Sequence record: OR805294.1
Strand: one strand, 5' to 3'
Length of the DNA stretch: 64,000 nt
Shown here: positions 1-64,000 of the stretch, in pieces
Position numbering within the stretch: the first letter of the stretch is position 1
How the letters are laid out: every line of letters starts with the position of its first letter
Program-made: the position numbers and the translations under genes
The notes under the pieces: model-generated
What the model saw: only the letters and a program-made list of their open reading frames with translations
Database searches by the model: none
Told to the model about the DNA's origin: nothing

Positions 1-32
1 TAGATATAACAGAAGTAATTAAATGGAAACAA

Positions 33-332
33 ATGATACTGCATTGCTTAAATAAAGGATTTTGGTGTACTTTAGATTTTGATATATGCAATTCTTCTGC
101 AATTTTAGAAATGGATTTATCTAAGTATGATAAATTTATTCCTATTATAAGTGCAAAAATACCAAATATATCCGAATACAATAAAAACACTATATTAAAG
201 ATAGATGATATAGGTTTTGATGAAACTAACGAAGGAGTATGGTGTCATAAGTTAAACGATTTAAAAGATAATACCGTACATACTAGCTGGGACAAATATA
301 CAGGAGATATTTCAATTGACGAAAAAAATTAA
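33..332 (+). CDS. hypothetical phage protein
   Basis: ORF in an overlapping + strand run; start uncertain. Confidence 0.55.
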   Translation: MILHCLNKGFWCTLDFDICNSSAILEMDLSKYDKFIPIISAKIPNISEYNKNTILKIDDIGFDETNEGVWCHKLNDLKDNTVHTSWDKYTGDISIDEKN

Positions 333-621
333 TTATAGCAAAGTATATGAACCGAAAGGCGCACTATATAGAATTCGTCGCATTTCTGACGGTGCATTTA
401 GCACAGGGTCTTCCAGTCCGGCGTTTGTAACTTCTGGTCCGGGAAAAGTATTCAATACTTTAGGTAAACTTAGATCTCATCTTACTACTATTCGTAATAA
501 CCCGGTTTTACAAGACATATACAACGAATGTGAAATTGTTCAGTATGTAGAAGCTGACCAGCCAACATACACTCTAGCTGAACACACAGAATTACTTATA
601 CTTAAAAAGTTAACACAATAA
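316..621 (+). CDS. hypothetical phage protein
   Basis: TTG-start ORF overlapping the previous stop; normal protein composition. Confidence 0.6.
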   Translation: MTKKINYSKVYEPKGALYRIRRISDGAFSTGSSSPAFVTSGPGKVFNTLGKLRSHLTTIRNNPVLQDIYNECEIVQYVEADQPTYTLAEHTELLILKKLTQ

Positions 622-725
622 CGCGCTTTACTGCGCGTTAATTTGCGCGTATGCTGCAAAAACATGTAACACTAGAGCTTATATATGCTTATGCTTAAAA
701 AGCTGTATAACGCAATTTATGCGTT
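590..725. other. GA/TC-depleted island
   Basis: only one GA (675-676) and no TC in 136 nt; rich in GCGC/TGCA. Confidence 0.6.
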
Positions 726-1161
726 CCTTAACGAACTTGCTTATATAAAATATATAAGATTCTATGTCTTCTTTAAATGTGTTCATAAGCATCATGTATC
801 GGAAATACTTCTGTTAAGTAATCTAGCAGGTACGACTATAGGAGCATATAGATTTGAACGTCTCGGAAGCATGGATTATTGCACTATATCGATTGACATG
901 CCACTCGACGAGGATTATTTTATTGCCTGTAATACAAAAGGAATTATTTCTGTAGCAAAATGTAATCTCATATCAATGAATTTTTATGATTTTGGTACAC
1001 AATTATCAAACTATTACTTTTTTAAATACGACAATACATCGAATGGTTCGTTTTTTGTGTATCCATCCAAAAATTATTTAGTACATCCAGAAGTAATATC
1101 TTATATAAAGAAATATAATAATGAGAGTTTATATAAAAGAACAACGTATTTGCCGGGGTAA
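685..1161 (+). CDS. hypothetical protein (true start probably downstream)
   Basis: 158-aa ORF whose N-terminus lies in the GA/TC-poor island. Confidence 0.5.
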   Translation: MLMLKKLYNAIYAFLNELAYIKYIRFYVFFKCVHKHHVSEILLLSNLAGTTIGAYRFERLGSMDYCTISIDMPLDEDYFIACNTKGIISVAKCNLISMNFYDFGTQLSNYYFFKYDNTSNGSFFVYPSKNYLVHPEVISYIKKYNNESLYKRTTYLPG

Positions 1162-1360
1162 TGCCGAAATATACGATATAGTTATCAGACAGGAAGGTTA
1201 TTTAGAATTTCTAGAAGAAACAGAAACAGAATACACAGGATTTCTAAATGTTGTTAAAATATACAAATGCACCGATGGGTATCAAAAACGAATTCATACA
1301 ACAAAACAGAAGTTTTCTTTTCCGAAAGATTCTGACGAAATACTTATAATAGAATTATAG
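1121..1360 (+). CDS. hypothetical protein
   Basis: ORF coupled to its neighbours. Confidence 0.55.
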   Translation: MRVYIKEQRICRGNAEIYDIVIRQEGYLEFLEETETEYTGFLNVVKIYKCTDGYQKRIHTTKQKFSFPKDSDEILIIEL

Positions 1361-1370
1361 GAATTTCTGC

Positions 1371-1937
1371 ATGACTACAACTGAGGCAACTCTACTTAGT
1401 CTCGCTATCGCTGCAAGTTGTATGGTAGCAGACAAAATGTATTCTAAAGAATTTGAATACATTACTAACCTTAAAATAAAAGAAGAAAAACTAAAAGAAG
1501 AATTTGCTATAAATGATGAAGATAAAATAAAATCATACATAGCATTGTGTAAAAGAAGAAAGAATTGCAGGGCAGTAGCAGAAGCAATATATTATGAAGC
1601 GCGTAGTGAATCTAGGATAGGAATGCAAGGTGTAGCATTTACGATATTAAATAGAGCCATGAATCCTACTAGATGGCCCAACACCCCGTACAGTGTGGTT
1701 TACTATAAATGCCAATTTAGTTATACTTGCGACGGCAGTAGAAAACAAGGTTTTAAAGAAAAAGATAAATGGGATTTAGCTAATATAGTAGCATATAGGG
1801 CTATAAATAGACTATCTAGCGATCCCACCAACGGCGCTGATCATTATTATGCACCGCACAGAGTAAGCAAACCGTATTGGGCAAAGAAAATGAGAAAAAC
1901 TGCCAAATTAGGTAATCATGTGTTTTATAAATCGTAA
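1371..1937 (+). CDS. SleB-like cell wall hydrolase (Hydrolase_2)
   Basis: motifs AEAIYYEARSE, VAFTILNR, VVYYKCQFS, DPTNGADHYY, KLGNHVFY; hydrophobic N-terminus. Confidence 0.9.
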   Translation: MTTTEATLLSLAIAASCMVADKMYSKEFEYITNLKIKEEKLKEEFAINDEDKIKSYIALCKRRKNCRAVAEAIYYEARSESRIGMQGVAFTILNRAMNPTRWPNTPYSVVYYKCQFSYTCDGSRKQGFKEKDKWDLANIVAYRAINRLSSDPTNGADHYYAPHRVSKPYWAKKMRKTAKLGNHVFYKS

Positions 1938-1952
1938 TGAGGGGATTATACT

Positions 1953-2183
1953 ATGGTATGCAAAACAATAACAAAAGAAATGTTTGAAATGCAATATAAT
2001 ATAAGAAACTATTCTACCGTTGCTCATATATATATTAGCACAAGAGCAAATATAATAGAAATATATTATAAAACCCCGTTTAACCAGGGCATAGTATTGC
2101 AAAATTATTACGTTAACGAAGAATGCGACCAATATATACAGTCTTGTAGATTATATAGGGAATATGAAAAAAATAGAATATAA
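1953..2183 (+). CDS. hypothetical protein
   Basis: GAGG RBS upstream; coupled ORF. Confidence 0.55.
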   Translation: MVCKTITKEMFEMQYNIRNYSTVAHIYISTRANIIEIYYKTPFNQGIVLQNYYVNEECDQYIQSCRLYREYEKNRI

Positions 2184-2463
2184 AATAAATCTTTTAATCG
2201 AAGAAATAAAAGAGTTTAAAAGAACAAAAAAAGAACTCAATGAAGACCTAATGCAACATTATACAAAGTTCTATTCAGAACAAGTTAAAGATGTTTATTT
2301 TAGATCTTTAAATTTTAGACGAAATTCTGTAAAACAACTTATTAAACAATTGCATACAGTATGTAAACAAGCTAAAATAAAATTACTTTATATTAAAGCT
2401 AAGTCTTCAACTAAACAGCAGAGGCAAAAATGTAATAAAGTAAACGTAACTAGACGAACATAA
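2164..2463 (+). CDS. Lys-rich hypothetical protein
   Basis: coupled ORF. Confidence 0.5.
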   Translation: MKKIEYKINLLIEEIKEFKRTKKELNEDLMQHYTKFYSEQVKDVYFRSLNFRRNSVKQLIKQLHTVCKQAKIKLLYIKAKSSTKQQRQKCNKVNVTRRT

Positions 2464-2537
2464 TATTTTGCGCTATACTGTATATCAAGCTAAGAAGCTT
2501 AACAAACAACATTAATACAACCGAGAGGTAATTTGCA

Positions 2538-2897
2538 ATGGCAAAAAGCTACGAAGAAGCATGGGCACTGGCAGAATTTCCCGAGCACTCGAAGGTCGTC
2601 GATGGTCAAGTCGGCGGCGTGACCGAATACGTTCTCCAGGAAATCGACTCCTACTGCATCGTCGACAAGGACGGCAACAAGGTGTGGCTGAACATTCAGG
2701 GCAACATGCACCGCTTGCTCGGTCCGGCCACCCACATCAACGGGAAAAAGAAAAACGCCTGGGCAGTGGACGGTGACATCATCCGCACCTGGGATGAATA
2801 CGAAAAAGCCGTCGGCGACCGGGTGCCGAAAGAGCACATTATGATGCTCAAGCTTCAACACGGCGACGATCAGTTCGAGTTCGACACCGACGACTAA
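2538..2897 (+). CDS. GC-rich, host-codon-adapted hypothetical (likely early) protein
   Basis: abrupt GC rise confined to the ORF, C/G third positions, GAGGT RBS. Confidence 0.9.
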   Translation: MAKSYEEAWALAEFPEHSKVVDGQVGGVTEYVLQEIDSYCIVDKDGNKVWLNIQGNMHRLLGPATHINGKKKNAWAVDGDIIRTWDEYEKAVGDRVPKEHIMMLKLQHGDDQFEFDTDD

Positions 2898-2919
2898 ACC
2901 GGCGGCGAGTGCGCTCGGT

Positions 2920-2960
2920 TTATATAAAATAAGGGACTTTATGTCCCTTATTTTATATAA
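2920..2960. terminator. perfect 18-bp inverted repeat (terminator or processing hairpin)
   Basis: TTATATAAAATAAGGGAC-tttat-GTCCCTTATTTTATATAA. Confidence 0.75.
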
Positions 2961-3083
2961 GAAATAAACAATAAATGACATTTTTAGTTGAATGTTGCTT
3001 GCAATCATGTATTTTTGAATATAATAATTAATGTAAAATATTAGTCGTTTCTGTAATTATATTTTCATAATAGGATATATAGT

Positions 3084-3692
3084 GTGTTCAAAAATGAATG
3101 TTTATTAGTAGGTGTGACTGAAGTTATTGCGAATATATTTTTATTTTCTAAATGTGTTTCTGAATGCAAACCAGCTGGCACATATGTAAGTAATCAATCT
3201 ATAATCTTACGATGGTACTCAACTGGTATAGTAAGTGAAGTTATATATAATATCAAAATAGTGCCTTCTGTAAATAATAAATTATTTTTAAATACGATAA
3301 CATGGTCTGATGGTCATTATGCCTACCAAGACATTAAAAAACCGACCAAAGTATCAGATGTATTACATACTAATAAATATGAAACTTCGTTTGCTATCCA
3401 TTTTAAAAACATATCGTTTGATATGTTTATTCCTTTTATAGTAAAGGAAGTAAGAGAATGTCAATTTACAATACACGATCTACGGTACATAACAACGATT
3501 CCCATAGGATCGCGAAATACCAATTATAAAATAATATCGTATGTAAATGATACAGATTTATGTAATGTACATTTTAGTGCCAGGAATTACCTGTACTTTT
3601 CATTGACCACATATAATTATAATACTATATATAAACACACATTCAAAATATCAGAACAGTTTAGTATATGGGATATTGATGAAATATGTTAA
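3084..3692 (+). CDS. hypothetical protein
   Basis: 202-aa ORF, GTG start after AGGA. Confidence 0.65.
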   Translation: MFKNECLLVGVTEVIANIFLFSKCVSECKPAGTYVSNQSIILRWYSTGIVSEVIYNIKIVPSVNNKLFLNTITWSDGHYAYQDIKKPTKVSDVLHTNKYETSFAIHFKNISFDMFIPFIVKEVRECQFTIHDLRYITTIPIGSRNTNYKIISYVNDTDLCNVHFSARNYLYFSLTTYNYNTIYKHTFKISEQFSIWDIDEIC

Positions 3693-4294
3693 ATTTAAAA
3701 GAAATAAGAAAGTCTGAATACGGGAATATATTTGGAGTTAGCTATCTTATATATAACTGCAGACTTTCTAGTTTCGATGTAGTTCGAAATTCATGCATAA
3801 TATGTTTTGAGAGCAATTTTTATAATTGTATAATTCATTCGTGCGAATTGGATTTATTTTATTATAAATATGGATCTTTAAATGACGATCCAGAAAATAA
3901 TATCTATCCTACTGAAATTAAATTATTAAATTCAAACAAATTAAAGAAGAATAGAATTTTTTATTCTTATATATCTATAATATCCAAAGCAAATGAGTTA
4001 TACAAATATATTCCCTATATACTATCTAGGATTGCATCCAATTCTATCGTACTTCATAATTACAAAAACTTGAATATAGGTGATTACGGCGGTTTTATAC
4101 GTGTGTGGACATACTGGACTAATTCACACATACTCGGAGGACCTAATGTAAGTGTAAATAATTCGGCTATAACTGTTATATTTCCTAAGATCAATAAAAC
4201 AGAATACAGCATGCCTGTAATAGAATCCTATAATTTGGTATTAGAAATAGATAAAAACTCTAATATAATTTTTCCGGTATTAATAAATGAATGA
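3686..4294 (+). CDS. hypothetical protein
   Basis: 202-aa coupled ORF. Confidence 0.65.
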   Translation: MLNLKEIRKSEYGNIFGVSYLIYNCRLSSFDVVRNSCIICFESNFYNCIIHSCELDLFYYKYGSLNDDPENNIYPTEIKLLNSNKLKKNRIFYSYISIISKANELYKYIPYILSRIASNSIVLHNYKNLNIGDYGGFIRVWTYWTNSHILGGPNVSVNNSAITVIFPKINKTEYSMPVIESYNLVLEIDKNSNIIFPVLINE

Positions 4295-4766
4295 AACCAT
4301 ACAATCTCTCCGAAGAGAAATAGAATTATTAAAAGATCAAGGTCTAAAATTAAGACATATAAAAAATCCTTGTAAAAAATGTATGGGCTACGGAATTATT
4401 TGTTATGGATCTACTGCTATGTGGAACAGAGGTGCAGTCGGAGGGAATGCAATAACACCCGGCCGGTGCGATGCTTGCTGGGGTTCTGGTGATGAAGATA
4501 ACCCGTGGGAAAATTTATTAGAATTAACAATTCAAAAAAGAACAATAGATACAATCTACAACTCTCTTAAATTGGATGGTTGGATAGAAGTAACGTCCGA
4601 TACTGTATTTTTTAAAGGAAGTAACAGAGTTGTTACTAAATCTGGAAATATTTTATATGGATATAGAAGTTATTATAATGACAAACAATTAATCTGCTAC
4701 ATCGAAGAACCTAATACTTCAATTAATTTAAAAATAACTAGTTGTGTTTTTATACAAAAGTGTTAA
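4287..4766 (+). CDS. protein with DnaJ-type CxxCxGxG zinc-finger pair
   Basis: CKKCMGYG and CDACWGSG. Confidence 0.7.
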   Translation: MNETIQSLRREIELLKDQGLKLRHIKNPCKKCMGYGIICYGSTAMWNRGAVGGNAITPGRCDACWGSGDEDNPWENLLELTIQKRTIDTIYNSLKLDGWIEVTSDTVFFKGSNRVVTKSGNILYGYRSYYNDKQLICYIEEPNTSINLKITSCVFIQKC

Positions 4767-4788
4767 AATGTAATATATTTAAAAACTT

Positions 4789-5178
4789 TTGAGATTACCA
4801 ATGTATAATTTCGAAAAGTTTATAACCGAGTATCTGTATAATAAAAAAGAGACAGAGCATTACGGGTATTTTTCTATATATAATTCTATTATTTTAAAGT
4901 GTATTTCTGGATGTTCAGATGAGCACTACGAATTTATTTCTAATTCTTTTATATCATATAAATGTAAAAAGAAATTAATAATAGAATTTTCTGTTAAATC
5001 GAAAGATAACATATACCATTCCATTAAACTTGCAGCAAAATATCACTCTAAAACAAAAGAAAAGTTAGACACTATTACTAATGTGGATAATTTATTTTTG
5101 TTTGAAACAAAAATAGGAATTATAGGTAATAATTTGTCTGTATATGTAGATTTAGGCGAAGTAGAATATATTGTATGA
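4789..5178 (+). CDS. hypothetical protein
   Basis: ORF in operon; start probably ATG 4801. Confidence 0.6.
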   Translation: MRLPMYNFEKFITEYLYNKKETEHYGYFSIYNSIILKCISGCSDEHYEFISNSFISYKCKKKLIIEFSVKSKDNIYHSIKLAAKYHSKTKEKLDTITNVDNLFLFETKIGIIGNNLSVYVDLGEVEYIV

Positions 5179-5801
5179 TATACAGTTCGCATGCAAACAT
5201 ATTTAGGTCTGTTGCAAATTCTCTTATTTTAGAAATTTATAAAATAAACATCTCTTTAGAAAAAATGATAGACGATGGACACGGCGACATATTAGATAGA
5301 CAAGTAGTTTGCAGGAAAGGAACTTGGTTTTCTAAAAATTATTATATAATTTCTTCTTCTGCAAAAGAATTAGTTTCTCTTTCACCTGCATTTGTAGAAA
5401 TATCAAACATTACTGTATCTGCATATACTTCTGGCGCATTAAAAAATAACCCTTTATCTAAAATGAAGGGATTCGACAAATATATGCATAATGTAGGTGA
5501 TGCGCTAACTGCAATTAATTCGTCTAAGCTTGCAAACAAACTATTTAAATCTATAGAAGAACAAAATATAATTGTTGCTAAAGGCAGGGAAGAATATGCT
5601 TTATCGCAAAGTTTAATAAAAGAAAATTGTCATACAAACAAAGGAATACAATATAAACAATTAGAAGAAATAATTAATACCTATATACGTCAATTGCCAG
5701 AACACTTACAACACGAAGCAAGAAACAGAATAAGAAAATCCGATAAGAAACTTAAATCTTTAATTAGTTACGCACAAGAACATAACATAACTTTTATATA
5801 G
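5175..5801 (+). CDS. hypothetical protein
   Basis: 208-aa ORF, ATGA coupling. Confidence 0.7.
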   Translation: MIYSSHANIFRSVANSLILEIYKINISLEKMIDDGHGDILDRQVVCRKGTWFSKNYYIISSSAKELVSLSPAFVEISNITVSAYTSGALKNNPLSKMKGFDKYMHNVGDALTAINSSKLANKLFKSIEEQNIIVAKGREEYALSQSLIKENCHTNKGIQYKQLEEIINTYIRQLPEHLQHEARNRIRKSDKKLKSLISYAQEHNITFI

Positions 5802-5811
5802 TGGAAATATA

Positions 5812-6141
5812 ATGAAAAATATAATTAAACATATTTTAGATTTTTATAACGGATTTTCCTATATAGTTCTATCAAACGTTATATTTCTTTTCAGTTGTAT
5901 AGTAACTACAGTATTTCTGTGTTATGTGTCTAAATTAAATAATGTACAAAATTTGGTATCCGACTCGGTTTATACAACTATAGTAGTTTTGTATTGTATT
6001 ATAGGTCTTCTATGTGGATTAAAAAGTTGTAAAATAATAGAATTGATAAAACCAGAGAAAAATATTGCAACTACTGTAGGTGTTATAACCGGCATCGCCG
6101 TAGTGTTAGTTGCTATGTTGGGATGGATATATGCGGCGTAA
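5812..6141 (+). CDS. membrane protein (about 3 TM segments)
   Basis: three hydrophobic stretches. Confidence 0.65.
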   Translation: MKNIIKHILDFYNGFSYIVLSNVIFLFSCIVTTVFLCYVSKLNNVQNLVSDSVYTTIVVLYCIIGLLCGLKSCKIIELIKPEKNIATTVGVITGIAVVLVAMLGWIYAA

Positions 6142-7558
6142 TAGAAATCTTTCATCTTCTCATAGATTGATATCAAAAGTAGCCGTTAAGATTAAAATTC
6201 CCCATATGATGAGCGGGAAATTAAATGGAGCATTTGATCACTATTTTAGTAAGAATATAATAGCAGAGGATGCTGCTATCTGTAGATGGGCAGGAGATAG
6301 CAAATATGCAGGAAGATCGTCGATATATTCTGACGATATACCCCGTCAATTAATACGCAACACTGCAGGAAATGTCTCAGGTTGCACATCTTACACTAAC
6401 AAAGTTATTATGAATTATAAAGAGGATGCCGGAATGACTCAAGTTAACAGAACCTACACACGTAATAGTAACGATATTGAGTTTTCTCTGGAAGAAGAAT
6501 TCTCTAATGTCTTTAATGAATCGCCTATAAGAAAAACGTGGGTAGCATTTATAGATTGTAACACAAAGGCAGTAGAAGAAGCATTTAAAACTTGCCTAAG
6601 TAAAGAATCGTTTGATATAATCTCCAAAAAATATACAAATATAACATCTTATTCGTCATCTGATGCAGAGCGAGATGCAGACGTTGCATCTGAGGAAATT
6701 TGGGTAATAGGAAACGAAAAAGCAGCTATTTCTAGAATTACAGATATTTACGATAGTGTACGGTTTATGGTAATTTCTGCAAATGATAGTTGTAATGTAG
6801 CTAGGTTTGTAGAAGAATTTGGAAAAGTATATGCAAATGCATATCCTAAAGTAAAAGAAGAAAAACCGGAAATTAATATTATTGTGGCTGATTCCCACGG
6901 TTATGATTTAGAGTCGTTTGACATGACTCCTCTGCAAAACATAGATGCCTTTATTGAAGAAAATTATAACGATGATTTTAAAGACACATCTGAATATATA
7001 GTAGAAAAAATTATTAGTTCTAGTAAAGGTATAACACTCCTTCATGGCGAACGAGGAACTGGTAAAACTAATTTCATCCGATACATTGCAAATAAAGCTA
7101 AAAAGAAGAAACTCATATATGTTCCTTCCGATATGGCTCCGGAGTTAGCCAGACCTCAGTTTGTCTCGTTTGTTATGAACCACAAAGATAGTGTGTTTAT
7201 AGTAGAAGACGCAGAAAATATTCTCCGTCCTCGGGAAGGCGGCGGCAGTTCGGCAGTGTCTAACCTTCTTAACATGAGTGACGGTATCCTAGGTGATGCT
7301 GTTCGGTGTCAGTTTATTTGTACGTTTAACTGTAAAATTTCAGAAATTGACAGTGCATTGACTCGTAAAGGTCGGTTAAATGCAGAGTATGAATTTAACA
7401 AATTAACAAAAGAAAAATCCCAAAATCTTTTAGACAAAAAATACGGAACAGGAACATATGTAGCAAAAGGCGAAATGACGCTAGCAGACATTTACAATAT
7501 GGATAATCCTGACTTTAAAGTCCAACTTAAGAAACAAAAAATTGGTTTCGGGAACTAA
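6110..7558 (+). CDS. BCS1-like AAA+ ATPase (start probably near 6206)
   Basis: Walker A LLHGERGTGKT, Walker B FIVEDAE, VSNLLNMSDG, TFN, IDSALTRKGR arginine finger. Confidence 0.9.
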   Translation: MLCWDGYMRRNRNLSSSHRLISKVAVKIKIPHMMSGKLNGAFDHYFSKNIIAEDAAICRWAGDSKYAGRSSIYSDDIPRQLIRNTAGNVSGCTSYTNKVIMNYKEDAGMTQVNRTYTRNSNDIEFSLEEEFSNVFNESPIRKTWVAFIDCNTKAVEEAFKTCLSKESFDIISKKYTNITSYSSSDAERDADVASEEIWVIGNEKAAISRITDIYDSVRFMVISANDSCNVARFVEEFGKVYANAYPKVKEEKPEINIIVADSHGYDLESFDMTPLQNIDAFIEENYNDDFKDTSEYIVEKIISSSKGITLLHGERGTGKTNFIRYIANKAKKKKLIYVPSDMAPELARPQFVSFVMNHKDSVFIVEDAENILRPREGGGSSAVSNLLNMSDGILGDAVRCQFICTFNCKISEIDSALTRKGRLNAEYEFNKLTKEKSQNLLDKKYGTGTYVAKGEMTLADIYNMDNPDFKVQLKKQKIGFGN

Positions 7559-7563
7559 ACAAT

Positions 7564-7827
7564 ATGCGTAGATATTTCATTGTATATTTTTCACTGGTAT
7601 TCATATTAGCTATATCCGGAATTATATATGCGTTGACATATGGATTTATGTTTGCCGGAAAAGAAAACTCTCCAGGGTATTCTAATAGTAGGGATAATCT
7701 TATTAAAAATATGAATGAATTATTGGAACAACAAAAAGCACTAAATTTGGAAATAAAGGAATTAAATAAAGAAATTAATTCTACTAAAACTGAAATATCA
7801 TCTAAATTACAAAATGTAGACACCTAA
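7564..7827 (+). CDS. N-terminal TM anchor plus coiled-coil protein
   Basis: hydrophobic residues 4-30, heptad pattern after. Confidence 0.65.
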   Translation: MRRYFIVYFSLVFILAISGIIYALTYGFMFAGKENSPGYSNSRDNLIKNMNELLEQQKALNLEIKELNKEINSTKTEISSKLQNVDT

Positions 7828-7842
7828 TAGTAGTTTCTATAT

Positions 7843-7875
7843 AATAAAACAGGAGCATTAGGCTCCTGTTTTATT
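7843..7875. terminator. bidirectional terminator at convergent genes
   Basis: AATAAAACAGGAGC-attag-GCTCCTGTTTTATT, overlapping the stop of the minus-strand gene. Confidence 0.75.
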
Positions 7876-8610
7876 TTTTGAAATTTTAGTCATTATAGTA
7901 TTATATAAATCATATGCACGTTTGATTATGCGTTTGTATGCTCTGGGGTTTTCGTTTTTAAGAAACATAATATAATTTATGTGTGCATTTTCTATAAATG
8001 CATTTATAAATTCTTCTTTTGTTAAGACAGTTCCTTTTTTGTATAAAAAACTAAATTGATCTACAGTTTGTTCTAAAGCTTGACTTATTCTTGCATTTAT
8101 TTCGTATGATTGTCTATAATATGTATCTGAAGATGCCGGATCGTATCTTTTTATTTTTTCATTCTTAAACGGTTGTCCTTTATTTTTATCTAGTGCATGC
8201 CTTAACTCATGTACTATAGTTGAAACTACACTCTTGTTATTACTAAAAGAATTACCATAATAATGAGTATAAACATATATAGTATTAGATACTAAGTTGT
8301 ATTCTCCTTTCTTTGCACCGTGTTGTCCGGAAATGTCAAACACTACCTGTATATCTTTAAATTCATTGTATAGATCATCGAATATATCATCAGGAATTAT
8401 ATTTTTTAAAACAACAGTATAGGTACTTAACATTAATTGTACAGTCGGCCAATCGTAGTTTTTCAACAACAATTGATCTTCTATTTCTTCTCTGTGTTGC
8501 TTTAAATTGTTGAAATATGATATAGCGTTTGCTACACACATTTTTGCAATATTTTGAATAATCAGTTCTTCGTCTGAAGTTTCGATTAAATTAATTTCGT
8601 TTAGTCGCAC
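7858..8610 (-). CDS. HExxH zinc-metalloprotease-like protein, putative capsid-internal
   Basis: STIVHELRHALD ... YEINAR; N-terminus MRLNEINLIE. Confidence 0.75.
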   Translation of the reverse strand: MRLNEINLIETSDEELIIQNIAKMCVANAISYFNNLKQHREEIEDQLLLKNYDWPTVQLMLSTYTVVLKNIIPDDIFDDLYNEFKDIQVVFDISGQHGAKKGEYNLVSNTIYVYTHYYGNSFSNNKSVVSTIVHELRHALDKNKGQPFKNEKIKRYDPASSDTYYRQSYEINARISQALEQTVDQFSFLYKKGTVLTKEEFINAFIENAHINYIMFLKNENPRAYKRIIKRAYDLYNTIMTKISKNKTGA

Positions 8611-9280
8611 GATTTTCTGCCCTTATCTTTAATGTAACATACAATTCGTAACATCTAGATACTATTCGTTTCCATACTTTTGGATTTTCTTTCTTTAAGT
8701 ATGTAAGCTGATGACCTTTTGCGAATTTTTCTATATTATCTAGAAACCATTCTTTGGATGGTATTTCTTTTGAAGATCCCCAATACTGCAAAAATATAAC
8801 CTTAAGATCATTTAATAATTCGGCTATTCTTGCATTTATTTCGTATTTTTGATTTAAATATTCTTTATGTTTATCTGAATTGTTTGTATGTTTATATAAT
8901 AATGGATTACCCTTAGAACTATCTAATGCATGTTGTAATTCATGAACTAAGGTATTTGTGTATGTTATATCATTTTTATATGAATCTGGACCTATATCAA
9001 AAAGTGCTATGAGATTTTTGCCATCAGTTCTTTGAATAAAAGCACCGTTGTATTGTTCTGGATGCTCATTCGCATACGGACGTATTATTAAATCGGAAAT
9101 ATTATTTAAAACAGGATACTTATCGAAATATTCTTGTTTTATTAAATCTTTTAGTTTGTATGAATTGTATATTTTATTTTCTGCATTCTTTTCTATAACA
9201 AACCATATTATTTTTGCAATAGTAGATAATATTATACTTTCGCTTGCCTTTTCTGTTAGATTAAATTCTAAAATTTTCAT
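8591..9280 (-). CDS. HExxH zinc-metalloprotease-like protein, paralog of 7858..8610
   Basis: NTLVHELQHALD ... YEINAR ... KENPKVWKRI; N-terminus MKILEFNLTE. Confidence 0.75.
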   Translation of the reverse strand: MKILEFNLTEKASESIILSTIAKIIWFVIEKNAENKIYNSYKLKDLIKQEYFDKYPVLNNISDLIIRPYANEHPEQYNGAFIQRTDGKNLIALFDIGPDSYKNDITYTNTLVHELQHALDSSKGNPLLYKHTNNSDKHKEYLNQKYEINARIAELLNDLKVIFLQYWGSSKEIPSKEWFLDNIEKFAKGHQLTYLKKENPKVWKRIVSRCYELYVTLKIRAENRATKRN

Positions 9281-9286
9281 TATATC

Positions 9287-9481
9287 CTATCCGTTATGTT
9301 TCCAATACTGGATAGATTTTTCTTGTTTAGAAACCCAGTCTTTAGAAGGTTTTCCTTTACCCTCATAATATCTAAGGGGCTTCCCTGTCTTTTTAGAAAC
9401 AAGTGCCCATTTTCCATTTATATGTTTTAATTCTTCGTCTAATTCTGACGATTCTAGTATGCATATTTCGGAAAGTTTCAT
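9287..9481 (-). CDS. small basic putative capsid-internal protein
   Basis: N-terminus MKLSEICILE; AGGA RBS. Confidence 0.7.
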   Translation of the reverse strand: MKLSEICILESSELDEELKHINGKWALVSKKTGKPLRYYEGKGKPSKDWVSKQEKSIQYWKHNG

Positions 9482-9512
9482 AATCTTTAATCCTGTATTA
9501 TATGTATATGCT

Positions 9513-9538
9513 TATTTATCGCATTATATAACTAAATA
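9513..9538. promoter_or_regulatory. divergent T4-late-like promoter pair
   Basis: ATAAATA on minus (9513-9519) and CTAAATA on plus (9532-9538) between divergent genes; T4 late consensus is TATAAATA. Confidence 0.45.
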
Positions 9539-9566
9539 GTGTTATCTTGTAAAGGAGGAGTTTTCC

Positions 9567-10547
9567 ATGGGAAGACCTATTAAAAGCGATTGGTTTGGTG
9601 AAAGCGAAACGGGCCAACCTAAGTTAAGCATATATGCTAAGTTACCTGGTATGACTAATGCTGCCGAGGGTTTTATAGTAGCACAAAAAGGTACTCGTAA
9701 ATATAAAGTAAACGTTAACGACACTATAGGCGATGTCTTTCTAGTTAATTCTAAATTAGCTGATTTAAATGAAGGCGAAGGGGTTATATTCGTAGGCGAA
9801 GTAGATAGTGACATAACTGTTTCTAAAATACAACAATACGGATTAGTAGCAGTTAATTCCACTGGCGAAATTCAATTCGGCGGACAAACACAATGGGTAG
9901 TAGACGAAGAAACAGGATTACAACCTGATACTAGTTCTGTCCCGCAACCAAGTAATCAAACGTTGCTTGCAAATGCCAGTACTGCATTTAAGAAAGAAAA
10001 CGGAACATTATGGACTGGTTCGGGAATACCGGCATCAGGAATGTTAGTATCTAAAAATAATATAATTGAACTTGCATTGTCTGCACACTTGCGCGGTTCT
10101 GTTATTAACAGAAAAATAAACGACGACGGTTCGTATGATATATCTCTAACTTCTTCAACACAAGATTGGGCGTTTGACTATTGTGTAGGTATTGTATCGC
10201 CGGCAGTAACAGATATAACTACAGAATACGACGTTGTTCTTACTGCATATTGCAATTCAGAAGGTAAAGAACAAAACCCGGCTGTATTTACTTTAGCAAA
10301 AGAAGATACATATGTATGGAAAAATACAGTTCTAGACGGAGATATTACTGACAGTGCATCCGATCCTGATAATCGGTGTGTTCAAAATACTCTTAGATAT
10401 ACGTTCTTTAAAGATAATGTTGTGCCTCCAGTAGGTGAAGAAGATCCTATAGTAGGTACATTTATTATCAAATTAGAAGCAACCCATAAAACTAACTTTA
10501 ATACTGTTAGTGCAAAAATGATAGTTCGTGTAACAAAAGATTTTTAA
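9567..10547 (+). CDS. putative virion structural protein
   Basis: AGGAGGAG RBS, late-like promoter, MGRP...GFIVAQKGTRKYKV N-terminus, acidic beta-rich composition. Confidence 0.7.
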   Translation: MGRPIKSDWFGESETGQPKLSIYAKLPGMTNAAEGFIVAQKGTRKYKVNVNDTIGDVFLVNSKLADLNEGEGVIFVGEVDSDITVSKIQQYGLVAVNSTGEIQFGGQTQWVVDEETGLQPDTSSVPQPSNQTLLANASTAFKKENGTLWTGSGIPASGMLVSKNNIIELALSAHLRGSVINRKINDDGSYDISLTSSTQDWAFDYCVGIVSPAVTDITTEYDVVLTAYCNSEGKEQNPAVFTLAKEDTYVWKNTVLDGDITDSASDPDNRCVQNTLRYTFFKDNVVPPVGEEDPIVGTFIIKLEATHKTNFNTVSAKMIVRVTKDF

Positions 10548-10560
10548 TAAAATCTAAACA

Positions 10561-10619
10561 AAGAAAAGCGCTTTTATATGCGCTTTTCTTTTGACACAGT
10601 TACTGTTTAATTGTATTAT
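10561..10619 (+). promoter_or_regulatory. terminator hairpin followed by sigma70 promoter
   Basis: AAGAAAAGCGC/GCGCTTTTCTT, then TTGACA(10591)-17-TATTAT. Confidence 0.75.
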
Positions 10620-10650
10620 GCAACAACAAACCGTACAGTAGGATACTATC

Positions 10651-10893
10651 ATGCAAGAAATTATAGTGTACAGAAATCCGGTAGAAGCAGCGTTTTGGTC
10701 GAGCATGCAAGACGGAAATATTGTACTTTTTCTTGTGACATTTATGATTATGGCAGTATCATTAGTGGTAATGTTAGTAGCTCTGTATAACACATTTGTT
10801 GTTAATAAACGGGTTCGCAATAAATGGATTTATGTTCCTGTTGTGTTAGGAATTTTAATTTCTATGATAACATGCTACAATCTATTTTTGTAG
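10651..10893 (+). CDS. small membrane protein (2 TM)
   Basis: two hydrophobic segments; terminator at 10904-10932 follows. Confidence 0.75.
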   Translation: MQEIIVYRNPVEAAFWSSMQDGNIVLFLVTFMIMAVSLVVMLVALYNTFVVNKRVRNKWIYVPVVLGILISMITCYNLFL

Positions 10894-11009
10894 AACGAAA
10901 ATCAATAAAAAGGGCTTAAAGCCCTTTTTATTTGTCTACGCATACCTTTAGCACAAAAATATTGTTTTATGCTATAATGTCCTTACTATAATGTATTGAG
11001 AATATATCT

Positions 11010-12095
11010 ATGAATATTAATATATGGTATACTAACGTAGAACTACAAACAAAAACAAAGAAACAAGTACAGATTTGGCCTAAAAAAATTACTAGTCCCG
11101 AACCTTCCTACAGTTTTACAAATTGTGTAAGAAATGTACAAAACGTATTTGACGAAATACATATTTTAAAGGATATATCTATTAGACACGGAAGTGCGAA
11201 AGTAATGCAAGCAGCAATATATATAAAAGAGATAGATATGTATGGCAGATTTGATCTGAGGGCAGAATCTCTTGTAGAACTTTTACATACAAAAAACATT
11301 TCTGTTTCGGAAGGTGTAATTAAAGGTAAGTTTTCATTTGATTTTAGTTCTAGTAGTTATAGAATTATTCCGGCAGATAATGTAATTTCTGCCAGTGCAA
11401 AGAAAACTGCAAAAGAACTAATTCCATTTAGGGCATATAAAGATAAAGTAGGAAATTCCGTTATATACCTAGGGAAGGCATCAACTGAATGTGGCAAACA
11501 ATTATTTTTGACAATCGACTTGCCTAATCATCAAGAAGAAAAAGGTCTAGCAAAAATGGCAGTAGATCTTGTAGGCGGAAGATATGCATGGTATATAAAT
11601 TCTGATCATAATGTGTATAAGAACGAATTTGAAAAACTAAAATCATATGACGAAGACATGTACAATGTTATACTAAAATTAAAACAATTAGATGTAGGTG
11701 ATCTATCAAGTATATATGAAAAGTATTTCTTAAAGGCGTTTTATTATTGCACAAAAGAAGGACATCGTGTATTTGACCGCAGATTTGATGTAGCAACCGG
11801 GCGGACGCTAGGCACCGGAAGTTATCTATATAGACTGCAATATACAGTAGGTGTTCCTTCGTTGTATCAAGAAATTGACGATATTAGTGAAATGTTCGTC
11901 AGTAACGGAATTCCTGGAACATATGTAGCTATTCCCAAGAAATGGCTATCTTACAAATATATCAGTGCTAGCAACGCATTACCTTTATACGTAGACTTTA
12001 AAAATAAAATCGTCCGTAAAACAACTGTAACTGATGAAATTAACCCATATGAATACGATGATAGTTTTATAAATGAAGTATTAAATCATATATAA
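11010..12095 (+). CDS. hypothetical protein
   Basis: 361-aa ORF. Confidence 0.8.
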   Translation: MNINIWYTNVELQTKTKKQVQIWPKKITSPEPSYSFTNCVRNVQNVFDEIHILKDISIRHGSAKVMQAAIYIKEIDMYGRFDLRAESLVELLHTKNISVSEGVIKGKFSFDFSSSSYRIIPADNVISASAKKTAKELIPFRAYKDKVGNSVIYLGKASTECGKQLFLTIDLPNHQEEKGLAKMAVDLVGGRYAWYINSDHNVYKNEFEKLKSYDEDMYNVILKLKQLDVGDLSSIYEKYFLKAFYYCTKEGHRVFDRRFDVATGRTLGTGSYLYRLQYTVGVPSLYQEIDDISEMFVSNGIPGTYVAIPKKWLSYKYISASNALPLYVDFKNKIVRKTTVTDEINPYEYDDSFINEVLNHI

Positions 12096-12159
12096 TTTAT
12101 TTAATACGATACTAGACTATATACGGTATTCTTTTGTATGATATACAATGACAGTTGGG

Positions 12160-12330
12160 AATTTAAATGCTTTTTACAGTTGCTGCAAAGCATGCAAAAT
12201 AACGCATACGTAAACAGCACAAAACACGCGCATAATGCGTTGTTTGTGTGCTTTGTGTATACTGCACTAGCATGCAAACTAGCATGCAAAATAACGCATT
12301 TTTGCAGCTATAACGCTAGGGGTACGCATT
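12160..12330. other. GA/TC-free island (171 nt)
   Basis: no GA or TC by hand scan; repeated AGCATGCAAAATAACGCAT. Confidence 0.8.
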
Positions 12331-12532
12331 CCTACAAATATAATAATTTGCTAGAATGATGTATATTTTTAAATTCTAAATTTAACCTATCCTATAATAT
12401 ACATTACGGAAATGTTACAATTAAAAATTTTATTATCTCAGACTTTATGCACATTCAATCTTATAATACTATATTAAATACAAATATATTTATTGATTTG
12501 CAAGTAACATTTAACAAACGGAGTATATTTTA

Positions 12533-12856
12533 ATGGTCTCTGTTAATATACCGTTAATTGTATCTAATAAAATATATAAAATGGAATTTGAATATGGCAA
12601 GGATGATGTGTTATATTTGTGTATGTATAGTGACAATAATACATATCTACATAATATAATAGTCAATACAGAATTTTCTATGCTTTTTGTTCAATGTATG
12701 GGTAAAACTATACCACTAGAATCGATATTATATATCCAGTCAAATATAAAAACAATAAGTGTGACTGATGATTATGGCTGTATAACCCTACATAACGATA
12801 CATTTTGTTTATGTACTGGATATTTTCAGGAAAAAGTTAAATTTTTTGCAGATTAA
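12533..12856 (+). CDS. paralog-array family, divergent member
   Basis: ILYIQSNIKTI motif. Confidence 0.55.
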   Translation: MVSVNIPLIVSNKIYKMEFEYGKDDVLYLCMYSDNNTYLHNIIVNTEFSMLFVQCMGKTIPLESILYIQSNIKTISVTDDYGCITLHNDTFCLCTGYFQEKVKFFAD

Positions 12857-12858
12857 AT

Positions 12859-13185
12859 ATGAATGAACAAATTATATTATGTTTTCAAGCATGCATTAAT
12901 AAATTTGCCTACTTAGGAAACCCAAAAATAAGATTATTTAGAATCGGTAAAAGTGTCAAGATATCTGCACGGAATTATAATAATATGGATATAGGTTCGT
13001 TTGACAGTAATTTGAAATTTTTATTATATATCGATAGTATCCAAGATATTGGAATATATGATGAAAATTTTATATTTTATATATCAATAAATTCAGACGA
13101 AATATCATTTTTGGGTTCTACAGGTACAGCACAAGTAGATACTGAACTTGGAATTACTATATTCTTTACCCGCACCAAAACATAA
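12859..13185 (+). CDS. paralog-array family member
   Basis: IILCFQACINKF / FIFYISINSDEI. Confidence 0.6.
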   Translation: MNEQIILCFQACINKFAYLGNPKIRLFRIGKSVKISARNYNNMDIGSFDSNLKFLLYIDSIQDIGIYDENFIFYISINSDEISFLGSTGTAQVDTELGITIFFTRTKT

Positions 13186-13194
13186 TCCTAAATT

Positions 13195-13452
13195 ATGATA
13201 TTCATTGCACAGCGACTATTATATAACATAACATATAATAAAAATACAATACTGTTCGGTTGTTTTAATAGTGGATATTTTTTAATTAATAGAAGAAGTG
13301 GTATTGGATTCTTATTTACAGATATATGTATGAAACGAATAAAATGCATTTATTTCATATTATATATTTCGCGTAATACTAATACTATAGGCAAAGATGC
13401 AATCTATATTAAAGATTTAGAACTACTCAGAGCAATGCACATACTTCGATGA
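13195..13452 (+). CDS. paralog-array family member
   Basis: MIFIAQRLLYNI / FILYISRNTNTI. Confidence 0.6.
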   Translation: MIFIAQRLLYNITYNKNTILFGCFNSGYFLINRRSGIGFLFTDICMKRIKCIYFILYISRNTNTIGKDAIYIKDLELLRAMHILR

Positions 13453-13757
13453 ATATAAATTTAATACTGCTACTTCAAAGATGTACGTCTGTAATAGGAG
13501 GATTCCAACGCGGCGGCGCAACACTTATCCATATTTATAGTGATTTTAATTTATCTGCTATAATGACGTTATACAAAAGAAGATGCAAATGCATTGTATT
13601 TACTGACATTTTGTTTAACGACATTAAAGACGGTTCTATAGATATCATTATCTATATAAGTAAGAATGCAAACCTAATACACGATAAATTTGCCTACATA
13701 GACACATCTGTTACAGATGAATCTTCTGTTCCTTTACACGATATGACAGGAATATGA
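13449..13757 (+). CDS. paralog-array family member
   Basis: LILLLQRCTSVI / IIIYISKNANLI. Confidence 0.65.
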   Translation: MNINLILLLQRCTSVIGGFQRGGATLIHIYSDFNLSAIMTLYKRRCKCIVFTDILFNDIKDGSIDIIIYISKNANLIHDKFAYIDTSVTDESSVPLHDMTGI

Positions 13758-14239
13758 ATAATCCTATATATAATTTTATACTTGCAAGACGAATATGCAA
13801 ACGGTATAGAATAAAATTCAATCCTTTTGTAAAATTAGATACAGGAAGTTTACAAATAGATAACGCAGATAAAATAACAGTTAGCGTAAATGTATTTAAT
13901 AGTAATTTTATACCTATATTTTGGCACGAAATAGGGCATTATATTCATCATACATTAGTTAATTATAAAATTTATTTAGATTACTATACTCCTATTTGTC
14001 CTACACACGGGTATCTTTTATATAATAAGACACAAGATTTTTATAAATGTCTTTATTCCGAAATGTTTGCTAGTAGATTTGCACTAAAGGTATGCGGAGC
14101 AAAACATAAGAAATACCTCATAAAATGTTTTCACACATACACTTCTGCTGCATTTAAAACCAACATCGCCAGCCAATCCAAATTTACAAGATTTGTAGAT
14201 TTTGTAGAAAAACTTTCTAGAAAATTAGATAGATATTAA
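13754..14239 (+). CDS. ImmA/IrrE-like HExxH metallopeptidase
   Basis: IFWHEIGHYIH with downstream SEMFASRFA. Confidence 0.65.
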   Translation: MNNPIYNFILARRICKRYRIKFNPFVKLDTGSLQIDNADKITVSVNVFNSNFIPIFWHEIGHYIHHTLVNYKIYLDYYTPICPTHGYLLYNKTQDFYKCLYSEMFASRFALKVCGAKHKKYLIKCFHTYTSAAFKTNIASQSKFTRFVDFVEKLSRKLDRY

Positions 14240-14524
14240 TATATGAACACTTATGATTATATAAGACAGAATAACGACAAAATAGTTACATTTGAAACCA
14301 TATTACATATAAGCAGTAGAAGTAGAGTAATAAGACTGCATTACAATTTTAGTTATATTTTACAACGAATGTCTCTAATTCTACCAGATAAACGCGGGAA
14401 CCTGGTAATTAAATACTTTTATTACCGAAGTGTATGAAATATATTTCGTGTATATTATATAACTTTCTGTTCACTACTTATATAAAAGTACATTCCAAAA
14501 ATATTGTAAATATAGTATAGTTTT

Positions 14525-14746
14525 CATATAAAAGTATGCGTATAATTTGCACATATAACGCAATAGCACAGCAACAAACAAAACGTAATAAAAAAATGTT
14601 GCAATAGCTTAAAAGTTTTAGTATAATAAGCACATAACAACGCAATACAGTTTACAAACAAAACGTAATAAAAAATGTTGCAATAGCTTAAAAGTTTTAG
14701 TATAATAAGCGTATAATGCAGCTTATATAACAAGTTAAAAACCCCT
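14525..14746. other. GA/TC-free island (222 nt) covering the tRNA-operon promoters
   Basis: no GA or TC by hand scan. Confidence 0.85.
14574..14710 (+). promoter_or_regulatory. tandemly duplicated sigma70 promoter (57-58 bp direct repeat) for the tRNA operon
   Basis: copies 14574-14631 and 14654-14710, each A-rich UP + TTGCAA-17-TATAAT. Confidence 0.85.
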
Positions 14747-14819
14747 CGGTAGCTCAGTTGGTTAGAGCGCGCGACTCATAATCGCTAGGTCACTGGTTCG
14801 AATCCAGTTCGAGGGACCA
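14743..14819 (+). tRNA. tRNA-CAU (Ile2/lysidine-type or elongator Met), copy 1
   Basis: full cloverleaf, anticodon arm CGCGA-CTCATAA-TCGCT, CCA end. Confidence 0.9.
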
Positions 14820-14841
14820 ATTTTAAGATGTTGTGCTTTTA

Positions 14842-14926
14842 GCCCGAGTGGTGAAATTGGTAGACACAGGAGACTTAAAATCTCCCGCTTCGCAGCGTAC
14901 CGGTTCGAGTCCGGTCTCGGGTACCA
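14842..14926 (+). tRNA. tRNA-Leu(UAA), copy 1
   Basis: cloverleaf with long variable arm, CCA. Confidence 0.95.
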
Positions 14927-14976
14927 AACAAAAGATATAAATACTTAACAAGATAGGAAACTATTCTAAAATTAAA

Positions 14977-15052
14977 TGGCTAGTAGCTCAGTTGGTAGAG
15001 CAAGTGACTGTTAATCATTGGGTCGTAGGTTCGAGTCCTACCTAGCCAGCCA
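14977..15052 (+). tRNA. tRNA-Asn(GUU)
   Basis: cloverleaf, U1-A72, G73, CCA. Confidence 0.95.
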
Positions 15053-15078
15053 ATTACACTTTGTTGTATATTCAATAT

Positions 15079-15154
<76 letters not shown>

Positions 15155-15223
15155 ATTTTAAATAACATTTGTATCTAAAGAGATACAATAGTCTAAATAA
15201 AATATTCATATAATGTTTCAAAC

Positions 15224-15300
15224 GGGACTTTAGCTCAGTTGGTTAGAGCGCGCGACTCATAATCGCTAGGTCACTGGTTCGAATCCAGTAAGTCCCACCA
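15224..15300 (+). tRNA. tRNA-CAU (Ile2/lysidine-type or elongator Met), copy 2
   Basis: same D, anticodon and T arms as copy 1; acceptor GGGACTT/AAGTCCC; CCA. Confidence 0.9.
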
Positions 15301-15350
15301 ATTTTTATATACAAATCAAACTATACTTAAACTATATAATGAATGAATAT

Positions 15351-15435
15351 GCCCGGTTGGTGAAATCGGTAGACACAGGAGACTTAAAATCTCCCGACGA
15401 AAGTCGTGCCAGTTCGAGTCTGGCACCGGGCACCA
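15351..15435 (+). tRNA. tRNA-Leu(UAA), copy 2
   Basis: cloverleaf with long variable arm, CCA. Confidence 0.95.
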
Positions 15436-15444
15436 AACTCCTAC

Positions 15445-15476
15445 AAAAGGAACATATTATAGTATGTTCCTTTTTT
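15445..15476 (+). terminator. terminator of the first tRNA operon
   Basis: AAAAGGAACATA/TATGTTCCTTTT plus T-run. Confidence 0.8.
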
Positions 15477-15661
15477 ATTATGATATTTTTATTATGAATG
15501 AAATAATGCATATATCTGCCAACACATACGTAATAGAATATCGCGTATTAAACAAGTTAGTAGTCACTATAAAAAATAATAGATCTTTTACATTATGGGT
15601 ACATTTTGATATCGGTACATTTTCTATGGCATGGAAATACAATGCAATATAGAATTAAAAA

Positions 15662-15823
15662 ATGAAATACATTATTAATTTACAATACTCAACAGAAGTA
15701 ATATATATGCCGTGTTTCAACATAATATCGTTATGCGATAATAGATCTGTTACTATCCTTTCTATTACTATGATATTTAAGATAAGATACTATTTGCATC
15801 CGATGTTCCGTTATATTCTATAA
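15662..15823 (+). pseudogene. truncated or single-unit member of the paralog family
   Basis: MKYIINLQYSTEVI start motif, stops after 53 aa. Confidence 0.45.
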
Positions 15824-16297
15824 TACATAATATTTTTATTGTAACAAATACCAGAAGTGCTTAGATAATATATAGCAATTCTGTTTATTATCGATATTGC
15901 GGTATACTTAGTATTTCTTATTAACCGTATTACATAGAATAAAGAATGGAAAAAATTTTAACTATTTCACATAAAACATTAATATGTGAACTGTCGTTAT
16001 TAAACTGGTCGAAATCCATAGTTTGTGCATATTCTGGCGAAATAATATGGTATGTTCGGTTGCATAAGAAATGTTATGTAGTACAGCTAAGATGATAATG
16101 AACTGTATTTTTTCCTATTCGTACTATTTAGAACGCATCGTATGTCATGCAAAAATCTACAAAGGGTTTGTAGTCAGTAAAAATACTTTTTGTGAGAAAT
16201 CCGTAATAGCTTTATACTTAATAAATAGTGGTAGTTATTTTCATAAATGTTATGTCGATCATTACTTAATTGTATAGATATATTTTAATAAAAATAG

Positions 16298-16326
16298 TTG
16301 ACCGAACAAACAAAACAGTATATAAT
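16298..16326 (+). promoter_or_regulatory. sigma70 promoter for tRNA-Arg
   Basis: TTGACC-17-TATAAT. Confidence 0.75.
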
Positions 16327-16377
16327 GTTACGCATATAAAGCATTATTACAAAGCTATCATTAGTTGCACAAGATAT

Positions 16378-16454
16378 GCGCTCGTAGCTCAGCTGGATAG
16401 AGCATCCGCCTTCTAAGCGGATGGTCGGGGGTTCGAATCCCTCCGGGCGCGCCA
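16378..16454 (+). tRNA. tRNA-Arg(UCU)
   Basis: cloverleaf, CCA. Confidence 0.95.
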
Positions 16455-16722
16455 ATTTTAAAGAGTGTTGTGTTATGCAAACAATAAGATTTGACATAAG
16501 ACTTCTTCGTTATAGTATGAAACAAGGTTTCTGTTGCATAGGTAAAGATATATTTGAAGTGTGCAGAAAAACTCGGATCAGTCCAGGTCAGCTAAACTTA
16601 CGAAAAAATTATATAGGACGAGTATTAATCGGAATTGATTCGAACTACAATCTGCACAATACCTGTTTAGTAGGCTGGACTCGCTATAAAAATATTATAG
16701 TATAAAAATTTATATTAATAAT

Positions 16723-16965
16723 ATGAATAGATGCAAAGAACATCTACAATACAGAACAATCAAAAAGCATACATTAACTTGTAGGAAATGCAAAGAGTTA
16801 TCGTTACAAATAAAATTATTTTGGCTTCAACAACAAGCATTCAGTATTAGAACCGATACTAGCGGAATATACATATTCGATATTAAATATAATTCTATTT
16901 ACGTATACTCTGTAGCTTGGTATAATACAGAATTATACGGTAAAGGGAAAATAATTTTAGAATAA
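16723..16965 (+). CDS. hypothetical protein
   Basis: ORF; CxxC. Confidence 0.5.
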   Translation: MNRCKEHLQYRTIKKHTLTCRKCKELSLQIKLFWLQQQAFSIRTDTSGIYIFDIKYNSIYVYSVAWYNTELYGKGKIILE

Positions 16966-16993
16966 ACATGTATATATAAGAGTACCTCAAATA

Positions 16994-17326
16994 ATGAATA
17001 ATTATTCTAATGATACAGATATTCTAAAATGGATAAAGCGTAACAATAGAAAAAATGCACGTCTAATTTCATATATAGACGGAATATATAATATTGTTTA
17101 TTTCGATGGCGGAAAAGCAAGAGTTGGCATAGTAAAAGACAATATGCACTGCAGATACGGAATACATAGTCGTGGATCTATGTATTCGAAAGATATAATG
17201 AGCCTGTGGCAATCTAGTACAGGTTCGTGTTCGCCCGATGATGTAAAGATTATGCAAGATTATCTAGACGATAAATGCATACTTCCGGAATTTGATTTTT
17301 CTCAGATTAAAAATTTAAAATGGTAA
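16994..17326 (+). CDS. hypothetical protein within the tRNA region
   Basis: 110-aa ORF with balanced composition. Confidence 0.7.
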   Translation: MNNYSNDTDILKWIKRNNRKNARLISYIDGIYNIVYFDGGKARVGIVKDNMHCRYGIHSRGSMYSKDIMSLWQSSTGSCSPDDVKIMQDYLDDKCILPEFDFSQIKNLKW

Positions 17327-17349
17327 ATAATATAACAATATAGTTTTAT

Positions 17350-17426
17350 CGCAGGGTATGCAAGAGGTCTAAGCAGAAAGGCTCATAACCTTTTTATCGT
17401 GGGTTCGAATCCCACCCCTGCAACCA
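17350..17426 (+). tRNA. initiator-type tRNA-fMet(CAU), atypical
   Basis: C1:A72 mismatch, CAT anticodon, CCA; only two G-C pairs next to the anticodon loop. Confidence 0.8.
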
Positions 17427-17435
17427 GTTTTATAT

Positions 17436-17512
17436 CTAGGCATAGCTCAAGTAGGTAGAGCACTTGCTTTGGGAGCAAGAGGTTGGGGATTCGAGGTCTC
17501 CTGCCTAGACCA
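17436..17512 (+). tRNA. tRNA-Pro(UGG)
   Basis: C1-G72, A73, CCA. Confidence 0.9.
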
Positions 17513-17521
17513 ATTTACTAT

Positions 17522-17594
17522 GCAGTCCTAGCTCAATTGGTAGAGCACTGTCCTTCCAAGTCAGATGTTACGGGTTCGAGTCCCGTGGGCTGCT
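17522..17594 (+). tRNA. tRNA-Gly(UCC) lacking an encoded CCA
   Basis: cloverleaf, U73, followed by CAA; U30:U40 mismatch. Confidence 0.8.
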
Positions 17595-18323
17595 CAATAT
17601 TCTAATATAATCGATGATTCGTGTAGTGGATAAATATGGAAGTATAGTTATACCATCTAATATAACGGTGCTGGAAATACAGGCATACACAACAGAGTTA
17701 GTGTATGTAAGAAAATCTCATTGTTTATGTTTATACATTCCTAATATAGGAAATTATGCTTTATGGTTTTTAGACAGATAGGATAAAAATATAAATCGAT
17801 ATTGTTCTGTTTAAGGAACCAACATTAAATGGCAGGTTGCATATTTAGACTCGATTTGTCTATTTTTCGTGAAAATGTATATAGTATTTCTAGGTTGTCT
17901 TATACAAAATCTATATGTGTTTCAATAAAAACTAAACCGACAAGCAATAGAAGACAATTAGAAATATATGTTGTAGATAAAACAACTGATTTTTTAGTTG
18001 CATGCAAATATTTTTAGCTTATCTATTTTGACTTGCCTTTAAAATAAATAACCATTATATATTTGATATAACAACTATTCTAAATAGAAATAAAACCATA
18101 AATACACATAATAACGGTGTGGATTTATGGAAAACATATTTAGGATATCTATTAATGCTAACGAAGGTATTATACGAATATCCCCTACTTACTTTTTTAA
18201 TGGTGTTTTTTATTCAAAGCATTTGAATATTTTTATAATAGATCCCGACGGATATCTAATAAGAAAAATATATACTTGTAGTACATTCTTATGATGATTT
18301 CTTTTAAATATACAAAATAGCAT

Positions 18324-18352
18324 TTGACACAAGTATAATTATTTCGTATAAT
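18324..18352 (+). promoter_or_regulatory. consensus sigma70 promoter
   Basis: TTGACA-17-TATAAT. Confidence 0.85.
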
Positions 18353-18383
18353 AAGTGTATAAAATAACAAAAGAGAATTTTAA

Positions 18384-18743
18384 ATGATTTCCAAAATTCA
18401 AATTGTATACGGAATATATCTTCCTACTGCTGATGCAAAAATTATATACGAAGACTCGGAATACGAATCTAATAAAATAAATAAAAATATTAGATTATTT
18501 GCAAATGATGCATATTTAGAAGATAAGATTTTAGAAAATAAGGAATTCGAAGATAATCCCTATGTTCCGCACTTTTATGGTATTTTTTGTAAAGAATTCG
18601 ATAATGACCAAAGTGCATACTTATATAATGTTCCCAAATCTTTTATAGATGAATATAATAATGTAGCTCCAGCTATTTTGGCTAGACTCGGTTATTTAGA
18701 TAGAGTTGCAGGAAAACAACATTGTAGAATAATCTACGAATAG
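18384..18743 (+). CDS. hypothetical protein
   Basis: ORF directly after consensus promoter. Confidence 0.75.
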   Translation: MISKIQIVYGIYLPTADAKIIYEDSEYESNKINKNIRLFANDAYLEDKILENKEFEDNPYVPHFYGIFCKEFDNDQSAYLYNVPKSFIDEYNNVAPAILARLGYLDRVAGKQHCRIIYE

Positions 18744-18757
18744 AATTAACTAGTTTT

Positions 18758-18847
18758 GGAGAGGTGATAGAGTCTGGTTTATTATACTAGTCTTGAAAAC
18801 TAGCGGATCGAAAGGTCCCGTGGGTTCGAATCCCACCCTCTCCGCCA
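18758..18847 (+). tRNA. tRNA-Ser(UGA)
   Basis: long variable arm, G73, CCA. Confidence 0.9.
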
Positions 18848-18852
18848 AATAT

Positions 18853-18942
18853 AGATACTTGACCGAGTGGCTTAAGGTGCTTCCCTGCTAAGGAAGTGAG
18901 TTTGAAAAAGCTCCGTAGGTTCGAATCCTACAGTATCTGCCA
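18853..18942 (+). tRNA. tRNA-Ser(GCU)
   Basis: long variable arm, G73, CCA; terminator at 18949-18976 follows. Confidence 0.9.
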
Positions 18943-19302
18943 ACACATAAGCGGAACAATTGTTCCGCTTTTTATTAACCTAATAAATGTTATTTTATAA
19001 TGTTACTCATTATAAAACACAATAACAAAAATATCTTATAATACTAGTTTTGAAATTTCTAAAATAATTTGCAATGATATTTGTTTTAGTTATTATATAG
19101 AAAAAGATTACTAGACAAAGTATTATTGCAGATGTCAAATGCAATCAACTAATATTATTATCTAATTTAGCAAAATCAGAAAATACTCATTTAAATCAGT
19201 ATAGTATTACATTCTGGTATTTTCCATTAAAACAATAAATTTACAATTTTATTAATACACCGAGTATAGTATATTAAATATAAATCACACGAGGTCACAG
19301 TT

Positions 19303-19518
19303 ATGAACAAACATTTCGATATAATTGCCGAACTTGAATATCCTACTTATACTGTACAAGTAAGGAAATATCGCGACGATGGTAGATATGAGGTTGGTCA
19401 ACAACCCAACGAGGGCGAGTATGTTGCACGCCACGAAAATTGCACTGCCGACGACGCCATCCGCGTACTATCTCACTACTGCACAGCAGCCCTTTATAAA
19501 ATAAAGAAACAATACTAA
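19303..19518 (+). CDS. hypothetical protein
   Basis: GAGGT RBS, elevated GC. Confidence 0.8.
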   Translation: MNKHFDIIAELEYPTYTVQVRKYRDDGRYEVGQQPNEGEYVARHENCTADDAIRVLSHYCTAALYKIKKQY

Positions 19519-19731
19519 TTAAATGAGAATATTTGTTATGTGTACAGATGCCGGTCCTTCACCGGCATTTTGGCAAGAACTAAACTGCGGAATAACCTAT
19601 GACACTAAAGATGCGTGTGGCGATTTCAGTGTTAATGACATATTCAATGTATTAGTAAAAAAAGTAAACATAGTGTTATGTGCGAATGTGTCCAACTACG
19701 AGATATTAAGCTATTCTAGGTTCTTAAAATC

Positions 19732-20004
19732 ATGCACATAACTAACCTATGTAAACTATGTTCCATGTATCAATATCTCGAAATCATCATGGAAAATCTG
19801 CAGGACAAAACAACATCAATTATAATTAGATTCGAAGTACCGACAGAGTATGGTAATATTTCGTCTTTCATATTTCATTTTAAAGTACATAAGGAAACAA
19901 CTAAAATAACTAATAATCTAAGTGATTATTCTAATAGAATAAATCATTTACATAACAGTTATATTAGATGGATTAATAACCCAAGAATGAAACTTTATAA
20001 ATGA
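19732..20004 (+). CDS. hypothetical protein
   Basis: ORF only. Confidence 0.45.
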   Translation: MHITNLCKLCSMYQYLEIIMENLQDKTTSIIIRFEVPTEYGNISSFIFHFKVHKETTKITNNLSDYSNRINHLHNSYIRWINNPRMKLYK

Positions 20005-20162
20005 TAAAAATATTTAAAATACAGATGCATTTAGAACATATAGTATATGATCATTTAGCTATATATACTATAGATTCATCATCATCAGCCATCGTTTTTA
20101 TTAATTTAAATAATCCTAAACCCATATGGAACACTCATTATAAACATTAAAGAGAATAATGA

Positions 20163-20513
20163 ATGAACTTTGAGTATGTATTTAAATTAATCAATCTACT
20201 AAAAGTTTCTAGTTCGATAGAATGTATTTCGTTATCTAAATTTTATAACGACTACGGCGTATATATAGAATACAAAAATAATAAAAAACTGCATCGCTTG
20301 TTAGACCATAACATTACTAGCCCAATCAACATTATAGAAGAAGAACTAGAACGCATAATTAGAATTTCTGCATCTAATGTGAAAATATCACCAGTGTACA
20401 ATCGTGCTACCCAAAAAGAAATATTAAATATGTGGATAAATTATACATTAATTTGGCGAAGAACATTTTATTCTAGTGCATATACAATGCAACCGTATTT
20501 GAAGGTAAAATAA
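20163..20513 (+). CDS. hypothetical protein
   Basis: ORF; FEYVFKL start similar to 20690 and 39933. Confidence 0.55.
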   Translation: MNFEYVFKLINLLKVSSSIECISLSKFYNDYGVYIEYKNNKKLHRLLDHNITSPINIIEEELERIIRISASNVKISPVYNRATQKEILNMWINYTLIWRRTFYSSAYTMQPYLKVK

Positions 20514-20689
20514 ATGACAATAGACGAATTTCTAGAACAATTAGACTGTGCATGTACTGATGGCAATTGCATATTTCGCCCATCGCATCGGAAAGGAATG
20601 GTAACTAACGGTGGTTGTAAGTGTATAATAGACAGAAATAAACACACTAATGTACTGAGGTATATTAATTTCTTAAAATCTAAAATAAA

Positions 20690-20908
20690 ATGATAGATTA
20701 CATCTTTAAATTAAGTTCCTATTGTTTAATTTTTATAGATTCATCACGCCATTATGGTGTACACTACGATCTGGCAGAATATTTTTCAGACGGTTCTATA
20801 TGGTATAAATGGTCTTATGAGACCACTTCGCACAACGATACTCAGTATAATAAAGGAAAATACACAAAAAGTTTTATATACTTAATGGAAGGAAAATATT
20901 CAGCATGA
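20690..20908 (+). CDS. short member related to the paralog family
   Basis: MIDYIFKLSSYCLI, cf. MIDWVFKLSASCYEI at 39933. Confidence 0.5.
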   Translation: MIDYIFKLSSYCLIFIDSSRHYGVHYDLAEYFSDGSIWYKWSYETTSHNDTQYNKGKYTKSFIYLMEGKYSA

Positions 20909-21423
20909 AAGGGTATGATTTAATTAAAGAATATTATGGTACCCGGGTTGCTAAACGTTCCGGGATTCCGTTAATGAACCATATAGATGAAGGTCTAAAA
21001 ATTTTAGATACAATAAATTCTTCATACGAAGTAAAAGAAGCATTTTGTTTACATCCTTTGCTCCAAAATAACGAAGAATTTGAAAATAACTATGATTTAG
21101 TAGTAAGCACAGGCGGCCTGGTAACAAAAAGTATTCTTCTTGCAATGGAATATAGACACAAAGCAAATACATATTTGTGTAAAAAAGAAACAGATCATTG
21201 GACAGTTGAATATGCATCTAAAAAAATAGGTCATATTATTCATCCTGTAAAAGAAATGCTAATAGCAGATAAGGTTCAAAATTTCAAAGATTTTAAAATA
21301 TATCATAAAGACACCCACAAAAGATCTCATCAGTTATCTAAATATTTTAAAAATTGGCTAACAATCTTAGAAATATCTGACGTCGACGCTAAAGATTTAG
21401 AACAAGTGTGTTATAAAGATTAA
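20905..21423 (+). CDS. divergent HD-domain (Mesh1/SpoT hydrolase-like) protein
   Basis: KRSGIPLMNH ... AFCLHP ... LIADKVQN mirrors RKSGEPYIxH ... AALLHD ... KLADRLHN. Confidence 0.55.
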   Translation: MKGYDLIKEYYGTRVAKRSGIPLMNHIDEGLKILDTINSSYEVKEAFCLHPLLQNNEEFENNYDLVVSTGGLVTKSILLAMEYRHKANTYLCKKETDHWTVEYASKKIGHIIHPVKEMLIADKVQNFKDFKIYHKDTHKRSHQLSKYFKNWLTILEISDVDAKDLEQVCYKD

Positions 21424-21484
21424 CACACATTAGATTTATAAATGCAATGCCACTAAATATCTTTAATTATGTAGGAGATATATT

Positions 21485-22123
21485 ATGTGGCAACAGCGTT
21501 GGGCATTAGTTGGAGACTCTATCCAGGCATGGGTATTAGAAAATAGTAATAGTGGTATTATTCCGAGGGCAGATAAACTCACTGCATCTATGATACCGTT
21601 TAAAGTAAACGCATCTATACAGAACGTGTCTGTCCCGGGCATGCGTTTAGCAAAAGGAACTGATCCTAGTGATCCGTTTGATATTTCTTCATTAAGCAAA
21701 TTACATGGATTTTTCGGGTTAAACGGAGTTGTGTGTACATTAGGTACAAATGACTACGGAAGTCCATATGTAACTACAGTCGATTATTTTCATGCTTTAA
21801 CTGATTTTTTGAATGCAGCAATATCGTTAACCATACCTGTTGTAATTGTTTCGCCTATATGGCGACAAGATAAGGATACATCTGTATTAAAATACGACGG
21901 AACGACTAATGTACTTGCAGATTTTCAAAATACAGCACAATGGGTTACTTCACTTGTTTCTGCTAATAATAGTAATGTCTATTTTATAGATGGGAAACAA
22001 GCACCTGTCCAAAATGCAACATATTTTGGTGATGGATTGCATTTAAATGCTGCCGGACATGCTAAGTTTTGCACATGGTTAGTAAATGAAATGAAATCCA
22101 AAAATCTTTGGCAACAATATTAA
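21485..22123 (+). CDS. SGNH/GDSL esterase
   Basis: blocks LVGDSI, GTND, GDGLHLNAAGH; CTAAATA late-like box upstream; terminator at 22125-22156. Confidence 0.9.
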   Translation: MWQQRWALVGDSIQAWVLENSNSGIIPRADKLTASMIPFKVNASIQNVSVPGMRLAKGTDPSDPFDISSLSKLHGFFGLNGVVCTLGTNDYGSPYVTTVDYFHALTDFLNAAISLTIPVVIVSPIWRQDKDTSVLKYDGTTNVLADFQNTAQWVTSLVSANNSNVYFIDGKQAPVQNATYFGDGLHLNAAGHAKFCTWLVNEMKSKNLWQQY

Positions 22124-22229
22124 TAAAACATTGCCCGCTAATGCGGGCAATGTTTTATTGTATTTTTATTTTTCTTATGCTATTATACAAATAATAAATA
22201 ATGGACGTTTAATAACAAGGAAATGTTTT

Positions 22230-22460
22230 ATGAGTTCAGAATTTGATATAGATGACAGCGGACTTGCTGAAACCCACGAACAAATTGTAGAAAAAGCTGT
22301 AAGTAAAATACGAAAAGAAATGGCAAGAAATTCTGGCTATACCGAATGTATAGATTGCGGAGAAGAAATAGGAGAAGAAAGAAAACGTATACTGCCAAGC
22401 GCAACAAAATGTGTGGAATGCCAGTCGTTGTTTGATCTGAGAAATAAGTTATACAAATGA
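22230..22460 (+). CDS. traR: TraR/DksA-family C4 zinc-finger protein
   Basis: DIDD...E N-helix, CIDCGEEIGEERKRILPSATKCVECQ; ATG 22230 after AAGGA. Confidence 0.85.
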   Translation: MSSEFDIDDSGLAETHEQIVEKAVSKIRKEMARNSGYTECIDCGEEIGEERKRILPSATKCVECQSLFDLRNKLYK

Positions 22461-23280
22461 ATCTATCATTATTATGTAAATTATCTAGAGTAGTTAGAAA
22501 TAGTACAATCGTTATTTCTATTGAATATTCTAATTTTTTTATTTCCATTTTTAATAAAATATATAGTTTAATAAGAATTGATATTGCTTCTAATTTAGTT
22601 ACATGTTGCTTATCACCGACTGTTATAAACCTATTATCGTTTTGTATAGAAGAAAGAAATGAAAATAAATCTAAAAAAGATAATAACACTAAACAAACTT
22701 AGTTGAACATTATAAGATTATATTTAGAAAACAAATATAACCCGAATGTCTCTAATTACATCATAACGTATTAATAGATATAATATATTAAGAATCTAAG
22801 CAATAAATATTTGCATATAAGAAGGATTCTAATATGTCATATAATCCAAATTTCAATACCTCTATTATAGGATTATCGTATAATTCTATAAAATTACATA
22901 TAGTAGAACATGTACAAAAAGACATAAAAGGTAATACAGTTTACATTATATCATTTGTAAATGATTTTGGATTTATTTTTGCTAAAGTAAAAACTAAATA
23001 TGATCCTAAAACTGTCTTATAATGCACGCCAAATATGCATAGAACCAAGTACCATATATACATGTATATGGGTCCGGGGAGAAAAGGGGATAGTTTTGTA
23101 TAGACGTATGATTTATGATACAAAATCGATGAGTATAGGCAATTATGATTATACAACTTATATTTCGCATGAAATAGGGGGCTTAGGCTGGACCAGTTAT
23201 AAGAATTTAAAAAAATGCTAGATTTCGTTGCTATAAAACAGTATACTAAACACTCAACACATTAACTAGCAGAGGTAAAC

Positions 23281-23430
23281 GTGGATAATATCAAATCGTG
23301 CAAATGCGCACATGATTTCCAGGACAGTGTGTACGGCAAAGGTAATCGTGTGCATAACGTGTTTACTAAGGGATATCGTTGCACCGTTTGCGGTAAAGAA
23401 GTTATTACTTCTTCCACTGGCAAGAAGTAA
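23281..23430 (+). CDS. 49-aa zinc-binding mini-protein (below the ORF-track cut-off)
   Basis: AGAGGT RBS, GTG start, CKCAH...HN...RCTVCG, own terminator at 23436-23462. Confidence 0.75.
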   Translation: MDNIKSCKCAHDFQDSVYGKGNRVHNVFTKGYRCTVCGKEVITSSTGKK

Positions 23431-23552
23431 AATATAAAAAAGGGCACACTGTGCCCTTTTTTAATAGTAAGAAACAAAGTAAGTCATGCATTCAACTATC
23501 CATATTATACACTGTGCATTCTAATACACAGTGTATTGTTGCGAGTAATTAA

Positions 23553-23774
23553 ATGTCAACGACGCCTAGGGGAAAGAAAACTAAAATAACATGCAATAAT
23601 ATAGAATGTAATAATGTATTCGAAGTAAGAATTGCCGATGTTAAAAGAGGTTGGGGACTATATTGTTCTAAGTCTTGTAAACAAACTGCACAAGAGCAAC
23701 AACGGCAAATGATAAAAAAATTATCCGGAGAACATTTGTTACCGAAGAATAAGCGAAGAAAAAAGTATTGGTAA
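23553..23774 (+). CDS. zinc-finger protein
   Basis: CNNIEC ... RGWGLYCSKSC. Confidence 0.7.
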   Translation: MSTTPRGKKTKITCNNIECNNVFEVRIADVKRGWGLYCSKSCKQTAQEQQRQMIKKLSGEHLLPKNKRRKKYW

Positions 23775-23948
23775 GAGGTATAGTATGAATTTAATACTAA
23801 ACTATTCAATTTGTGCAAATACTACAGCTATAACTTTTTATATTTTCGGATTAAACATTAAAAAGGCATGGGTATACGTTACAAAGTCAGATAAGTATGG
23901 TAGGTATTTGTACGTATCTCAAGACGGATGTATGGGTGTCTTTCCTGA

Positions 23949-24245
23949 ATGGCAAATATAATTAAAATGAAACCGGTATTGTACTATGTAGGTGATAATC
24001 CCAAAGGGGCATTTTTGTGCGAAATTTATGGCAAGGAATACCCATTTATCAATAATGAAACTAGATTTATTAAAGTTAATTCTATTTTTTATATATCTTT
24101 TATATCTGCTAAGTATACATATATAAAATTTCTAGTTAGATATAGATTTGTTACATGGAGGTTATACGACACTGATATTTATATTTCCTTTAGTAGAGCT
24201 ATGACATCCGTTGAGCGGGAAATTAATAAAATAAGAGGAATTTAA
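23949..24245 (+). CDS. hypothetical protein
   Basis: ORF. Confidence 0.55.
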   Translation: MANIIKMKPVLYYVGDNPKGAFLCEIYGKEYPFINNETRFIKVNSIFYISFISAKYTYIKFLVRYRFVTWRLYDTDIYISFSRAMTSVEREINKIRGI

Positions 24246-24381
24246 AAAATGCGTTATTTTGCACGTTTGCATTATGCTATACGCAAGTTTGCAATAACGT
24301 GCAAACGCATGTATAACGCTAATACAGCTAACAATACAGTGCATAAAAACATGTACAGCATACTAGCGTTACAACGCATAT
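24239..24381. other. GA/TC-free island (143 nt)
   Basis: no GA or TC by hand scan; GC dinucleotides recur about every 6-17 nt. Confidence 0.8.
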
Positions 24382-24550
24382 CGTTGAACTATAAATGTAT
24401 ATATATCTGGAGCAATATGGTATTCTTGTCAGTCACTACTGATGATACCTTAACTACATATCATATATATAGAAAAAGTTTAAGAACTGGTTTAGAATCG
24501 TGTAATTTTTCTTATGTACTTGGATTAGTTATGAAGGAAGGATATTAGGT

Positions 24551-25162
24551 TTGATTAAGTTAGTAAAACCCATTGCATATTATGGACAGAAATTTGGTAT
24601 CGCTGTTTCGGGCGGTATTGATTCTATGGTTGCATTGTCCTTCTTAAAGAAATATCCACAAAATAACTTCGATGTCTTTCATGTAAACCACGGATCGGAG
24701 TATGATATCAAAGCAGAGCAATTTGTGAGAGATTATTGCAGCGACAATAAAATAAATTGCCATGTATACTGCATTAACACAAAAAAACCAAAAGGTTGTA
24801 GTTGGGAAGAACATTGGCGAAACGAACGATATAAATTTCTTCACTCTCATGAATTAGAAATCATGACTGCACATACACTAGACGACAACGTAGAGACGTG
24901 GTTGTTTTATAGTATGCACGGTTCGCCTCGTATCATTCCGTATCGGAAAAAAAATGTCATCCGACCGTTTATGCTTACTACAAAAAACGAATTTAAAAAA
25001 TATGCGAAAAGTAATGGTGTACAATGGTTAGAAGATCCTAGTAACCGAGACACCAATTTTAATAGAAATCAAATTCGACATAATATAATTCCTCAAGCAC
25101 TTAAAGTAAATCCAGGATTGTTTAAAGTGATTGCAAAAAAAGTAAGAGAAGAGAATGAATAA
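24551..25162 (+). CDS. tilS: tRNA(Ile)-lysidine synthetase, minimal N-terminal PP-loop form
   Basis: AVSGGIDSM, HVNHG, WRNERY, TAHTLDDNVET, IRPF, WLEDPSN, RNQIRH. Confidence 0.92.
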   Translation: MIKLVKPIAYYGQKFGIAVSGGIDSMVALSFLKKYPQNNFDVFHVNHGSEYDIKAEQFVRDYCSDNKINCHVYCINTKKPKGCSWEEHWRNERYKFLHSHELEIMTAHTLDDNVETWLFYSMHGSPRIIPYRKKNVIRPFMLTTKNEFKKYAKSNGVQWLEDPSNRDTNFNRNQIRHNIIPQALKVNPGLFKVIAKKVREENE

Positions 25163-25270
25163 ACGTTTACTTTTAACAATGTTTGTTATTTCTATTCAAG
25201 CGAGGAATTATTATATAATACCATATGCCGGTATTAAAAATAAACTTGTGTTTATTTTATCTAGTAGCAA

Positions 25271-25618
25271 ATGAATACTATAATAACGCTAAGTGCTTTG
25301 CAGGAAACAATACAAAGAGACGAATGGTCAGACCGCTATCATTTTGTTATTAAAGATAGGTATGGTAGTGATATATTGTATTGTATAGAATACGAAAATT
25401 CATTACAGTCGTGGTTTATAGACTATACATATAACAATAGTTTGATATACTTAGATATATTTAAAATTCAGCTATTAACACAAAAAATATCATCTTATAC
25501 TAGTAACAGAACAGTAGTATTATTATCAGACAGTATCTCGAATGTAATTTTATATTACGAAATAGCAAATGATAGTATTAGTAGTAAAAATTATTCATCC
25601 GAAATAGTATTAACATAA
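25271..25618 (+). CDS. paralog-array family, divergent member
   Basis: MNTIITLSALQETI; size and composition. Confidence 0.45.
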   Translation: MNTIITLSALQETIQRDEWSDRYHFVIKDRYGSDILYCIEYENSLQSWFIDYTYNNSLIYLDIFKIQLLTQKISSYTSNRTVVLLSDSISNVILYYEIANDSISSKNYSSEIVLT

Positions 25619-25831
25619 CTGAATGTATTTTAGTATAAGACCATAACGCACCCATTTGCATTTAAATTCCAAACTAAAACTATAACCTCTTTATGTATAT
25701 TCTTATTATTGCAATTCTAGTAAAATCTGTACAACTATTACTGAGTTAGATGTACAGGACAAAGAACAGCAAAATGCTTGACTATCCATTCGTGTTAGGT
25801 TAATTTAACAAAATTATATAAGGTATTTTAA

Positions 25832-26164
25832 GTGTTTATCATTAAATTACAAAGCAATTGTGACAAAATAGAAATAGATAACTCAAAATACAATTACGGG
25901 TTTTTTATTGTTAACTCAGAAAACATGAAAGTATTCCATTACAGTAACAAAGAATCGTCTTTGTATTCTATGTTTGCAAAAAATCTACATATCAATGTAT
26001 TTTTGGTGTCTACCTTGTGTTGTATTATATGTTTCGACTATCCTACTTTATACTTAGAAATGGAATCAAACCGTGCAGTAGCATTAGGTATAAATCCATG
26101 TTTCTTAAATATAGATGTACAAGGTTCTCGGTTCCATAATTGGGATCCGATGTGTTTTGTATAA
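25832..26164 (+). CDS. paralog-array family member
   Basis: MFIIKLQSNCDKI / VFLVSTLCCII. Confidence 0.55.
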   Translation: MFIIKLQSNCDKIEIDNSKYNYGFFIVNSENMKVFHYSNKESSLYSMFAKNLHINVFLVSTLCCIICFDYPTLYLEMESNRAVALGINPCFLNIDVQGSRFHNWDPMCFV

Positions 26165-26212
26165 ACATGTGATATAATTTGTGTTTAGTCATTTCTTAAA
26201 TAAGGTATCGAA

Positions 26213-26554
26213 ATGAAAGAAAACAATATACTAGAAATGCAAGCAGGATGCTCAAACGTGGCTGTTATAGGTAACAGTGTTATAAGTATAGAAGGATTAT
26301 ATGACAAACCAACAAAAACATTAAACTTTTTTGTAAGATATAATTTAAACCATGATTCAGAGTACTTATCATACATTTACACATTTAAAAATGATATATG
26401 TGTACTGTCTTTATCTAGTAAATGTTTTATGATTAAAATAGCCCCAGAGGTGTATTATAAAACTAGATCTGTATGTATTATTAATAATATAGGAAGTGGA
26501 TTGTTATATAGTTACAAAAATCACACATGGGCTCGGACATGCGTTCTAATATAG
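26213..26554 (+). CDS. paralog-array family member
   Basis: ILEMQAGCSNV / CVLSLSSKCFMI. Confidence 0.55.
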   Translation: MKENNILEMQAGCSNVAVIGNSVISIEGLYDKPTKTLNFFVRYNLNHDSEYLSYIYTFKNDICVLSLSSKCFMIKIAPEVYYKTRSVCIINNIGSGLLYSYKNHTWARTCVLI

Positions 26555-26886
26555 AAAAAATTTATTATATTTCTAAAAATACACGAAGTATAAAGGTAAT
26601 GGACCATACAATCACTATATGGTCGTTATATATTTCACCTAATATTACTATAATTTTATGGGCAACTAATTTAACTACAGGATTATGTACCTTAAAATAT
26701 AAAAATGAATTCAAAATAGATTTATTTAAATTAGTCAATACAGTGTATTATATAGAAAACAAATATAGAAACAGCACATATGTATTAAATGATGTATTGC
26801 ACAATACTATATGCTCTGTGGGTATATTAAGACCCCGTATTGCAGATGAAGTATATTGCAGATATAGAATATCGTATGTCAGCTAA
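26527..26886 (+). CDS. paralog-array family member
   Basis: IYYISKNTRSI / VYYIENKYRN. Confidence 0.55.
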   Translation: MGSDMRSNIEKIYYISKNTRSIKVMDHTITIWSLYISPNITIILWATNLTTGLCTLKYKNEFKIDLFKLVNTVYYIENKYRNSTYVLNDVLHNTICSVGILRPRIADEVYCRYRISYVS

Positions 26887-27340
26887 CATTACATATATTG
26901 TATCAATTACTGCTAGATGCACATCTATATATGAAGATGCGTATAGTGATTTCGTTATATTTTGTATAGCAGATGTATTTGGTAGTTATATAATTCAATA
27001 TATGACAGAACGCAACAATAGGTTTATAGCTGTATATGAATATACATTTTCTACAATATGATATGTCTGATTCAAGTATATTATGCAATATAACAAGATA
27101 TTCGTATACAATAAGACTGAGTCATTTTGTTATATCCGGAATGGGTAGGCCTATAACAAAAGTTGTATCCAGTATACTGTGTACTCCTATTCATATAATA
27201 GATGTGTGTAATGTTTCGCATCGTGCAAGAGATACGATTTTTTCGTACAATGACACCCAATTACGCAGTTCTTTGCATTTGTTTTCTATATCATTTTGGA
27301 AGTTAAAAGCATATACTATGATAAACGTATCCTACATAAT

Positions 27341-27835
27341 ATGATATTTCAAAAACCATTTATAGAATTAAATAGTATCCCAGATTACACTCATCCGGGC
27401 GGATTTGCATACCAACGAAAAAATCATATACACGAAGGCGTAGACCTTTATTGTAAAAATAAAGAACCTGTGTTTACAATGTTATCGGGTAAAGTAGTTA
27501 ATATAATAAAAGATTTTACAGGACCGGGGTGCGGAACACCTTGGTGGAATAAAACAAGTGCAATAGTAATAGAAGACGTATTCGGTGTATGGGTATACGG
27601 CGAAATATTAGTAGGAAATTGGATTAACATAGGAGATACTGTACCAGCTGGAACATGTATCGGCAGAGTAGAACAAGTGTTAAAAAAGAACAAAGGACGT
27701 CCTATGTCTATGCTTCACGTAGAACGATATACAAAAGGAACTACAAATTCTATTGGATTATGGCAATTAAATACTAGCAGACCTGAAAATTTATTAGATC
27801 CAACACCTTTGTTACGGCGTATCATAAATGAATAA
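27341..27835 (+). CDS. M23-family peptidase-like protein, non-canonical
   Basis: HEGVDLY (HxxxD), VxAGxxIG, SMLHVE where HxH is expected. Confidence 0.8.
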   Translation: MIFQKPFIELNSIPDYTHPGGFAYQRKNHIHEGVDLYCKNKEPVFTMLSGKVVNIIKDFTGPGCGTPWWNKTSAIVIEDVFGVWVYGEILVGNWINIGDTVPAGTCIGRVEQVLKKNKGRPMSMLHVERYTKGTTNSIGLWQLNTSRPENLLDPTPLLRRIINE

Positions 27836-28169
27836 TATATTATATATTCAGAATTTTATAAGAAGTAGAAAATTAGAAGCAGAATACGGATGTATAGTTA
27901 CCATTAATAATAATACAGGAGCTAGAGAATTTACAGCATATCATCTCAAAAACTGGCATAATTGTTCATTTATATCCTATAATAATTGCAGTATAGATAT
28001 TATTGCATTATGTAACCATACACACACGATAGCATATGGAGCAGATAATGCAAGTTTTATAATAAAAAATAATAACAGAAATATACTACTGTCAGTAGTT
28101 GGTACGAATATGACATATTCGTCTTGTTATTCATCTTCTGTAATTATAAATATTTCTGTTTTATTATAA
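27828..28169 (+). CDS. paralog-array family member
   Basis: NILYIQNFIRS / IIALCNHTHTI. Confidence 0.6.
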   Translation: MNNILYIQNFIRSRKLEAEYGCIVTINNNTGAREFTAYHLKNWHNCSFISYNNCSIDIIALCNHTHTIAYGADNASFIIKNNNRNILLSVVGTNMTYSSCYSSSVIINISVLL

Positions 28170-28170
28170 A

Positions 28171-28494
28171 ATGAATTTAATATTTTGTATAGCTAGCATT
28201 GATAATATACAAATAGGTATAGACCGGTCAATCGGACATATAAACAATATAATATATATTCGAACTAGCCCCTCTAATGATATAATCAAATATATAACAG
28301 AAGTAAAATATGGTAAAACAGTATCACTTATGTTAAATCTCGATACATCAGTATTTAAAGAATTATTTATTTTTATTTTGTCATGTAAATGTAAACACAT
28401 CACTGAACTAAGAATATACGATAAAGTAGTATTTTATTTTTATTCTGATAACAGAAGATCTTTAACAGATTTGTTATATTACATAGGTCAGTGA
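28171..28494 (+). CDS. paralog-array family member
   Basis: MNLIFCIASIDNI / IFILSCKCKHI. Confidence 0.55.
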   Translation: MNLIFCIASIDNIQIGIDRSIGHINNIIYIRTSPSNDIIKYITEVKYGKTVSLMLNLDTSVFKELFIFILSCKCKHITELRIYDKVVFYFYSDNRRSLTDLLYYIGQ

Positions 28495-28606
28495 CAGTAC
28501 ATTTACAGAAAAATATAATATCTTATGTATTATTCATTATAAAAACTCTGTTGTGTTATTAAGTGTTGTATGTTAGTGTGCAAGTTAATTAAATGCGGAA
28601 CACCAA

Positions 28607-28900
28607 ATGGATATTATTCTTTTTATATCAAATAATACATACTATATAATATCAACGAGTAATAGCACATTCTTATTATACAGATTTGATCAAAAATGTA
28701 TCTATGTTGCAACAAAAAATCTTAATTCACATCCGGTAGTGATAGACGACGGAAGTAATGGCTGGGGGACAATATATGAGATTCCCGCACTAGTTCAGTT
28801 TTACACAGATATTTTTAAATTTTCTGTGCATCACGAATTAATTCAAATATATGTGCTCACAAAAGTAGGTCAATTTTTCTCTAAGATTGTTACTTACTAA
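28607..28900 (+). CDS. paralog-array family member
   Basis: MDIILFISNNTYYI / ALVQFYTDIF. Confidence 0.65.
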   Translation: MDIILFISNNTYYIISTSNSTFLLYRFDQKCIYVATKNLNSHPVVIDDGSNGWGTIYEIPALVQFYTDIFKFSVHHELIQIYVLTKVGQFFSKIVTY

Positions 28901-29222
28901 TATAATTGTACAATACATAGGTAATTTGATGGACAATATATTTTATATTTCGTACGAGATAGCTAGTTGCCGGTATTCTAGTCCAACTACATTTCAATTA
29001 ATTAATAAACACAATAGAGAATTTTATGCAATACGTTTGGCTGCAGGATACCCAAGCGACATTTTCGATTTTGATTGGAAACAAAAAATCTTATTAACGT
29101 CTAAATATTGTAATAAGCTTTTATTTCTTATTAGTAGAGAAAAGATACAGGTAACTACCAAGTTAAGGATATTTTATTGCCTTAGTAACGTATCTGCTAA
29201 ATCGGATCAAGTTACACTATGA
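28887..29222 (+). CDS. paralog-array family member
   Basis: MDNIFYISYEIAS / LLFLISREKI. Confidence 0.55.
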   Translation: MLLTNIIVQYIGNLMDNIFYISYEIASCRYSSPTTFQLINKHNREFYAIRLAAGYPSDIFDFDWKQKILLTSKYCNKLLFLISREKIQVTTKLRIFYCLSNVSAKSDQVTL

Positions 29223-29443
29223 ATATCATACCATTAATTTTAATTAGTGTATACTAGTTATTGTGACACTATTAAATATGTCAATTAGATAAAATAAATT
29301 ATTAATGAAAAATCTATTTCCTACCGGATGCATATTTAATATATTGGTATTATCTTATCACACAGATACAATATATGCTGCATGTTACTCAGATTGTCGT
29401 GTTATTGCACTAAACAGTTATTATACATACTATATACCTTTAA

Positions 29444-29704
29444 ATGACTAAATTAATACTTACAATTTCTATTAATACCAAACAGATAGCATTATTAAAC
29501 GATGTTGTGCATTTTCGAAATTATAATAAAGCGGTATACTTTATAAATTTTTTATCTAAATCTAAGTCATTAATTATTGTGGACGAGTTAATAACAGATA
29601 GTTTTATTATCTTTTATATAAGTGAAAATTGTTCCGAAATTTATGTCACCCCTAGATATGCTTTTATATGTAATTTCGATGGGGTTGGGTTTTTTAGATC
29701 ATAA
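29444..29704 (+). CDS. paralog-array family member
   Basis: LILTISINTKQI / IIFYISENCSEI. Confidence 0.65.
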   Translation: MTKLILTISINTKQIALLNDVVHFRNYNKAVYFINFLSKSKSLIIVDELITDSFIIFYISENCSEIYVTPRYAFICNFDGVGFFRS

Positions 29705-29735
29705 CTAGTTGTGTTAATTAGGATAACTATACTTA

Positions 29736-30029
29736 ATGAAATATGATTTTATATTACATATGAGTAATAACACAAATTGTATTATATTCGACACAAGTAT
29801 TACCTTTGTTGACAACAAAGGTATATTCTTTTATAAAATAATACCAATACACTTGCATGGTATGTGTAATTTTCCTTATATAGATAACAGTTGGTCAAAC
29901 TATATTTCATTACCTATAATTATACAATATTATACAAATAAACTGGTATATTTACCGTCTATTATACTTTTTCGTCAAAATAAATCTAATATATCAGCAG
30001 ATACTGTATTTCGTACAAATATGTTATGA
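29736..30029 (+). CDS. paralog-array family member
   Basis: FILHMSNNTNCI / IIIQYYTNKL. Confidence 0.65.
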   Translation: MKYDFILHMSNNTNCIIFDTSITFVDNKGIFFYKIIPIHLHGMCNFPYIDNSWSNYISLPIIIQYYTNKLVYLPSIILFRQNKSNISADTVFRTNML

Positions 30030-30307
30030 ACGATGAATTAATACTATTGTTAAGTAAAGAGACTTATATAACTTCATTTTCTCATAACTGTGTAGACTTG
30101 TTCAGCGCTGCTGGAATTATATTTTATAGCATATCTATACCATACATGGGTTCCCGTGCTGCTAGCAGAATACATCATTTATATTTGTGTGTGTTTACAC
30201 TATCTCCTTTTATAATACAATCATTTTGTCGTGTAATATTCGATAATAAGTATACAATTGGCATAGCACATAATGGCACACTTATATGGAAAGGTCTTTA
30301 CCAATAA
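30026..30307 (+). CDS. paralog-array family member
   Basis: LILLLSKETYI / FIIQSFCRVI. Confidence 0.6.
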   Translation: MNDELILLLSKETYITSFSHNCVDLFSAAGIIFYSISIPYMGSRAASRIHHLYLCVFTLSPFIIQSFCRVIFDNKYTIGIAHNGTLIWKGLYQ

Positions 30308-30376
30308 CTTTTTCAGTTGCTATAACATGCACAATGTGCAATAATAAAAAACAATGTGCAATTGTGAATAAAATAC

Positions 30377-30682
30377 ATGAATATTATCATTAACATTCAA
30401 GCATCAACATCCGAAATCTTCTTTGATACAGACTGTATCTCGTTAATGACTAGCTTAAGCGGTTATGTTCTTTCGATAAACCGAAGAACAGGAAAAGGCG
30501 CAGTTGTACTTCATAACATAAAGTTAGATTCCATATATCGTATTCTACTATTACAGCACACAACTACATCACTTGTTGTATGGGGTGCTATAGACATTAA
30601 AGTATCATTTAAAGACATAGCCGATGAATACATTTTCCTTGCTATAGGAAGAAGATATTATCACGGCGAATGGTTAAAATAA
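30377..30682 (+). CDS. paralog-array family member
   Basis: IIINIQASTSEI / ILLLQHTTTSL. Confidence 0.65.
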   Translation: MNIIINIQASTSEIFFDTDCISLMTSLSGYVLSINRRTGKGAVVLHNIKLDSIYRILLLQHTTTSLVVWGAIDIKVSFKDIADEYIFLAIGRRYYHGEWLK

Positions 30683-30951
30683 TTCTGACTATGCATAAAA
30701 TTTATTATGACGAAATTTTAGAAATATCTAATAAAGCTAGATTAATTGTAATTTATTCTGGCATATGTTCTATATACGCAAAACCTTCTGTTTATTATAA
30801 TGTAAATTATAACTTTTATAGTAATCCATTTAGTTTGTGGAATAGGGCAGTATTTATAGCATCTAAACAATGCGGGTACATAGCATTCACTGATAACCGG
30901 GTGCGTATATTAACTGATAAAAAAATAATGTGGTATTATAATTATCTATAA
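30670..30951 (+). CDS. paralog-array family, divergent member
   Basis: IILTMHKIYYDEI / VFIASKQCGYI. Confidence 0.5.
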   Translation: MVKIILTMHKIYYDEILEISNKARLIVIYSGICSIYAKPSVYYNVNYNFYSNPFSLWNRAVFIASKQCGYIAFTDNRVRILTDKKIMWYYNYL

Positions 30952-30966
30952 GGTATAGATCGAAAA

Positions 30967-31275
30967 ATGGTATATAAAATACCGAACGACAAGTGTATGT
31001 TGTTAATATTTCTGAGTAGTATAGCTGATACTATATCTATAGAAATCAGTTTTAGAAAAAGAATTAGAAAATGTTTGTACACACTAAAAATATACAAAGG
31101 TGATAACAATTGCATATTTATAAATGGCGTACTATTATTTAAAAAAGTTATATGTAACGATATGATAATTCCTATTTTGATACAATCAGTCACAAGATCA
31201 ATATCAATGCATAACGACTTCTTAGAAGTATTTTCTAACAAATATTATTTGACGTTATTTAGAAAAATGACATAG
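30967..31275 (+). CDS. paralog-array family member
   Basis: LIFLSSIADTI / PILIQSVTRSI. Confidence 0.55.
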   Translation: MVYKIPNDKCMLLIFLSSIADTISIEISFRKRIRKCLYTLKIYKGDNNCIFINGVLLFKKVICNDMIIPILIQSVTRSISMHNDFLEVFSNKYYLTLFRKMT

Positions 31276-31295
31276 TCTTAAATGGGCAAAAATGC

Positions 31296-31547
31296 ATGAT
31301 TGTTATACTTCTTTCACACTTTACACATGAACTAAATGCACAGTTTAATGAATTAGAACTTACTGTGTATGGTAATAGATTAGCGCAAATATATCCAACA
31401 GCATTTATAGATACTAACATTCTATGGCATTATATGAGTAAACCTAATTTCTTACTATTTTATATTTCTAATAATGCAAAAACGATAAAATTAAACCATT
31501 CGCCCCGAATATTATTATATAACTCTCCCATACCTCACTATATTTAA
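31296..31547 (+). CDS. paralog-array family member
   Basis: MIVILLSHFTHEL / LLFYISNNAKTI. Confidence 0.65.
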   Translation: MIVILLSHFTHELNAQFNELELTVYGNRLAQIYPTAFIDTNILWHYMSKPNFLLFYISNNAKTIKLNHSPRILLYNSPIPHYI

Positions 31548-31579
31548 AAAGATAAGTAGGTGAACTATCATTTAAACAG

Positions 31580-31936
31580 TTGTTGTACAGAAACTCTTTT
31601 AATGAGCAGGTTAATGTCCATCTAAACCCTATGTGCAACCTACCATTTATTATATCAAGTAATTCCCACAAACTAATCTACGGACAGTATTTTAACAATA
31701 CAAGAGGTCCAGGCATATACATTGCTAATATAAATGGATTTGTGTTTCTATACTCAGTTGTTACTATTTCTAATTTTCAAATATGTTTTAGTATGCTTAA
31801 CGAAATAGATCCTTTGTATTTGCAATACAAATGCGATTCAATAAAAACAATAAACACACTTATGTATTATAGACTAAATGTCAATTCATTACTTAATACA
31901 ATGTTATGTAAAGAATATTATGAATTTAATATTTGA
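31580..31936 (+). CDS. paralog-array family member
   Basis: FIISSNSHKL / PLYLQYKCDSI. Confidence 0.55.
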   Translation: MLYRNSFNEQVNVHLNPMCNLPFIISSNSHKLIYGQYFNNTRGPGIYIANINGFVFLYSVVTISNFQICFSMLNEIDPLYLQYKCDSIKTINTLMYYRLNVNSLLNTMLCKEYYEFNI

Positions 31937-32204
31937 ATTAGTAAGAAACACCAGTAAAATCATACCGCTTGATGGTCTAAATGCTGCTAGATTTATTCTT
32001 GTAAATACCCATTATATAAAAATAGCATCTTTTTGTTTATCATTTTCTACATGGACCTGCCAGACATTTTTAAGTATAAACCAGTTTCAAATGTCAGAAT
32101 CTACGTTAGTTATCATATCTAATAAAATAAAGAAGATCAAAAGAGTAAAAAAATCATACGCTTTAGTTTTTGACGAATCATATATTCTGTTGAAAATCAA
32201 ATGA
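31878..32204 (+). CDS. paralog-array family member (start probably 31920)
   Basis: MNLIFELVRNTSKI / LVIISNKIKKI. Confidence 0.6.
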   Translation: MSIHYLIQCYVKNIMNLIFELVRNTSKIIPLDGLNAARFILVNTHYIKIASFCLSFSTWTCQTFLSINQFQMSESTLVIISNKIKKIKRVKKSYALVFDESYILLKIK

Positions 32205-32455
32205 TAATACATATCTCACATTTAACACATATAATAAGTGTATATTCTAAATATATAATCGTTACTAATAAAGCTAATGAAATTATACTTTGCAATTACA
32301 TATATAACCAAACTAAAATTTACATTAGCAAATTATTACTAAATATCGATTTAATCTGTTATATTCAACATAACACAAAAACTATTAGTTATCCCATTGT
32401 ACATAGCCATTTTCTAGCGTATCCATATCTTTGCAACAATGCCTTGGTTGTATAA
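32201..32455 (+). CDS. paralog-array family member
   Basis: MIIHISHLTHII / ICYIQHNTKTI. Confidence 0.65.
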   Translation: MIIHISHLTHIISVYSKYIIVTNKANEIILCNYIYNQTKIYISKLLLNIDLICYIQHNTKTISYPIVHSHFLAYPYLCNNALVV

Positions 32456-32745
32456 TTATGGATTTTATTTTCCTACTACAACATAACACTTCTATTATAT
32501 TATTTAATAATATATCATATGGTAGTATAGAATTATACACAAAAGACGAAGTTCCAGTATTAGACATAGAAATATCAAATTCTATGTACATATATCAAGG
32601 TATTTTTAATGACAAAACTGCAATACTCCATCTACAGCAAAATACACACCAGATACAAATAGATATAGATATTATAAAAATGAGAAACATGTACTATAAA
32701 GACATTTATTATATTGTATTACATGGATTATATGGATTATATTAA
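32431..32745 (+). CDS. paralog-array family member, duplicate A (start probably 32458)
   Basis: MDFIFLLQHNTSII / ILHLQQNTHQI. Confidence 0.7.
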   Translation: MQQCLGCIIMDFIFLLQHNTSIILFNNISYGSIELYTKDEVPVLDIEISNSMYIYQGIFNDKTAILHLQQNTHQIQIDIDIIKMRNMYYKDIYYIVLHGLYGLY

Positions 32746-32784
32746 ACTTATCTCCGCAGAAGTAAATCAAATATATCCATATCT

Positions 32785-33096
32785 TTGCAACAATGCCTTG
32801 GTTATATAATTATGGATTTTATTTTCCTACTACAACATAACACTTCTATTATATTATATCGTAATAGTATTATAGAATTATACACAGAAGACGAAATGCC
32901 AGTAATAGACATAGATATAACAAATTCTATGTTCATATATCTAGGTATTTTTAATGACAAAACTGCAATACTCTATCTACAACAAAATACACACACGATA
33001 CATATAGAATCATCAAATTCTTATTATATGATAAGAATGAGAAATATGTACCATAGACACATTTATTATATTATAACACCACATGGATTATATTAA
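32785..33096 (+). CDS. paralog-array family member, duplicate B (start probably 32812)
   Basis: MDFIFLLQHNTSII / ILYLQQNTHTI. Confidence 0.7.
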   Translation: MQQCLGYIIMDFIFLLQHNTSIILYRNSIIELYTEDEMPVIDIDITNSMFIYLGIFNDKTAILYLQQNTHTIHIESSNSYYMIRMRNMYHRHIYYIITPHGLY

Positions 33097-33367
33097 ACTT
33101 ATCTCCGCAGAAGTAAATCAAATTAAAAAATCCGCCCGCCCTGGTTGCACCCGCAACGGCTTAACACTATATAACGTACATGACCAACCTATAATAGAAA
33201 TAAAGATCCAAAAAATAATATCCCGTGCATATGTGCGTGCAAACTACGATAAGTTGTGTAATGAAATCTGTATTCTTTATATACAAAGCCAAACAACTTT
33301 AATATCTACCACACGGAACTCACTAGTAATCTTTACTTCCCACTATATAGTTCACTCTATCATATGA
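33083..33367 (+). CDS. paralog-array family member
   Basis: MDYIKLISAEVNQI / ICILYIQSQTTLI. Confidence 0.7.
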   Translation: MDYIKLISAEVNQIKKSARPGCTRNGLTLYNVHDQPIIEIKIQKIISRAYVRANYDKLCNEICILYIQSQTTLISTTRNSLVIFTSHYIVHSII

Positions 33368-33654
33368 ACCTAATATATACACTGCAACGTAAAACTAGAT
33401 ATATATCCCAATTTGATACTAATTTTGATACTACTTATCGTTTAATTAACTCAGATAGAAAATGCTTTTATCTTATAACACGCAAGAACAAAAAGACCAT
33501 AGTAGACATAGACTATAATATCTTTAATGATATTTTCGGTATATTACATTTACAGTCTAAAACACATATACTACAACGTTCATACTACCTAATAAAAATA
33601 TATGATGTATGTACGGATTTAATATTTTTTATATACCACCATAACCATAAATGA
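33364..33654 (+). CDS. paralog-array family member
   Basis: MNLIYTLQRKTRYI / FGILHLQSKTHIL. Confidence 0.7.
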   Translation: MNLIYTLQRKTRYISQFDTNFDTTYRLINSDRKCFYLITRKNKKTIVDIDYNIFNDIFGILHLQSKTHILQRSYYLIKIYDVCTDLIFFIYHHNHK

Positions 33655-33929
33655 AATTTATTATAACATTACAATCATACACAACTACAATACAGTTTCT
33701 AACTAATGATTTTATATTATATTCTGATAGAAATAGATTATTAGAATTAGGTATATACGATAACAAATTCAACAATTACATATATATCGATAATTTTAAT
33801 AACAATATAATCTTGTGTTATCTTCAACATATAATTTATGCAATGGCCATTCATCCCTTTGGTATAACGATGTATAATAGTAATTTAATAGCAGTTAATA
33901 CAAAATATTACTCAAGAAACCTTTACTAA
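33651..33929 (+). CDS. paralog-array family member
   Basis: MKFIITLQSYTTTI / IILCYLQHIIYAM. Confidence 0.7.
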   Translation: MKFIITLQSYTTTIQFLTNDFILYSDRNRLLELGIYDNKFNNYIYIDNFNNNIILCYLQHIIYAMAIHPFGITMYNSNLIAVNTKYYSRNLY

Positions 33930-33939
33930 AGCAATGAAT

Positions 33940-34560
33940 AAATGATAGAAATACACTACACTATACACTACAAATAATAAGTGATAATGATAAGTGATGA
34001 TAGTGTACAAATAATAAGTGATAATGATAGTGTACAAATAATAAGTGAATTATATAGTACATATTTCGGTGAATACTGATATAATACCAATAGATAGTGA
34101 TAGTGTACAAATAATGATGAATTATATAGTACATATTTCGGTGAACCCTAACATCACCGAAGAAAGAAGGACCAAAATTTTGGAAATCTTGCTCTATAGG
34201 TCCCATTCATTTTCTTTCCAGTTACATTCATTTTCTTCCCAGTTACATTTATATTCTTTCCATTTCTAGCCATTTCTAACCATTTCTAACTATTTTTATA
34301 GATTTTTTTTGGAAAAATCCGTTTTCTGCTATATAGGGACCTTCTTATAAAATATAAGTTCTTTTTCAATAAAAAATATTTTTTTTGAAAATTTCCAATT
34401 CTTGCTATATAGGCCGGTTTCATTATATATTCCCGTTTGCATAACATATACGGAATATAGTATGCTATACGTATATAAACCGTGACTCTAGTCAACTCAC
34501 TTACTGTACGCTTGTTAGCTATTAGATATAATTCCATTTCGTAGTATAACGTATATACAG
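33940..34560. repeat. repeat-rich intergenic region, candidate replication origin
   Basis: 3x GATAGTGTACAAATAAT (33999, 34026, 34099), 2x 28-bp repeat (34046, 34118), pyrimidine tandem repeats 34207-34290, A/T tracts, 3x GCT(A/C)TATAGG. Confidence 0.6.
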
Positions 34561-34571
34561 GAAAACTAGTT

Positions 34572-34841
34572 ATGGATCTGATACTATTTCTTCAACATAA
34601 TACTGTAGAGATGGACTATAGTGAATGGTACGTTCGTCTTAACAACAAGAATGGAAATAATATAGCTATGATTACAGGTAACGGTATTAGACTGTATTAT
34701 AGAAATATCAATTGCTTACTTGGTATTCTTCATTTACAATACTGTAATTATAAATTTTTCATGCATACGGACAATTATATTTCTTTTACTTTTGCTAATA
34801 ATAATAGGTTTGTACATGAAATACATGTTGATTTGAAATAA
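34572..34841 (+). CDS. paralog-array family member
   Basis: MDLILFLQHNTVEM / LGILHLQYCNYKF. Confidence 0.75.
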   Translation: MDLILFLQHNTVEMDYSEWYVRLNNKNGNNIAMITGNGIRLYYRNINCLLGILHLQYCNYKFFMHTDNYISFTFANNNRFVHEIHVDLK

Positions 34842-34844
34842 TAT

Positions 34845-35159
34845 ATGGATTTCATACTATTACTTCAATCTCATTGCAATGAGATTGTATATACCAAGCA
34901 AATTATTAATATGCTTAATGCGCATGATGGGCAGTTCGTATATGGAATTACGTTGCCCATGGGGAGAAAACATATAATATATGATGCATATTGTTTGTAT
35001 AATAATATATGTGATGTGATAGGATTATTGCATATGCAATCTATTCTATCATTTATAGAAGTTAAACATTTAAAATCATTTTCTGGTAAAACAGATACTA
35101 TTGTTAATATGGTGTTTGTTAACGGTTATCTTCAACATGCCATATACATATGGACTTAA
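34845..35159 (+). CDS. paralog-array family member
   Basis: MDFILLLQSHCNEI / IGLLHMQSILSFI. Confidence 0.75.
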   Translation: MDFILLLQSHCNEIVYTKQIINMLNAHDGQFVYGITLPMGRKHIIYDAYCLYNNICDVIGLLHMQSILSFIEVKHLKSFSGKTDTIVNMVFVNGYLQHAIYIWT

Positions 35160-35434
35160 TATTATTATTTCAGTCTCGTTGTTGTAAGATTTGGTATTCA
35201 GATTATATTATAGATATGATCGACTATAGTGATTATACTATAGTATCATTACTACGCCCGCCGAATGGGCGTATGTATGCCTATTGTTCGTGTAACAATA
35301 TAAACAACGAAATTAGTATAATGCATTTGCAGAATAGCATACATTCATTACAAATAAGTTATAGTACCCGTTCTATAATGTGTCGTATGACTAATGTGTA
35401 TGAAGATCTAATTCAATATATTTGTATACTTTAG
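35150..35434 (+). CDS. paralog-array family member
   Basis: MDLILLFQSRCCKI / ISIMHLQNSIHSL. Confidence 0.75.
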   Translation: MDLILLFQSRCCKIWYSDYIIDMIDYSDYTIVSLLRPPNGRMYAYCSCNNINNEISIMHLQNSIHSLQISYSTRSIMCRMTNVYEDLIQYICIL

Positions 35435-35697
35435 TAATGTATTTTATCCTGTTTATACAGAAATTGTGTTGTTCGATTAGAAGGGCTTCGCATGGATTCG
35501 ATATTTTTGATACAAATGAAGTAGCATATTCATTAATAGATCATCATGGTTTCAGTATGAAACATTTTGTTTCGTACTCTGTTATAAACGATGTAATAGG
35601 AATTATACATTTACAAGTGCATACAAATAAGTTTTATTTTTTTATGGATATGATTTGTTTTCTAGATAGTAAAGGCGGTCATTTTTTTAGTTTATAG
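35422..35697 (+). CDS. paralog-array family member
   Basis: MYFILFIQKLCCSI / IGIIHLQVHTNKF. Confidence 0.75.
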   Translation: MYTLVMYFILFIQKLCCSIRRASHGFDIFDTNEVAYSLIDHHGFSMKHFVSYSVINDVIGIIHLQVHTNKFYFFMDMICFLDSKGGHFFSL

Positions 35698-35709
35698 AGG
35701 ACGGAATTT

Positions 35710-35973
35710 GTGTTATTAATATTAATGCTTCAGCGTAATGTCGAATGGATTCTTTATACTGATTGTGAAATTCGACTTGTTCTGCCCGATTATAATACGT
35801 TATATCGTTTTCTAATTCAGATACAGAAAATTAATGGGTATCTAAATTGCCATGCTAGTAATGACATTGTAGGTATGTTTTATTTACAGTACAATTGTGA
35901 TACTATATCATTTAATAGATTTGATGAATTTATGATACTAAACCACAATGGCGTAATAATTTTTGGCTGGTGA
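35710..35973 (+). CDS. paralog-array family member
   Basis: MLLILMLQRNVEWI / VGMFYLQYNCDTI. Confidence 0.75.
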   Translation: MLLILMLQRNVEWILYTDCEIRLVLPDYNTLYRFLIQIQKINGYLNCHASNDIVGMFYLQYNCDTISFNRFDEFMILNHNGVIIFGW

Positions 35974-36272
35974 CTAGTATGGATATTATATTGATCCTTA
36001 GCAGTGAAGTTATAAGAATACAAGGTTGTTTTTATGATATAGAAACTTTACAAATAAGGTTCTTTATTAATGAATACGACTCAATATATTCTTGTAATAA
36101 AATGGGAGGATTTGTTAACTATAAAACATTTCCCAATGAACTACTAGGTATAATTCATTTGCAGCAGAATACACACCGGTTTGTAACACACGGTAAATGT
36201 ATATTTTTTGATAGTGTAGATTTTATTTCTATTCACTGGGAGACTTTGTTTGACACAAACGAATATGTATAA
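35970..36272 (+). CDS. paralog-array family member
   Basis: MDIILILSSEVIRI / LGIIHLQQNTHRF. Confidence 0.75.
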   Translation: MTSMDIILILSSEVIRIQGCFYDIETLQIRFFINEYDSIYSCNKMGGFVNYKTFPNELLGIIHLQQNTHRFVTHGKCIFFDSVDFISIHWETLFDTNEYV

Positions 36273-36276
36273 TGAT

Positions 36277-36503
36277 ATGAATTATATATTACTAATTAGT
36301 AACCAGTCTAAATATATTTCGTTGAAGGCACTTGGATTAACTGTAAAAACACGTGAACCAAGGTTAACTCATTATATTATATTTTAAATATGAACGAAGA
36401 ATATGATATATTATATTTGTCTAACAATACTATGCAAATAACATTTCGTTTTTCAGTATATTGTTTTTATGATAAAACTCGTAGTATTATATATTGTCAA
36501 TAA
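36277..36503 (+). pseudogene. split paralog-array member
   Basis: MNYILLISNQSKYI...stop (36277-36387) and, in another frame, ILYLSNNTMQI (36390-36503). Confidence 0.6.
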
Positions 36504-36516
36504 GACAGAAATATAA

Positions 36517-36831
36517 ATGGATTTAATATTAACACTTCAGCATAAAACTGTGCTAATATCACAGTTTAGTGCATTATTTGTATTTCAAAATATAAACAGT
36601 GATACTATATTTTGTTTGGATATAAGTAGACATGTATATTATTTCGAAATAATATTCAGGTTATATAATAATAAGAATGGCATGGTGTATTTGCAACATG
36701 CCATTAATTCCATTAAGTTTACCTTTAGTTTACAATATCATACAATTCGTGGATATTCTAGTATACCATCTATATATATGTATGATAAAAAATATGCTAT
36801 TGTACACGTACCATATGTTAGGAATACTTAA
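36517..36831 (+). CDS. paralog-array family member
   Basis: MDLILTLQHKTVLI / NGMVYLQHAINSI. Confidence 0.75.
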   Translation: MDLILTLQHKTVLISQFSALFVFQNINSDTIFCLDISRHVYYFEIIFRLYNNKNGMVYLQHAINSIKFTFSLQYHTIRGYSSIPSIYMYDKKYAIVHVPYVRNT

Positions 36832-37130
36832 TGGATCTTATATTATACATTCAGTACAGTGCTCATAAAATAGAAACTGTTTATAAATCATATCTATTTT
36901 ATAGTAATAACTATTCACTTTATTACAGACTGTCTGTATATAAGAGATTATTGGTACCATCGGGTAGTGAATCATATGCAAGGGCTTCGGCTGAATATTC
37001 TGCTATTACAGACAAAATAGGAATTATACACTTACAATCGAAAACACACGCAATATTATTTGTTATAGACAGTATGTGCATTCACGACAAATCGTATCAA
37101 ACACTCCATTATATTATACTAAGGTCATAA
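36831..37130 (+). CDS. paralog-array family member
   Basis: MDLILYIQYSAHKI / IGIIHLQSKTHAI. Confidence 0.75.
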   Translation: MDLILYIQYSAHKIETVYKSYLFYSNNYSLYYRLSVYKRLLVPSGSESYARASAEYSAITDKIGIIHLQSKTHAILFVIDSMCIHDKSYQTLHYIILRS

Positions 37131-37511
37131 TGTTTATAAGTTTTATTCCGCCTGTTGCAATGTTGATACGACTACAATCAAATCTACATATTATCTGTTT
37201 TGATTCTATTTATGATAGTATAGTGTTTTGTGATAAAGACGGCGACGAAATACATTGCTGCTTATGGTAGCGTGTTTGCATTTAACGCAAAAACATGTTA
37301 TACAGTATTGTTTGTTGAGTATTTTGACATTGTTGTTTCTAAAAATCTTTTATATAAAGGATTAATATGCATAATATATTTAAATTATCATATTGTACAA
37401 ATATGTTTAAATTTAAAATATTATGGGATCAAAAAGTATACCTATGCTCGTTTATGTCATTGCGGTATACTACCCTATATATTTCTGCAGGTCGTATCAG
37501 ATAAATGGTAA
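37129..37511 (+). pseudogene. frameshifted paralog-array member
   Basis: MLIRLQSNLHII in one frame (stop 37270); ICIIYLNYHIVQI in the 37230..37511 frame. Confidence 0.55.
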
Positions 37512-39932
37512 CAAATATATTAGAATTAATGTATGTATGTCACCATACATATAATATAACAACTGACAGCTACTATAACATTTTCTTCTTAAATAAAAAT
37601 AATAAAATTATCTTTGTTGTGTATTAAAACAAATGGGAATATTTCTCTTATCACGCAATACTTGCTATATTTGTGTTATACATGTCAGACGCATTGTATA
37701 CAAGATTAAAATGTATGACAGACATGGCAATTATGTGTTTACAATTAATGTTATCTAAGAACATATTAAATTATATAGAATTTGGTTGTATGTAATACAG
37801 TTTAATAATGGCAACAGATATTGATAAAATAACATACATTTCATTTAACTCATGCTATATATCAGTTAATCGTTTTAGTGTTATTATATATTATGAGTAC
37901 GGTAGATTGATTTTATATGATGATACCCCCGGGCTTATATAAGAACGTATTCTACATACAGTATAATGTACGTCATATCAGCATATATTATTTTGATGCA
38001 TGTGAATGTAATATATTACAAGTAGAATGCAATAATTTTCTTACTCTAACATATAAATTAAATGAAAAAACCAATAAGTAATATAGTTGAATTATCGCTT
38101 AATACGCACCGGTTTAATACCAATTATATAACTAGTGCTCATTGTTTAGTATTTTATAATGCGTCGTCATATCCTATACATTATGTTCGTTTACACACAA
38201 ACAAACGTTAACACTTATGTCGCCGGTATCAATTCATAATATAGTTTGTATTCAACACTATCTTAATAGATGGTATACTAGAATATCCCCAACAGGTATT
38301 AATGTGTATTCAGATTCATATGTTAGAATTAGAATAAATGTTCATAAATAAAAATATTATAAATCACGATATACATTATGATATGTTGCAGGTATCTTCA
38401 TGCGCACATACAATAGATTCATCGCTATGTAGTACATATCTATTGGCATGCATTTATAATAGTAATGAAAAAATTATTATAATTAGTGTTGCATATCTAA
38501 GATGAATGGTATAAAAGATATAATAGAATTTTCATCGCATGCATACGAAATATGTGCAAATACAGCAAGACTTAGAGATATAGTATACTACTCGATACTC
38601 ATAAAGGCAAAAGACGGTCTTGCATTTTATATGGTAGACTCGTTTGCATATATAACATGACCAGTATCCTTGAATGTTCTTACAATACTTCTAATATTAT
38701 GTTTCGTTTTTGTAAAAACAGTGATATTTTAGTTGTGAACTTTCTAAACAAAAATGATGACATACATTTCATTGTAATAATTAGATACAAATATACATAT
38801 CGTTAATTACTAATACATAGGAGAGTAATAAATGAATAGAGCAGCAAAGAAAAATGTTTCTATATTTGTTATTCAGAATCATACTTTTAGAGTTCATGTT
38901 GTACGATATGATCCTGCGAGAATTTCAATATATCTCTCACTTGTACATAATTGTGTTGCATCTTAAGAACTATATCTGTATAATGTAGGTTACATTTGCA
39001 TGTATAGGATTATCTTTCATATAATATATGCTTATTAACTATACGACATGTATTGAATTACTTTATAGTATTGTATGATTCGTAAAAATATAGTTCTAAT
39101 ATCACATAACACGTCAAAAATAATATTAGAAAGAAGAACAAGCAAAGTATTACGTGTTTCTATATTTAAATCAATCGGAAAATACTACTACCATTATTAT
39201 ACAACGTGTGGGAAACTATAATGCAAGATCATCATTTCACTACACTGTTGTATATGTCTAATCGTGCAGATAAAATAAAGATTTTTCGACAGCCTTCCTG
39301 TCTTATTGTATATATTAAGTCAGGTATGTTATATATTAATAAACAATTCTTAAAATGTTAGAATATATAGATACTCTCAAATATAATTACATTTTAACTG
39401 TATGCAGCGGTGTAGAGTCTATATCATTTGAATCATTTACTAGATCAGTGATATCAGTTTCCATAATATATAATAATATTACTATCTTTCCGTACCAAAC
39501 TACACGAACTATACTGTATGGTGTATAATCTTATTTTTATTTCTTGTAATGTTTCTTTAATTAGTTTTTCTATTTTTAATAAAACATTTGAAGTTTATAT
39601 TTATGGAAAAATGTTATTGGTAATTTATTATACAGGACTGCATATATGTTAGATATATTGCTACGGTTCCAACGCAGAGTGGATACAATTAAGGTGGAGT
39701 TAATATGGCGTCACTTGCATTTTTATGAAAAAGCCGGCGAGGAGTTAGAGTTATTTCATATTATATTTCTGCCGCCCGATCACCGAAGTATTAATTAACA
39801 AAAACAAGTTGTATTTTTCGGCATAAAAATTTATGAATAAAGATACAAACAAAGAATCACCTATTATTAAAGAATTATATTTTATATTAAGATTGTAAGT
39901 AAAATAAAATACTTTTAGAATCTAAAACTAAA

Positions 39933-40082
39933 ATGATCGATTGGGTATTTAAATTGTCTGCTAGTTGCTACGAAATAGACGGACAATATAGTGAGACAAT
40001 AAAAATATATAATTCATATTGTCTGTTAGGAACTATACAATATTATAATACTCAATTGAAAATAAATTTATATAAATTTTAA
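39933..40082 (+). CDS. 49-aa single-unit or truncated family member
   Basis: MIDWVFKLSASCYEI. Confidence 0.45.
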   Translation: MIDWVFKLSASCYEIDGQYSETIKIYNSYCLLGTIQYYNTQLKINLYKF

Positions 40083-40408
40083 TATTGTAGTGAGAATTCT
40101 TTTAAATAGGCATACTATATGAATGATCTATTACAATACCAACTCACATTATGTTCCATATCATTGCAGAAAGCTCGTTTTAAGTCAGGCAATGTGTATT
40201 ACATTCTAATTGAACGTAACGACAGCGGTAGGTATTCCCGAGATATAAAAATACTTAAATGATATGCGTATATTTGTAATATCACAAAATTGCATGACTA
40301 TCAGACTTTTTTATCATACATATTTCATTAAAGATGTAAATTATGATTCAATTTGTGTATTATATAAAACGAATAGCAGAATTGTAATACATCCGAGTTT
40401 TACAGTAG

Positions 40409-40597
40409 ATGAATATATTCGATCTGTCTTATAATTCTTCATTTATTTTGATGAAATCGAATAGAATATACATTAGTAATAATATCTATCGTGTAGGAGC
40501 TACATATGTATTACCTGCAATAACGAAATATATACATCAAATATTCTATGTAAACGCTGCAATATATAGATTTTTAGATACAGGTATACTAGTATGA
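40409..40597 (+). CDS. 62-aa single-unit family member
   Basis: MNIFDLSYNSSFI. Confidence 0.5.
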   Translation: MNIFDLSYNSSFILMKSNRIYISNNIYRVGATYVLPAITKYIHQIFYVNAAIYRFLDTGILV

Positions 40598-40782
40598 AAT
40601 TCAATATATTTAAATTGCAAAGAAGATGTCACATTATAAATTGTCATTTTTATGACATTCTTAGATTTTCAAAACCTACATATTTTCGAGATGCTGATAG
40701 AATAACTATATTTTCATTAATAGGTACTAATAGTATCGGAATTTACGCGGATATGTATAAAGGATATGCACAAACCATATGA
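40594..40782 (+). CDS. 62-aa single-unit family member
   Basis: MKFNIFKLQRRCHII; ATGA coupling. Confidence 0.55.
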   Translation: MKFNIFKLQRRCHIINCHFYDILRFSKPTYFRDADRITIFSLIGTNSIGIYADMYKGYAQTI

Positions 40783-41090
40783 TTGAAATATTAATATTTT
40801 CGAGTGTTAGTGATTATATTAATATAAGCCACGATATGGCACGGCTATATAATCTTAATGGTGTTAGTGAATTAATATTTGCATCAAAACCATACAAGTA
40901 TATTATATTAACTAATTTAAAAAATCGTATAGGTATATTCTGTATTTCAAATATAATAAGTGAAAGGGTGATGGGAGATATTACTAGTAATGAATGTTGG
41001 GCTTATCCTTGGCCTCCAGATACTGGCATAGATGTATATATTGATTTCCTGTATAAAAATGATGAGCTTTCTACTAAACACACAATATAA
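40779..41090 (+). CDS. paralog-array family member
   Basis: MIEILIFSSVSDYI / IGIFCISNII. Confidence 0.6.
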   Translation: MIEILIFSSVSDYINISHDMARLYNLNGVSELIFASKPYKYIILTNLKNRIGIFCISNIISERVMGDITSNECWAYPWPPDTGIDVYIDFLYKNDELSTKHTI

Positions 41091-41139
41091 CCATAGACAA
41101 ATAAGTGCATTATGCTAATATATACATGCTTACTAAACA

Positions 41140-41530
41140 GTTACTTGTTAAGTAAGTTAAAAAGTCTGTAACAGTGATGTTACAGGATACACAGGCAAAT
41201 ACGGTTGGAAGATGCTGTGTAAAGAACAAATATCCAGCTCATTCCTAGGCATTATAGCCTACACATTATATTTGAATGGGCATAAAAACTTCCAAAGAAC
41301 CTTCGAAATTTTCTCATAGGATAGTGTATTAGAAGGAATGCACTATCAGGAAGCTGTAGGTGATGGTTGCTATCCCAGACAGTCCTTTCTAAAATACTTT
41401 AATATGATATAAAGTTCTATGCAACCGTATACATGCTGTAAGATATTAGATTACACCATGTATTAAACGTAAAAGCAAAACCTTCAGTTAGTAATCTCGC
41501 AGTGAAGGGGGTAGGTGAGTGCTACCCAAA
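41140..41530 (+). ncRNA. candidate large structured ncRNA or leader A (~390 nt)
   Basis: ORF-free, at least 10 helices, 9-bp loop-distal pairing 41199-41207/41422-41430; possible promoter TAGACA(41094)-16-TAATAT. Confidence 0.65.
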
Positions 41531-41570
41531 CTCAACAAACAACTAATGGTCTAGAAAAGGTATAGTATAC

Positions 41571-41978
41571 ATGCAACATACTCACATTCGTTTCTACAAC
41601 GAAGAAACTCAACAGATCGATAACCGCCGTGGCGCTACTGTTGCCTGGGAAACCGCCGGCAACAAGATCCGTATTTCCGTAGCAGCATGTTCGGAAATGG
41701 ATAACTTCAACCGCAAGACCGGACGTGAACATGCTGCTAGCCGTCTCGAAAGCGGCGACTACATCGAGTTTAACGGCACCGAACTTCTTAATGCACAGAT
41801 GTCTTCTGTAAGTCATGTGCAGTCTGAAGGTCTCGTTCGTGCTATGTGCTTCTTGCTAGCACAAGGCAAAGGCGATCTATATTACCCGGCAAGCGAAGGT
41901 CAGCTTCGCAGCGAAGCCGAGTGCAATAGCTACAACGCCCTCGAGTACCTGAAACACCAGATGGGCATTCATCAGTAA
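41571..41978 (+). CDS. GC-rich, host-codon-adapted hypothetical protein
   Basis: GC rise confined to the ORF; RRGATVAW ... CSEMDNFNRKTGR. Confidence 0.85.
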   Translation: MQHTHIRFYNEETQQIDNRRGATVAWETAGNKIRISVAACSEMDNFNRKTGREHAASRLESGDYIEFNGTELLNAQMSSVSHVQSEGLVRAMCFLLAQGKGDLYYPASEGQLRSEAECNSYNALEYLKHQMGIHQ

Positions 41979-41991
41979 GTATTCGGCCATT

Positions 41992-42034
41992 CGGAATTGC
42001 GATTTAGGTTTTGGAATTCTAAATCGCAATTCCG
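41992..42034. terminator. perfect 16-bp inverted repeat
   Basis: CGGAATTGCGATTTAG-11nt-CTAAATCGCAATTCCG. Confidence 0.65.
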
Positions 42035-42254
42035 GTTTCCAAATTCAATTTTAGGCACAAACTCGGATCCGCATTTGCATTTTGCATTTACATTTTGTGT
42101 TCTGAGTGTATATGCAAAATGCAATCGCGCATGTTGTCGATGCATTGGCTAATCTTTTATTTTTGATAGTTTAGAAAAGATTAAGAACAGAAACTATCTG
42201 TAAATTAATAAAAATAACATTTACATTACATACACATATGCATATACTATATAC

Positions 42255-42532
42255 AAGTTATGCGCTGTTGCATACGTAAATACCTCCTATGTTGTTTAGA
42301 TATGTCGATTCTGGTATAACCAGATAGACCTAAGGATGATGCTAGTGATTCCTTAGTATTGTATATTCTAGCTGAGTATAAAGAGTAAGGGGCTTTATAC
42401 AAATAACAATTCCTTAGGCAAGATATACCGCTCCGTTGTGCTGACGAGCATAATTTGCCCAGATACAGAGCACGTGACTGGTCTGAGGAGCATTTATATC
42501 AGAAAGGCAGACTTATGTTTGCCTTTCTTTTT
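42255..42532 (+). ncRNA. candidate ncRNA B (~280 nt)
   Basis: TTTACA(42220)-17-TATACT promoter, nested helices, intrinsic terminator 42501-42532, no ORF. Confidence 0.7.
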
Positions 42533-42550
42533 GAGCAGATATTCTCTTAT

Positions 42551-42629
42551 TCACTTCCTTATTCATTTCTTTATTCATCTCTATTTCGTTTGTCACTTCC
42601 TTATTCATTTCTTTATTCATCTCTATTTC
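42551..42629. repeat. pyrimidine-rich 37-bp direct repeat x2
   Basis: TCACTTCCTTATTCATTTCTTTATTCATCTCTATTTC at 42551 and 42593. Confidence 0.85.
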
Positions 42630-42639
42630 ATTTGTTATT

Positions 42640-42757
42640 GCAAATAAGACTAATTCTTATTTGCGTTTGTAATTTCATTTGTTATTGCAAATAAGACTAA
42701 TTCGTATTTGCATTTGCAACGAAAAAGAATATGCAAATAATAACTAATCTTATTTGC
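42640..42757. promoter_or_regulatory. cluster of three 25-bp palindromic boxes (Fur-box-like)
   Basis: GCAAATAAGACTAATTCTTATTTGC at 42640, variants at 42687 and 42733. Confidence 0.75.
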
Positions 42758-42931
42758 ATTTGCACTGCCTAGTATATGGATTGGTAGCATACTTGGAAAT
42801 GGATAGTAAATAAGTAGTTGATTTGTTTATAAATTATACTTCTACACCATACAGATTGACCTTGCTATATATAGCTCGTGCGCGCGTATACAAGATGGTA
42901 AAAAATAATTTAAAAATATTTTAAAAAATGC

Positions 42932-43055
42932 TTGACTTTCCATTACTACGACCTTAAAGTGCGAACTGTAGACGCAGTGTGTAGAGCGCTACATAGTAAG
43001 CAACGCAGAAAGTAAACAAAAAATGCTTGACGCAATGCAAACTAGGCTCTACACT
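42932..43055 (+). promoter_or_regulatory. tandem strong sigma70 promoters
   Basis: A/T UP element + TTGACT-17-TAAAGT and TTGACG-17-TACACT. Confidence 0.8.
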
Positions 43056-43138
43056 GTATACAAGCTTAAGGGGTAGGTGCCCCGAAAGTGTAGTAAGTAA
43101 ACAACATAATCCTTCCATCAGCTACAGAGGTATACAAC

Positions 43139-43843
43139 ATGTCCGTACATATCACTCGTCAACGTACCGACAAACAGCACGTCCTGGCACTGGCAATCAA
43201 CGGTGTGGTCATCGGCCAGACTATGGCTACCTACACCACCCCGAGCAAGCGCACCTGGTCGGCGACCGCCGAAGTCGAACTGGCAGACGGCACCGTCGTA
43301 CAGTTCGAGCAGAAAGAAGTGTTCAGCGCGATCCGCATCACCCGCGAAATCGAGCAGGCGCTCGACGGCAAGGAACTGGCGGCCAAGTACACCCCGGAAC
43401 CGAAAGTTCCCGGGCAGAAGGGTCCGAAACCGCTCACCGACGAAAGCCGGCTCAGCAACGCGATCGCGATCGTCAAAGCGGCCATCACCCACACCGGCTT
43501 CGACGAAGCTACCCTGGTGTTCGACGGGGTCGACAAGGCCAACTTCGAGCAGAACAGCACCTCCGTCGGCAACAAGCTGCGTCGCCTGGGCTTCGTCTTC
43601 GAACTCGGCGCCGGCAAGGCGAACAGCGGCAAGGGCTTCCTGATCAACCGCAAAGCGCAGGCCGAGGCAGAAGCTGCCGAACGCAAGGCCAAGCGCGACG
43701 CCGAGAAGAAGGAACGCGAAGAAAAAGCGGCGGCTGCCAAGCGCGAAGCTGACGAACGCAAGGCCAAGCGCGAAGCCGAACGCGCCGAAAAGGTCGCTGA
43801 AAAGAACGCAGCGATCGCCGGGGCAGCGCAGGAAAGCAAGTAA
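43139..43843 (+). CDS. GC-rich early protein with K/A/E/R coiled-coil tail; paralog of 61964..62422
   Basis: AGAGGT RBS; all 11 Ile codons are ATC; shared NGVVxGQ...xFSAIRI domain; terminator at 43859-43886. Confidence 0.9.
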   Translation: MSVHITRQRTDKQHVLALAINGVVIGQTMATYTTPSKRTWSATAEVELADGTVVQFEQKEVFSAIRITREIEQALDGKELAAKYTPEPKVPGQKGPKPLTDESRLSNAIAIVKAAITHTGFDEATLVFDGVDKANFEQNSTSVGNKLRRLGFVFELGAGKANSGKGFLINRKAQAEAEAAERKAKRDAEKKEREEKAAAAKREADERKAKREAERAEKVAEKNAAIAGAAQESK

Positions 43844-44770
43844 TTGCCCAACTGCGCCAGAAGGGGAGCAATAGCTCCCCTTTCTTCATGACCACACAAT
43901 CTATATACTACTATGTCTTTAACTATATTTTCTATATCAGCTAATTTGTATACAATAACTTGGTATTCTGCGCAACTGACACAATGGTGTTATATAGACA
44001 TAATAACACGCGACGCTAATATTTTTATAACCTATCCATTTTATAATAACATATTTGTATCTAAAATTAGTTCTAATACAATAATTGAAGAAAAAATTGA
44101 AGAAAAATATGAACACTATATTAGAGATATGTCGTGGAATAAGAAATGACTATATAACAGTCAATAATTTTACATATGACTACTATCTAGAGGTAAACAC
44201 ACCTGCGTTTTCTTTAATGATAATTATTCCGACAGTTCCTATATTAGACAATACTTGCATTACTTTTATAAAAAAGTATTAATATGAATATATTCTTTAT
44301 ATCAAACGGTCTATCTAATATAATATATCATAGAGAGTATGATACACATATGATAGATATTGAGATTAATAATTCTACTGTTATTTGGCTTACATATTCT
44401 TTCAGTGTTGCTAAGGTATCATTTAGATATATTACCTGATTCGTTTTCTTATTGTATGAGTTGCAATTGCAAATTACTCTTATTTGTAATTACATATAAA
44501 CAATCAGTTGCTATTAAAAGTATTTGCTGTTAATATACTATATAACAGTGCAATTGATATTTTAAAATACAGTGTGCAATACATCTTACATGTATTAAAA
44601 TTTGTGTGTTACTTGTTTTGCATTAATGATTAATATACCTCTCTTACAGTACAAAACTCATACTATATACAATTTGTTCGGGCGATCGTTCTCGAAAAGT
44701 ATACAAGTGAGAGATAGCAATCTAATTATACTTGTTAGTTTCTATATAGAAGGTTCTAAATATAGAAAAT

Positions 44771-45076
44771 TTGTATATAACAAAGAATACCTCAAAGGGA
44801 TTTCAGCATATGCAAACAACAATCGTTAATGCCCTAAAATCTATTAATGTAAAGTATTCGGATATATTTTACACAAATGGTAATTTGTGTAATACTGTTA
44901 CAATACGAAATATTCGTAAAAATGGTAAATTAGATTCGGCAGAACAAATTAATGTCGAATCAGTTGTGAGCAATTATTTGATTCAAAAAGATTTAAATTT
45001 GCCCTTTTCTATTCAGTGGGCAAATAATGATTGTTGCGAAGAGTATACTACACTTATTCTCTTCTTCAGAAAATAG
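44771..45076 (+). CDS. hypothetical protein (start probably 44810)
   Basis: AAGGGA RBS before ATG 44810. Confidence 0.65.
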   Translation: MYITKNTSKGFQHMQTTIVNALKSINVKYSDIFYTNGNLCNTVTIRNIRKNGKLDSAEQINVESVVSNYLIQKDLNLPFSIQWANNDCCEEYTTLILFFRK

Positions 45077-45249
45077 TGTATGATTAGATTAAAAAGATAT
45101 GTTCAATTGCATAGCATATACAGATTGTCTTACTATGCGCACGGCATACATTTTAGCAAAACAAAGAATATAATGCTTTACGTAGGAAACGCAGGTCCCG
45201 TACCCGTAACATGACAGTATATAGCGTTAAAATGTGCATTTTTTGCACG

Positions 45250-45369
45250 ATTTTGCGGGGTATGCGTTACAAGCAATACACACATACTGCTTTTAAAATG
45301 CATGCTTACATGCGCTTTGTAGGGGGTTTAAAACATGCTTAAATTAGTTACCACTGTGCTATACAACGT
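45250..45369. other. GA/TC-free island (120 nt; 155 nt allowing one GA)
   Basis: hand scan. Confidence 0.75.
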
Positions 45370-45547
45370 CTGTGTAGCTTCGTTAATAATGATTGTGTTT
45401 GTATGTGGTATAAATTTAGTAATGTATATAGATAACAATACTGACAATAATCCAGTTGTTATCTTTATTTCCCTTCTATCGGTTATTTGGGGCGTTGCGC
45501 GGTTAAGCTATATGTTTGTTACTATCCAATTTCAGTCCAAGAAATAA
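45335..45547 (+). CDS. small membrane protein
   Basis: two hydrophobic segments. Confidence 0.55.
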   Translation: MLKLVTTVLYNVCVASLIMIVFVCGINLVMYIDNNTDNNPVVIFISLLSVIWGVARLSYMFVTIQFQSKK

Positions 45548-45562
45548 AAGTATTGGTAACAT

Positions 45563-45904
45563 ATGATAGATAAAAACGGAAATACAGAAGACTTTGATTT
45601 TGATAATGCATGCACTATAACCGATCTGCCTGTGCCTCTTCAGCAAAAAATACAATCATATAAATTAAATAAAATATTGGTTATGGTTGCAATCCTTAAA
45701 TATTCGAATATAAAACAAGAAATTGGATGTTTCGCTATCATATGGGATCATATAATAAAAATAACGGTTGAAGTAAAATGCAATCCGTATGCAGAAACAC
45801 ACATACTCATGCATGCGCATGTATTTTCTAATTCCGATTCATGTACTCATAGTGTATTGCTGAATTACAGAAACAAATATTTACCCACCAATTATTATAA
45901 TTAA
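45563..45904 (+). CDS. hypothetical protein
   Basis: ORF in operon. Confidence 0.6.
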   Translation: MIDKNGNTEDFDFDNACTITDLPVPLQQKIQSYKLNKILVMVAILKYSNIKQEIGCFAIIWDHIIKITVEVKCNPYAETHILMHAHVFSNSDSCTHSVLLNYRNKYLPTNYYN

Positions 45905-45905
45905 T

Positions 45906-46313
45906 ATGGAAGATATTCTTAAAATTGCTAAACTAATCGGGTACGTAAACATACATGCAAATAAACATTTTCGGTATGTTTTTAACAAAGATATGGAACA
46001 TGTATGTGTTAGTGCCAAGACTAGGACAAGTATGAACGGAATAAAATACCTTTATGTAGTAATGAATATATATTATATATATTGCCAGCAAGAAAGTGTT
46101 GCCGTTATATTAAACGAAGTAAACACTGATGAAATGCCTGTATTAGACAATCTTTATGCTAAACTTAATGATTTAGTTACACATAAATCTATTATAAAAT
46201 TTAAATATACAGAAATAACACAAGAACAAATAGATTTGTTGAATAATAGTGAAAGATATATAGTATATTTTGACTCTTATTTAGAAGAATACGGAATAGC
46301 TTCGTTTTATTAA
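45906..46313 (+). CDS. hypothetical protein
   Basis: ORF in operon. Confidence 0.65.
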   Translation: MEDILKIAKLIGYVNIHANKHFRYVFNKDMEHVCVSAKTRTSMNGIKYLYVVMNIYYIYCQQESVAVILNEVNTDEMPVLDNLYAKLNDLVTHKSIIKFKYTEITQEQIDLLNNSERYIVYFDSYLEEYGIASFY

Positions 46314-46326
46314 TTTTGAGGAATAT

Positions 46327-46524
46327 ATGAAAAAACAAACAGGATTTACAGATTGGCCATTGATTAGTTTGGGTACAATTATTATCTTGTGTGTATGGGT
46401 ATTAATTCTACAATACACAGAAATAAATGTACTAGAAGAAAAATGTAACAAAGTAGGTGGTATTTTTAATAACACCGTTTGCATACGGTCAGATGCAATT
46501 ATTAACTTAGATAAGGTAAAATAA
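46327..46524 (+). CDS. small protein with TM anchor and C-terminal Cys pair
   Basis: GAGGA RBS; EEKCNKVGG...C. Confidence 0.7.
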   Translation: MKKQTGFTDWPLISLGTIIILCVWVLILQYTEINVLEEKCNKVGGIFNNTVCIRSDAIINLDKVK

Positions 46525-46525
46525 A

Positions 46526-46783
46526 ATGCCAAAACTTTACGTTAACAAAAAACATGATACCATTTATCTTCAATTAGATCATTTCTCATCTAATACTGTA
46601 TCTCCAATTAATTATAACGAAGATGTAGAATATGTAATTGATAGGGTCCGTAGTCTGCACAAATCCGGCTTCGGATTTAGTCATATGAATACTCTACAAG
46701 AATATCTTACGGCAAGAACAGAGCAGGATAAGAAGTTTAAGCTTAAAGTAGAAGACTTCGAAGTAGTATCATTTAAGATTTAA
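46526..46783 (+). CDS. hypothetical protein
   Basis: AAGGT RBS. Confidence 0.7.
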   Translation: MPKLYVNKKHDTIYLQLDHFSSNTVSPINYNEDVEYVIDRVRSLHKSGFGFSHMNTLQEYLTARTEQDKKFKLKVEDFEVVSFKI

Positions 46784-46804
46784 AATTATACATAATCAAA
46801 GTAT

Positions 46805-46833
46805 TTGACATTTGATGTGTATACTAGTATAAT
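46805..46833 (+). promoter_or_regulatory. perfect sigma70 promoter driving an ORF-free transcript
   Basis: TTGACA-17-TATAAT. Confidence 0.9.
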
Positions 46834-46839
46834 TTGCTC

Positions 46840-47570
46840 ATGCTGTCGTAACAGCTACTTTGTTCCATTCACAAGCAGCTCTGTTCCATTATTGGATATT
46901 GGTAGTAGAAACTATCCCCATCGTGCCCACAGTATTGTTCTGTTAGAGACAGATTAAAGCATACAAAAGTGGGTTATTTAAATTATGATTTTGGGTGCTG
47001 AAGTATAGTCGTTAGACAAGGATATGTCTAATGTTGCAAAGGACTATGCGAAACGTATTATATATCTTATCCGATAATAGATATGTAATAAAAGGATGAA
47101 GCTCTGGTAGAAACAGAGTGTAATTCTTGCTTGTATTTCGCACGGATATACAAAAGAATATACACACCAACTTCAGCATTGATGTAAATTTTCTAGCATA
47201 GGTATATAACATCGATGTTCCGGGATTCATTGGAAACAATGAGAGAATGATGTAATCTGAGGAAAAAGGTCCCCGCCTCGTCCATATTACGAAATGGTTT
47301 TGAGTACTTATGCCCTCGTCCTATATTGGCATATGGGTTTTATATTTCTCCCGTAATTACGGGAGAATATAATTTCCTGAACCTACTTGGAAATGGACGC
47401 TTCTGCTGTGCAAAGCACAGCATCTAAGGGCCTTCACCCTTACCGCTAAGAGCAAGAGCAAAAGCAATATAATTACAAATAAGAATTAATTATTGTTTAG
47501 TTTTATCGTAATGAATATGAAGATAAAAACTAAACAATAATTCACATGTAGCGTTAGCTACTGTGAATAT
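46840..47570 (+). ncRNA. candidate large ornate ncRNA C (~600-730 nt)
   Basis: consensus promoter, no + strand ORF, more than 12 helices including long-range TGCTGAAG/CTTCAGCA. Confidence 0.75.
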
Positions 47571-47699
47571 CTACTATAGTATTAACCATATATGTATACA
47601 AGGGCATAATATGGCTGTTACTTGTTGACAGTTTGATATATGTGTTACACTGCATAAATCAAATGTACATTACAATGTTTTGATTATTAGGAACATACT

Positions 47700-48290
47700 A
47701 TGTCATTTTCTTTGACTGCTGCTATTAATCGATATACTAGTCTAATAGAAGAAAATTTCAAAATAAATTATCTGAAGAATTTTGCGTCAGGATATATCTC
47801 ATATAAATTACTAAGAAATAAAGCACTCCTGCATACTGAAATATCACATGGACGTGATTATATAAAGGTAATTATTTCTTATACATATGTAGAAAATAAT
47901 GTTGAATTAGATATAAAATCATCTATTGTACATTCGTATATTTCTACTACTGATTGCTCTAAATTTAAAGTAGGAGATATAAGAACGTTTTACGATTCAG
48001 TTCCTCGTGGAAATGTTTTTAATATTAAAGAGAATACTCAAGTTAGCTGGTCAACAGCTAATATTGGAATTTACGAGAATCCGTTTAATCTTAATTATAT
48101 CTCGAACAATAAGTATATTCGATTAGAAACAGGAGATATATTTGTCTGTATTAATGACAGTATGGTAAATGAACTACAAGAACATATGCATGTTCATTCT
48201 ATATGTACTAACAAAACAAAGAAGTTTTATGTAAAAGAAATTGATTTAAACATGCTACATTACAAAAACACATTATGGAATAAAGAATGA
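47700..48290 (+). CDS. hypothetical protein
   Basis: 196-aa ORF, AGGA RBS. Confidence 0.75.
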   Translation: MSFSLTAAINRYTSLIEENFKINYLKNFASGYISYKLLRNKALLHTEISHGRDYIKVIISYTYVENNVELDIKSSIVHSYISTTDCSKFKVGDIRTFYDSVPRGNVFNIKENTQVSWSTANIGIYENPFNLNYISNNKYIRLETGDIFVCINDSMVNELQEHMHVHSICTNKTKKFYVKEIDLNMLHYKNTLWNKE

Positions 48291-48835
48291 ACTACAAAGC
48301 ATTAGAAGTATTTTATTTCTTTCTAGAACATTACAAGGTAAATCCAGTTGCCGACTTGGAATTTAAATTCGAACCCTCGGGTAGTGATGATCAATCTAAG
48401 CGCAAGTCATCACTGTCGTTTGTTAAACGCATTGGTGTTCTTACTCCTTCATTTAACGAATTATACGAAGTTCAGAATCGATTCATGACAGATCTTCGAG
48501 AAATGAATGTAGTATATAAGATAGGATTTAATTATAATGCATTCAACGTATTAGCACCTTTGTATGCAAGATATGAAAAGAATGTAAAAGAATTTCGTCG
48601 ACTTTTAAAGAAATACTCAAGTTTCAACGAAGTAACAGAATATTACAAAAAAGCCAACAATATGTTACCGGACAATGTATACGAAACAATGAAGGAAGAT
48701 TTTTCATTGTTTAATGACGTTACTACAAAGAGGTTATCTGAAATAAAACTTTGTTATCCTAATTGGCAAGTATGGGATTCTGAACATCCCAACTGGGAAA
48801 CAATAAATCAACTTTATAAGAATGCAAAGAAATAA
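48287..48835 (+). CDS. hypothetical protein
   Basis: 182-aa coupled ORF; terminator at 48846-48873. Confidence 0.75.
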   Translation: MNYKALEVFYFFLEHYKVNPVADLEFKFEPSGSDDQSKRKSSLSFVKRIGVLTPSFNELYEVQNRFMTDLREMNVVYKIGFNYNAFNVLAPLYARYEKNVKEFRRLLKKYSSFNEVTEYYKKANNMLPDNVYETMKEDFSLFNDVTTKRLSEIKLCYPNWQVWDSEHPNWETINQLYKNAKK

Positions 48836-48963
48836 TGCATATTTAGAAAGGGAATTATAATTCCCTTTCTTTTTGGATCTATATTAGCAAATGCTAATTA
48901 ATCTTATTTGCACAAATTTAATCCTATTGTGTTTTCTATTTTGAAGTGCTACATTACATGTAG

Positions 48964-49551
48964 TTGCATAAAACTATATACAGGAGAAATGATATGTGCT
49001 ATGCATGGGATATCAAAGACGGGGATGATATCGAAGTCGAAGCAGTTATGGATGAACGAAGCTATGAGTGGACCGGCAAGTTACGTATCATCCAGTATCG
49101 GACCCTTCAATCAGCTCAGTGGCGGGTTATTATCAATATAGTAGAATTTTGGAGTCATTTAACTGAAAGTATATTGAACGAACTTGGCATAGAAGCTAAA
49201 CACATCACTAAAGGATATGCCACACTTAGTATGGTTCGTTTCCCGGATGTTGATTACCTATTTAGTGTAACACCCGATAATGCAGATTATGTAACTGTTA
49301 ACCACAGTGCAGTAGATATTTCTGACAGTTGGTTTGTTGCAAAAAATATAAAAGCAGTTATGTATCACTTGGGATCTGAAATCCAGATCACTCCGTGGTT
49401 TGTGCGTAAAGATAGTAGTGAGTCAAACTTCGATTGTATTGATCGATTAGTAGCTCTAGTAAAAGAGAATACTGATGTTGACACGTATCAGTACATCAAA
49501 GTAGGTTGTCCTCAAGACAAGTCATTTTACTTTGCGTGGATAGACAAATAA
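48964..49551 (+). CDS. hypothetical protein (start probably 48989)
   Basis: AGGAGA RBS. Confidence 0.75.
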   Translation: MHKTIYRRNDMCYAWDIKDGDDIEVEAVMDERSYEWTGKLRIIQYRTLQSAQWRVIINIVEFWSHLTESILNELGIEAKHITKGYATLSMVRFPDVDYLFSVTPDNADYVTVNHSAVDISDSWFVAKNIKAVMYHLGSEIQITPWFVRKDSSESNFDCIDRLVALVKENTDVDTYQYIKVGCPQDKSFYFAWIDK

Positions 49552-49640
49552 TTCGTTTGCTATACGTACTAATACGTTGTATACTGTTAGTACGCATAGT
49601 AGAAGTAACACATAACGTTTTGATTTAATGGAGCCTTAAC

Positions 49641-49892
49641 ATGAAAGAAGAATTTGAATCGTGGATTCGGACTCGTTCTTCAGCGCCGCTTGCGTATAAT
49701 GCAGTCGACGACTTGTACCTCAACCCGCATGTTCAGGCACGCTACGAGGCTTGGAAAGCCAGTCGTGTGGCACTAAGGGTAGTGTTGCCGAAATCCCAGA
49801 TGGCGTTAGATTACGCGCCCAAAACAAAAGTTTTCAATACAATCGACATGGAATTGGCCCTCCGGCAAGCCGGAATAGAGGTGAAGCCATGA
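49641..49892 (+). CDS. Pseudomonas temperate-phage-like hypothetical protein
   Basis: EEFESW ... YEAWKASRVALRVVLP pattern; GC shift. Confidence 0.7.
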   Translation: MKEEFESWIRTRSSAPLAYNAVDDLYLNPHVQARYEAWKASRVALRVVLPKSQMALDYAPKTKVFNTIDMELALRQAGIEVKP

Positions 49893-50098
49893 AGACATTT
49901 TTGAAGATGCTCGCATATTGCGTGCTTGGGACATCCATTGGCATTGCCATCAGCCAATGGTTCATCTTCGTCCTAGAGATGAGGCTTGGCGCCGTGCTCT
50001 GGTACATCGTTGGCCTTGGTCCTGTGCTGCTTGTGTTTTGCATTTTGGGCAGCTTCCTTCAATGGCTGATTCATAAGAACTTGGAGAAAAAGCAATGA
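49889..50098 (+). CDS. small membrane protein
   Basis: ATGA-coupled start at 49889; two TM segments. Confidence 0.7.
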   Translation: MKTFLKMLAYCVLGTSIGIAISQWFIFVLEMRLGAVLWYIVGLGPVLLVFCILGSFLQWLIHKNLEKKQ

Positions 50099-50169
50099 CC
50101 GACCACGCAGAGCTGCGGAGGCTGGCTAAAGAAGTGATCCGAATTGAACGAAATGAGGATGCAGCATGA
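50095..50169 (+). pseudogene. 24-aa remnant MTDHAELRRLAKEV...
   Basis: ATGA-coupled at both ends; start typical of Ead/Ea22-like genes. Confidence 0.5.
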
Positions 50170-50681
50170 GCATTGACTGGAGCAAGGCACCAGAGGGCGC
50201 GACTCATTGGGAGCCAACAGGACTTGAGTTCAATGAAAGATGGATGAAGAAAGAAGGGAATGGCTGGTTCTTTTGGGGGCTAGGTGCAGAATGGAAATAC
50301 GGGGGTGATGTATCCGCAGAGCGTGAGGCGACATTCGAGGCTAGACCGCAAGAGGCCTGGGACGGCCAGGGTCTACCGCCGGTTGGCCTGATGGTGGAGT
50401 GGAAGGCAGGCCTTGATCACGACTGGCAGCGCGTAACCGTGCTTGCCTACGCCAATGGCGACGCGTGGTTTCAGCCCGAGGATGGCCCGTCTTTCATCGT
50501 CGGCAACCCGGCAAACTTCAGGCGTATCCGCACCCCCGAGCAGTTGGCCGCCGAGGAGCGGGAAAAGGCGATTAATCAGATGATTTCTGATGCTGGATAC
50601 GTAGATCCGAAGATTGGCACATTTGTGGCTATGCGCAATCTCTACGACGCCGGCTACCGGCGCCGGGAGGAAGGGAAATGA
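50166..50681 (+). CDS. Pseudomonas phage hypothetical protein (IDWSKAPEGATH family)
   Basis: MSIDWSKAPEGATHW ... WDGQGLPPVG ... FRRIRTPEQLAAEEREKA. Confidence 0.8.
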   Translation: MSIDWSKAPEGATHWEPTGLEFNERWMKKEGNGWFFWGLGAEWKYGGDVSAEREATFEARPQEAWDGQGLPPVGLMVEWKAGLDHDWQRVTVLAYANGDAWFQPEDGPSFIVGNPANFRRIRTPEQLAAEEREKAINQMISDAGYVDPKIGTFVAMRNLYDAGYRRREEGK

Positions 50682-50944
50682 GCAGACTGACAGCTGAGCA
50701 AGCCCGTGACATAGCGCGAGCGAAAGACGATGTCGATACTATCCTCAACGACATCGCCAAAACAGCCGCAGAAGGAAAGTACGTGTACACTACCCGCGCC
50801 TATGGGTTCGGCACAGGCGGCGGACGGCGCAGCGACGCGATCCTCAAAGTGTTGCGTAGCCTCGGCTACGACTGTGCGGTGCATGCTGAGGGACGCCAGT
50901 CTGTCGACCTGTGGCTTGAAGTGAAATGGGGAGACAAGCCATGA
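50678..50944 (+). CDS. hypothetical protein
   Basis: coupled GC-rich ORF. Confidence 0.75.
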   Translation: MSRLTAEQARDIARAKDDVDTILNDIAKTAAEGKYVYTTRAYGFGTGGGRRSDAILKVLRSLGYDCAVHAEGRQSVDLWLEVKWGDKP

Positions 50945-51360
50945 CTAACAACCCCGGAGATTCAAAAATGATCGTAGAAAACGCCAAGCAAGCCGCCGAA
51001 GACTTCAAAACTTCCATGGCTAAGATTTTTCCGAATTACATCGCCGGTGCGTCGGTTTCCGATAACCTTGGTCCGGCGATGACAATTTCGTTTGCGAATG
51101 TCGGTTGCGCTTCCGAAGCCCCTAACAGCATTCTGATAAATGCGAGCGGTTACATGCGCTTTATGATGCATTTGTGTGACAATTGCGGGAATGTATTGCC
51201 AGAAGGTTCGCCGGTAGAAATTGAGCTGCTAATGTGGTCTATCCCCTATCGTTCGGAAGTAATCAAGTTCCGCAAGATCAAGGGCAAGACACCAGCCGAA
51301 GCTATGCAAAAGCTAGTCAAGTGGTTTGAAAAAAACGCCGAAGCTATCCGGGGTCTGTAA
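50941..51360 (+). CDS. hypothetical protein
   Basis: ATGA-coupled; C-terminal FRKIKGKTPAEAMQKLVKWF. Confidence 0.75.
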   Translation: MTNNPGDSKMIVENAKQAAEDFKTSMAKIFPNYIAGASVSDNLGPAMTISFANVGCASEAPNSILINASGYMRFMMHLCDNCGNVLPEGSPVEIELLMWSIPYRSEVIKFRKIKGKTPAEAMQKLVKWFEKNAEAIRGL

Positions 51361-51384
51361 TGGTCTCCACGTAGGACACGCAGA

Positions 51385-51786
51385 ATGAACATTGTGTTGG
51401 ACAAATTGCTGTTTGGCGGTTTCATCGACCAGCACCGCAATGAACTTGCCCAGCAACAACTGAATCGGTTGTTTGCCAAGTACGGTGAGCCGAAGATTGG
51501 TATCACACGGGCATGCTTTCTATCTAAGCATTACGTCCTGAAGTTCCCGATTAATGACAGGGGTGAGCGGTGCAACGATTGGGAAGGTAGCTGTTCCGGC
51601 AGCTACTTGGCACGCGGACGCTGGCTAGAAATCGGAGGCTTCATTTGCGTCATGCAAGAGCGTTTGGTTGAAGTGGATTGGAAGAACAACACCCATGCAA
51701 ACTTTCCTGATTGGGTAGGCAGCATAGATTGTGGTCAAGTCGGCTACGATAAACATGGCGTTCTGAAAGCGTATGACTTCGGGTGA
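51385..51786 (+). CDS. miniature protein-kinase-like fold protein
   Basis: G..R..F, VLKFP, NDWE, D..Q.G, terminal AYDFG. Confidence 0.55.
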   Translation: MNIVLDKLLFGGFIDQHRNELAQQQLNRLFAKYGEPKIGITRACFLSKHYVLKFPINDRGERCNDWEGSCSGSYLARGRWLEIGGFICVMQERLVEVDWKNNTHANFPDWVGSIDCGQVGYDKHGVLKAYDFG

Positions 51787-51789
51787 AGC

Positions 51790-52074
51790 ATGACCATCAA
51801 TTTGTTTGTCGTCAACATAAAGAACGAACCTATCCCAACCGACCACAAGTCGATACTCCGCTATCTTGGCCTTAGCCTGCACACGCAAGGCCGTCGCGTA
51901 TCTGCCAAATTCAGCAGCGGTAAGTTGAAGCTGAACAACTACAACATCGAATTTTTTCACATGGCGGACGAGAACGATGAACTTCGCCGCCTTTGCTCCT
52001 GCGCTAAGCAATATAACCTCAGCATGACACTGCGCAGAATGATTGACGCAGTCCTTAAAAGAGACAAGCCATGA
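51790..52074 (+). CDS. hypothetical protein
   Basis: coupled ORF. Confidence 0.65.
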   Translation: MTINLFVVNIKNEPIPTDHKSILRYLGLSLHTQGRRVSAKFSSGKLKLNNYNIEFFHMADENDELRRLCSCAKQYNLSMTLRRMIDAVLKRDKP

Positions 52075-52259
52075 CCGACATTAAAAAGCTGAAGGAGTTA
52101 GCGGAACGGGCTACTCCTGGTCCCTGGTCTGCGTCTTGGAAGGAAGGCGATGACCATTTGGGGCGAATTGCTTACTTCGTGTCAACTGGTCAATACAACA
52201 TCACAAAAGAAACAGTCTTCGACATAGTGAATGTGGTTCCCGAAAATGTGTGCTCCTGA
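52071..52259 (+). CDS. Ead/Ea22-like protein, short or truncated
   Basis: LKELAERATPGPW. Confidence 0.65.
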   Translation: MTDIKKLKELAERATPGPWSASWKEGDDHLGRIAYFVSTGQYNITKETVFDIVNVVPENVCS

Positions 52260-52401
52260 CGCATCTACAGCATGGGAGGCTGCCTTTGTGTTTTTCACAC
52301 TCGCAGGAGGCCCATTGCTTTGCTGTATTGCAATTCTTCTAGCGCCGGAGCCATGCCGACAGACCAAACACACCCAGCGATAAGCGGGAAGAGAGGAATC
52401 C

Positions 52402-52506
52402 ATGCCAACCCTTTTTGAGTTCGCTGCAATGTGGGGAATTCTGCTTCTGACGATGTTTTTGCCGATCCGTTTGAATCGTCGCCCTATTCAACCGCAAGAC
52501 GCCTGA
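52402..52506 (+). CDS. 34-aa membrane peptide
   Basis: GAGAGGA RBS; MPTLFEFAAMWGILLLTMFLPIRL. Confidence 0.6.
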   Translation: MPTLFEFAAMWGILLLTMFLPIRLNRRPIQPQDA

Positions 52507-52522
52507 CAGGCAGGAGAACAGA

Positions 52523-52810
52523 ATGAGCATCGTTAAAGTTGCCACTTTCCGAAACGCTGTCGCCCACCTTTTCCGCGTGGTCAATGTCGACTATCACGCT
52601 TGCGTCCGCCCGGCTGAGCTGCGCAACTGGCAAAGCATCGCTATCCGCGTTCTAGCCGAAGTCAATGCTCTAGAATGCAAGCGAGCCAACCAGGATGACC
52701 GTGATTACCAGCGCTGCACTGTCGATGCTGCCCGCGAACGTATAAGCCAAGCCGACTTGCGGCTCGCCCAGCTCGAAGCTGCCGGTGACCTCAAAGAAGA
52801 CAAAAAATAA
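52523..52810 (+). CDS. hypothetical protein
   Basis: AGGAGA RBS, GC-rich. Confidence 0.8.
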   Translation: MSIVKVATFRNAVAHLFRVVNVDYHACVRPAELRNWQSIAIRVLAEVNALECKRANQDDRDYQRCTVDAARERISQADLRLAQLEAAGDLKEDKK

Positions 52811-52863
52811 TTGAAGTAAAGTGAAAGAAATATCATTATGATCTACTAGAAGGAGCAGCATAC

Positions 52864-53094
52864 ATGAGCCTTAAATATAACGGATATGTCTTTAACATCG
52901 GTATCCTTGGCCAAAACGAAGCTATTAGTGAATACGCCTATCCCACCGATGATCCCGAAAGTGATAAAAAGAAAGCTTTTTTGGCTGCAATGGCAAAATT
53001 CGTCGAATCAGATGATTTCGAGAAATTTACTAATCAAATGTATAACAATTTCTCGATTAATGTTCAAGCCCTAGTTTCTACGTCTACGGAGTAA
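52864..53094 (+). CDS. hypothetical protein
   Basis: AGGAG RBS. Confidence 0.75.
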   Translation: MSLKYNGYVFNIGILGQNEAISEYAYPTDDPESDKKKAFLAAMAKFVESDDFEKFTNQMYNNFSINVQALVSTSTE

Positions 53095-53456
53095 ATTAAT
53101 GAACATCTTAAAACATATATATTGGGCTGTGCGTTATGGTGATTGGAATATAGGATGGGATCCGACTTGGGGTAGCAAACCTGATGAACCTTTTATTTGG
53201 TGTAAGCCGATATATTATGACGGACATCATTGCTACCTGCGAGTAGGCTACTTTTGGATAGGAGTAACATACTAACATTTACAATATATCTATAAAAGAA
53301 TATATCAGTAACACAGTTGTTAAATTGCAAACACTAATTAATCTTATTTGCATTTGCTATCTTGTATAATAGAAACGACTTCTAAACATGGATATGAGAT
53401 GGAAAACTTAGATAGGATCTCTGTTACAAATTTTTGAGTTACAATACATAGTAGTT

Positions 53457-53858
53457 TTGCTATTATGTGTTTATAGAAGTTTAATAACAGAACTAAAACA
53501 TAAAGGATTGTCTGTCATGAAAAGTTACGCAAAGTTTTATGTAGGGAAAAACATATATGATGCTGAAGTGCCGGATTTGGACATAAACATGTCAGATGCA
53601 GAACTTTTCGAAGTAGCACTGCATCAAATGGCAGTACAGTGGTCTAGCACTGCCGGGCATCCGCATCACAAGGATGCAATGCGTAAAGACGGCAAGGTAG
53701 CCCGGAGTAAAGAACGGGTGTATATTCGCGGCAACGGCTGGTCCGTTTCGTTACATAGTCCTGAATTTGTAGAAAAACATTCGGCATACCTTGCCGCAGC
53801 GGAGTGGAAACTACTAACAGATTTGCTTGTGTTTGACACTTGCTGGAACGCTAATTAG
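53457..53858 (+). CDS. hypothetical protein (start probably 53517)
   Basis: AAGGA RBS before MKSYAKF. Confidence 0.75.
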   Translation: MLLCVYRSLITELKHKGLSVMKSYAKFYVGKNIYDAEVPDLDINMSDAELFEVALHQMAVQWSSTAGHPHHKDAMRKDGKVARSKERVYIRGNGWSVSLHSPEFVEKHSAYLAAAEWKLLTDLLVFDTCWNAN

Positions 53859-53885
53859 TAATTCTCTCTACACAGGAGAACGGCA

Positions 53886-54218
53886 ATGAATACTATCAGT
53901 GTAAGAAATATGCGTTATATTGTACGTGGTTTTGTTACTCATGCAATTGCCCAGGGTTATTCAGTTTCCGTTTATGAAGGGGGTGATTGGGCGATCGAGA
54001 AGAGTACTTCTGTAAAAGATATTATGAATTCTATCATGTCTACTGACAGTGATACATTCTGTATTTATAATGCAGAGAAAGTGAAGGTAGGCCATGTGTA
54101 TTGCATTTATTGCAATAGTGATTACGAAGTTATTGCAGATTACACTGATTCGCCTCTTATGCAATCAATTCTCGTCGAAGCTCTACGCAGAGCAAATCGA
54201 ATAGAAGAGCTGAGCTGA
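53886..54218 (+). CDS. hypothetical protein
   Basis: AGGAGA RBS; terminator at 54222-54252. Confidence 0.8.
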   Translation: MNTISVRNMRYIVRGFVTHAIAQGYSVSVYEGGDWAIEKSTSVKDIMNSIMSTDSDTFCIYNAEKVKVGHVYCIYCNSDYEVIADYTDSPLMQSILVEALRRANRIEELS

Positions 54219-54325
54219 GAAAAAGAAGCAGGAATAATTCCTGCTTCTTTTTCATATGTTACAAGTTAAACAAGATTAATTTGCATTTGCTATGTAATAA
54301 TATTTTCTATTGAATTAAATATTAC

Positions 54326-54562
54326 ATGTGTTACTATATGCACAATGCTGTTAAACAAAGCGATAAATTAATAATTATGGCAAATAAATTACATATCATC
54401 TGTGCAAAATGTGGTAGCACTCTTATAAACATAAAAATACCAAAGGTATGTGCAGATGATCCATTAAATGTAGTATATTTTTCGTGCGAAAACTGTAAGG
54501 AACTTACAGGCATATACGAATGGGCAGAAACAAATAATCGCAAAGTAGTTGACGATAGGTAA
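54326..54562 (+). CDS. zinc-ribbon protein
   Basis: CAKCGS ... SCENC. Confidence 0.6.
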   Translation: MCYYMHNAVKQSDKLIIMANKLHIICAKCGSTLINIKIPKVCADDPLNVVYFSCENCKELTGIYEWAETNNRKVVDDR

Positions 54563-54569
54563 GAAGTAA

Positions 54570-54875
54570 ATGGAAGCATATACAGATTATCCTATCATAA
54601 TGATCGGAGATGTTCCGTATGAAGAAGCACCTATAAGAAAAATAATTATAAAAGGTTATGATTTTAAATATATCTGGGCAGTATACCATTATATGGATTT
54701 AATTCCTATAAGGCTTCAGATAAAACGCTGTTATGTGTACGAAACTCCAGGTAGAGTAGGTTATGTAAAATCTATTAGAGAAGAAGTATTAAGAAAACGC
54801 AAAAAGAAACAACGTGACATATATGAATACGATACATATCAAGATGAAGACGATTTTTGGAAAGGAATGTATTAA
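54570..54875 (+). CDS. hypothetical protein
   Basis: AYTDYP ... APIR ... YD pattern. Confidence 0.7.
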   Translation: MEAYTDYPIIMIGDVPYEEAPIRKIIIKGYDFKYIWAVYHYMDLIPIRLQIKRCYVYETPGRVGYVKSIREEVLRKRKKKQRDIYEYDTYQDEDDFWKGMY

Positions 54876-55170
54876 AATGCATAATACCCGTATTGTTGTT
54901 CGACTCAATGTTATCACTCCTATTTCAACTGCTAATGGCGTTGTAGTTGATTCGGTAGTCCGCGGGCATCGAGCAGGCATTAAGCAAGGCAAACAAATGT
55001 ATCATGTTTATTCTATTCAAACAGGCGAGTATCTCGGTTTGAAATCAGAAGACGACGTAAGTGAAATTAAACCGTCTTCGTATGAAGAATTTCTTACTCC
55101 GAGAACAATTACTTCAAACGAAGTAGAACAAGTTAAATCTTCTTTCGAATGGTACGAAGCTAACATTTGA
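54814..55170 (+). CDS. hypothetical protein (start probably 54877)
   Basis: ORF; terminator at 55172-55200. Confidence 0.7.
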   Translation: MTYMNTIHIKMKTIFGKECIKMHNTRIVVRLNVITPISTANGVVVDSVVRGHRAGIKQGKQMYHVYSIQTGEYLGLKSEDDVSEIKPSSYEEFLTPRTITSNEVEQVKSSFEWYEANI

Positions 55171-55239
55171 TATAAAGGGGGAATAATTCCCCCTTTATTT
55201 TTCTTTTATAAACATAAATAATTCGCATTTGCACCGAAG

Positions 55240-55369
55240 ATGCTTTATAACGCATAAATTTACATAGCTAATACATACATATTGCTAACGTTAAAAAGCG
55301 CGTTATATAGCTTATAATTGCATATTGTGCAATGCATTTGTTGGTGTTATATTAAGTATGCGCAACAAT
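55240..55369. other. GA/TC-free island (130 nt)
   Basis: hand scan. Confidence 0.8.
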
Positions 55370-55696
55370 CAACTATACAAAAACATTTATTATGGAGATA
55401 CAACAATGAAAAATACACTGTGTCTCGTTGCATTTTTGGGTCTCACAGTAATAGCTCATACCTATGCAGCAGATTCTGCAAATAAAGATGTGAGCACCCT
55501 CATTATGGAACAGGATCTAGAAACATATCTAAATGAAGAGTTTGGATTAACAGGGAAAGTTAATTGCAATAATGCTGTTAACGGAATGTTCGAGTGTGTC
55601 ATGCACGACGGACAAAAGAAATACATGTTTGCATGTAATGCAGAAGACAGTGTATGCATAGTTGTATCTGTCCCGATTAAAGGAATTCGGTTATAA
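55325..55696 (+). CDS. secreted protein with signal peptide (start probably 55406)
   Basis: GGAG RBS; MKNTLCLVAFLGLTVIAHTYA. Confidence 0.7.
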   Translation: MCNAFVGVILSMRNNQLYKNIYYGDTTMKNTLCLVAFLGLTVIAHTYAADSANKDVSTLIMEQDLETYLNEEFGLTGKVNCNNAVNGMFECVMHDGQKKYMFACNAEDSVCIVVSVPIKGIRL

Positions 55697-56055
55697 AAAA
55701 AGCTCTTTCAAGTGTATTAGGTATCATTGTTCTGTTACTAGGCGTATTTATGGTAGATAATCCTACAATAGGATTAATGCTAGGAGGGTTAGTAGGTAGT
55801 TATATTTTCAGCATAGGCGGAGTAATTCTATGTGTTATATCGTTTATGATATTTGCACTTGCCTTTGTTGAGATGAAATGAATAAATGCATAAACAGGTA
55901 CTGTATAAAAATAAAGAAAGATTAGATTTTGTCTGTAATAGTTATATATTTTTCAATGTAATATTCTTCATTTTCATTGCATGCGTTACAAAATAGATCA
56001 CAAAAAGTTTTAAAATTCAGTTTACAGCATGCATAGTTTTACGTATTATAAACAC

Positions 56056-56360
56056 ACAAAGCAATACAGCATAACGCATTGTAAGCAACACTAAACGGGA
56101 GACACCGTCCCGCAAGCAGCCCGCCCGCGATGTTCGCGGGCTGCGGCAAACAGGTGTACAAGGTCTAGTAACGTGGAAGGCGCAGCATACCTTTCCCTAA
56201 ATCGGAAATCGGTCAATGACGTACCTGCCCCTGGACACTGCTAGACCTTGCTGCTACAGGCGGGACAGCTACAAAGGTACACTGTATGTATCTATGCTTT
56301 ACCCCGCTTTGTAGCAGGTCTTAAAACGGTCTACTGGCATATGCCTTAGTGCTAGTAGGA
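56056..56360 (+). ncRNA. candidate GC-rich structured ncRNA D (~300 nt)
   Basis: TTTACA(56021)-17-TATTAT promoter, no + strand ORF, 9-12 bp helices. Confidence 0.7.
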
Positions 56361-56819
56361 ATCATTAACCTAAAACTATTATATGCTTCCTGGAGGTGAA
56401 GAGTATGCCGCCGCAGCATTAAATATACATTATGATGATGATAATTATGAATGCCGAAACACCGCTTCGATTCGTTTAAAAGACAGATGTCTGAATCGAA
56501 TGTTTTTGGGCAAAAAGGTCCCTTAGATGGGATTTTTTTGCGGCTGTTAACTAGCAAACGCGAATTAATCTTATTTGCAATTTAAGAAAAATACCAGTTG
56601 ACTGTAGCTTGTTAACATAGTACATTTAACTCATAAATCCGCAGGAGTAGCAGTTATGTCGCTGAAAAAGAAACTTTTAAATTCTGTGCAGATTAAATAT
56701 TTCGGCAACATTTATACTTACATTTATGATGCCGTTCATGACGTTATTTATTTCGATAACCAGCAAATGTCTTATGCCGAATTTGAAGAGGCAGTAGACT
56801 GTAAGCTAGGAGAAGTTCT

Positions 56820-57095
56820 GTGAATGAATATGTTGATACACACAGAGCTAAAAGAATACTAATAATTTCTTCTATATGTTTTTTTGTAACTGGCATTCTG
56901 ATAGGATACAGCCTAGCGTCGAATTCTGAGTCTGCTTCGTTATATATGCAGTATAAGGAACTTGTAAAGTCTTGCGAAGCAGAATTGCCAAGAAATGAAA
57001 ATTGCCAAGTAATCGTATATGCTATACCAACACCCGAAGTAGAAGAAGAGAAACTAGAAATACAAACAATTCTTAGAGGGGTCGAAATAAAATGA
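56820..57095 (+). CDS. TM-anchored hypothetical protein
   Basis: AGGAGA RBS, GTG start. Confidence 0.7.
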   Translation: MNEYVDTHRAKRILIISSICFFVTGILIGYSLASNSESASLYMQYKELVKSCEAELPRNENCQVIVYAIPTPEVEEEKLEIQTILRGVEIK

Positions 57096-57328
57096 GCGTA
57101 TACTGTAATTGCATAGCATGCGGTGGAGATGATCCGTATGCTGTATGTGAAAATGTGTTAATGGATATCCAAAAGCACAAATATAATACTGGTCCCAGCT
57201 GGGGGCTGGTAGTTGCGGCAGTATTGTGTTTGGTAGGAATGGGATTAGCAGGTAACGCAGCACTATCTGATAAAAAAGAAACACCGTGCGAAACTACACA
57301 ACAAAAACAAGAGGTGTATAATGAGTAA
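57092..57328 (+). CDS. hypothetical membrane protein
   Basis: coupled ORF with one TM segment. Confidence 0.65.
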   Translation: MSVYCNCIACGGDDPYAVCENVLMDIQKHKYNTGPSWGLVVAAVLCLVGMGLAGNAALSDKKETPCETTQQKQEVYNE

Positions 57329-57527
57329 CAAAACAACAGACATGCTGGTAGATGAATTTCTGTGCGAGCGTGCATCTTTTTCTCCGTTTAGCGAAGGTGT
57401 TCATGCAGCTAAACTAGGGCAGAAATATACAGACTGCCCGTATACCAAAAATGAGCCGTATGAACGTAACGAATGGATTCGAGGACATCAAATGTGGCAT
57501 GATTATTCTGTTCAACAATACAAATAA
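57321..57527 (+). CDS. RMF/CrpP-fold (ribosome modulation factor-like) protein
   Basis: FSEGVHAAKLGQKYTDCPY...RNEWIRGH vs RMF QRGYQAGIAGRSKEMCPY...RSQWLGGW. Confidence 0.65.
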   Translation: MSNKTTDMLVDEFLCERASFSPFSEGVHAAKLGQKYTDCPYTKNEPYERNEWIRGHQMWHDYSVQQYK

Positions 57528-57542
57528 TATTCAGAGGATATT

Positions 57543-57746
57543 ATGAAGAAACTATCTATGTGCGATTTTGCCAAATGGAAGGCAAACTATTACAGCACTA
57601 ATAAATCCGGTCAGCCACTCCGGCTAGGACAAGCATTTATTAACGAATTTTCCGAACAGGGTGATATGCCTCAGCCAAATCTATATTATGAAGAAGATAA
57701 TGCAACTGCTGAGCTTATCATTCTAGAAAAATACATTATGTACTAA
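57543..57746 (+). CDS. hypothetical protein
   Basis: GAGGA RBS; LRLGQAFIN. Confidence 0.75.
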   Translation: MKKLSMCDFAKWKANYYSTNKSGQPLRLGQAFINEFSEQGDMPQPNLYYEEDNATAELIILEKYIMY

Positions 57747-57756
57747 GGAAGTAGTA

Positions 57757-57951
57757 ATGTATCTTGCACACCTATTCGCTTTGGTCCCGTCTATGTTTGC
57801 AGTATTAATTAATGCTATCTTTATTAAATACGGTTTGGGACCTGCTTCTATAATAGTATTTATGGCCTTAGTTGTAACTGTAACAGGAATTGGGTCTGTA
57901 ATAGATATGATGCGTGCATTGTCTGAAGTAGACAATATTATTGATAGATAG
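57757..57951 (+). CDS. small membrane protein
   Basis: two TM segments. Confidence 0.65.
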   Translation: MYLAHLFALVPSMFAVLINAIFIKYGLGPASIIVFMALVVTVTGIGSVIDMMRALSEVDNIIDR

Positions 57952-58276
57952 TATTTATGTATGCATAAGAGAACTTATGAAACTCAACGAAGTTACTACA
58001 ATTTCTGATCTAGACAATATTCCTGTCACTGACAAATTTATAGTTGTCGGCGAAGATATGGTAGGTCTTGCTTTTATCGATAACGATGGAAAGTTAAATG
58101 ATGGATTCTTTTTTGAGTGTACTTATACTCAGAATAAGGAACAAATATTTAAAGCTGTTCAACATTTAAAAAAACAAGTAGATGAATTAAATAATTGTAA
58201 TAAAGAGAAAGTTATAGCACATATCATGCGAGCTCCTGAGTTTGCATATGTTTGGGTATACTTTGAACAAAAATAA
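57941..58276 (+). CDS. hypothetical protein
   Basis: ORF in operon. Confidence 0.65.
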   Translation: MIDSIYVCIRELMKLNEVTTISDLDNIPVTDKFIVVGEDMVGLAFIDNDGKLNDGFFFECTYTQNKEQIFKAVQHLKKQVDELNNCNKEKVIAHIMRAPEFAYVWVYFEQK

Positions 58277-58558
58277 TAGTTCTATATTTTTTGATATATG
58301 CAAACGCAAATAATTAGAATTTGCAGAACCTGTTACAAACTTTCTGTTTATATAAAATACAATCATGCTATAATAGTTTATAATAAAAATGTAAGCATAT
58401 AGCACCAAAAGAACAAAGATGAAGTTCATTCTTTGTCTAAAGATTAAGTTTGCTGAGAATTTTGATAAGAAACTTCAACTGCTAGATATTATATCAATAG
58501 TGCATTTATCATGCATTGAACAGAAAAGAAGTACTCTTTTATCTACGAGGAAAAGCAA

Positions 58559-58774
58559 ATGAAATACAAAATCATTCTTCAAAACCGTAGCAATGGTGTT
58601 GTCGCTGAATTTTCGGTAGATAACGAAATTAACCCCGAGATCATGGATACTTCTATTATTGTTCATGAAGGGACATCGTATATGTTTACTGGCCAGCGCG
58701 GTTCTTACTACGATATCCTTTATTTTAGTGAAATATATAAGACTATTAACACGACAGACTTGTCGTTGCTATAA
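58559..58774 (+). CDS. hypothetical protein
   Basis: GAGGA RBS. Confidence 0.75.
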   Translation: MKYKIILQNRSNGVVAEFSVDNEINPEIMDTSIIVHEGTSYMFTGQRGSYYDILYFSEIYKTINTTDLSLL

Positions 58775-58847
58775 CAGAAAACGCTTTACAATAGCTCTAA
58801 ATGTGCTATTATGTAGTTGTACATAAAACAACGCAGGAGATTATATC

Positions 58848-59045
58848 ATGCGTAGCACACTCGGAGTAGAACATGCATCGAGAGAAATTCTTTCTGCATG
58901 GGTCGATGTAATGCAGCAACTCAACTGTGAGCATTTCTATAGCGAACTGAAAGACAATGCAGTTCGCTTAGATTTACAGGAATATATGTATACTGAACGT
59001 CTCGTTCAGTATTATACAGATCTTCCAGTCACTAATGCTAGTTGA
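58848..59045 (+). CDS. hypothetical protein
   Basis: AGGAGA RBS, TTTACA-16-TATTAT promoter, terminator at 59077-59105. Confidence 0.75.
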   Translation: MRSTLGVEHASREILSAWVDVMQQLNCEHFYSELKDNAVRLDLQEYMYTERLVQYYTDLPVTNAS

Positions 59046-59158
59046 TGCCTTCGCCGGGCGTGAACTACATTTATTAGGAAAGGGGTTTTAAGCCCCTTTC
59101 CTTTTGAATGTTAAGTGTAAGTGCAAATTAATCTTATTTGCTTGTTACAATTTAGTTC

Positions 59159-59677
59159 TTGAATTCACACATAATAGTATGTATAGTTTTAATATATAAG
59201 ATACAAACATACGAGGTTGTAAAAATGAAACTTCATAAAATGAATGGTAATATTTTTATTCGGTTTGAAGTAGATACTTCATCGGATAATTTTGTAGAAA
59301 AAGTTTACGAAGAAATTATGCAGCTTCCTGCAAAATTGTATTTCGAAAAGATAGAACGTAGAACTTGGTTCTGTAGCTTTTACACAGGCTACGACGAATT
59401 GGTGGAATTCGTCAATGAAATAAAAGACAGAGTTAGTTCAGAAGGTGTTTTCTTTGACAGGCCATTGCAGCTAACTCTTATCAATTCGGGCGGGGTAGAA
59501 GTAAATATTTCCGATATAGAACCGGATCTTCACTATCTCTTTGATAACGATATTACAACTACAAAACTTATCTCTATGGAAGGATCCTGCAATATGGTAG
59601 ATTTGCTCATGTGCGAATGGGTACCTATTAGCATTCGAACTTCTATTGCTAAGGCATTTACTGACAAATTTTTATAA
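59159..59677 (+). CDS. hypothetical protein (start probably 59225)
   Basis: GAGGT RBS. Confidence 0.7.
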   Translation: MNSHIIVCIVLIYKIQTYEVVKMKLHKMNGNIFIRFEVDTSSDNFVEKVYEEIMQLPAKLYFEKIERRTWFCSFYTGYDELVEFVNEIKDRVSSEGVFFDRPLQLTLINSGGVEVNISDIEPDLHYLFDNDITTTKLISMEGSCNMVDLLMCEWVPISIRTSIAKAFTDKFL

Positions 59678-59688
59678 TAAAATACCTG

Positions 59689-60417
59689 TTGACGCATATA
59701 GCAATATGCGCAATAATATGCACGAAAGCAAGAACAGATCCAAATAACCTTTTTATAAGAGATTATATTATGTCTAAGTATCTTTCTTTTAGCGTAAACG
59801 TAGACATGGACAACACTGGTCTGTTGAAATGGTTGCGTCCTACTACCGGTCGGTTGGATGGATTCGAAGAGAGTGTTAAAAACTTCGTTTCTTCTTTCCG
59901 CTCAGTCGAGTCGAGCCCTACGGTGTTTCAAGTTTACGATGACGATGATCAGCCGTTGCAAGTAAGCAACATGAGCTGCTTCTTCCGATACTTTCCGGTG
60001 TATGGTATGTGCCTTGCTCCGGGTTCGATGGTCAGGGACCAATATCGTCGGGAGATCCTCGACTATACTACTGACGAGTTCTGTTCATTCAGTAACTACT
60101 TCAGTGACGGCAAGGCCATCCGCGGCGGGGCAGTCTTGTGGTGGGATGTAGAGAAAGACTTGGTATGGTCTGTTAGTCCCGAATTGATTCGCCTCGTATA
60201 TGCCCGCTTGCAAAGCGATATGGACATCGGGTGGTATCATCTCGGGCAAGAAGTTATGGCTGTAGTTCCCCTTCGTTCGTATCCCAACGATGTTGCCCGA
60301 TGGAAATATGTACAAGGTAATATCTGCGGCATCGATGATCAAGTGAGCATTCGCAGCAATGTCGACGGTCGAGTCACCCGGCTTAATTGGGAATACATCG
60401 TGACCCAAGGGGGATAA
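59689..60417 (+). CDS. hypothetical protein (start probably 59770)
   Basis: TTGACG-17-AATAAT promoter at 59689; LWWDVEKDLVWS. Confidence 0.8.
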   Translation: MTHIAICAIICTKARTDPNNLFIRDYIMSKYLSFSVNVDMDNTGLLKWLRPTTGRLDGFEESVKNFVSSFRSVESSPTVFQVYDDDDQPLQVSNMSCFFRYFPVYGMCLAPGSMVRDQYRREILDYTTDEFCSFSNYFSDGKAIRGGAVLWWDVEKDLVWSVSPELIRLVYARLQSDMDIGWYHLGQEVMAVVPLRSYPNDVARWKYVQGNICGIDDQVSIRSNVDGRVTRLNWEYIVTQGG

Positions 60418-60418
60418 T

Positions 60419-60646
60419 ATGGGCGGCCTTGCTAATATAGTTGCATGCATAGCTTCTATTGTTGCAATTGTTACTGGAAATATCTGGTATTTTATCGCAC
60501 TGTTGCTATGCACAGCATTTATGTCGCCCGAACGAAAAGGATCATTAATTGATGTATTTTCGGTCATTGTCGGGATTGGTGCTATATTTAACGGAGACAT
60601 TGCATGGGGCATAGTGTTCATAGCATTAGTGATAATAGTTAAATAG
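60419..60646 (+). CDS. small membrane protein with internal repeat
   Basis: GNIWYFIAL / GDIAWGIVFIAL; terminator follows. Confidence 0.7.
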   Translation: MGGLANIVACIASIVAIVTGNIWYFIALLLCTAFMSPERKGSLIDVFSVIVGIGAIFNGDIAWGIVFIALVIIVK

Positions 60647-61502
60647 AAAGGAAGGGGTTAAACCCCTTCCTTTTATTGTAGGTGTTAAATGTCATCAATT
60701 TTTTATCTTAGCAAATGGACAGAATACATAGTAATTTTAAACAATAAGAGAATAAGGTTAAGTACAGCGAAATATTCTATAGGATATGTATCACTAGAAA
60801 CACCTCGTCGCACATTTTACTGGACACTTTTTAAATGAAATACAATAATCGTATCTAAATAGCTACCTACCTTTATATCAAAAACCATTCTATGAAATAT
60901 ATTTCCCAAATCATATTACAAAAGTTATATTTGAATTTTGGATTCTTATCTCAACCTTGCATTGCAATATAAAATGCGAATATGAGTGTGCTGTATGTGT
61001 TTGCATACGCATGTACATACGCATAAACGTATTAAGAAATACAATTTATTTTATCCTATACGATTATCTTTAATACCTATATGTTGTTTGATAATAAAAG
61101 TATAATAAGTAAAAGATATTATCCATTGTATAATGGTTTTAATATATTTCGCTGTAGTGTCGGATGTATATATTTTTCATATGATAAAATGTCATTTATT
61201 CACGACATATTCATGCAAACCGTTTCGTTATTCCTTACAACGTTATTAATGTTTTTACTTATAACTCCGTTATATCATATAGGATTGAAAAATCCAGTCA
61301 ATATAACTACATTTGTTTCGTGTTTAATAATAACCATTCTTATAACAAGTTATTATTTTATGTCAGTTTTGACTTATATATTCTGTATTACCGTTCAGTC
61401 AATAATTTATAAAAGAAAGAAATAATTTAGTTTCTTTTTCATTATCAATATCTTTTTCTTTTTCAATATCTTTTTCTTTATCTTTTTCTTTATCTTTTAT
61501 CA

Positions 61503-61617
61503 TTGCAAATACAAATAATAATTATTCTTATTTGTATTTGCGATTAATTCTTATTTGTAATTGCGATTAATTCTTATTTGCTACAATAGATAGAATAAGA
61601 ATAATTCACATTTGCAA
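61503..61617. promoter_or_regulatory. second cluster of Fur-box-like palindromes
   Basis: AATAATAATTATTCTTATT, 2x GCGATTAATTCTTATTTG, AATAAGAATAATTCACATT (61594). Confidence 0.7.
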
Positions 61618-61772
61618 TGCCGCTAAAAGCGCTGTAAGCGCTGTATGTTGCGTAGTAGTGCTAAGCAATGCGTTAGTACAGCTACGCGCACAAACGCTGT
61701 TATGCGCGCTTGTAGCGCGTTTTAGGGCCCATGCGCATGCGTATACCTGTAGCTTTACATAGTAAAATGCAG
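61607..61772. other. GA/TC-free island (166 nt)
   Basis: hand scan; GCGC-rich. Confidence 0.85.
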
Positions 61773-61963
61773 AAAAGACGTCGTCTATTAACGTGCCTGT
61801 CTTAATAGAAATATACAATTGTACAATACCAGCGAAATCCTACACACTACAGACATGCAAACAAGCAACGTGCTTGCAAGCATAAAAGTTTTTAAAAAGT
61901 AGTAGACACAGTGTAGCATCCCTAGTAAGCTACACACATAAACAACACAACGGAGTACAAGCT

Positions 61964-62422
61964 ATGTCTAATGTAAGCATCCCTGCTGTAACTGTAGAGA
62001 ACATCGGCACCCTGCGCATCGTGCGCACCGCTAACAAAGAGGTCGGAAGTGTGCTCGACCTAAAAGTTAACGGGGTAGTAGTAGGGCAAGCTTTCCCGCT
62101 CTACAGCACAAAAACCCAGCGTAGCTGGAACGCAAGCATGCACGCTACCGTTAACGGTGTAGAGGTGCAGTTTGCACAGGAAGGCGTGTTCAGTGCAATC
62201 CGCATTGCACGGGCGTTCGAGGATGCAGTAAAGTATGCCGTTAGCAACGGCGAACAAGGGCAACCCCTCCCCGCCCCGGCGGCGGCAGAAGCGCAAGCAG
62301 AAGCGCAAGCAGAAGCCCCGGCGGCGCAGTCCGACGAGGCGCCGGAGACCCCGGCAGCCGAAGCTAAGCCCGCCCGCAAAGGCGGCAGCAAAGGCGGCAG
62401 CAAAGGCGGCAGCAAAAAGTAA
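61964..62422 (+). CDS. GC-rich early protein with AEAQ/PA and KGGSx3 tail; paralog of 43139..43843
   Basis: CGGAG RBS; shared N-terminal domain. Confidence 0.9.
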   Translation: MSNVSIPAVTVENIGTLRIVRTANKEVGSVLDLKVNGVVVGQAFPLYSTKTQRSWNASMHATVNGVEVQFAQEGVFSAIRIARAFEDAVKYAVSNGEQGQPLPAPAAAEAQAEAQAEAPAAQSDEAPETPAAEAKPARKGGSKGGSKGGSKK

Positions 62423-62437
62423 GCGCTGCTAACACAG

Positions 62438-62550
62438 GAAAGGGGCAACTGCCCCTTTCCTTTTATGTCCTAGTTGTAAACGCAAATTAATCTTATTTGC
62501 ATTTGCACAAGTCAATCTCCGGTTGCATTACTGCGGTAAGATGTTAGTAT
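62438..62550 (+). repeat. 113-bp regulatory cassette, copy 1 (terminator + box + promoter)
   Basis: identical to 63315-63427 except at 2 positions. Confidence 0.9.
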
Positions 62551-62576
62551 ATATGTAGCTATACGGAGTAATTGCT

Positions 62577-62807
62577 ATGAAGCGCAAGTACCTAAAGGCA
62601 CAGTTCGAGCATGTCAGTGCCGGGCGAGTTGCAAAAGAACTCGACGAGAAGTTCAATTTCGTTGTAGGCGATAATGTACACTACTGGGCCATCTTCGAAA
62701 CTAATGTCAAACCCGAAGTTCTACAAAAGGCAATTCATGACATGAACGGTGGTGCTTACTGCCATGCATATTCTATTCCGTATGAGGATGTAGAGGAGTA
62801 TCTCTAA
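62577..62807 (+). CDS. hypothetical protein
   Basis: CGGAG RBS after the cassette promoter. Confidence 0.8.
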   Translation: MKRKYLKAQFEHVSAGRVAKELDEKFNFVVGDNVHYWAIFETNVKPEVLQKAIHDMNGGAYCHAYSIPYEDVEEYL

Positions 62808-63021
62808 TGCTCTACTATCGCGATGTTTATGCAGGTGTTTGCTGTTAAACTTGTATAGCCGGCACCAGGTCGCATATAACACGCCTAGCCCCATGCAAAC
62901 TGCGGACATGATCCATTCACGCCTGCAGCGTATGTTCGAAGAATTCGGTTGCAAGCCCGATGGTTGCTCTGCTAGCATGTACGAGGATAAGACGCACATC
63001 ACATTAGCCTGGAGCAAGTAA

Positions 63022-63312
63022 ATGGATATGTCGATTGTGAACAAGCGCTTCGAGAAAGAACTAGCGCTGTTTAATGTCGAAGTTCTCGGTAAGCGCACAG
63101 TGAATCATATAACGAAACCGAACATCGAAGTTTCGTTCAAACTAAAGGGTCATACTACTGAAAAAGAGATGACCACTGTTACTCAGCTCGCACGTCCCAT
63201 TATGGAGTATGTAAGCGGACGTAGGGTGGTCTGGGCACATACCGGTCTTTGGCGCTCAATGAAAGACGACCTCGAAGTAGCAGTGCTGACAATGAAGTTA
63301 TCCAAACAATAA
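63022..63312 (+). CDS. hypothetical protein
   Basis: GGAG RBS. Confidence 0.75.
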   Translation: MDMSIVNKRFEKELALFNVEVLGKRTVNHITKPNIEVSFKLKGHTTEKEMTTVTQLARPIMEYVSGRRVVWAHTGLWRSMKDDLEVAVLTMKLSKQ

Positions 63313-63314
63313 GA

Positions 63315-63427
63315 GAAAGGGGCAACTGCCCCTTTCCTTTTATGTCCTAGTTGTAAATGCAAATTAATCTTATTTGCATTTGCACAAGTCAATCTCCTGT
63401 TGCATTACTGCGGTAAGATGTTAGTAT
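63315..63427 (+). repeat. 113-bp regulatory cassette, copy 2
   Basis: see copy 1. Confidence 0.9.
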
Positions 63428-63467
63428 GTGTTTAGCAGTAACACATAACTAGCAGGAGCAATAGACA

Positions 63468-63716
63468 ATGGCTAAAGTATTGCATGTTAACAGCATCGGC
63501 AACATCGCCGAAGTGTTTACATCTGTAGACCTCGACAGCGCCTTGTTGCACGCAATCAAGCGCTGTGCATTGATGGGCAAGGTTAAGGTTGTTGGTCCCA
63601 ACGCTCCCGTGTTTGCTAGCCATTACGACGCACTGAGAGCGTACGACGTGCAGTGGCGCCTAGTTCCTCCGGGCTGCGGCGTTACTTTGTACGTCATCGC
63701 CGAGGACAACAACTAA
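63468..63716 (+). CDS. hypothetical protein
   Basis: AGGAG RBS. Confidence 0.8.
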   Translation: MAKVLHVNSIGNIAEVFTSVDLDSALLHAIKRCALMGKVKVVGPNAPVFASHYDALRAYDVQWRLVPPGCGVTLYVIAEDNN

Positions 63717-63727
63717 GGAGAGACATA

Positions 63728-64000
63728 ATGAATCTCGTTCATCTGTGGATCAACGGGCGTGCTGTGACTGCCCGCAAGGTTGTCAGTAAACACACTGTCC
63801 GCAATCCGAACAGTCCGATCGATATCGAGACTATCGACGTTGTTCGACTGCGTCTGCCCCGTGGTGTTCGTGCTAGCAGTTGGACACTCCGTAAGGCAGT
63901 GTACCAGCTCATGGAGCAAAGCTGTAGCTGCTCGAGAGACTGTTGTGGACACTGGTTCGGCGGTGCACGCAAGATCTACATTAACGGCAGAGACATCAGT
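63728..64000 (+). CDS. Cys-cluster protein, runs off the window end
   Basis: AAGGAG RBS; open to the end; CSCSRDCCGHWFG. Confidence 0.75.
   Translation, partial: MNLVHLWINGRAVTARKVVSKHTVRNPNSPIDIETIDVVRLRLPRGVRASSWTLRKAVYQLMEQSCSCSRDCCGHWFGGARKIYINGRDIS

Follow-up and report, generated by a model that had tools for sequence, protein, structure and literature searches.

Islands at transcription-unit starts that lack GA/TC in the jumbo phage Ettore match the target of a probable 7-deazaguanine DNA modification

Partial, motif-specific hypermodification of phage DNA has been studied almost wholly as a shield against restriction and CRISPR. The closest described systems are the 7-deazaguanine systems of the phages CAjan (preQ0 at GA plus GGC) and iggy (dPreQ0 at an experimentally strict GA motif). 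The window analyzed here, the whole 64,000-nucleotide stretch from record OR805294.1, comes from the 288-kb genome of Pseudomonas phage Ettore, a PA5oct-like jumbo phage (Wroclawvirus) that shares with both systems the G-then-A context, FolE and QueD genes with a tentative QueE-type gene, and, as seen in PA5oct, restriction resistance at GA sites, and with iggy a Pseudomonas host. It differs from them in having no detectable DpdA or QueC and in apparently avoiding GG as well. The CAjan and iggy modification papers describe the placement of the modification and not local target-free islands, and no description of islands of this kind was found in the literature.

In classical restriction-site (palindrome) avoidance, as in the Ettore islands, a short DNA word is selected against on account of an enzyme that acts on it. 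The classical form, however, is genome-wide and concerns 4-6-bp sites and host enzymes, whereas in Ettore a dinucleotide that has a near-normal frequency over the genome is absent from about ten discrete 80-220-bp regulatory islands and the acting enzyme is presumably the phage's own. Genome-wide avoidance is not seen in Ettore, as the observed/expected ratios (o/e) of GA and TC in the window are 0.87 and 0.86 with the depletion confined to the islands. Vertebrate CpG islands and Dam-GATC promoters are likewise promoter-proximal and tied to a modification target whose state affects protein binding, but CpG islands retain the target and escape methylation and Dam-regulated promoters retain GATC as a switch, whereas in the Ettore islands the target is deleted from the sequence. 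T4-type early regions and PeSL cassettes resemble the Ettore region in being AT-rich and full of small genes, with modules that pair a hairpin with a promoter and with -35 boxes of the GTTTAC kind. We know of no dinucleotide exclusion in PeSLs, and the Wroclawvirus alignment and indel breakpoints fall away from the islands, with no coincidence in position.

The coordinates given for the GA/TC-free runs in the initial annotation are reproduced exactly on recount, as is the one GA/TC conceded for 590-725, a single GA at 675/676. The window contains six such runs of 120-222 bp and three of 82-88 bp at a GA+TC density of 0.096 (0.10 genome-wide). The same annotation called a chance origin very unlikely, and this is borne out by Markov models of orders 1, 3 and 5 (150 simulations each, on the window), which give 0.007-0.013 runs of at least 120 nt per window (about 0.01 compared with six observed) and a mean longest run of 83. 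The base composition of the individual islands predicts 5-21 GA/TC, with the probability of zero ranging from 6e-3 down to 6e-10. Across the whole genome six runs of at least 100 nt lie in the 64-kb small-gene region compared with four in the other 224 kb, and all of them sit at operon boundaries. The islands are placed directly 5' of the tRNA array, both RNA-seq-defined ncRNAs (ncRNA001 and ncRNA002) and several early-region genes. The features are as follows, with no strand assigned unless given.

590..725, GA/TC-poor island with one GA (14.6 GA+TC expected), a GC-rich hairpin at 619-640, overlapping by 41 nt the CDS that begins at 685
12160..12330, 171-nt island without GA/TC, G-purine-free in its part 12160-12319, downstream of gene 11010-12095, containing a hairpin (12226-12251) and a 19-mer present in two direct copies
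12189..12207, + strand, copy 1 of this 19-mer, TGCAAAATAACGCATTTTT, a candidate protein-binding site; further copies at 12281-12299 (+) and, inverted, at 24245-24263 (-)
14525..14746, the longest island at 222 nt, with its end at tRNA-Met (starting at 14743), which opens an array of 12 tRNAs, and with an internal tandem duplication (14574-14631 and 14654-14710)
14599..14627, + strand, sigma70-type promoter P1, TTGCAA-17-TATAAT; duplicate promoter P2 at 14678-14706 and a third, overlapping -10 box at 14712-14717
24239..24381, island of 143 nt with zero GA, GG, TC and CC
41097..41165, 69-nt G-purine-free run, a short one, immediately 5' of the counterpart of PA5oct gp34, the first gene of the RNA-seq-defined early block
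42198..42285, island with promoter TTTACA (42220) -17- TATACT (42243); PA5oct ncRNA001 maps to 42275-42510
45250..45369, island of 120 nt 5' of gene 45335-45547 and reaching 35 nt into it; the ribosome-binding site of this gene is GGGGG, not GGAG
55240..55369, intergenic island of 130 nt with promoter TTAAAA (55291) -16- TATAAT (55313), upstream of a gene that ends at 55696
56018..56099, island with promoter TTTACA (56021) -17- TATTAT (56044); PA5oct ncRNA002 maps to 56068-56522
61607..61772, GC-rich (49%) island of 166 nt with many GCGC palindromes and hairpins, upstream of gene 61964-62422

The pooled islands contain 0 GA (71.6 expected), 0 TC (65.3), 15 GG (37.8) and 9 CC (42.1), that is, no GA/TC compared with 137 expected and 24 GG/CC compared with 80 (o/e of 0.40 for GG and 0.21 for CC). 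Since GG/CC is depleted too, the islands are to be described as 5'-G-purine-free, beyond GA/TC alone. Runs with none of GA, GG, TC and CC reach 218, 160, 143, 105 and 104 nt compared with a null maximum of 90, and a scan of the mirrored sets (AG, GG, CT and CC) for comparable runs shows no outliers. Among the ten strand-symmetric dinucleotide classes such outliers occur for GA/TC only, with the exception of AT and TA, whose outliers stem from GC-rich patches. AG/CT and AA/TT had been described as retained, and their island o/e values of 0.78 and about 1.0 (1.03 and 1.05) agree with this.

GC, CG, CA/TG and TA steps are also abundant in the islands, as are short palindromes. This content would fit a structural feature, either bendable, wrapping DNA or Z-DNA-prone purine-pyrimidine alternation, and the initial annotation had proposed bendable, protein-wrapping sites as an alternative. 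No structural model known to us rules out GA and GG yet permits AG. The mirrored set without outliers speaks against such a feature, as does the lack of anything similar in unmodified T5 promoters, and a structural origin leaves both the match to the restriction-resistance motif and the GA/TC-only depletion in iggy unexplained, so that the proposal gains no specific support and is very unlikely.

Purifying selection acts on the islands, in which divergence among relatives is half that of the flanks (p = 0.001 and 0.002) and only 1 of 27 substitutions creates GA/TC compared with 5.8 expected (P = 0.008). The free gain of GA/TC in related phages, named beforehand as an observation that would count against the islands, is thus not seen. 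Erosion of GA/TC by mutation under weak selection, through a cytosine deaminase specific for TC or through miscopying of a modified base, would fit the mild under-representation of GA/TC in the window. However, GA/TC density is normal in some 60 further non-coding segments of the window, which means that the islands are not neutral decay; island edges are sharp, conservation is above that of the flanks, and the expected products AA/TT are not enriched, whereas GC is (o/e 3.09). On the normal non-coding density, the island conservation and the product dinucleotides this explanation is effectively refuted.

The link between the islands and DNA modification is well supported. Virion DNA of PA5oct resists EcoRI, XbaI, BsaI and BmrI, each with GA or GG in its site, whereas HindIII, DraI, BsgI, FspI and NdeI, with neither in theirs, cut it, from which the authors of a 2025 preprint inferred a modified G of 7-deazaguanine type in a GA and/or GG motif (PMC12191111). 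This motif rests on ten restriction digests, with one odd enzyme, ApaLI, which has just 3 sites in the 288 kb. The complete lack of GA from the islands and their scarcity of GG, in this orientation only, match that motif. A deazaguanine incorporation system has also been stated to exist in PA5oct (Iyer et al. 2021, PMC7824862). The search for DNA-modifying enzymes that had been suggested is answered in part. The genome encodes FolE (PF01227, 1e-59), two QueD/PTPS proteins (5e-30 and 9e-22) and a weakly supported QueE-like protein (Fer4_12 at 0.003 and tblastn 4e-5 to iggy QueE, plus annotation and the preprint). Iggy and CAjan queries find no QueC homologue, the best match to DpdA has E = 0.17 (tblastn with the DpdA of iggy and that of CAjan, and a two-sequence HMM against all ORFs of at least 120 amino acids), and none of ten neighboring proteins has a TGT domain; a divergent or different enzyme may stand in place of DpdA. 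Wroclawvirus DNA is reported to be modified at 5'-G-purine steps, certainly at GA from the restriction resistance of PA5oct and probably at GG, and the modified base is most likely a 7-deazaguanine derivative. Because the published G-modification pattern and the deazaguanine-type genes coincide in this way, the islands are probably stretches without the modification target.

The Mom enzyme of phage Mu acts on A in (C/G)A(C/G)NY contexts, GA included, and the avoided base could in principle be the adenine of GA. Five Mom-like ('momylating') enzymes are predicted in PA5oct besides the deazaguanine system (PMC7824862), although Mom-like genes were not located among the proteins scanned. CA/TG, the other S-A step, is enriched in the islands (o/e 1.38 and 1.35) instead of being depleted, the GG/CC depletion points to a G-centered G-purine target, and PA5oct is attacked by END nucleases with specificity for modified G, which together make an adenine target distinctly unlikely.

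Recognizable sigma70 promoters occur in four of the nine islands (14525, with two or three promoters, 42198, 55240 and 56018), and the GA-free -35 boxes TTGCAA and TTTACA claimed for island promoters are confirmed there. The claim does not extend to the islands at 590, 12160, 24239, 45250 and 61607, which have no clear sigma70 promoter (-35/-10 hexamers with a 16-18-bp spacer). A generic sigma70 scan over the AT-rich region does not rise above shuffled controls (99 matches compared with 91). Relative to the predicted starts of the clear promoters, islands span about -40/-110 to +30/+45, and the RNA-seq-annotated ncRNAs start 12-20 nt past the predicted transcription starts. Several islands are transcribed leaders or ncRNA 5' ends, and selection on the RNA, with transcripts avoiding GA and UC to escape a sequence-specific endoribonuclease, would also fit the GGGGG in place of GGAG at the gene start in island 45250..45369. 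Islands nevertheless extend 40-110 nt upstream of the predicted starts into untranscribed -35 and upstream DNA, and the absence of both GA and TC from the same strand is a symmetry that points to double-stranded DNA; selection on RNA is highly improbable.

The islands are not paralogous copies, since an all-against-all comparison with blastn-short finds only common motifs of 12-21 nt and the one internal tandem duplication. They could instead be clusters of sites bound by one or a few regulators with GA/TC-less motifs (ATAACGCA, TGCAAAATAACGCAT and CGCAAATTTGCG), with the lack of GA/TC a by-product unrelated to modification. Short motifs are strongly enriched in them (9 of the 18 genome copies of ATAACGC and 5 of the 7 of TATAACGC lie inside islands), and the 19-mer and other 13-21-mers are common to different islands in both orientations. 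The motifs account for less than half of the 1258 island bases, however, the spacers are equally GA/TC-free and the islands are otherwise unrelated in sequence. Such arrays would also leave the coincidence with the restriction-resistance motif, the GG/CC depletion and the GA-only depletion in iggy unexplained, and are considered unlikely.

The preferred reading, with a probability of roughly 0.6, is that the islands are regulatory DNA from which the target of the phage's own modification has been purged. The statistics, orientation specificity and position at transcription-unit starts are observed directly, whereas impaired protein binding as the selective cause is inferred. The substituent of the modified G would sit in the major groove, the incoming phage DNA would be modified, and the phage would depend on host RNA polymerase, so that the sigma70 holoenzyme and sequence-specific regulators would have to read promoters, operators, initially transcribed regions and terminator hairpins on modified DNA. 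These segments would for this reason be kept GA/TC-free on both strands and largely GG/CC-free, presenting an ordinary major groove to proteins, and island promoters would use TTGCAA or TTTACA because the consensus -35 box TTGACA unavoidably holds GA. The proposal in the initial annotation of GA/TC modification with windows for protein access fits the digests, the FolE/QueD/QueE-like genes and the GA-less, GG-poor islands; the proposed purpose of protein access is more tentative, with recognizable sigma70 promoters in only four of the nine islands.

Comparison with other phages fits purging of the target in part. The terminal control regions of iggy contain 10 GA/TC compared with 62 expected with GG/CC undepleted, although several iggy GA/TC-free runs are found in coding DNA of low complexity and could reflect composition. 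CAjan has no such islands, so the effect is not general. Neither T5 nor the P. aeruginosa phage 14-1, both without G modification, has islands, and the 27 annotated sigma70 promoters of T5 each contain 4-9 GA/TC. If correct, purging of the target implies that the shield burdens gene expression of the phage itself and that selection has edited the genome to meet this cost. For an uncharacterized phage, the modification motif would then be readable from sequence alone as the dinucleotide forming 'deserts' in control regions, those of Ettore pointing independently to G-purine and sharpening the published 'GA and/or GG'. The islands would mark DNA that proteins must read, giving a regulatory map of a 288-kb genome with gene functions mostly unknown. 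A neglected question, how templates modified with 7-deazaguanine are handled by host RNA polymerase and by regulators, becomes testable.

Perfect TTGACA-N16-18-TATAAT promoters, which contain GA, occur outside the islands (11 in the genome, 2 of them in the window), showing that GA in a promoter is not forbidden. Those of the form TTGACA-17-TATAAT precede the ssb, primase and exonuclease genes. A tentative and rather doubtful extension is that modification doubles as a transcriptional timer, in which island promoters, driving tRNAs, the two abundant ncRNAs and early-block genes, would fire from the incoming fully modified genome. The GA-containing consensus promoters, with a modified G at -33, would be poorly recognized until replication gives not-yet-modified daughter DNA. 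This would explain why textbook-strength sigma70 promoters are on middle and not early genes in PA5oct, and other Pseudomonas phages that modify GA, for example iggy, may follow the same principle.

Three islands overlap annotated small ORFs. Island 24239..24381 covers the first 44 codons of the annotated ORF 24249-24548, whose translation could alternatively start at the in-frame ATG at 24417, which has a GGAG Shine-Dalgarno sequence. The region of island 12160..12330 is intergenic in the Callisto annotation and a small ORF (gp386) in that of PA5oct, and island 61607..61772 lies between gp85 and gp86, intergenic in the curated PA5oct annotation.

Pseudomonas phage Ettore (OR805294.1, positions 124001-188000) matches the window at 100% identity. 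Ettore is a PA5oct-like jumbo myovirus that infects P. aeruginosa, has a genome of ~288 kb with 33% GC and belongs to Wroclawvirus, the one genus of the family Arenbergviridae. The window holds a tightly packed region of small genes including a 12-tRNA array, and these 12 tRNAs are its sole Rfam matches. The 39-kb direct terminal repeat of PA5oct has its left end at position 1 of the PA5oct record, which aligns with window position ~34014; the second half of the window therefore occurs twice in packaged DNA. RNA-seq identifies the PA5oct repeat as the main early-transcribed block (gp34-gp105), and rifampicin blocks the phage, indicating dependence on host RNA polymerase; the same study lists 32 promoters (Lood et al. 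2020, PMC7318152).

Nine short islands, beginning at 590, 12160, 14525, 24239, 42198, 45250, 55240, 56018 and 61607, are devoid of GA and TC apart from a single GA at 675, and their coordinates in the initial annotation were all reproduced exactly. The window contains 6132 GA and TC dinucleotides (density 0.096) and, as had been stated, they are common elsewhere, with ~60 other non-coding segments at ordinary density (0.04-0.16). From their own base composition the islands would be expected to contain 5-21 GA/TC each, 137 in total. In Markov simulations (orders 1, 3 and 5) the longest GA/TC-free run averages 83 nt, and runs of ≥120 nt arise at 0.007-0.013 per window compared with six observed (nine of ≥80 nt), bearing out the claim that chance is an unlikely source. 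Among ten strand-symmetric dinucleotide classes GA/TC is the sole class with such outliers; patches of high GC at 43-44 kb and 62 kb account for the long AT-free and TA-free runs.

The pooled islands are also depleted in GG (15 compared with 37.8 expected) and CC (9 compared with 42.1), with GC enriched three-fold and AG/CT and AA/TT retained as first noted (observed/expected 0.78 and ~1.0). G therefore hardly ever precedes a purine, and the islands are G-purine-free rather than merely GA/TC-free. Runs without GA, GG, TC and CC extend to 218, 160, 143, 105 and 104 nt, whereas under the null the longest run averages 62 nt and reaches at most 90 nt, and no outlier runs occur for the mirrored set (AG, GG, CT and CC) or for GA plus AG. 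The combination of orientation specificity and strand symmetry suggests that the feature belongs to the DNA duplex. The earlier alternative of bendable, protein-wrapping DNA, a purely mechanical feature, is highly improbable as the mirrored steps give no outlier runs.

Yee et al. (2025 preprint, PMC12191111) digested PA5oct virion DNA with ten restriction enzymes and describe resistance to EcoRI, XbaI, BsaI, BmrI and ApaLI and cutting by HindIII, DraI, BsgI, FspI and NdeI. They inferred that G is modified where it stands in GA and/or GG, and pointed to the QueE and QueD genes; PA5oct is also restricted by END nucleases specific for modified G (PMC12191111). The sites of the resistant enzymes contain GA or GG and those of the cutting enzymes contain neither, with the exception of ApaLI, whose site (GTGCAC) occurs just 3 times across 288 kb (Deifobo plus the window), so its published resistance is uninformative on the motif. 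The islands lack exactly the dinucleotides that the digests mark as modified and are thus an independent sequence pointer to a G-purine target. The initial annotation had suggested modification at GA/TC with the islands as protected windows; its first part agrees with the digests, and the purpose of protein access is a proposal.

Genes for FolE, two QueD/PTPS proteins and a QueE-like radical-SAM protein are present, and no DpdA, QueC or Mom-like enzyme was detected by tblastn, a small HMM search or Pfam scans of ~40 proteins. In the close relative Deifobo (OR805293.1) genes for FolE, QueD, a ClpX-like AAA+ protein, an S21-like protein and the second QueD are clustered at 39741-43179, and the QueE-like gene lies 55 kb from this cluster at 98650-99522. 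Iyer et al. 2021 predicted a deazaguanine system together with five Mom-like enzymes for PA5oct (PMC7824862). Modification of the adenine of GA by Mom-like enzymes is nonetheless quite unlikely, since CA/TG is undepleted and GG/CC is depleted in the islands. An ORF at 48994-49551 without a Pfam match has 97% DNA identity to PA5oct gp52, an inhibitor (anti-END1) of nucleases sensing hypermodified DNA (Yee et al. preprint, PMC12191111).

Four islands carry predicted σ70 promoters, and a shorter run precedes the early block.

14525-14746: island ending at the first tRNA; tandem duplication with two TTGCAA-17-TATAAT promoters and a third -10 box
41097-41165: G-purine-free run of 69 nt preceding gp34, with which the early block begins
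42198-42285: island with TTTACA-17-TATACT; a PA5oct ncRNA maps to 42275-42510
55240-55369: island with TTAAAA-16-TATAAT
56018-56099: island with TTTACA-17-TATTAT; a PA5oct ncRNA maps to 56068-56522

The ncRNAs at islands 42198 and 56018, both abundant and defined by RNA-seq, begin 12-20 nt past the predicted starts. The GA/TC-free zone of the four promoter islands extends from ~-40/-110 to +30/+45, roughly the length taken up by the polymerase footprint and the initially transcribed region together. Selection on the RNA against a nuclease is very improbable, as GA is missing along with TC and the islands include DNA upstream of the starts. The remaining islands (590, 12160, 24239, 45250 and 61607) contain no convincing σ70 promoter, have higher GC and include palindromes, hairpins and direct repeats. 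Six of the nine islands are intergenic in the PA5oct annotation curated with RNA-seq, and three overlap small ORFs (gp386, gp432 and gp44). Two islands reach 35-41 nt into the downstream coding sequence, and one gene start within an island has the ribosome-binding site GGGGG. ATGCTT is enriched in the islands, and a reading as MotA-box-like (TGCTT) middle promoters was rejected because several copies are ATG-CTT start codons and a -10 box at a fixed distance is absent. A generic promoter scan of this AT-rich DNA performed no better than on shuffled sequences.

The C7 substituent of 7-deazaguanine derivatives points into the major groove, and the -35 element is read by σ region 4.2 via the major groove. 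We favor, with a probability of roughly 0.6, the reading that the islands are control DNA cleared of the phage's own modification target for protein access. The incoming modified genome would then present an ordinary major groove at the islands to σ70 holoenzyme and sequence-specific regulators, and putative impairment of their binding by the modification would be the selective cause of target loss. The target GA sits in the consensus TTGACA, and its replacement by TTGCAA (14525) or TTTACA (42198 and 56018), the GA-free -35 boxes already noted in the initial annotation, would be explained. Eleven perfect TTGACA-N16-18-TATAAT promoters, in which a modifiable G at -33 is unavoidable, occur in the genome compared with ~1 expected from a rough base-frequency estimate, with ssb, primase and exonuclease among the genes that they precede. 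Two of these, both TTGACA-17-TATAAT, lie in the window (18324-18352 and 46805-46833) and nine elsewhere. The modification may simply be tolerated there; a timer that delays TTGACA promoters until unmodified daughter DNA appears is a doubtful possibility. In PA5oct, transcription of DNA-metabolism genes falls in the middle and late phases (Lood et al., PMC7318152).

In a whole-genome scan, with the parts outside the window taken from Deifobo, six GA/TC-free runs of ≥100 nt lie in the window and four in the other 224 kb (Deifobo 52286, 110519, 262498 and 274516), every one at an operon boundary, and the first 50 kb, containing replication and nucleotide-metabolism genes, has none of ≥70 nt. The islands are not copies of each other and have only short motifs in common. 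The 19-mer TGCAAAATAACGCATTTTT occurs at 12189 (+), 12281 (+) and 24245 (-), nine of the 18 genome copies of ATAACGC lie within islands, and the palindrome CGCAAATTTGCG is repeated within the Deifobo 110519 island. A reading of the islands as arrays of binding motifs that lack GA for reasons unconnected with modification is unlikely, as the spacers are equally GA/TC-free and agreement with the modification motif would be a coincidence. The 15-mer TGCAAAATAACGCAT has 77 single matches in a sequence collection, the chance level for its size, with no contig holding more than one copy, and no relatives of the protein adjoining island 12160 were found in IMG/VR. PeSL-like mobile cassettes were rejected, as indel breakpoints among relatives do not fall at islands.

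Relative to PA5oct and Callisto (97-99% identity), divergence in the islands is half that in their 150-nt flanks (1.9% and 3.9%, p = 0.001; 1.2% and 2.7%, p = 0.002). One of 27 distinct island substitutions makes a GA/TC, compared with 5.8 expected (P = 0.008), and the homologous islands are all still GA/TC-free except for one Callisto variant (positions 14723 and 14726), ~20 nt inside the 3' end of the tRNA-promoter island. Mutational decay of GA/TC can be discounted almost entirely, as the islands are conserved, GA/TC is at normal levels in other non-coding DNA and there is no enrichment of AA/TT.

Four phages were compared.

iggy (P. aeruginosa): dPreQ0 at >97% of GA sites and no other sites (PMC10484667); GA/TC-free runs of 171, 161, 157, 152 and 108 nt, null maximum 110
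CAjan (E. coli): preQ0 at GA and GGC; no outlier runs and no depleted intergenic regions
T5: no modification; longest run 73 nt, and 27 of 27 annotated σ70 promoters with 4-9 GA/TC
14-1 (P. aeruginosa): T modified in TG context; no GA/TC-free and no TG/CA-free islands

Three of the iggy runs fall within coding DNA of low complexity, and base composition may account for them. A terminal non-coding region upstream of the first gene of the long leftward gene block (MN029011.1, 59949-60628) has 10 GA/TC compared with 62 expected; it also contains two G9 runs. The iggy terminal non-coding regions have observed/expected ratios of 0.05 for GA, 0.21 for TC, 1.58 for GG and 1.26 for CC, the lack of GG/CC depletion being expected with a GA-only motif. 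The phenomenon thus tracks GA-site G modification in two unrelated P. aeruginosa phages and is neither a host effect nor a general promoter property. It is not universal among modified phages, as CAjan is without it, and extension to T modification was rejected on the basis of 14-1.

The modification context of PA5oct, as a published inference, and GA-specific deazaguanine modification are already known. Target-free islands at regulatory DNA are not mentioned in the parts of the iggy and CAjan papers reached by term searches, or in the matched portions of the literature on deazaguanine modification, PA5oct and promoters/transcription. We rate the islands as motif avoidance driven by a DNA-modifying enzyme; known motif avoidance is likewise tied to a DNA-acting enzyme, and the Ettore islands differ in being local and regulatory and directed against the target of what is presumably the phage's own enzyme.

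Other features of the window include a duplicated tRNA-Met and tRNA-Leu(TAA) pair in the array (14743-14926 and 15224-15435; 59-nt blocks, 100% identity). Three CAT-anticodon tRNAs (14743, 15224 and 17350) are labeled tRNA-Met, and lysidine-dependent tRNA-Ile may be among them; a TilS-like PP-loop gene (ATP_bind_3, 2e-36) at 24551-25162 directly follows island 24239. The GC-rich (55%) gene at 43139-43843 is the counterpart of PA5oct gp38, a virion protein by mass spectrometry, with ORFs open in several frames, AT-free/TA-free runs up to 331 nt and no Pfam match. A GC-rich (49-56%) module at ~49700-53100 is variable or missing among Wroclawviruses, and the ~87% identity of ~50095-52529 to the 56-59-kb P. 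aeruginosa phages phita81A, 5371, 5399 and vB_Pae_U7 suggests that part of it was gained by recent horizontal transfer. A 78-nt GA/TC-free run at 62361-62438 was rejected as an island, being compositional; it consists of a 12-nt tandem repeat AAGGCGGCAGCA that spans the 3' end of the gene 61964-62422 to just past its stop and has one extra unit in Callisto.

Follow-up and report, generated by a model that had tools for sequence, protein, structure and literature searches.

A minus-strand operon of a PA5oct-group Pseudomonas phage encodes putative zincins with T4-type capsid-targeting leaders

Head-carried proteins and the closest described systems

Proteins that a phage carries in its head form a first line of counter-defence, because they are active before any phage gene is transcribed. 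To our knowledge, those characterised in T4 are Ip1-3, which are small inhibitors, and a single enzyme, Alt. The Ip proteins are co-injected and block the GmrSD type IV restriction enzymes (PMC12373910, PMC3012670), while Alt is a head-delivered ADP-ribosyltransferase from which the gp21 protease removes an N-terminal propeptide (PMC9026906). Head-internal proteins that are processed by a prohead protease and delivered against host defence or to start infection are also known from other phages, e.g., Dar of P1 and the inner-body and ejection proteins of phiKZ and SPN3US (PMC12810830, PMC9026906, PMC13282480), which are unrelated in sequence to the proteins described here and use other targeting signals and another cleavage motif. 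Zincins of the SprT-like and ArdC-like kinds are reported as well: passages of Iyer et al. (2017, 2021) that deal with them predict a variable copy number (1-3) in group 2.2 jumbo phages and suggest that host proteins are cleaved, and they regard polyvalent proteins as probably injected (PMC7824862, PMC5512222). Those passages do not tie zincins to a T4-type capsid-targeting leader.

The window analysed here is a stretch of 64,000 nucleotides from sequence record OR805294.1. It is 100% identical to the Pseudomonas phages Deifobo and Ettore and ~98% identical to PA5oct, and the phage is a 288-kb jumbo phage of the PA5oct group with a Pseudomonas host. Virion and head-module data are read from PA5oct; the genes for the prohead protease and capsid protein lie outside the window, in genomes 98-100% identical to it. 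Positions 7858-9481 of the minus strand hold three co-directional genes for proteins of 64, 229 and 250 aa that, judged from their sequences, are putative T4-type internal proteins, here with enzymatic cargo. The explanation we favour, and regard as rather probable, is that all three are internal proteins of the head provided with a capsid leader, and that the two larger ones, paralogous zincins, are ejected and cut host proteins. Because T4-style leaders coincide with the finding of two zinc-protease-like proteins in virions, the phage probably carries these putative enzymes in its head and may deliver them into the next host.

The likeness to T4 Ip1-3 is considerable. In both cases a short (I/L)-x-E leader is found on otherwise unrelated proteins, the genes lie outside the head module and the phage has a gp21-type protease; like the Ip proteins, two of the operon products are annotated from virions, and the 64-aa and 229-aa proteins are basic after removal of the leader, as the Ip proteins are. 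In contrast to the T4 case, sequence homology is limited to the leader pattern, two of the cargos are putative enzymes of ~26-28 kDa instead of small inhibitors, and a 288-kb jumbo phage with a Pseudomonas host takes the place of T4. Cleavage and injection of the operon proteins would follow by analogy with T4. Alt differs in having an ART catalytic domain where the operon proteins have a zincin-like one, and in being processed also at its C-terminus. Unlike polyvalent proteins, which are giant multi-domain polypeptides, the operon zincins are stand-alone, single-domain proteins of 229 and 250 aa that bear a leader.

Organisation and expression signals of the operon

The features of the operon are the following.

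9513..9520, minus strand: late-promoter-type box GATAAATA, 31 nt before the first ATG (from sequence)
9287..9481, minus strand: gene 1, 64-aa small basic protein, homolog of PA5oct gp382; ATG start, leader MKLSEICILE
8591..9280, minus strand: gene 2, 229-aa zincin-like protein, homolog of gp381; ATG start, leader MKILEFNLTE
9251-9280, minus strand: leader codons of gene 2
8944-8930, minus strand: HELQH of gene 2
8842-8840, minus strand: invariant Glu147 of gene 2
7858..8610, minus strand: gene 3, 250-aa paralog, homolog of gp380; GTG start, leader MRLNEINLIE
8581-8610, minus strand: leader codons of gene 3
8211-8197, minus strand: HELRH of gene 3
8103-8101, minus strand: Glu170 of gene 3
7843..7875, no strand assigned: terminator-like hairpin of 14 bp with the operon stop codon in its loop (from folding)

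The initial annotation had described three leader-bearing minus-strand reading frames, all of which are present, and had called them the only minus-strand operon, which is essentially right: the PA5oct stretches that match the window add just two isolated short reading frames on this strand. In PA5oct the operon is part of the early/accessory gene region, a long way from the head module. Gene 3 starts within gene 2, with an overlap of 20 nt, and its GTG start is the one used in PA5oct and is backed by alignment to the paralog and to more than 100 relatives; the annotation of PAC2 takes a downstream ATG as the start of this gene, by which the leader is lost. The product of gene 1 past residue 10 has ~6.3 kDa and a pI of 9.6. 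It matches no Pfam family and no homolog in a word-index search, and viral 77-aa look-alike clusters are found in the ESM Atlas.

A relative of 40% GC (L127) has the operon in full, with the box, the order of the genes and the terminator all conserved. Gene 3 and its ortholog there share 50% identity over the full length including the leader, and the gene 1 ortholog has a core that is 71% identical and a shorter leader. The ATAAATA box is also found upstream of this orthologous operon, and an analogous hairpin 3' of its last gene. Among 50,697 cultured phage records, tblastn with the window protein and a consensus-like family member (P0024) returned nothing outside the 11 Wroclawvirus genomes.

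The box upstream of gene 1 had been described as late-like, and the phage's own virion genes agree with this: GATAAAT precedes 23 of 96 virion-gene starts in PA5oct against 1.6 expected, an enrichment of ~14-fold, which identifies it as the late-promoter motif of the phage. The complete box GATAAATA occurs in 2 copies in the 64-kb window, where 11±3 are expected, and a scan with the sigma-70 consensus finds promoter-like sites at the level of shuffled sequence. Late expression of the operon as a cassette is part of the favoured explanation and shares the rather good probability given to that explanation as a whole. In RNA-seq Logan contigs, which are undirected and in which DNA carry-over is possible, a low-depth block at ~7,760-10,460 covers the operon between highly covered flanks, and a low-depth contig edge at ~7,740-7,760 lies near the hairpin.

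This hairpin has folding energies of -19.1 and -20.2 kcal/mol (z -7.3 and -6.0) and is missed by a scan with a simple terminator consensus. It is a putative terminator-like element for both directions, placed where the genes at 7564-7827 (plus strand) and 7858-8610 (minus strand) converge.

The HExxH family and its predicted fold

Genes 2 and 3 are paralogous (BLASTP E=3e-20, 35% identity across 132 aa) and have HELQH and HELRH, respectively, and YEINAR in both, which bears out the tandem HExxH pair of the initial annotation. In a word-index homology search the 229-aa protein matched only itself, and a PHROGs search gave no meaningful match. An exhaustive profile search retrieved 119 relatives, mostly metagenomic and often on viral contigs of 100-500 kb, and HExxH is present in all 119 matches, a few of which are long, multi-domain proteins of 504-1060 aa. 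In the 107 sequences that were aligned H113, E114, H117 and E147 are invariant and D120 is nearly so; the downstream Glu that had been noted together with HExxH is thus, like the motif itself, a constant of the family.

Sequence matches of the family to known proteins are weak and include IrrE, WLM, M91, SprT, M90, M76 and DUF6782, with one member weakly matching MPTase-PolyVal. None of the window proteins reaches a Pfam gathering cutoff (best E 0.02-0.14), the best Pfam score among the 107 members is 2.5e-5 (DUF6782), and at most 10 members match any one family. Because scores stay below the Pfam cutoffs (M78, SprT-like, M91, M90, DUF6782), we consider this a distinct, unnamed family.

With the 107-sequence alignment, the AF2 model of the 229-aa protein reaches a pLDDT of 87 and a pTM of 0.87, against a pLDDT of 47 with an alignment of 2 sequences only. 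The model is zincin-like and has strands at residues 39-41, 61-66, 79-83 and 89-93, followed by a helix (104-122) with HExxH and then by the Glu helix (145-170), at whose start E147 lies, 30 residues past H117. Structural neighbours are ImmA/IrrE, SprT, CapP and lethal factor, all weak (TM ~0.4, VIA Z 4-5.5). The best of the weak fold and sequence matches are IrrE 3dte (E=0.007), CapP 7t5t (Z 5.1), Spartan 6mdw (Z 4.6), PprI 8slm (Z 4.2) and an ESM Atlas entry (TM 0.40). Foldseek matches to known zincins have E>0.01, with probabilities of 0.8-0.98 in AFDB, and against the PDB Foldseek gives nothing at E<0.1. VIA-align wide pairs only the C-terminal helical bundle with unrelated helical proteins, and these matches were disregarded.

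From sequence and model, the products of genes 2 and 3 look like putative divergent zincins, nearest to ImmA/IrrE/CapP (M78) and SprT. With these they share a small sheet that precedes the predicted HExxH helix, and a putative third ligand ~27-30 residues further on; they differ in a family-specific C-terminal extension of four helices and in the N-terminal leader, and they lack both an HTH domain and a gene for a partner repressor. ImmA/IrrE/CapP and SprT-like enzymes cut regulators once, at a specific site, and by analogy such cuts are a plausible mode for an injected protease.

A domain of this kind might instead perform other metal chemistry or serve for binding only, e.g., as a stoichiometric inhibitor of defence like T4 Ip1-3. 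The HExxH-domain oxygenase 8s5f is indeed among the best-ranked PDB fold matches, the Pfam peptidase models all stay below cutoff, and the characterised T4 Ip proteins are all inhibitors, with no enzymes among them (PMC12373910). However, the catalytic Glu, both His and the downstream Glu are retained in 107 of 107 members, as expected of an active gluzincin and not of a binding scaffold, and the weak matches that recur are all zincin peptidases (M78, SprT, M91, M90, M76, WLM, CapP and lethal factor), which makes a non-peptidase function improbable.

The leader and the probable packaging of its bearers

In the favoured explanation, each of the three proteins would bear a short N-terminal leader for capsid targeting and processing. 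Translation of the reading frames confirms (I/L)-x-E at residues 8-10 in all three, including the small gene 1 protein, which is unrelated to the two paralogs. The leader consensus, M-K/R-x-x-E-hydrophobic...(L/I)-x-E, agrees in form with the leader of ipII/ipIII (MKTYQEFIAE) in the T4 record, as had been proposed, and with that of gp24 (MAKINELLRE); the one of gp22 reads MLKEQLIAE. In T4, residues 8 and 10 control processing (PMC9026906). The exact placing at 8-10, which had been put forward for the operon, holds for its three genes but not family-wide: of 107 members, 83 have a site whose last residue is 8, 9 or 10, and L/I/V-x-E ending at residues 6-12 is kept by 94. The acidic/hydrophobic core of the operon leader is one residue off with respect to that of the Ip proteins, and the targeting residues Tyr4 and Phe7 of T4 IPIII are not kept (the operon has the pairs N/N, L/N and S/C). 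This mismatch lowers membership by sequence and does not exclude the mechanism, because the scaffold partner differs too.

The bare [IL]xE at 8-10 is found at ~1.1% of start candidates (12 of 1,017 in the window, 49 of 4,319 in PA5oct). A fuller leader pattern, which was written after the sequences had been seen and was then tried on 35 independent loci, has 7 matches in PA5oct against 1.05±1.0 in shuffles, the three operon genes among them, and 31 matches across the 35 loci against 2.25±1.4 expected. Chance resemblance of the three N-termini is rejected on both comparisons (7 vs 1.05 and 31 vs 2.25). The PA5oct matches include gp150, inside the head module, gp238, gp271 and gp380-382, and 4 of the 7 are detected by MS against a baseline of 20%. 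Across the loci, 19 of the 31 matches are on genes that lack HExxH; nearly all of these adjoin a family gene, to which they are unrelated by BLASTP. One metagenomic locus (L007) has four leader-bearing genes in a row, including an ART-PolyVal enzyme directly upstream of a family member, an arrangement that recalls T4 Alt. Because the leader is also carried by unrelated neighbouring genes, an ADP-ribosyltransferase included, we read it as a portable address tag.

In virions of PA5oct, gp380 and gp381 are annotated as 'structural protein, ESI-MS/MS' (GenBank; PMC7318152), and gp382, the 64-aa protein, is not detected by MS. Packaging finds backing for the two paralogs, for which it had been suggested, and not for the small protein. 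The virion MS list of PA5oct also holds RNR, ThyA, ClpP, FtsH and ligase. Since these are obviously non-structural enzymes and contamination is possible, virion detection by itself is soft evidence.

These same enzymes would fit an account in which the N-terminal motif is no capsid address at all but a zymogen-type propeptide or a product of initiation bias in AT-rich genomes, and in which the MS signal reflects cytoplasmic contamination. Proteins of AT-rich phages often begin with 'MK...', and E10, which like M1 is at least 90% conserved in the family alignment, could belong to the fold. This account meets several difficulties: the leader occurs on the unrelated neighbours without HExxH and in contigs of higher GC; residues 1-10 are predicted with low confidence (mean pLDDT 58), whereas a confident helix starts at residue 12; P3 is L, I or V in all 94 leader sites (L 62, I 26, V 6; P1' is T in 60 and S in 11), as in gp21-type specificity; and the operon has a late-type promoter, as virion genes do. 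We therefore give it little credence.

A gp21-type protease is available to act on the leaders, as had been supposed. PA5oct gp152 matches Peptidase_S77 of Pfam at 5e-24 and is 37% identical in alignment to T4 gp21, with which it has GVSSRG and GELxHP blocks in common; gp154 matches Gp23 at 1e-96, and FLVE42 in the PA5oct capsid protein resembles the T4 cleavage site FLTE65. A scan of IMG/VR with an alignment of gp21 and gp152 and narrow patterns gave, among the matches listed, no contig shared with the HExxH family. By the favoured mechanism, the leader would direct its bearer to the prohead's scaffolding core, as for T4 Ip1-3, Alt and gp24, and the gp21-type serine protease gp152 would then remove the leader after the Glu. 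The mature proteins would then remain in the DNA-filled head, where MS presence covers the two putative proteases.

Once packaged, such proteins might act in the particle or its assembly, as auxiliary maturation enzymes, scaffold-clearing peptidases or part of a structural core, and not as effectors. Proteolysis is extensive in the heads of jumbo phages, a conserved zincin is proposed as a maturation enzyme of group 1 jumbo phages (PMC7824862), the leader-bearing gp150 sits in the head-gene module, and virion detection fits an internal function as well as ejection. On the other hand, the operon's place away from the head module and the company of other leader-tagged accessory enzymes, e.g., the ART, argue against such a role, as do the patchy, duplicated and fast-evolving nature of the family (30-50% identity between orthologs) and its absence from cultured relatives outside Wroclawvirus. 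Since patchiness, fast evolution and clustering with accessory genes are the signature of conflict cargo and not of core assembly factors, we hold a role confined to the particle to be unlikely.

According to the mechanism favoured here, the two larger proteins would be paralogous single-domain zincin metallopeptidases (HExxH plus Glu) from a family that had no name so far and is mostly one of jumbo phages, and the 64-aa protein their highly conserved basic partner. They would most likely be expelled with the DNA into the next host, where the injected proteases could cleave specific host proteins, e.g., defence or regulatory factors, before phage genes are expressed. More tentatively, the leader may be a sequence-readable tag across T4-superfamily and jumbo phages, far outside the T-evens, that marks interchangeable cassettes of head-packaged and injected enzymes (zincin proteases, ADP-ribosyltransferases and perhaps further kinds). 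The HExxH family would then consist of unrecognised site-specific proteases that cut immune or regulatory proteins of the host within seconds of the start of infection, and the co-conserved small basic protein would serve them as a partner or keeper. If true, proteolysis would join the known functions of injected phage proteins, and a simple sequence rule would predict the ejected proteome of a jumbo phage from its genome alone. The operon would also supply candidate host-range factors of PA5oct-type phages, which are studied for P. aeruginosa therapy, and a natural packaging tag for the delivery of engineered cargo in a Pseudomonas phage.

The leaders hold one further regularity, unremarked in the initial annotation, in that (I/L)-x-E is present in all three at residues 3-5 as well. 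In the small-gene ortholog of L127 the site at 8-10 is deleted, and what is retained is L-x-E at 3-5 together with an L-D-E that directly precedes the conserved core.

The leader-bearing operon and its transcription signals

Three co-directional minus-strand genes with (I/L)-x-E at residues 8-10 had been proposed in the initial annotation, and all three were seen again in the ORF listing and in the raw sequence. The deposited annotation of the Pseudomonas phage PA5oct contains the same three CDSs, as gp382, gp381 and gp380. The unit and its surroundings are as follows:

9513-9520, minus strand: late-type box GCGATAAATAAG ahead of the operon, nearly identical to the box of the tail-sheath gene
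9287-9481, minus strand: 64-aa gene (gp382 homolog), leader MKLSEICILE
8591-9280, minus strand: 229-aa gene (gp381 homolog), leader MKILEFNLTE
7858-8610, minus strand: 250-aa gene (gp380 homolog), GTG start, 20-nt overlap with the 229-aa gene, leader MRLNEINLIE
7843-7875: 14-bp terminator hairpin at the operon end, with the stop codon in its loop
9567-10547, plus strand: 326-aa gp383 homolog, a virion protein detected by mass spectrometry in PA5oct

A purine-rich Shine-Dalgarno-like stretch lies ahead of each operon gene, and residues 3-5 of all three proteins form an additional (I/L)-x-E. The two HExxH genes are indeed paralogs, as first supposed, aligning over their full length (BLASTP 3e-20, about 30% identity) and having HEL(Q/R)HALD and YEINAR in common. 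In one other deposited genome the leader of the 250-aa protein is absent because an internal ATG was chosen as start; the alignment of the family speaks for GTG as the start. After removal of the leader the 229-aa protease has a pI of 9.2, and the 64-aa protein without residues 1-10 (6.3 kDa) one of 9.6, a charge like that of the T4 internal proteins (Ips). Both predicted proteases, gp380 and gp381, are marked as detected in virions by ESI-MS/MS in the deposited PA5oct annotation (hereafter MS-detected).

When 7-mers were counted de novo in the 90-nt upstream regions of 96 PA5oct genes, 93 of them MS-detected, two words clearly came out on top, GATAAAT (23 regions vs 1.6 expected) and ATAAATA (27 vs 2.0). 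The ATAAATA box ahead of the operon, previously called late-like, belongs to this motif enriched upstream of MS-detected genes. The PA5oct late motif differs by one base from the T4 late TATAAATA. In the 64-kb window GATAAATA is rarer than expected (2 copies vs 11 ± 3 in shuffles), which suggests that the late-promoter word is selected against in the early-gene region. The two copies lie at 9513-9520 (minus strand) and 17629-17636 (plus strand), the latter where a small plus-strand ORF begins, downstream of the tRNA-Gly gene.

Undirected RNA-seq contigs from four libraries include one continuous low-depth contig (about 7,760-10,460) that spans the operon together with the virion gene divergent from it, with flanks 10-500-fold deeper; this block, which proves neither strand nor timing, fits the weak transcription of PA5oct structural-gene regions remarked on earlier (PMC7318152). 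The gp383 homolog, which lies within the same block, and the operon are transcribed divergently out of one 85-bp intergenic region. A late-box variant, ACTAAATA, is located upstream of the gp383 homolog, which has no Pfam family and is named a surface or adhesion protein in one genome's annotation.

Frequency, portability and T4 context of the leader

The bare (I/L)-x-E motif at residues 8-10 occurs in about 1.1% of all possible starts. The fuller leader pattern, M-[KR]-x-x-[EDQN]-hydrophobic-(0-1)-hydrophobic-x-E, matched 7 of the 4,319 candidate starts of the complete PA5oct genome against 1.05 ± 1.0 in shuffles with residues 2-12 permuted, and its internal rate predicts about 0.12 matches among about 450 real PA5oct N-termini. 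The matches are gp380, gp381, gp382, gp150, gp238, gp271 and gp422; of these seven, four are MS-detected, where the baseline is 20% (binomial p about 0.04). Because the pattern was composed after the data were seen, it was tested on independent sequence, namely 544 kb from 35 metagenomic loci that surround distant homologs, where 31 starts matched vs 2.25 ± 1.4 in shuffles. Leader-type N-termini outside the operon are:

PA5oct (MK797984) 82921-83142: gp150, 73-aa virion protein between the portal and protease genes, MKINDIITE
MK797984 130473-131921: gp205, virion protein, MKLFEVFTLYE
MK797984 156341-157528: gp237, MFLKDVKITE
MK797984 157529-157843: gp238, virion protein, MKIKDILVE
MK797984 179881-180252, minus strand: gp271, lone minus-strand gene also with a GATAAATA box, MKIKEIILE (if the start is placed 15 nt into the annotated CDS)
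Window 20905-21423, plus strand: gp422 homolog, 172-aa ORF, MKGYDLIKE, which fits the pattern

The five proteins gp150, gp238, gp271, gp205 and gp237 (loci L004, L008 and L009) all lack a Pfam family, and most of them are MS-detected. Taken together, leader-type N-termini suggest roughly 8-10 head-targeted proteins in PA5oct. The gp422 homolog lies among early plus-strand genes and gp422 is absent from the MS-detected set of PA5oct; its match may be due to chance.

In the metagenomic locus L007 (8665-10759) four genes in a row bear a leader: two small proteins, an ART-PolyVal ADP-ribosyltransferase starting MKLTELLLE, which would be an Alt-like packaged enzyme, and an HExxH protein. Comparable runs occur in L005, L013, L014, L025/L026/L028 and L032. 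Leader-bearing neighbours fall into families of their own, including a 115-135-aa protein recurrent beside the protease gene and a 460-aa homolog of the PA5oct virion protein gp205, and kinship to the protease was found for none of them. A leader on unrelated neighbours is what is expected of a portable address or processing tag rather than of a structural element of the protease fold. In L005 (7667-8230) a Fe/Mn superoxide dismutase gene begins MNIRDTITLLE, which could also be a leader.

The T4 record offers a direct comparison: ipII and ipIII start MKTYQEFIAE, ipI starts MKTFKEF with ITE at residues 17-19, gp24, gp22 and gp21 start MAKINELLRE, MLKEQLIAE and MNEPQLLIE, respectively, and residues 62-65 of gp23 read FLTE. 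These sequences agree with published propeptide lengths and with the published roles of IPIII leader residues 8 and 10 in processing and of residues 4 and 7 in targeting (PMC9026906). PA5oct gp152, the counterpart of the T4 prohead protease gp21, matches Peptidase_S77 (5e-24), with GELxHP and GVSSRG blocks that align with gp21; gp154 matches Gp23 (1e-96) and carries FLVE42, and the scaffold gp153 starts MTVKFEHILNE. With the PA5oct capsid protein as query, 2,571 T4-superfamily phage records were found. By sequence, a gp21/gp23-type head system is present in the same phages as the operon.

The HExxH family and an orthologous operon

Among 1.8 billion representatives, an exhaustive profile search found 119 matches at E<=1e-3, mostly of 210-290 aa, all with HExxH and most opened by leaders such as MRLQELFLVETTEEDRAI. 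In a 107-sequence alignment H113, E114, H117 and E147 are invariant, and conservation reaches at least 90% at M1, E10, D120, Y141, N149, A150, R151 and R209. A hydrophobic-x-E site ends at residues 6-12 in 94 of the 107 members, with a peak at 9-10, P3 being L (62), I (26) or V (6) and P1' mainly T (60), S (11), D (9) or A (5); several members without the site look like mis-called starts. Among cultured phages homologs were detectable in Wroclawvirus and none outside it, and the IMG/VR relatives are often on very large contigs (100-518 kb).

In the AF2 model from a deep alignment (pLDDT 87, pTM 0.87; residues 1-10 of low confidence), a helix at 12-31 is followed by a small sheet, after which come helix 104-122 with the HExxH motif, helix 145-170 with the Glu and a bundle of helices at the C-terminus. 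Weak sequence matches were to IrrE, WLM and a neutral metalloprotease, and the Pfam matches to M91, DUF6782, SprT-like, M90 and M76 all scored below cutoffs. Structure searches gave weak matches in AFDB (ImmA/IrrE, SprT-like, 'peptidase MA-like') and, at Z 3.4-5.1, to CapP, Spartan, PprI, lethal factor and BlaR1. The ESM Atlas yielded M78 and SprT clusters (TM 0.40) as well as three viral clusters that are uncharacterised (TM 0.57-0.70). Since known zincins are the sole recurring theme of these weak matches, the family is filed as a putative divergent zincin with a gluzincin-like signature, in no named family.

A metagenomic contig (9.6 kb, 40% GC) bears an orthologous operon (L127:5155-6741 = L128:5822-7408), oriented opposite to its flanks, in the order ATAAATA box, 59-aa gene, 226-aa gene, 246-aa gene and hairpin at the stop. 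The 229-aa and 250-aa window proteins are 30% and 50% identical to their counterparts there; at 71% the small protein, with the core LKH(I/V)NGKWALVSKKTGKPLRYY...QYWKH, is the best conserved of the three. In L127 its leader is four residues shorter and lacks the 8-10 site, but retains L-x-E at 3-5 and the L-D-E immediately ahead of the core, and so the true cut of the small protein may be after E16 (E12 in the ortholog). The opposite-strand neighbour there is a Band_7/SPFH protein instead of a gp383-type virion protein.

Proposed route into the host and genomic setting

Around the observed genes, their paralogy, the conserved and portable leader, the late-type box, the terminator and the zincin signature, the following route can be proposed. 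Leader-bearing proteins would be targeted to the prohead core, where gp152 would cut off the leader after Glu; the mature proteins would be kept in the DNA-filled head and ejected into the host, and the two predicted proteases would carry out zinc-dependent proteolysis of host proteins. ImmA, IrrE/PprI and CapP are single-cut proteases of repressors. As these are the nearest structural relatives, the most economical guess for the target, by analogy, is a defined host or prophage regulator or a defence protein.

Capsid-targeting leaders of the T4 type and Ip protein diversity are textbook knowledge (PMC3012670; PMC9026906; PMC12373910). According to a jumbo-phage survey, group 2.2 phages carry one to three copies of SprT-like zincins, for which host-protein cleavage was suggested (PMC7824862), and the PA5oct and MIJ3 papers give the operon genes as structural or hypothetical, nothing further. 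In the literature found there was no description of the leader in the PA5oct group, of a zincin family that carries it or of the three-gene cassette as a conserved unit.

The 2.2-kb operon region matches Pseudomonas phages Deifobo and Ettore at 100% identity and nine other records of the PA5oct group (Wroclawvirus, P. aeruginosa jumbo myoviruses of about 287 kb) at 98-99%. The window has about 30% GC and small plus-strand genes nearly throughout, and includes:

6110-7558, plus strand: AAA-type ATPase gene (Pfam AAA, 4e-9), just upstream of the 87-aa gene and the operon
7564-7827: 87-aa gene between the ATPase gene and the operon, with a hydrophobic N-terminal stretch
14743-18942, plus strand: the twelve-tRNA cluster of PA5oct-group phages

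The ATPase coordinates are those of the longest ORF, which begins with TTG; the annotated PA5oct start is 21 nt downstream. The 87-aa protein has weak PHROG matches to Rz-like spanin and 'hol-like' families. In the tRNA cluster a tRNA-Met(CAT)/tRNA-Leu(TAA) pair is present twice, with tRNA-Asn and tRNA-Thr between the copies and a third tRNA-Met farther along. GC islands of 43-52% (42000-44000, 50000-54000 and 62000-64000; 26-33% in the rest of the phage sequence) correspond to parts of the PA5oct long terminal repeat region; their ORFs have no Pfam family, and the one at 43139-43843 is a homolog of the MS-detected gp38.

Follow-up and report, generated by a model that had tools for sequence, protein, structure and literature searches.

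A Wroclawvirus-specific family of small, divergent one- and two-unit proteins on either side of the terminal-repeat edge of Pseudomonas phage Ettore

The 64,000-nucleotide window analysed here (sequence record OR805294.1) belongs to Pseudomonas phage Ettore, a jumbo phage of the PA5oct group (Wroclawvirus). It carries a multigene family specific to Wroclawvirus, the PA5oct-like jumbo phages, which consists of about 40-55 neighbouring genes encoding tiny, highly divergent proteins, each built of one or two units of about 45 residues. The array is packed on either side of the left boundary of the long terminal repeat and all members are encoded on the + strand (Table 1; members are named by their first position). 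The best explanation that we can offer, with a probability of about 45%, is that these are accessory early proteins, which would bind host targets.

Two-unit genes are present in about 24 copies (82-107 aa) and one-unit genes in about 20-30 (37-62 aa); beyond the two-unit set, about 16-30 more ORFs bear the 14-residue motif, including some 23 mini-genes at 37.1-40.8 kb. BLASTP alone connected eight ORFs, and an iterated HMM gathered 26 + strand ORFs, with reversed and shuffled controls at E >= 7.7e-4. In leave-one-out profiles, from which BLAST-detectable relatives of the tested ORF were also excluded, members scored 15-41 bits versus at most 6-15 bits for shuffles, 40779, 12533 and 15662 being marginal cases. 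The one-unit HMM yielded 40 + strand ORFs at a score of at least 10 bits, whereas neither the - strand nor 3x shuffles produced any, and a PSSM of the 14-residue motif (per-ORF shuffling) found 55 positive ORFs at 12.5-41.1 kb against about five expected. The family is thus statistically real under leave-one-out, shuffled and opposite-strand controls, in agreement with the preliminary description, which had proposed one undescribed, strongly diversified family of about 40 members on one small repeated unit. The motifs quoted there were found at 34572-34841 and 36831-37130, and calling the sequence between motifs almost unalignable was fair, as mean column identity among members is 24%.

The array had been described as dense at 25.3-41.1 kb. 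This holds for 28.6-41.1 kb, where every ORF up to 37.1 kb is a member (PSSM p <= 0.05 for all 29 ORFs at 28.6-37.13 kb), but not for 25.2-28.6 kb, where the motif occurs in three of nine ORFs (26527-26886, 27828-28169 and 28171-28494); 27828 and 26527 were gathered in late HMM iterations only, and their omega-like ratio of 0.89 is not different from neutral. The outliers placed at 12.5-13.8 kb are four members, and further ones lie at 15.4-15.8 kb, at 44626 and 60689, and scattered over 14.5-25 kb. The mini-ORFs have a mean PSSM score of 3.6, whereas shuffles average -5.2 and small ORFs from other places -7.5 (Mann-Whitney 2e-8), with the motif inside the first 13 residues in most. Intact, freshly duplicated (32458/32812), truncated (37130) and half-size copies (the one-unit mini-ORFs) do coexist.

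Table 1. Family members and neighbouring features in the window (LOO, leave-one-out score; HMM, one-unit HMM score)
Feature	Position	Strand	Remarks
Outlier block, four two-unit members, 85-108 aa	12533-12856, 12859-13185, 13195-13452, 13449-13757	+	LOO 11.6, 20.4 and 17.4 bits for three of four; 12859 gathered by HMM (19.6 bits); PSSM p = 0.003 for all four
Two short members between tRNA genes	15464-15652 (62 aa), 15662-15823 (53 aa)	+	15464: HMM 15.9 bits, PSSM 21.0 (p = 0.003); 15662: LOO 11.6 bits, PSSM 15.5 (p = 0.003)
Nine ORFs adjoining array, 71-164 aa	25271..28494	+	Eight of unknown function, one M23 peptidase
M23 peptidase	27341-27835	+	Pfam 24.9 bits, E 2.4e-5 (below gathering score of 28.7 bits); PA5oct record: peptidase M23
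Candidate sigma-70-like promoter, GTGACA-17-TATAAT	28491..28519	+	11/12 positions, best of region; 88 nt upstream of first core member; candidate only, because shuffles contain at least as many such sites in total
Array part A, outside terminal repeat	28607..33929	+	20 consecutive ORFs, all motif-positive; LOO 15.8-39 bits
Part A, two-unit members	28607-28900, 29444-29704, 29736-30029, 30026-30307, 30377-30682, 32201-32455, 32458-32745, 32812-33096, 33083-33367, 33364-33654, 33651-33929	+	
Part A, divergent members	28929-29222, 29305-29451, 30670-30951, 30967-31275, 31296-31547, 31631-31936, 31878-32204	+	
Ortholog of PA5oct gp450 (EST35_0450)	30377..30682	+	101 aa, 89% identical, same position; LOO 33.9 bits
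Tandem duplication, ~354 bp	32431..33096	+	Copies 32458-32745 and 32812-33096; chimeric junction ORF 32723-32809
Non-coding gap with short tandem repeats	33930..34571	.	TRF: 27 nt x3, 21 nt x2.8, 10 nt x3.6
Array part B, inside terminal repeat	34572..37130	+	Nine two-unit members and one split gene; LOO 21.6-41.5 bits; orthologs PA5oct gp2-gp10
Part B, two-unit members	34572-34841, 34845-35159, 35150-35434, 35437-35697, 35725-35973, 35979-36272, 36517-36831, 36831-37130	+	
Part B, split two-unit gene	36265-36387 and 36390-36503	+	Typed N-like then C-like
Closely packed run of some 23 one-unit mini-ORFs, 37-62 aa	37130..40782	+	37130-37270 truncated: 46 aa versus 85 aa in PA5oct
Last member of block, 103 aa, marginal	40779..41090	+	PSSM 12.5 (p = 0.003); LOO 9.4 bits versus shuffle maximum 9.6; HMM 29.6 bits, but ORF in training set
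Isolated one-unit member, 67 aa, MINIPLLQYKTHTI, deeper in terminal repeat	44626..44829	+	PSSM 17.5 (p = 0.003); HMM 17.7 bits though absent from model
Possible isolated one-unit member, 49 aa, weak	60689..60838	+	HMM 10.5 bits; PSSM 12.9 (p = 0.003)

That the motif occurs twice per protein was borne out, as the N-half and C-half profiles are homologous (hhalign probability 90.5%, E 1.3e-6). Each unit is predicted to comprise an N-terminal helix with h-h-I-L-x-L-Q, a turn with a conserved Thr/Cys, and three or four beta strands. An AlphaFold2 model of 34572-34841, which is moderately confident (pLDDT 82.1, pTM 0.63), places helices at residues 3-10 and 48-58, followed by four and three strands, respectively; a second, independent model, which is poor (pLDDT 54), likewise has a helix and then strands, twice. 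No known fold was matched, all Foldseek matches of the predicted structure being insignificant (best E 0.04, TM 0.18-0.40), and searches of Pfam, PHROG, NCBIfam and PDB with the family gave no match. The Foldseek returns, i.e. cyanovirin-N, paired beta-alpha-beta-beta-beta modules of the glyoxalase/FosX type and YegP/DUF1508, likewise have about 90-120 residues and two tandem homologous half-domains, but share no sequence similarity with the family. DUF1508 is found in single and double forms. Of the claimed richness in Ile, Tyr, Asn and Cys, that in Ile (14%), Tyr (8.4%) and Cys (1.6x) stood, while Asn reaches merely 1.1x; His is enriched 2x. As pI spans 4.4 to 10.4, the members have no common charge. 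Overlaps at 24 of 51 gene junctions, eight as ATGA, are in line with the proposed translational coupling.

The ORFs are held open by selection. Across nine phages, stop-creating changes in the two-unit genes numbered 8 versus 43.2 expected (P = 6e-11), and in the mini-ORFs 1 versus 9.0 (P = 0.0012), which argues against pure stuffer DNA, one of the uses first suggested. Omega-like ratios are 0.74 (family) and 0.52 (mini-ORFs, P = 8e-7), compared with 0.07 in conserved neighbours. What is conserved in the motif is the protein sequence and not the DNA, with purifying selection in both units: the nonsynonymous/synonymous ratio of the motif is 1.29 versus 2.91 elsewhere (Fisher 3.5e-5; neutral expectation about 3.1), synonymous rates are equal, and conserved residues are encoded by many different synonymous codons. 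The remaining protein sequence changes near the neutral rate, which is compatible with both relaxed constraint and diversifying selection; dN/dS was significantly above 1 in no gene tested.

The array is old and its synteny is largely maintained, although single genes have at times been duplicated in tandem, truncated or split. Each of nine related phages, which come from Switzerland, Japan, Thailand and elsewhere, has 22-24 profile hits in unchanged order, with only about four or five differences in copy number or integrity; the birth-and-death accordion initially envisaged is not supported as a fast process, given such synteny and so few gains, losses and splits. Identity is about 20-35% between paralogs and 66-100% between positional orthologs, therefore the expansion predates the known isolates. 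In the eight other phages, orthologs of part A are intact in nearly all and mini-ORF lengths are conserved, and the 36265/36390 gene is kept as split in all phages compared. The duplicates 32458 and 32812 are 88% identical in DNA and 67% in protein, their flanks are repeated too, and their dN/dS of 2.1 is not significantly above 1 (p = 0.29); copy 32458 is confined to Ettore, Paride, Deifobo and Callisto. Several orthologs occur as discrete alleles, 69-80% identical, in genomes that are about 95% identical. Alleles of 34572-34841 are 69-99% identical among isolates (tblastn), and phage 30-2 has two of them in tandem, the extra copy being 90% identical to the MIJ3 allele.

The gap between parts A and B had been taken for an origin candidate straddled by the array. 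Members do flank it, but the gap is the terminal-repeat boundary annotated in PA5oct: within it lies the position equivalent to the left end of that phage's 39,080-bp direct terminal repeat (repeat_region 1..39080), and the end and start of the PA5oct record map to window positions 34154/34155.

Based on these observations, we suggest that the motif may form the hydrophobic core of a small scaffold, of which the freely changing strands and loops would be the surface. A pseudo-symmetric binder might be formed by a two-unit protein or by two one-unit proteins as a dimer, and distinct copies would recognise distinct partners. The members would most likely serve as early accessory proteins that take over the host or counter its defences by binding host proteins, and no single one would be needed on a permissive laboratory host. 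In PA5oct, nearly all early transcription is on the strand carrying the array, the terminal repeat is reported as transcribed early, and gp450 is among the genes 'highly transcribed' at 5 min, the only published statement on the expression of a member that we found (Lood et al. 2020, PMC7318152). Points against binding proteins, besides the near-neutral change outside the motif, the absence of genes with dN/dS significantly above 1, and the sparse Shine-Dalgarno sites and possibly weak transcription of part B described below, are the unusual hydrophobicity of the members and their few charged residues, which are odd in soluble binders.

The main rival, which we consider possible but somewhat less probable, is that the array is a gene nursery or filler under weak constraint, which arose by tandem duplication and is tolerated since a headful-packaging jumbo phage has room. 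Continuous coupled translation protecting a long transcript, or the youth of the copies, would then be what mainly keeps the ORFs open, and most products would have no specific function. The near-neutral ratios given above suit such filler, as do the plentiful gene overlaps, the scarcity of Shine-Dalgarno sites (a match of at least 4 nt at no more than 9 of 52 array ORFs), and single isolates that lose, split or truncate copies without obvious harm. In the PA5oct paper the strongly early genes are given as gp34-gp105 and gp450, without gp2-gp33, therefore most of part B may be weakly transcribed (PMC7318152). [quoted passage not shown] 2017, mBio, PMC5646251), and PA5oct has been placed in the same broad clade as 121Q (PMC7318152). 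In Ettore, too, a jumbo myovirus carries a large set of paralogs in tandem; however, the members of this array are far from very similar and mix one-unit and two-unit forms. The 121Q array was compared by its published description, the 121Q sequence taken being the first 50 kb only. Since an exhaustive profile search brought up relatives in Wroclawvirus only, homology to these arrays is not detectable. Against filler stand the clear protein-level purifying selection on the motif, the five- to nine-fold depletion of stop-creating changes, gene order and ORF length conserved in 10 isolates from several countries, and the unit kept by all paralogs despite their divergence; such fold retention is not expected of pure filler.

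It is unlikely that the members are packaged internal proteins, with the N-terminal motif as a capsid-targeting signal and variable bodies injected with the DNA to block restriction. The T-even internal-protein loci are polymorphic and similar in look, the T4 internal proteins being the model for such a signal, and many Ettore members share the N-terminus M-D-L-I-L-x-L-Q, with bodies polymorphic among isolates. However, the motif recurs, homologous to the N-terminal copy, in the middle of every two-unit member, it is predicted as a helix packed within the fold, and the PA5oct record flags no member or ortholog as a virion protein detected by MS, unlike neighbours such as gp38.

Even less probable are degenerate homing-endonuclease-associated repeats (Pfam HNH_repeat), i.e. 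DNA-binding modules left by mobile elements. They are brought to mind by the sole match that the family profile has outside Wroclawvirus in a search of 1.84 billion proteins, a 340-aa protein of six HNH_repeat units (E 5.7e-6 over three stretches) which shares E-L-I-L-x-L-Q-Q-K, but the profile-profile probability is just 46%, with little covered beyond the helix, no member matches PF18780 even at E <= 1, and an HNH or other nuclease domain is absent in and beside the ORFs. The HNH repeat is all-helical, whereas in the unit the helix is predicted to be followed by beta strands. We rejected the reading that the pattern reflects the composition of AT-rich DNA (G+C 26-30%, with Ile, Tyr, Leu and Phe prevailing in the proteins) or a repeat at the DNA level in which ORFs arise incidentally, since composition-preserving shuffles, reversed sequences and - strand ORFs gave no hits at the thresholds used, the codon and stop-change controls described above point to protein, and ORFs of about 95 codons open on a single strand in nine genomes are unexpected by chance.

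The array resembles gene blocks of other viruses in some respects. Early or host-takeover blocks in long terminal repeats are found in T5 (pre-early region), SPO1 (host-takeover module) and Twort-like phages (Tre genes); they likewise have numerous small genes without known function, which lie on one strand and within or beside a long direct terminal repeat. To our knowledge, none of them is one expanded family; moreover, half of the Ettore array lies outside the repeat, and the strongest early transcription reported in PA5oct, that of gp34-105, lies downstream of the array. Multigene families near genome ends are also known from asfarviruses (MGF families) and poxviruses (terminal host-range families). 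Some of these have a demonstrated function, whereas we can only infer one for the Ettore family, whose sequence and fold are unrelated, whose virus realm and host differ, and whose copy number varies little among the available isolates. The likeness lies in the dozens of small, divergent paralogs that are found at or close to terminal repeats, with copy number and alleles varying among isolates, and in a conserved scaffold with varying surfaces.

The small ORFs of the array form a genuine protein family built on a repeated unit of ~45 residues, which occurs once or twice per ORF. BLASTP joined only eight of them. An HMM built from these eight seeds recruited 26 plus-strand ORFs after five rounds, and no reversed or shuffled copy of any window ORF reached a better E value against it than 7.7e-4, so the homology assumed in the preliminary description holds. 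As members match their own model by construction, each ORF was also rescored by leave-one-out, with a model lacking itself and every BLAST-detectable relative; 22 ORFs scored 15-41 bits, against shuffle maxima of 6-15 bits, and three (40779, 12533 and 15662, named like all genes here by their start in the window) were marginal. A one-unit HMM found 40 plus-strand ORFs at 10 bits or more, zero ORFs on the minus strand and zero among three shuffles per ORF, and an iterated one-unit search likewise returned 40 ORFs (E < 1e-3) with equally clean controls. The members had been called almost unalignable, which is fair, given a mean column identity of 24% over 22 of them; pairwise identity to the reference is 12-26%, and a single within-family pair attains 67%.

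Positions 30000-38000 of the window are 100% identical to positions 154000-162000 of Pseudomonas phage Ettore (OR805294.1), therefore subtracting 124000 from a record position gives the window position. Ettore belongs to the PA5oct-like jumbo myoviruses (Arenbergviridae, Wroclawvirus), and the GenBank set used here comprised ten phages: Ettore, PAC2, 30-2, 30-3, Callisto, Paride, Deifobo, Cassandra, PA5oct and MIJ3. Phages of this type are therapy candidates able to kill dormant P. aeruginosa (PMC10761892). The family takes up roughly 12-15 kb, about 5% of a PA5oct-like genome. All CDSs of the array region are labelled 'hypothetical protein' in every record, and the family is unmentioned in the PA5oct, MIJ3, Paride and jumbo-phage review papers.

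The two-repeat architecture proposed earlier was recovered when profiles of the N- and C-terminal halves were aligned with each other (39 columns, hhalign probability 90.5%, E 1.3e-6). The consensus common to both halves, approximately M-D-L-I-L-x-L-Q-x-x-T-x-x-I, is followed by strand-like segments. Its distribution was scanned with a 14-column PSSM, p values being obtained by shuffling each ORF and p <= 0.05 counted as positive (see the table). Between 28.6 and 41.1 kb there are 52 consecutive plus-strand ORFs, 39 of them motif-positive, and member length ranges from 37 to 119 aa.

Half-size copies had also been described, and they are present as ~23 tightly packed ORFs of 37-62 aa at 37.1-40.8 kb, a stretch that is not debris. 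The best motif match lies within residues 1-13 in 22 of the 25 mini-ORFs, with a mean score of 3.6 versus -5.2 for their own shuffles and -7.5 for small ORFs elsewhere (Mann-Whitney 2e-8). When the mini-ORFs were typed for the alternating N-like and C-like halves of split two-unit genes, the pattern was clear for the 36265/36390 pair only. This pair, N-like then C-like and present in the split form in all phages, looks like a two-unit gene divided by a stop.

Features of the window and distribution of the motif (PSSM-positive ORFs/all ORFs)
Feature	Window position	Strand	Motif-positive	Details
Paralog pair	7858-8541 / 8591-9280	- / -		BLASTP within the window
Bin	12.5-14.5 kb		5/6	
Outlier members	12533-13757			
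ORF directly after the outliers	13754-14239			161 aa; HExxH motif (HEIGH); sub-threshold Pfam match to zinc-metalloprotease domain family PF07737 (20.2 bits, cut-off 27.4)
Bin	14.5-25.2 kb		8/31	
tRNA cluster	14743-18942			12 genes, three tRNA-Met(CAT)
Duplicated Met(CAT)+Leu(TAA) tRNA pair	14743-14926 and 15224-15435			
GDSL-type lipase/acylhydrolase	21485-22123			Pfam 32.9 bits; among small ORFs upstream of the array
DksA/TraR C4 zinc-finger protein	22131-22460			40.9 bits; among small ORFs upstream of the array
Phage TilS	24551-25162			PP-loop, 126 bits
Bin	25.2-28.6 kb		3/9	
Bin	28.6-37.13 kb	+	29/29	
Array, part A	28607-33929	+		
Gap between parts A and B	33930-34571			642 bp, non-coding; three short tandem repeats of 27, 21 and 10 nt
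Array, part B	34572-37130	+		
Bin	37.13-41.1 kb	+	10/23	
Mini-ORF run	37130-40782	+		
Remaining three bins			1/16, 1/24, 1/34	
Minus strand, whole window		-	5/92	
Small ORF calls	41500-43100	-		Many ORFs of 30-60 aa annotated in the Ettore, Paride and Deifobo records
Non-coding RNA ncRNA001	about 42417-42652			PA5oct record, in place of these ORFs
Paralog pair	43139-43843 / 61964-62422			BLASTP within the window; one of the pair is orthologous to gp38, a virion protein of PA5oct
G+C-rich islands	50000-52900; 62000-64000; 42000-44000			52%, 50% and 44% G+C; genome ~30%

In the PA5oct record the sequence ends at window position 34154 and starts at 34155, and its first base carries the annotated beginning of a terminal repeat of 39,080 bp; therefore one half of the array occupies the far left of the repeat, and the other half immediately precedes the right-hand copy. 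Relative to this repeat (1..39080), the edge being taken from PA5oct, part B is inside, and part A (28.6-33.9 kb) and the outliers are outside. The Paride and Deifobo records label the gap between the two parts a 'CRISPR' repeat_region, an annotation that looks like a repeat-finder false positive, because the repeat periods differ and there are no cas genes nearby.

Early transcription of PA5oct comes almost entirely from the strand of the array (Lood et al. 2020, PMC7318152). The same study names the PA5oct genes gp34-gp105 'but also gp450' as highly transcribed at 5 min, with gp2-gp33 unmentioned; gp450 (EST35_0450) is the ortholog of 30377-30682. A Shine-Dalgarno match precedes 9 of 52 array ORFs versus 34 of 73 elsewhere, and just under half of the array's gene junctions overlap. 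A promoter scan had no discriminating power in this AT-rich DNA (177 sites versus 160 in shuffles), with no perfect TTGAC-N-TATAAT within the array. The members are high in Ile, Tyr, His and Cys and low in Glu, Ala, Gly and Lys, with a median GRAVY of +0.15 and pI from 4.4 to 10.4. In base composition, the AT skew is zero or below at 28000-38000 (-0.08 at 34-36 kb) and the GC skew reaches -0.23 at 32-34 kb. Outside 28000-38000 the plus strand is A-rich, and the coding strand of the array has an unusually high T content, in keeping with proteins that are rich in Ile/Phe/Tyr/Cys and poor in Lys/Glu.

The preliminary description envisaged a birth-and-death accordion, but the array proved less dynamic: each of nine phages has 22-24 matches to the two-unit profile, arranged in one shared order, and the array is old and syntenic. 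Copy 32458, confined to Ettore, Paride, Deifobo and Callisto, originated from a tandem duplication of ~354 bp, in which the ends of the two flanking genes were copied as well; the duplicates are 88% identical in DNA and 67% in protein (dN/dS 2.1, not significant). The 34572 gene is present in phage 30-2 as two divergent alleles lying next to each other, the 29444 ortholog is split in MIJ3, and 37130, which has 46 aa in Ettore, corresponds in position to an intact 85-aa gene of PA5oct. Several orthologs occur as discrete alleles, 66-80% identical, inside otherwise ~95% identical genomes. This is a mosaic pattern, so recombination among circulating phages contributes.

Selection was analysed in nine phages over the 22 kb surrounding the array, each substitution being counted once. 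The ORFs are kept open, as 8 stop-creating changes were seen versus 43.2 expected in the 26 ORFs of at least 80 aa (P = 6e-11), and 1 versus 9.0 in the mini-ORFs (P = 0.0012). Relative to random placement, the nonsynonymous/synonymous ratio was 0.74 in two-unit genes (P = 6e-5), 0.52 in mini-ORFs (P = 8e-7) and 0.07 in TilS, an M23 peptidase and three more conserved neighbours; Nei-Gojobori estimates were concordant (0.59 for the pooled family, 0.01-0.05 for conserved genes). The motif is constrained (ratio 1.29 inside versus 2.91 outside, Fisher 3.5e-5) at similar synonymous rates (0.130 and 0.102 per codon, respectively), and the rest is nearly free, its sequence evolution being close to neutral. 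Many codons are used at the conserved Leu, Ile, Gln and Thr positions, e.g. six Leu codons in one column, therefore the constraint acts on the protein and not on a DNA signal. Point estimates above 1 were obtained for 34572, 32458, 35725 and 33651, none of them significant, and pairwise dN/dS comparisons are confounded by allele replacement and paralogy.

Our preferred reading, to which we assign a probability of roughly 45%, is that the products are accessory early proteins binding host targets. The motif would provide a small scaffold with its core, and the remainder would be the variable surface. By the main rival, which we regard as somewhat less likely, the array is a tolerated, weakly constrained gene nursery. 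It would then be a clean natural example of jumbo phage genome growth, showing a ~45-residue unit being duplicated, fused and split. If, on the preferred reading, the members are host-directed binders, they amount to an existing collection of small inhibitors directed at Pseudomonas proteins and could help to account for host range and for resistance to defence systems. A bolder and quite improbable proposal is that the one- and two-unit proteins are a combinatorial set of binders against P. aeruginosa defence or stress systems, on a fold not yet seen. Single ~45-residue units would pair as homo- or heterodimers, two-unit genes would fix useful pairs, and about 50 genes would yield a broad, evolvable repertoire neutralising different host systems. 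Such a set would parallel, in a phage, the multigene families near the genome ends of large eukaryotic DNA viruses.

A search of 1.84 billion representative proteins with the family profile retrieved 21 small proteins of Wroclawvirus and a single protein with six HNH_repeat units (P0021, a 340-aa protein from outside Wroclawvirus). Searches of Pfam, PHROGs, NCBIfam and PDB sequences with up to 44 members gave no match, IMG/VR and JGI metagenome contigs yielded no relatives of single members used as queries, and Rfam found nothing relevant at 33.8-43.3 kb. In packaged internal proteins of the T4 IP type the shared capsid-targeting motif would be confined to the N-terminus and removed by the prohead protease, whereas here the motif appears again at residues ~48-62, in a second, homologous unit. 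Indirect evidence also speaks against presence in the virion: in the PA5oct record no virion label (ESI-MS/MS) is attached to gp2-gp33 or gp444-gp460 and gp38 has one, although small proteins can escape MS. An identity as HNH_repeat (homing-endonuclease-associated repeat) proteins was rejected, as the likeness to P0021 is limited to the helix (one-unit profile against its six repeats: hhalign probability 46%, E 2e-4, convincing over the helix only), PF18780 was absent from ten members scanned at E <= 1, and the array contains no nuclease gene and its members no Pfam, NCBIfam or PHROG domain.

The AlphaFold2 model of 34572, computed with 22 paralogs (pLDDT 82, pTM 0.63), has a helix at residues 3-10, four strands, a second helix at 48-58 and three strands; that of 30377 (44 sequences) is poor (pLDDT 54) and has the same order of elements. 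Foldseek matched the 34572 model to nothing in PDB or BFVD at E <= 0.001. The top rows were two-repeat folds (cyanovirin-N, a VOC/glyoxalase pair and YegP), with TM <= 0.40 and no significant superposition. Whichever reading holds, the family is a defined, testable gene block and a candidate for a new small fold.

Among large eukaryotic DNA viruses, multigene families at the genome ends are a classic feature. Early or host-takeover blocks of T5, SPO1 and Twort-like phages lie in terminal repeats, and the Wroclawvirus array, judged by the PA5oct repeat, is partly inside (part B) and partly outside. Jumbo phages G and 121Q have already been reported to carry tandem arrays of more than 30 genes (Hua et al. 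2017, PMC5646251). The Wroclawvirus array resembles these >30 tandem paralogs in number, with its 40 ORFs at HMM E < 1e-3, but the G/121Q copies are 'very similar' (Hua et al. 2017), in contrast to the 24% mean column identity found here. The G/121Q arrays themselves were compared by description and, indirectly, by the profile search of 1.84 billion proteins, which returned no homolog from them. This type of array is thus already known, from G/121Q and from eukaryotic DNA viruses, and the protein family itself is undescribed.

Several neighbouring features deserve mention. The ORF directly after the outlier members may encode a small metallopeptidase. One of the CAT tRNAs may be a lysidine-modified tRNA-Ile for AUA codons, since the phage TilS gene is located 6 kb downstream of the tRNA cluster. 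The minus-strand ORF calls at 41500-43100 look like over-annotation. The composition of ORFs 50166-52810 is host-like, which suggests their horizontal acquisition.

Follow-up and report, generated by a model that had tools for sequence, protein, structure and literature searches.

Two neighbouring genes of the Pseudomonas jumbo phage Ettore are near-copies of each other, and they raise the question of when the second copy arose and what has driven the two proteins apart. They lie in the window analysed here, a whole stretch of 64,000 nucleotides from sequence record OR805294.1 that matches phage Ettore at 100% identity. The original prediction saw in this locus the expansion of a gene array caught in the act, with an excess of amino-acid change ascribed to diversifying selection, or at least to a lack of purifying selection after duplication. 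Ettore belongs to the PA5oct group (Wroclawvirus), of which ten relatives were retrieved, and the locus was compared between them and with public sequencing runs and metagenomes.

Both genes are members of a tandem array of short paralogs (Table 1), each of which has two motifs, MDxILxLQxxT at the N terminus and GIxHLQxxTH in the centre. A profile scan of whole records gives 24 matches in Ettore and 26 in PA5oct, every one inside the array zone, and the array family, which is confined to the genus Wroclawvirus, has about 25-30 members, early proteins with a length of roughly 95 aa. One array member of PA5oct, gp450, is reported to be strongly transcribed early on (PMC7318152). The Ettore-type array is located near the terminal repeat. 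Six proteins (copy A, copy B and neighbouring array members) have no match in Pfam or PHROGs, and two scanned with PADLOC have none there. The fold predicted for the family by AF2 is alpha-beta3 twice. The model of copy B used for fold searches (pLDDT 77.9, pTM 0.49) gives no match under E 0.1 in PDB and BFVD with Foldseek, and the top Z-score of a wide VIA-align search with it, 4.0 (Acb4, AcrF2, VapB), lies within noise. The top ESM Atlas score for the gene, 0.81, is uninformative. A profile search of 1.84 billion representatives recovers solely the family's own paralogs and no relatives outside Wroclawvirus; the lone outside profile match (P0018) is false, coming from a repeat protein in which an ELILLLQQKA motif occurs. 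A search of IMG/VR for loci related to copy A found none.

Table 1. Features of the duplicated locus and of the surrounding array in the window.
Feature	Position	Strand	Basis or remark
Tandem array core, ~95-aa paralogs	28607..37130	+	iterated HMM on window ORFs, alignment
More array members	12533-13757		as for array core
ETTORE_0255, upstream array member	32201..32455	+	last 36-38 nt (from 32420) within unit
Repeat unit A, 354 nt	32420..32773	+	repeat search, blastn
Copy A CDS, ETTORE_0256, 95 aa, diverged copy	32458..32745	+	annotated, open frame
Orphaned first 41 nt of ETTORE_0258, MDYIKLISAEVNQI	32732..32772	+	41/41 identical to 33083-33123
Chimeric in-frame mini-ORF spanning the junction (putative)	32732..32809	+	read from sequence
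Duplication junction, ...AAATCAAAT / ATATCC...	32772..32773	.	1-2 nt microhomology only
Repeat unit B, 350 nt	32774..33123	+	repeat search, blastn
Copy B CDS, ETTORE_0257, 94 aa, conserved ortholog of EST35_0457	32812..33096	+	annotated, open frame
ETTORE_0258, downstream array member	33083..33367	+	first 41 nt in unit

The predicted tandem duplication of about 350 bp, with breakpoints inside the neighbouring genes, is confirmed as a 354-bp unit by repeat search and by blastn, which joins units A and B in a single alignment (E=4e-117) that is 84% identical when gaps are counted and has 33 mismatches and 28 gap columns. The 354-bp period escapes Tandem Repeats Finder, since the copies number just two and are 84% identical, with indels between them. 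The unit starts inside the 3' end of ETTORE_0255, 38-40 nt ahead of the ATG, and ends 41 nt into ETTORE_0258. Behind copy A stands the orphaned start of the next gene, as predicted. Two head-to-tail copies, one novel junction and unduplicated parental flanks characterize the locus as a tandem segmental duplication, and the parental state is visible in single-copy relatives. In Ettore, identity between the units is 96% over the 93 nt of the 5' end and 100% over the 41 nt of the 3' end.

The junction itself is spanned by a putative mini-ORF that fuses 14 codons of the ETTORE_0258 start to 11 codons of the ETTORE_0255 end (25 codons, or 28 counted from an ATG at 32723). Its stop/start overlap with copy A is retained, it terminates 2 nt before the ATG of copy B, and the junction across it is identical in all four genomes that carry both copies. 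Such an arrangement may keep translational coupling along the operon.

Copy B is the ortholog of PA5oct gp457 (EST35_0457, QCG76325.1, a hypothetical protein), with approximately 96% identity and 3.5 non-synonymous and 0.5 synonymous nucleotide differences. It lies between the orthologs of gp456 and gp458 and is equal to gp457 in length apart from one codon, an Ettore-specific 3-nt (Pro) insertion. PA5oct has only this single copy, while Ettore adds the diverged upstream copy and the chimeric mini-ORF. Copy B is identical or near-identical to the proteins of single-copy phages and copy A is the outlier, in which nearly all change sits, including three in-frame indels relative to B. Copy A has gained 9 nt by insertion (ISY) and, at its 3' end, a further 9 nt by tandem duplication (GLYGLY), and it has lost 12 nt in a deletion that Callisto and X1 lack. 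Between the copies, 24 codons differ non-synonymously, two differ only synonymously and 11 are gap codons; the original count (17 non-synonymous and two synonymous differences) was too low. The Nei-Gojobori counts are 29.8 non-synonymous and 3.2 synonymous nucleotide changes (dN 0.152, dS 0.068).

Both frames are open in Ettore, and an open frame of 93-99 codons is kept in all 18 distinct sequences of the gene, at a G+C content of 26%. The length of each of the four indels is divisible by 3, both family motifs are invariant, the AF2 model reaches pLDDT 78, and conservative replacements between A and B are numerous (F/Y, L/I, K/R, E/D, S/T, V/I). As read from these sequences, the protein remains constrained, since its N-terminal and central motifs are conserved, the four indels are in frame and many replacements are conservative. 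The proposed lack of purifying selection is accordingly adequate for the average omega only and does not extend to the features just named.

The duplication is not recent, and an expansion caught in the act is not supported. One and the same junction is found in the GenBank genomes of Ettore, Callisto, Deifobo and Paride, which come from Switzerland and Thailand, and in the independent public runs X15 and X1. Approximately 26 fixed differences, together with the indels, are common to all A copies, and the A clade is separated from the clade of B and single-copy genes by a branch of 0.17-0.18 substitutions/site with 100% bootstrap, which no outgroup polarises. Several A states also segregate among B copies (codons 38-40, 47 and 84-87). 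The dS between A and B is on par with the between-phage dS of conserved genes (0.03-0.10). The locus occurs in three forms, with B only (the majority of phages), with A and B (some phages) and with A only (four assemblies), and a genome has one or two copies, never more, in 22 loci and four runs. The A-only genomes demonstrate that the array has already contracted. In two of their contigs (L016, L017), A passes directly into ETTORE_0258, and in X9 and X12 a stretch of 351 nt is missing at the joint, where 41 nt fit either side, and the middle of B is covered by no contig. The 41-nt exact repeat is the place where B was deleted, and in these genomes the ETTORE_0258 protein starts with MDYMDYIKL and has 97 aa. 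The A-only copy has the derived 12-nt deletion, as do Ettore, Deifobo and Paride, while Callisto and X1 have the B-length form; the A-only genomes are therefore nested within the diversity of those with both copies.

The excess of amino-acid change holds as a description. With NG86, omega is 2.0-2.25 for A vs B (2.2 for the excess originally noticed) and 1.3-3.9 for phage Cassandra vs other orthologs. Our own GY94-F3x4 maximum-likelihood fit (model M0) covered sets of 12 and 18 sequences. The omega of the whole gene tree is 2.43-2.61, different from 1 at nominal p=0.031 (12 sequences) and p=0.013 (18 sequences, omega 2.6), values that draw on about 64 changes, presuppose a single tree despite evident recombination, ignore multi-nucleotide mutations and concern a gene picked after its excess had been noticed. 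Without the codons that flank indels, omega is 4.2 (nominal p=0.004), and in a parametric bootstrap under omega=1 the observed likelihood ratio was reached in 1.3% of 317 replicates. Control genes have omega values of 0.0-0.15.

A change of selection that followed the duplication is not borne out. A two-ratio model is no improvement over one ratio (p=0.53-0.62). The post-duplication branch has an omega of 3.5 (p=0.056-0.059), which becomes 1.75 (p=0.45) without the indel-flanking codons. The McDonald-Kreitman comparison is flat, with 26:3 fixed and 31:4 polymorphic non-synonymous to synonymous changes (p=1), and the same excess is present among the orthologs of single-copy phages. The amino-acid excess does not stem from the duplication. 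The pN/pS of this gene is 2.12, compared with 0.33-1.09 in neighbouring array genes, a difference whose p=0.045 fails correction for the 13 neighbouring genes tested. In every form the gene appears to evolve at an omega of at least 1, unlike its neighbours. The evidence for positive selection on the gene is suggestive, and diversifying selection is the probable cause of the elevated omega. The protein would then act early, in host interaction or against host defences, and A and B would be versions that differ in specificity.

The same figures leave room for neutral drift of a dispensable gene, with an omega of about 1 and an excess composed of sampling noise together with multi-nucleotide mutations, indel misalignment and recombination. 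The non-significant branch test is in line with this account, as are the fixed changes outside the indel region (14 non-synonymous and two synonymous, binomial p=0.35-0.40) and the multiple changes, two or more each, in 6 of the 24 replaced codons, which are clustered near indels. Relaxation is moreover general among array genes (omega 0.3-1.1), and phages with B only, with A and B and with A only all exist, and growth on PAO1 is known for at least the B-only and A+B kinds (PMC10761892). Drift is nevertheless somewhat unlikely, if a serious possibility: it has to accommodate the whole-tree omega of 2.4-4.2 (p=0.004-0.03 against 1, and 0.013 in the parametric bootstrap), and the retained frames, in-frame indels, invariant motifs and often conservative replacements described above also speak against it.

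A mosaic origin would explain the pattern differently. Homologous recombination through the conserved ends would have brought the middle of A in from a divergent allele of an unsampled phage, or the duplication would have joined different alleles of co-infecting phages, and the differences between A and B would be allelic. Divergence is indeed concentrated in the middle of the unit (about 15%), with 0-4% at the ends in Ettore, and similar divergence between phages is found in neighbouring genes (dN 0.10 and dS 0.27 at 31296-31547; dN 0.11 at 25271-25618). The trees of the two flanks are incongruent with each other and with the haplotype. The ends of the unit remain identical, as originally described, in Ettore and Callisto but not in Deifobo and Paride, in which 8 of 81 orphaned-end positions differ from the parental genes, and all eight are polymorphisms also found in other phages, whose alleles these ends bear. 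Against an imported A stands the lack of any independent single-copy lineage of A type, the A-only genomes being those nested by the 12-nt deletion. Only four 90%-identity clusters of the gp457-type gene exist among 5.8 billion proteins searched. The A-specific segments match no other paralog of the window beyond chance, with k-mer sharing no higher than the shuffled expectation, and micro-conversion from other paralogs was rejected as their source. A mosaic origin of A is quite unlikely on this evidence, and the duplication is an old polymorphism that recombination has carried across genomic backgrounds.

An artefact of assembly, or a duplication private to the Ettore record that arose very recently in a laboratory stock, is extremely improbable: identical repeat ends are a structure able to confuse assemblers, but the junction is common to four independently assembled genomes from two countries, the de Bruijn contigs of run X15 break precisely at the shared ends, the depth in X15 is twice that of the flanks at these ends and equal to it on the junction contig, and the sludge metagenome X1 has a junction contig of its own. 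A junction 20-mer occurs in three IMG/VR loci and six loci of JGI metagenomes, all by chance and in sequences otherwise unlike the window. Targeted hypermutation, in which a diversity-generating retroelement would use B as the template for a variable copy A, would fit two adjacent near-copies of which one is conserved and one variable, with differences in mid-unit, but can be practically dismissed. The mismatch spectrum lacks adenine bias: in a unit of 40% A, adenine is the B letter at 10 of the 33 mismatches, which comprise 15 transitions and 18 transversions. Between phages the A copies hardly differ, and indels are among the differences between A and B.

We regard as likely a history of old duplication, divergence of copy A, spread by recombination and loss of B in one lineage, with an omega of at least 1 that is probably due to selection. 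A single illegitimate recombination at 1-2 nt of microhomology duplicated about 350 nt, comprising the entire gene, 40 nt of the upstream gene end and 41 nt of the downstream gene start. The downstream copy B remained the ortholog of the single-copy gene. By the time the known A copies split, the upstream copy A had gained three in-frame indels and about 24 replacements of amino acids. Recombination has spread the arrangement over genomic backgrounds, and in one lineage a later recombination at the 41-nt repeat deleted B. Since B was removed and A left as the sole copy, the order of events was to duplicate, to diverge and to delete the original. A wider suggestion, tentative and rather unlikely, is that diversifying selection has a hotspot in the gp457-type gene, within a genus-specific panel of early host-interaction proteins, and that the alleles of this gene would be renewed by this cycle in PA5oct-like phages, with A and B directed to different host targets or defences and the B, A+B and A forms as its successive stages.

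In arrays of small early genes of jumbo phages, turnover has mostly been inferred from copy counts. Here natural isolates show all the steps, namely an illegitimate junction, asymmetric divergence, patchy exchange between copies and loss of the original through the 41-nt repeat. The two copies are a concrete allele pair in phages that are studied for therapy and for the killing of dormant Pseudomonas, and the gp457-type gene is flagged as the array member whose ratio of non-synonymous to synonymous change stands apart from its neighbours. The locus reveals no new kind of mechanism and is a natural example of gene turnover.

In the gene accordion of poxviruses, K3L is amplified, acquires an adaptive substitution and is then contracted. 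The gp457 locus may be likened to this host-interaction locus of a virus by its tandem copy produced through illegitimate recombination, its changed copy, and a contraction between repeats that keeps the changed copy in the A-only genomes. It differs in having one or two copies, with high-copy amplification never seen, in being an old event that segregates in nature and not under experimental selection, and in that the adaptiveness of the changes in A is a candidate property (branch omega 3.5, p=0.056, or 1.75, p=0.45, without the indel-flanking codons). The multigene families (MGFs) of ASFV resemble the Wroclawvirus array in their dozens of short, fast-diverging early paralogs, arranged head to tail, restricted to one group and varying in copy content. 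The proteins of the Wroclawvirus array form a family of their own, which has separate motifs and for which an alpha-beta3 twice fold is predicted. A further difference is that one birth-and-death event of this array can be reconstructed step by step.

Ettore is a PA5oct-like jumbo phage of 288 kb, a Wroclawvirus isolated on P. aeruginosa PAO1 (PMC10761892). The window, which also contains its 12-tRNA cluster, has a G+C content of about 30% (26% near the duplicated locus), and its stretch 31800-33900 matches the Ettore record (OR805294.1) at 100%, while ten related genomes align there at 91-96%. The predicted tandem duplication is confirmed: direct repeats at a spacing of 345-357 nt add up to one tandem unit in a repeat search, and blastn of unit A against unit B gives a single alignment (E=4e-117, 33 mismatches, 28 gap columns). 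Each unit carries one gene, the upstream diverged copy A or the downstream copy B. The breakpoints lie within the neighbour genes, as originally proposed. The unit starts 38-40 nt before the ATG, in the end of the upstream gene ETTORE_0255, and ends 41 nt into the downstream gene ETTORE_0258, so an orphaned 0258 start follows copy A.

Coordinates of the duplicated locus and of other features in the window
Feature	Position	Size	Remark
Unit A	32420-32773		
Copy A ORF, ETTORE_0256	32458-32745	95 aa	complete ORF in unit A
Orphaned 0258 start	32732-32772		41/41 identity to 33083-33123
Putative chimeric mini-ORF	32732-32809	25 codons	28 codons from upstream ATG
Junction	32772/32773		
Unit B	32774-33123		
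Copy B ORF, ETTORE_0257	32812-33096	94 aa	complete ORF in unit B
Private insertion in Ettore copy B	33076-33078	3 nt	additional Pro (...ITPHGLY)
Segment omitted by one contig (runs X9, X12)	32732-33082	351 nt	
Best promoter match	28491-28519 (+)		GTGACA-17-TATAAT, 11/12
Array member named 'CLIP-associating protein 1'	31920-32204		EST35_0455 in PA5oct, XAI94320.1 in PAC2
Tandem-repeat block	33960-34300		repeats of 27, 21 and 10 nt
ORF outside the array	43913-44149 (+)		

The junction (...AAATCAAAT/ATATCC...) has a microhomology of just 1-2 nt, which indicates that the unit arose by illegitimate recombination or slippage rather than by homologous exchange. The two orphaned pieces, by chance in frame, form the putative mini-ORF, which overlaps the stop of copy A, as 0258 normally would, and stops 2 nt short of the ATG of copy B. 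The excess of amino-acid change between the copies has the predicted direction, but the count first given (17 non-synonymous, 2 synonymous) is too low: the Ettore copies differ by 24 non-synonymous and 2 synonymous-only codons, with 11 gap codons. The private insertion of Ettore copy B is not found in any other B or single-copy sequence, nor in the public sequencing runs X15 and X1.

Two copies are present in four GenBank genomes, the Swiss Ettore, Deifobo and Paride and the Thai Callisto, and one copy in six (PA5oct, MIJ3, 30-2, 30-3, PAC2 and Cassandra). The single-copy protein is identical or near-identical to copy B of the two-copy phages, and copy A is the outlier. All A copies have in common about 26 fixed nucleotide differences and the A indels (+9 nt and a 9-nt terminal tandem duplication), except for a 12-nt deletion that Callisto lacks. 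A nucleotide tree separates the A clade from a clade of all B and single-copy sequences with 100% support, with a stem of 0.17-0.18 substitutions/site and within-clade branches of at most 0.05. The original prediction regarded the array expansion as caught in the act, which does not hold. The junction is identical across all A+B genomes, and the A/B dS of 0.068, an imprecise value of 3.2 changes in 50 sites, is as large as whole-phage dS in conserved control genes (0.03-0.10), so no expansion is under way and the duplication dates back roughly as far as the diversity sampled in the genus.

In several Logan and ENA assemblies, exact-protein look-ups find more contigs of the single-copy, B-type form. 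The A-type protein is found in four assemblies from one study, where A is directly followed by a complete 0258 gene starting MDYMDYIKL, which makes these genomes A-only. For four runs (X1, X9, X12 and X15), Logan contigs were placed on window 32100-33500 and bear this out. In X9 and X12 one contig omits the segment between the orphaned and the intact 0258 start, with 41 nt matching both sides, and the B middle has no contig, a gap which proves nothing taken alone. In X15, at about 480x, contigs end precisely at the shared ends, which have double depth, against single depth for each of A middle, junction contig and B middle. The X1 sludge metagenome has a Callisto-like A, in which the 12 nt are present, a junction contig and the B middle. 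The X15 depth pattern and the X1 junction contig refute an assembly artefact as source of the duplication. Assembly collapse is an unlikely cause of the A-only pattern in X9 and X12, since contigs bridge the gap and X15 and X1 look different in the same pipeline. The 12-nt deletion, which is derived, is present in the A-only copy, Ettore, Deifobo and Paride, whereas Callisto and X1 retain the B-length form, so the A+B arrangement is older than the deletion. The A-only genomes are best explained by an A+B ancestor that would have lost B through recombination across the 41-nt repeat.

Recombination is active at the locus, since flank trees (1.5 kb upstream, 0.8 kb downstream) disagree with haplotype, the orphaned ends of Deifobo and Paride bear alleles found in other phages, and several A states also segregate among B-type genes. 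Among these is the YYKNI patch at codons 84-87, found in copy B of Deifobo and Paride and in a B-only contig. The B-type genes with this A-like patch (loci L004 and L005, copy B, and L013-L015, SRR8948480/83/77) include some in single-copy genomes, which suggests short conversion tracts between forms or ancestral polymorphism. The recombination probably includes exchange between A and B forms. The middle of A may have been imported from an unsampled divergent allele, and alleles of other array genes diverge to a comparable extent, but a survey of 5.8 billion clustered proteins shows no independent A-type lineage. Conversion from other paralogs as source of copy A is unsupported, and DGR-like mutagenesis is ruled out because the A/B mismatches have no adenine bias.

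The duplicated gene belongs to a tandemly arranged family whose proteins, of about 95 aa, have the motifs MDxILxLQxxT at the N-terminus and GIxHLQxxTH centrally. A profile built from 23 window members gives 24 matches over the full Ettore record and 26 over that of PA5oct, every one of them within two zones equivalent to window 12.5-13.8 kb and 28.6-37.1 kb. Among 1.84 billion representative proteins, a profile search finds 22 true matches, all within the PA5oct-like group, and one false. Pfam (eight members scanned), PHROG and PADLOC give no match for the family. The protein looks internally duplicated, the N-terminal motif being echoed mid-protein by the central one (alignment A1, window 28607-37130), and the AlphaFold2 model with paralog alignment, of moderate confidence (pLDDT 77.9, pTM 0.49), predicts a helix and three strands twice, in agreement with this look. 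Fold searches with this model give nothing above noise (Foldseek E>0.1, VIA-align best Z 4.0). The name 'CLIP-associating protein 1', given in two GenBank records to an array member that is an ordinary paralog by profile, looks spurious, since the eight scanned members, which do not include this one, have no Pfam match. PA5oct is reported to have a 39-kb terminal repeat containing many highly transcribed early genes, and to use the Watson strand almost exclusively for early transcription; its array member gp450 is named as a highly transcribed early gene (PMC7318152). Early expression of the array may be driven by the strongest sigma-70-like promoter match in the region, which lies just before the core array's first gene, at 28607; promoter-like sites overall are not enriched in this AT-rich DNA (118 found, 99 expected). 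The tandem-repeat block separates the two halves of the array; it is labelled 'CRISPR' in the records of Deifobo and Paride, apparently a false call by a repeat finder. The PA5oct array spans the point at which its record is opened, near this block (record end at about window 34285, array resuming at PA5oct 408-3899), so the repeats may mark the boundary of the terminal repeat. A possible early host-interaction or anti-defence role is suggested only by the family's position and timing, its restriction to one genus and its fast turnover. In the ORF outside the array, Ettore and Cassandra differ by 18 non-synonymous and 0 synonymous changes; probably this frame is not that of a gene, or the stretch is non-coding or is used on the opposite strand.

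The Nei-Gojobori method puts omega at 2.0-2.25 between A and B and at 1.3-3.9 between the Cassandra single copy and other orthologs; conserved window genes give 0.0-0.15 and most array genes 0.15-1.0. Maximum-likelihood fits, made with an own GY94-F3x4 implementation, rest on few changes and on a one-tree model of recombining sequences, and the gene was picked only once its excess was known.

Maximum-likelihood estimates of omega
Sequences	One-ratio omega	p vs 1	Background	A-stem	A-stem p vs 1	Two- vs one-ratio p
12	2.43	0.031	1.9	3.5	0.059	0.53
18	2.61	0.013	2.2	3.5	0.056	0.62
18, without indel-flanking codons	4.2	0.004	8.7	1.75	0.45	

The observed LRT is reached in 1.3% of 317 parametric bootstrap replicates at omega=1. 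Multi-nucleotide differences occur in 6 of the 24 replaced codons and are clustered by indels; with indel-adjacent codons removed, the signal lies in within-clade variation and not on the post-duplication branch. A McDonald-Kreitman-type table shows no contrast (fixed 26 N:3 S, polymorphic 31 N:4 S, p=1), and the pooled 57:7 against a neutral synonymous fraction of 0.20 gives a binomial p=0.04. The duplicated gene has pN/pS 2.12 against 0.33-1.09 in 13 neighbouring array genes (one-sided p 0.045, not significant once corrected). Diversifying selection, or at least no purifying selection, had been predicted to follow the duplication: the excess of amino-acid change stands (one-ratio omega 2.4-4.2), while its tie to the duplication does not (two-ratio p=0.53-0.62), the regime not being detectably altered. 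In our reading, none of the forms of this gene is under net purifying selection, and all possibly evolve under diversifying selection. That every copy retains an open frame despite very AT-rich DNA, that all indels are in frame, that both family motifs are invariant and that many A/B replacements are conservative speaks for continuing constraint on the protein. This undescribed family of early jumbo-phage genes, specific to one genus, thus gives an unusually complete record of an ordinary process: tandem duplication, asymmetric divergence and loss.
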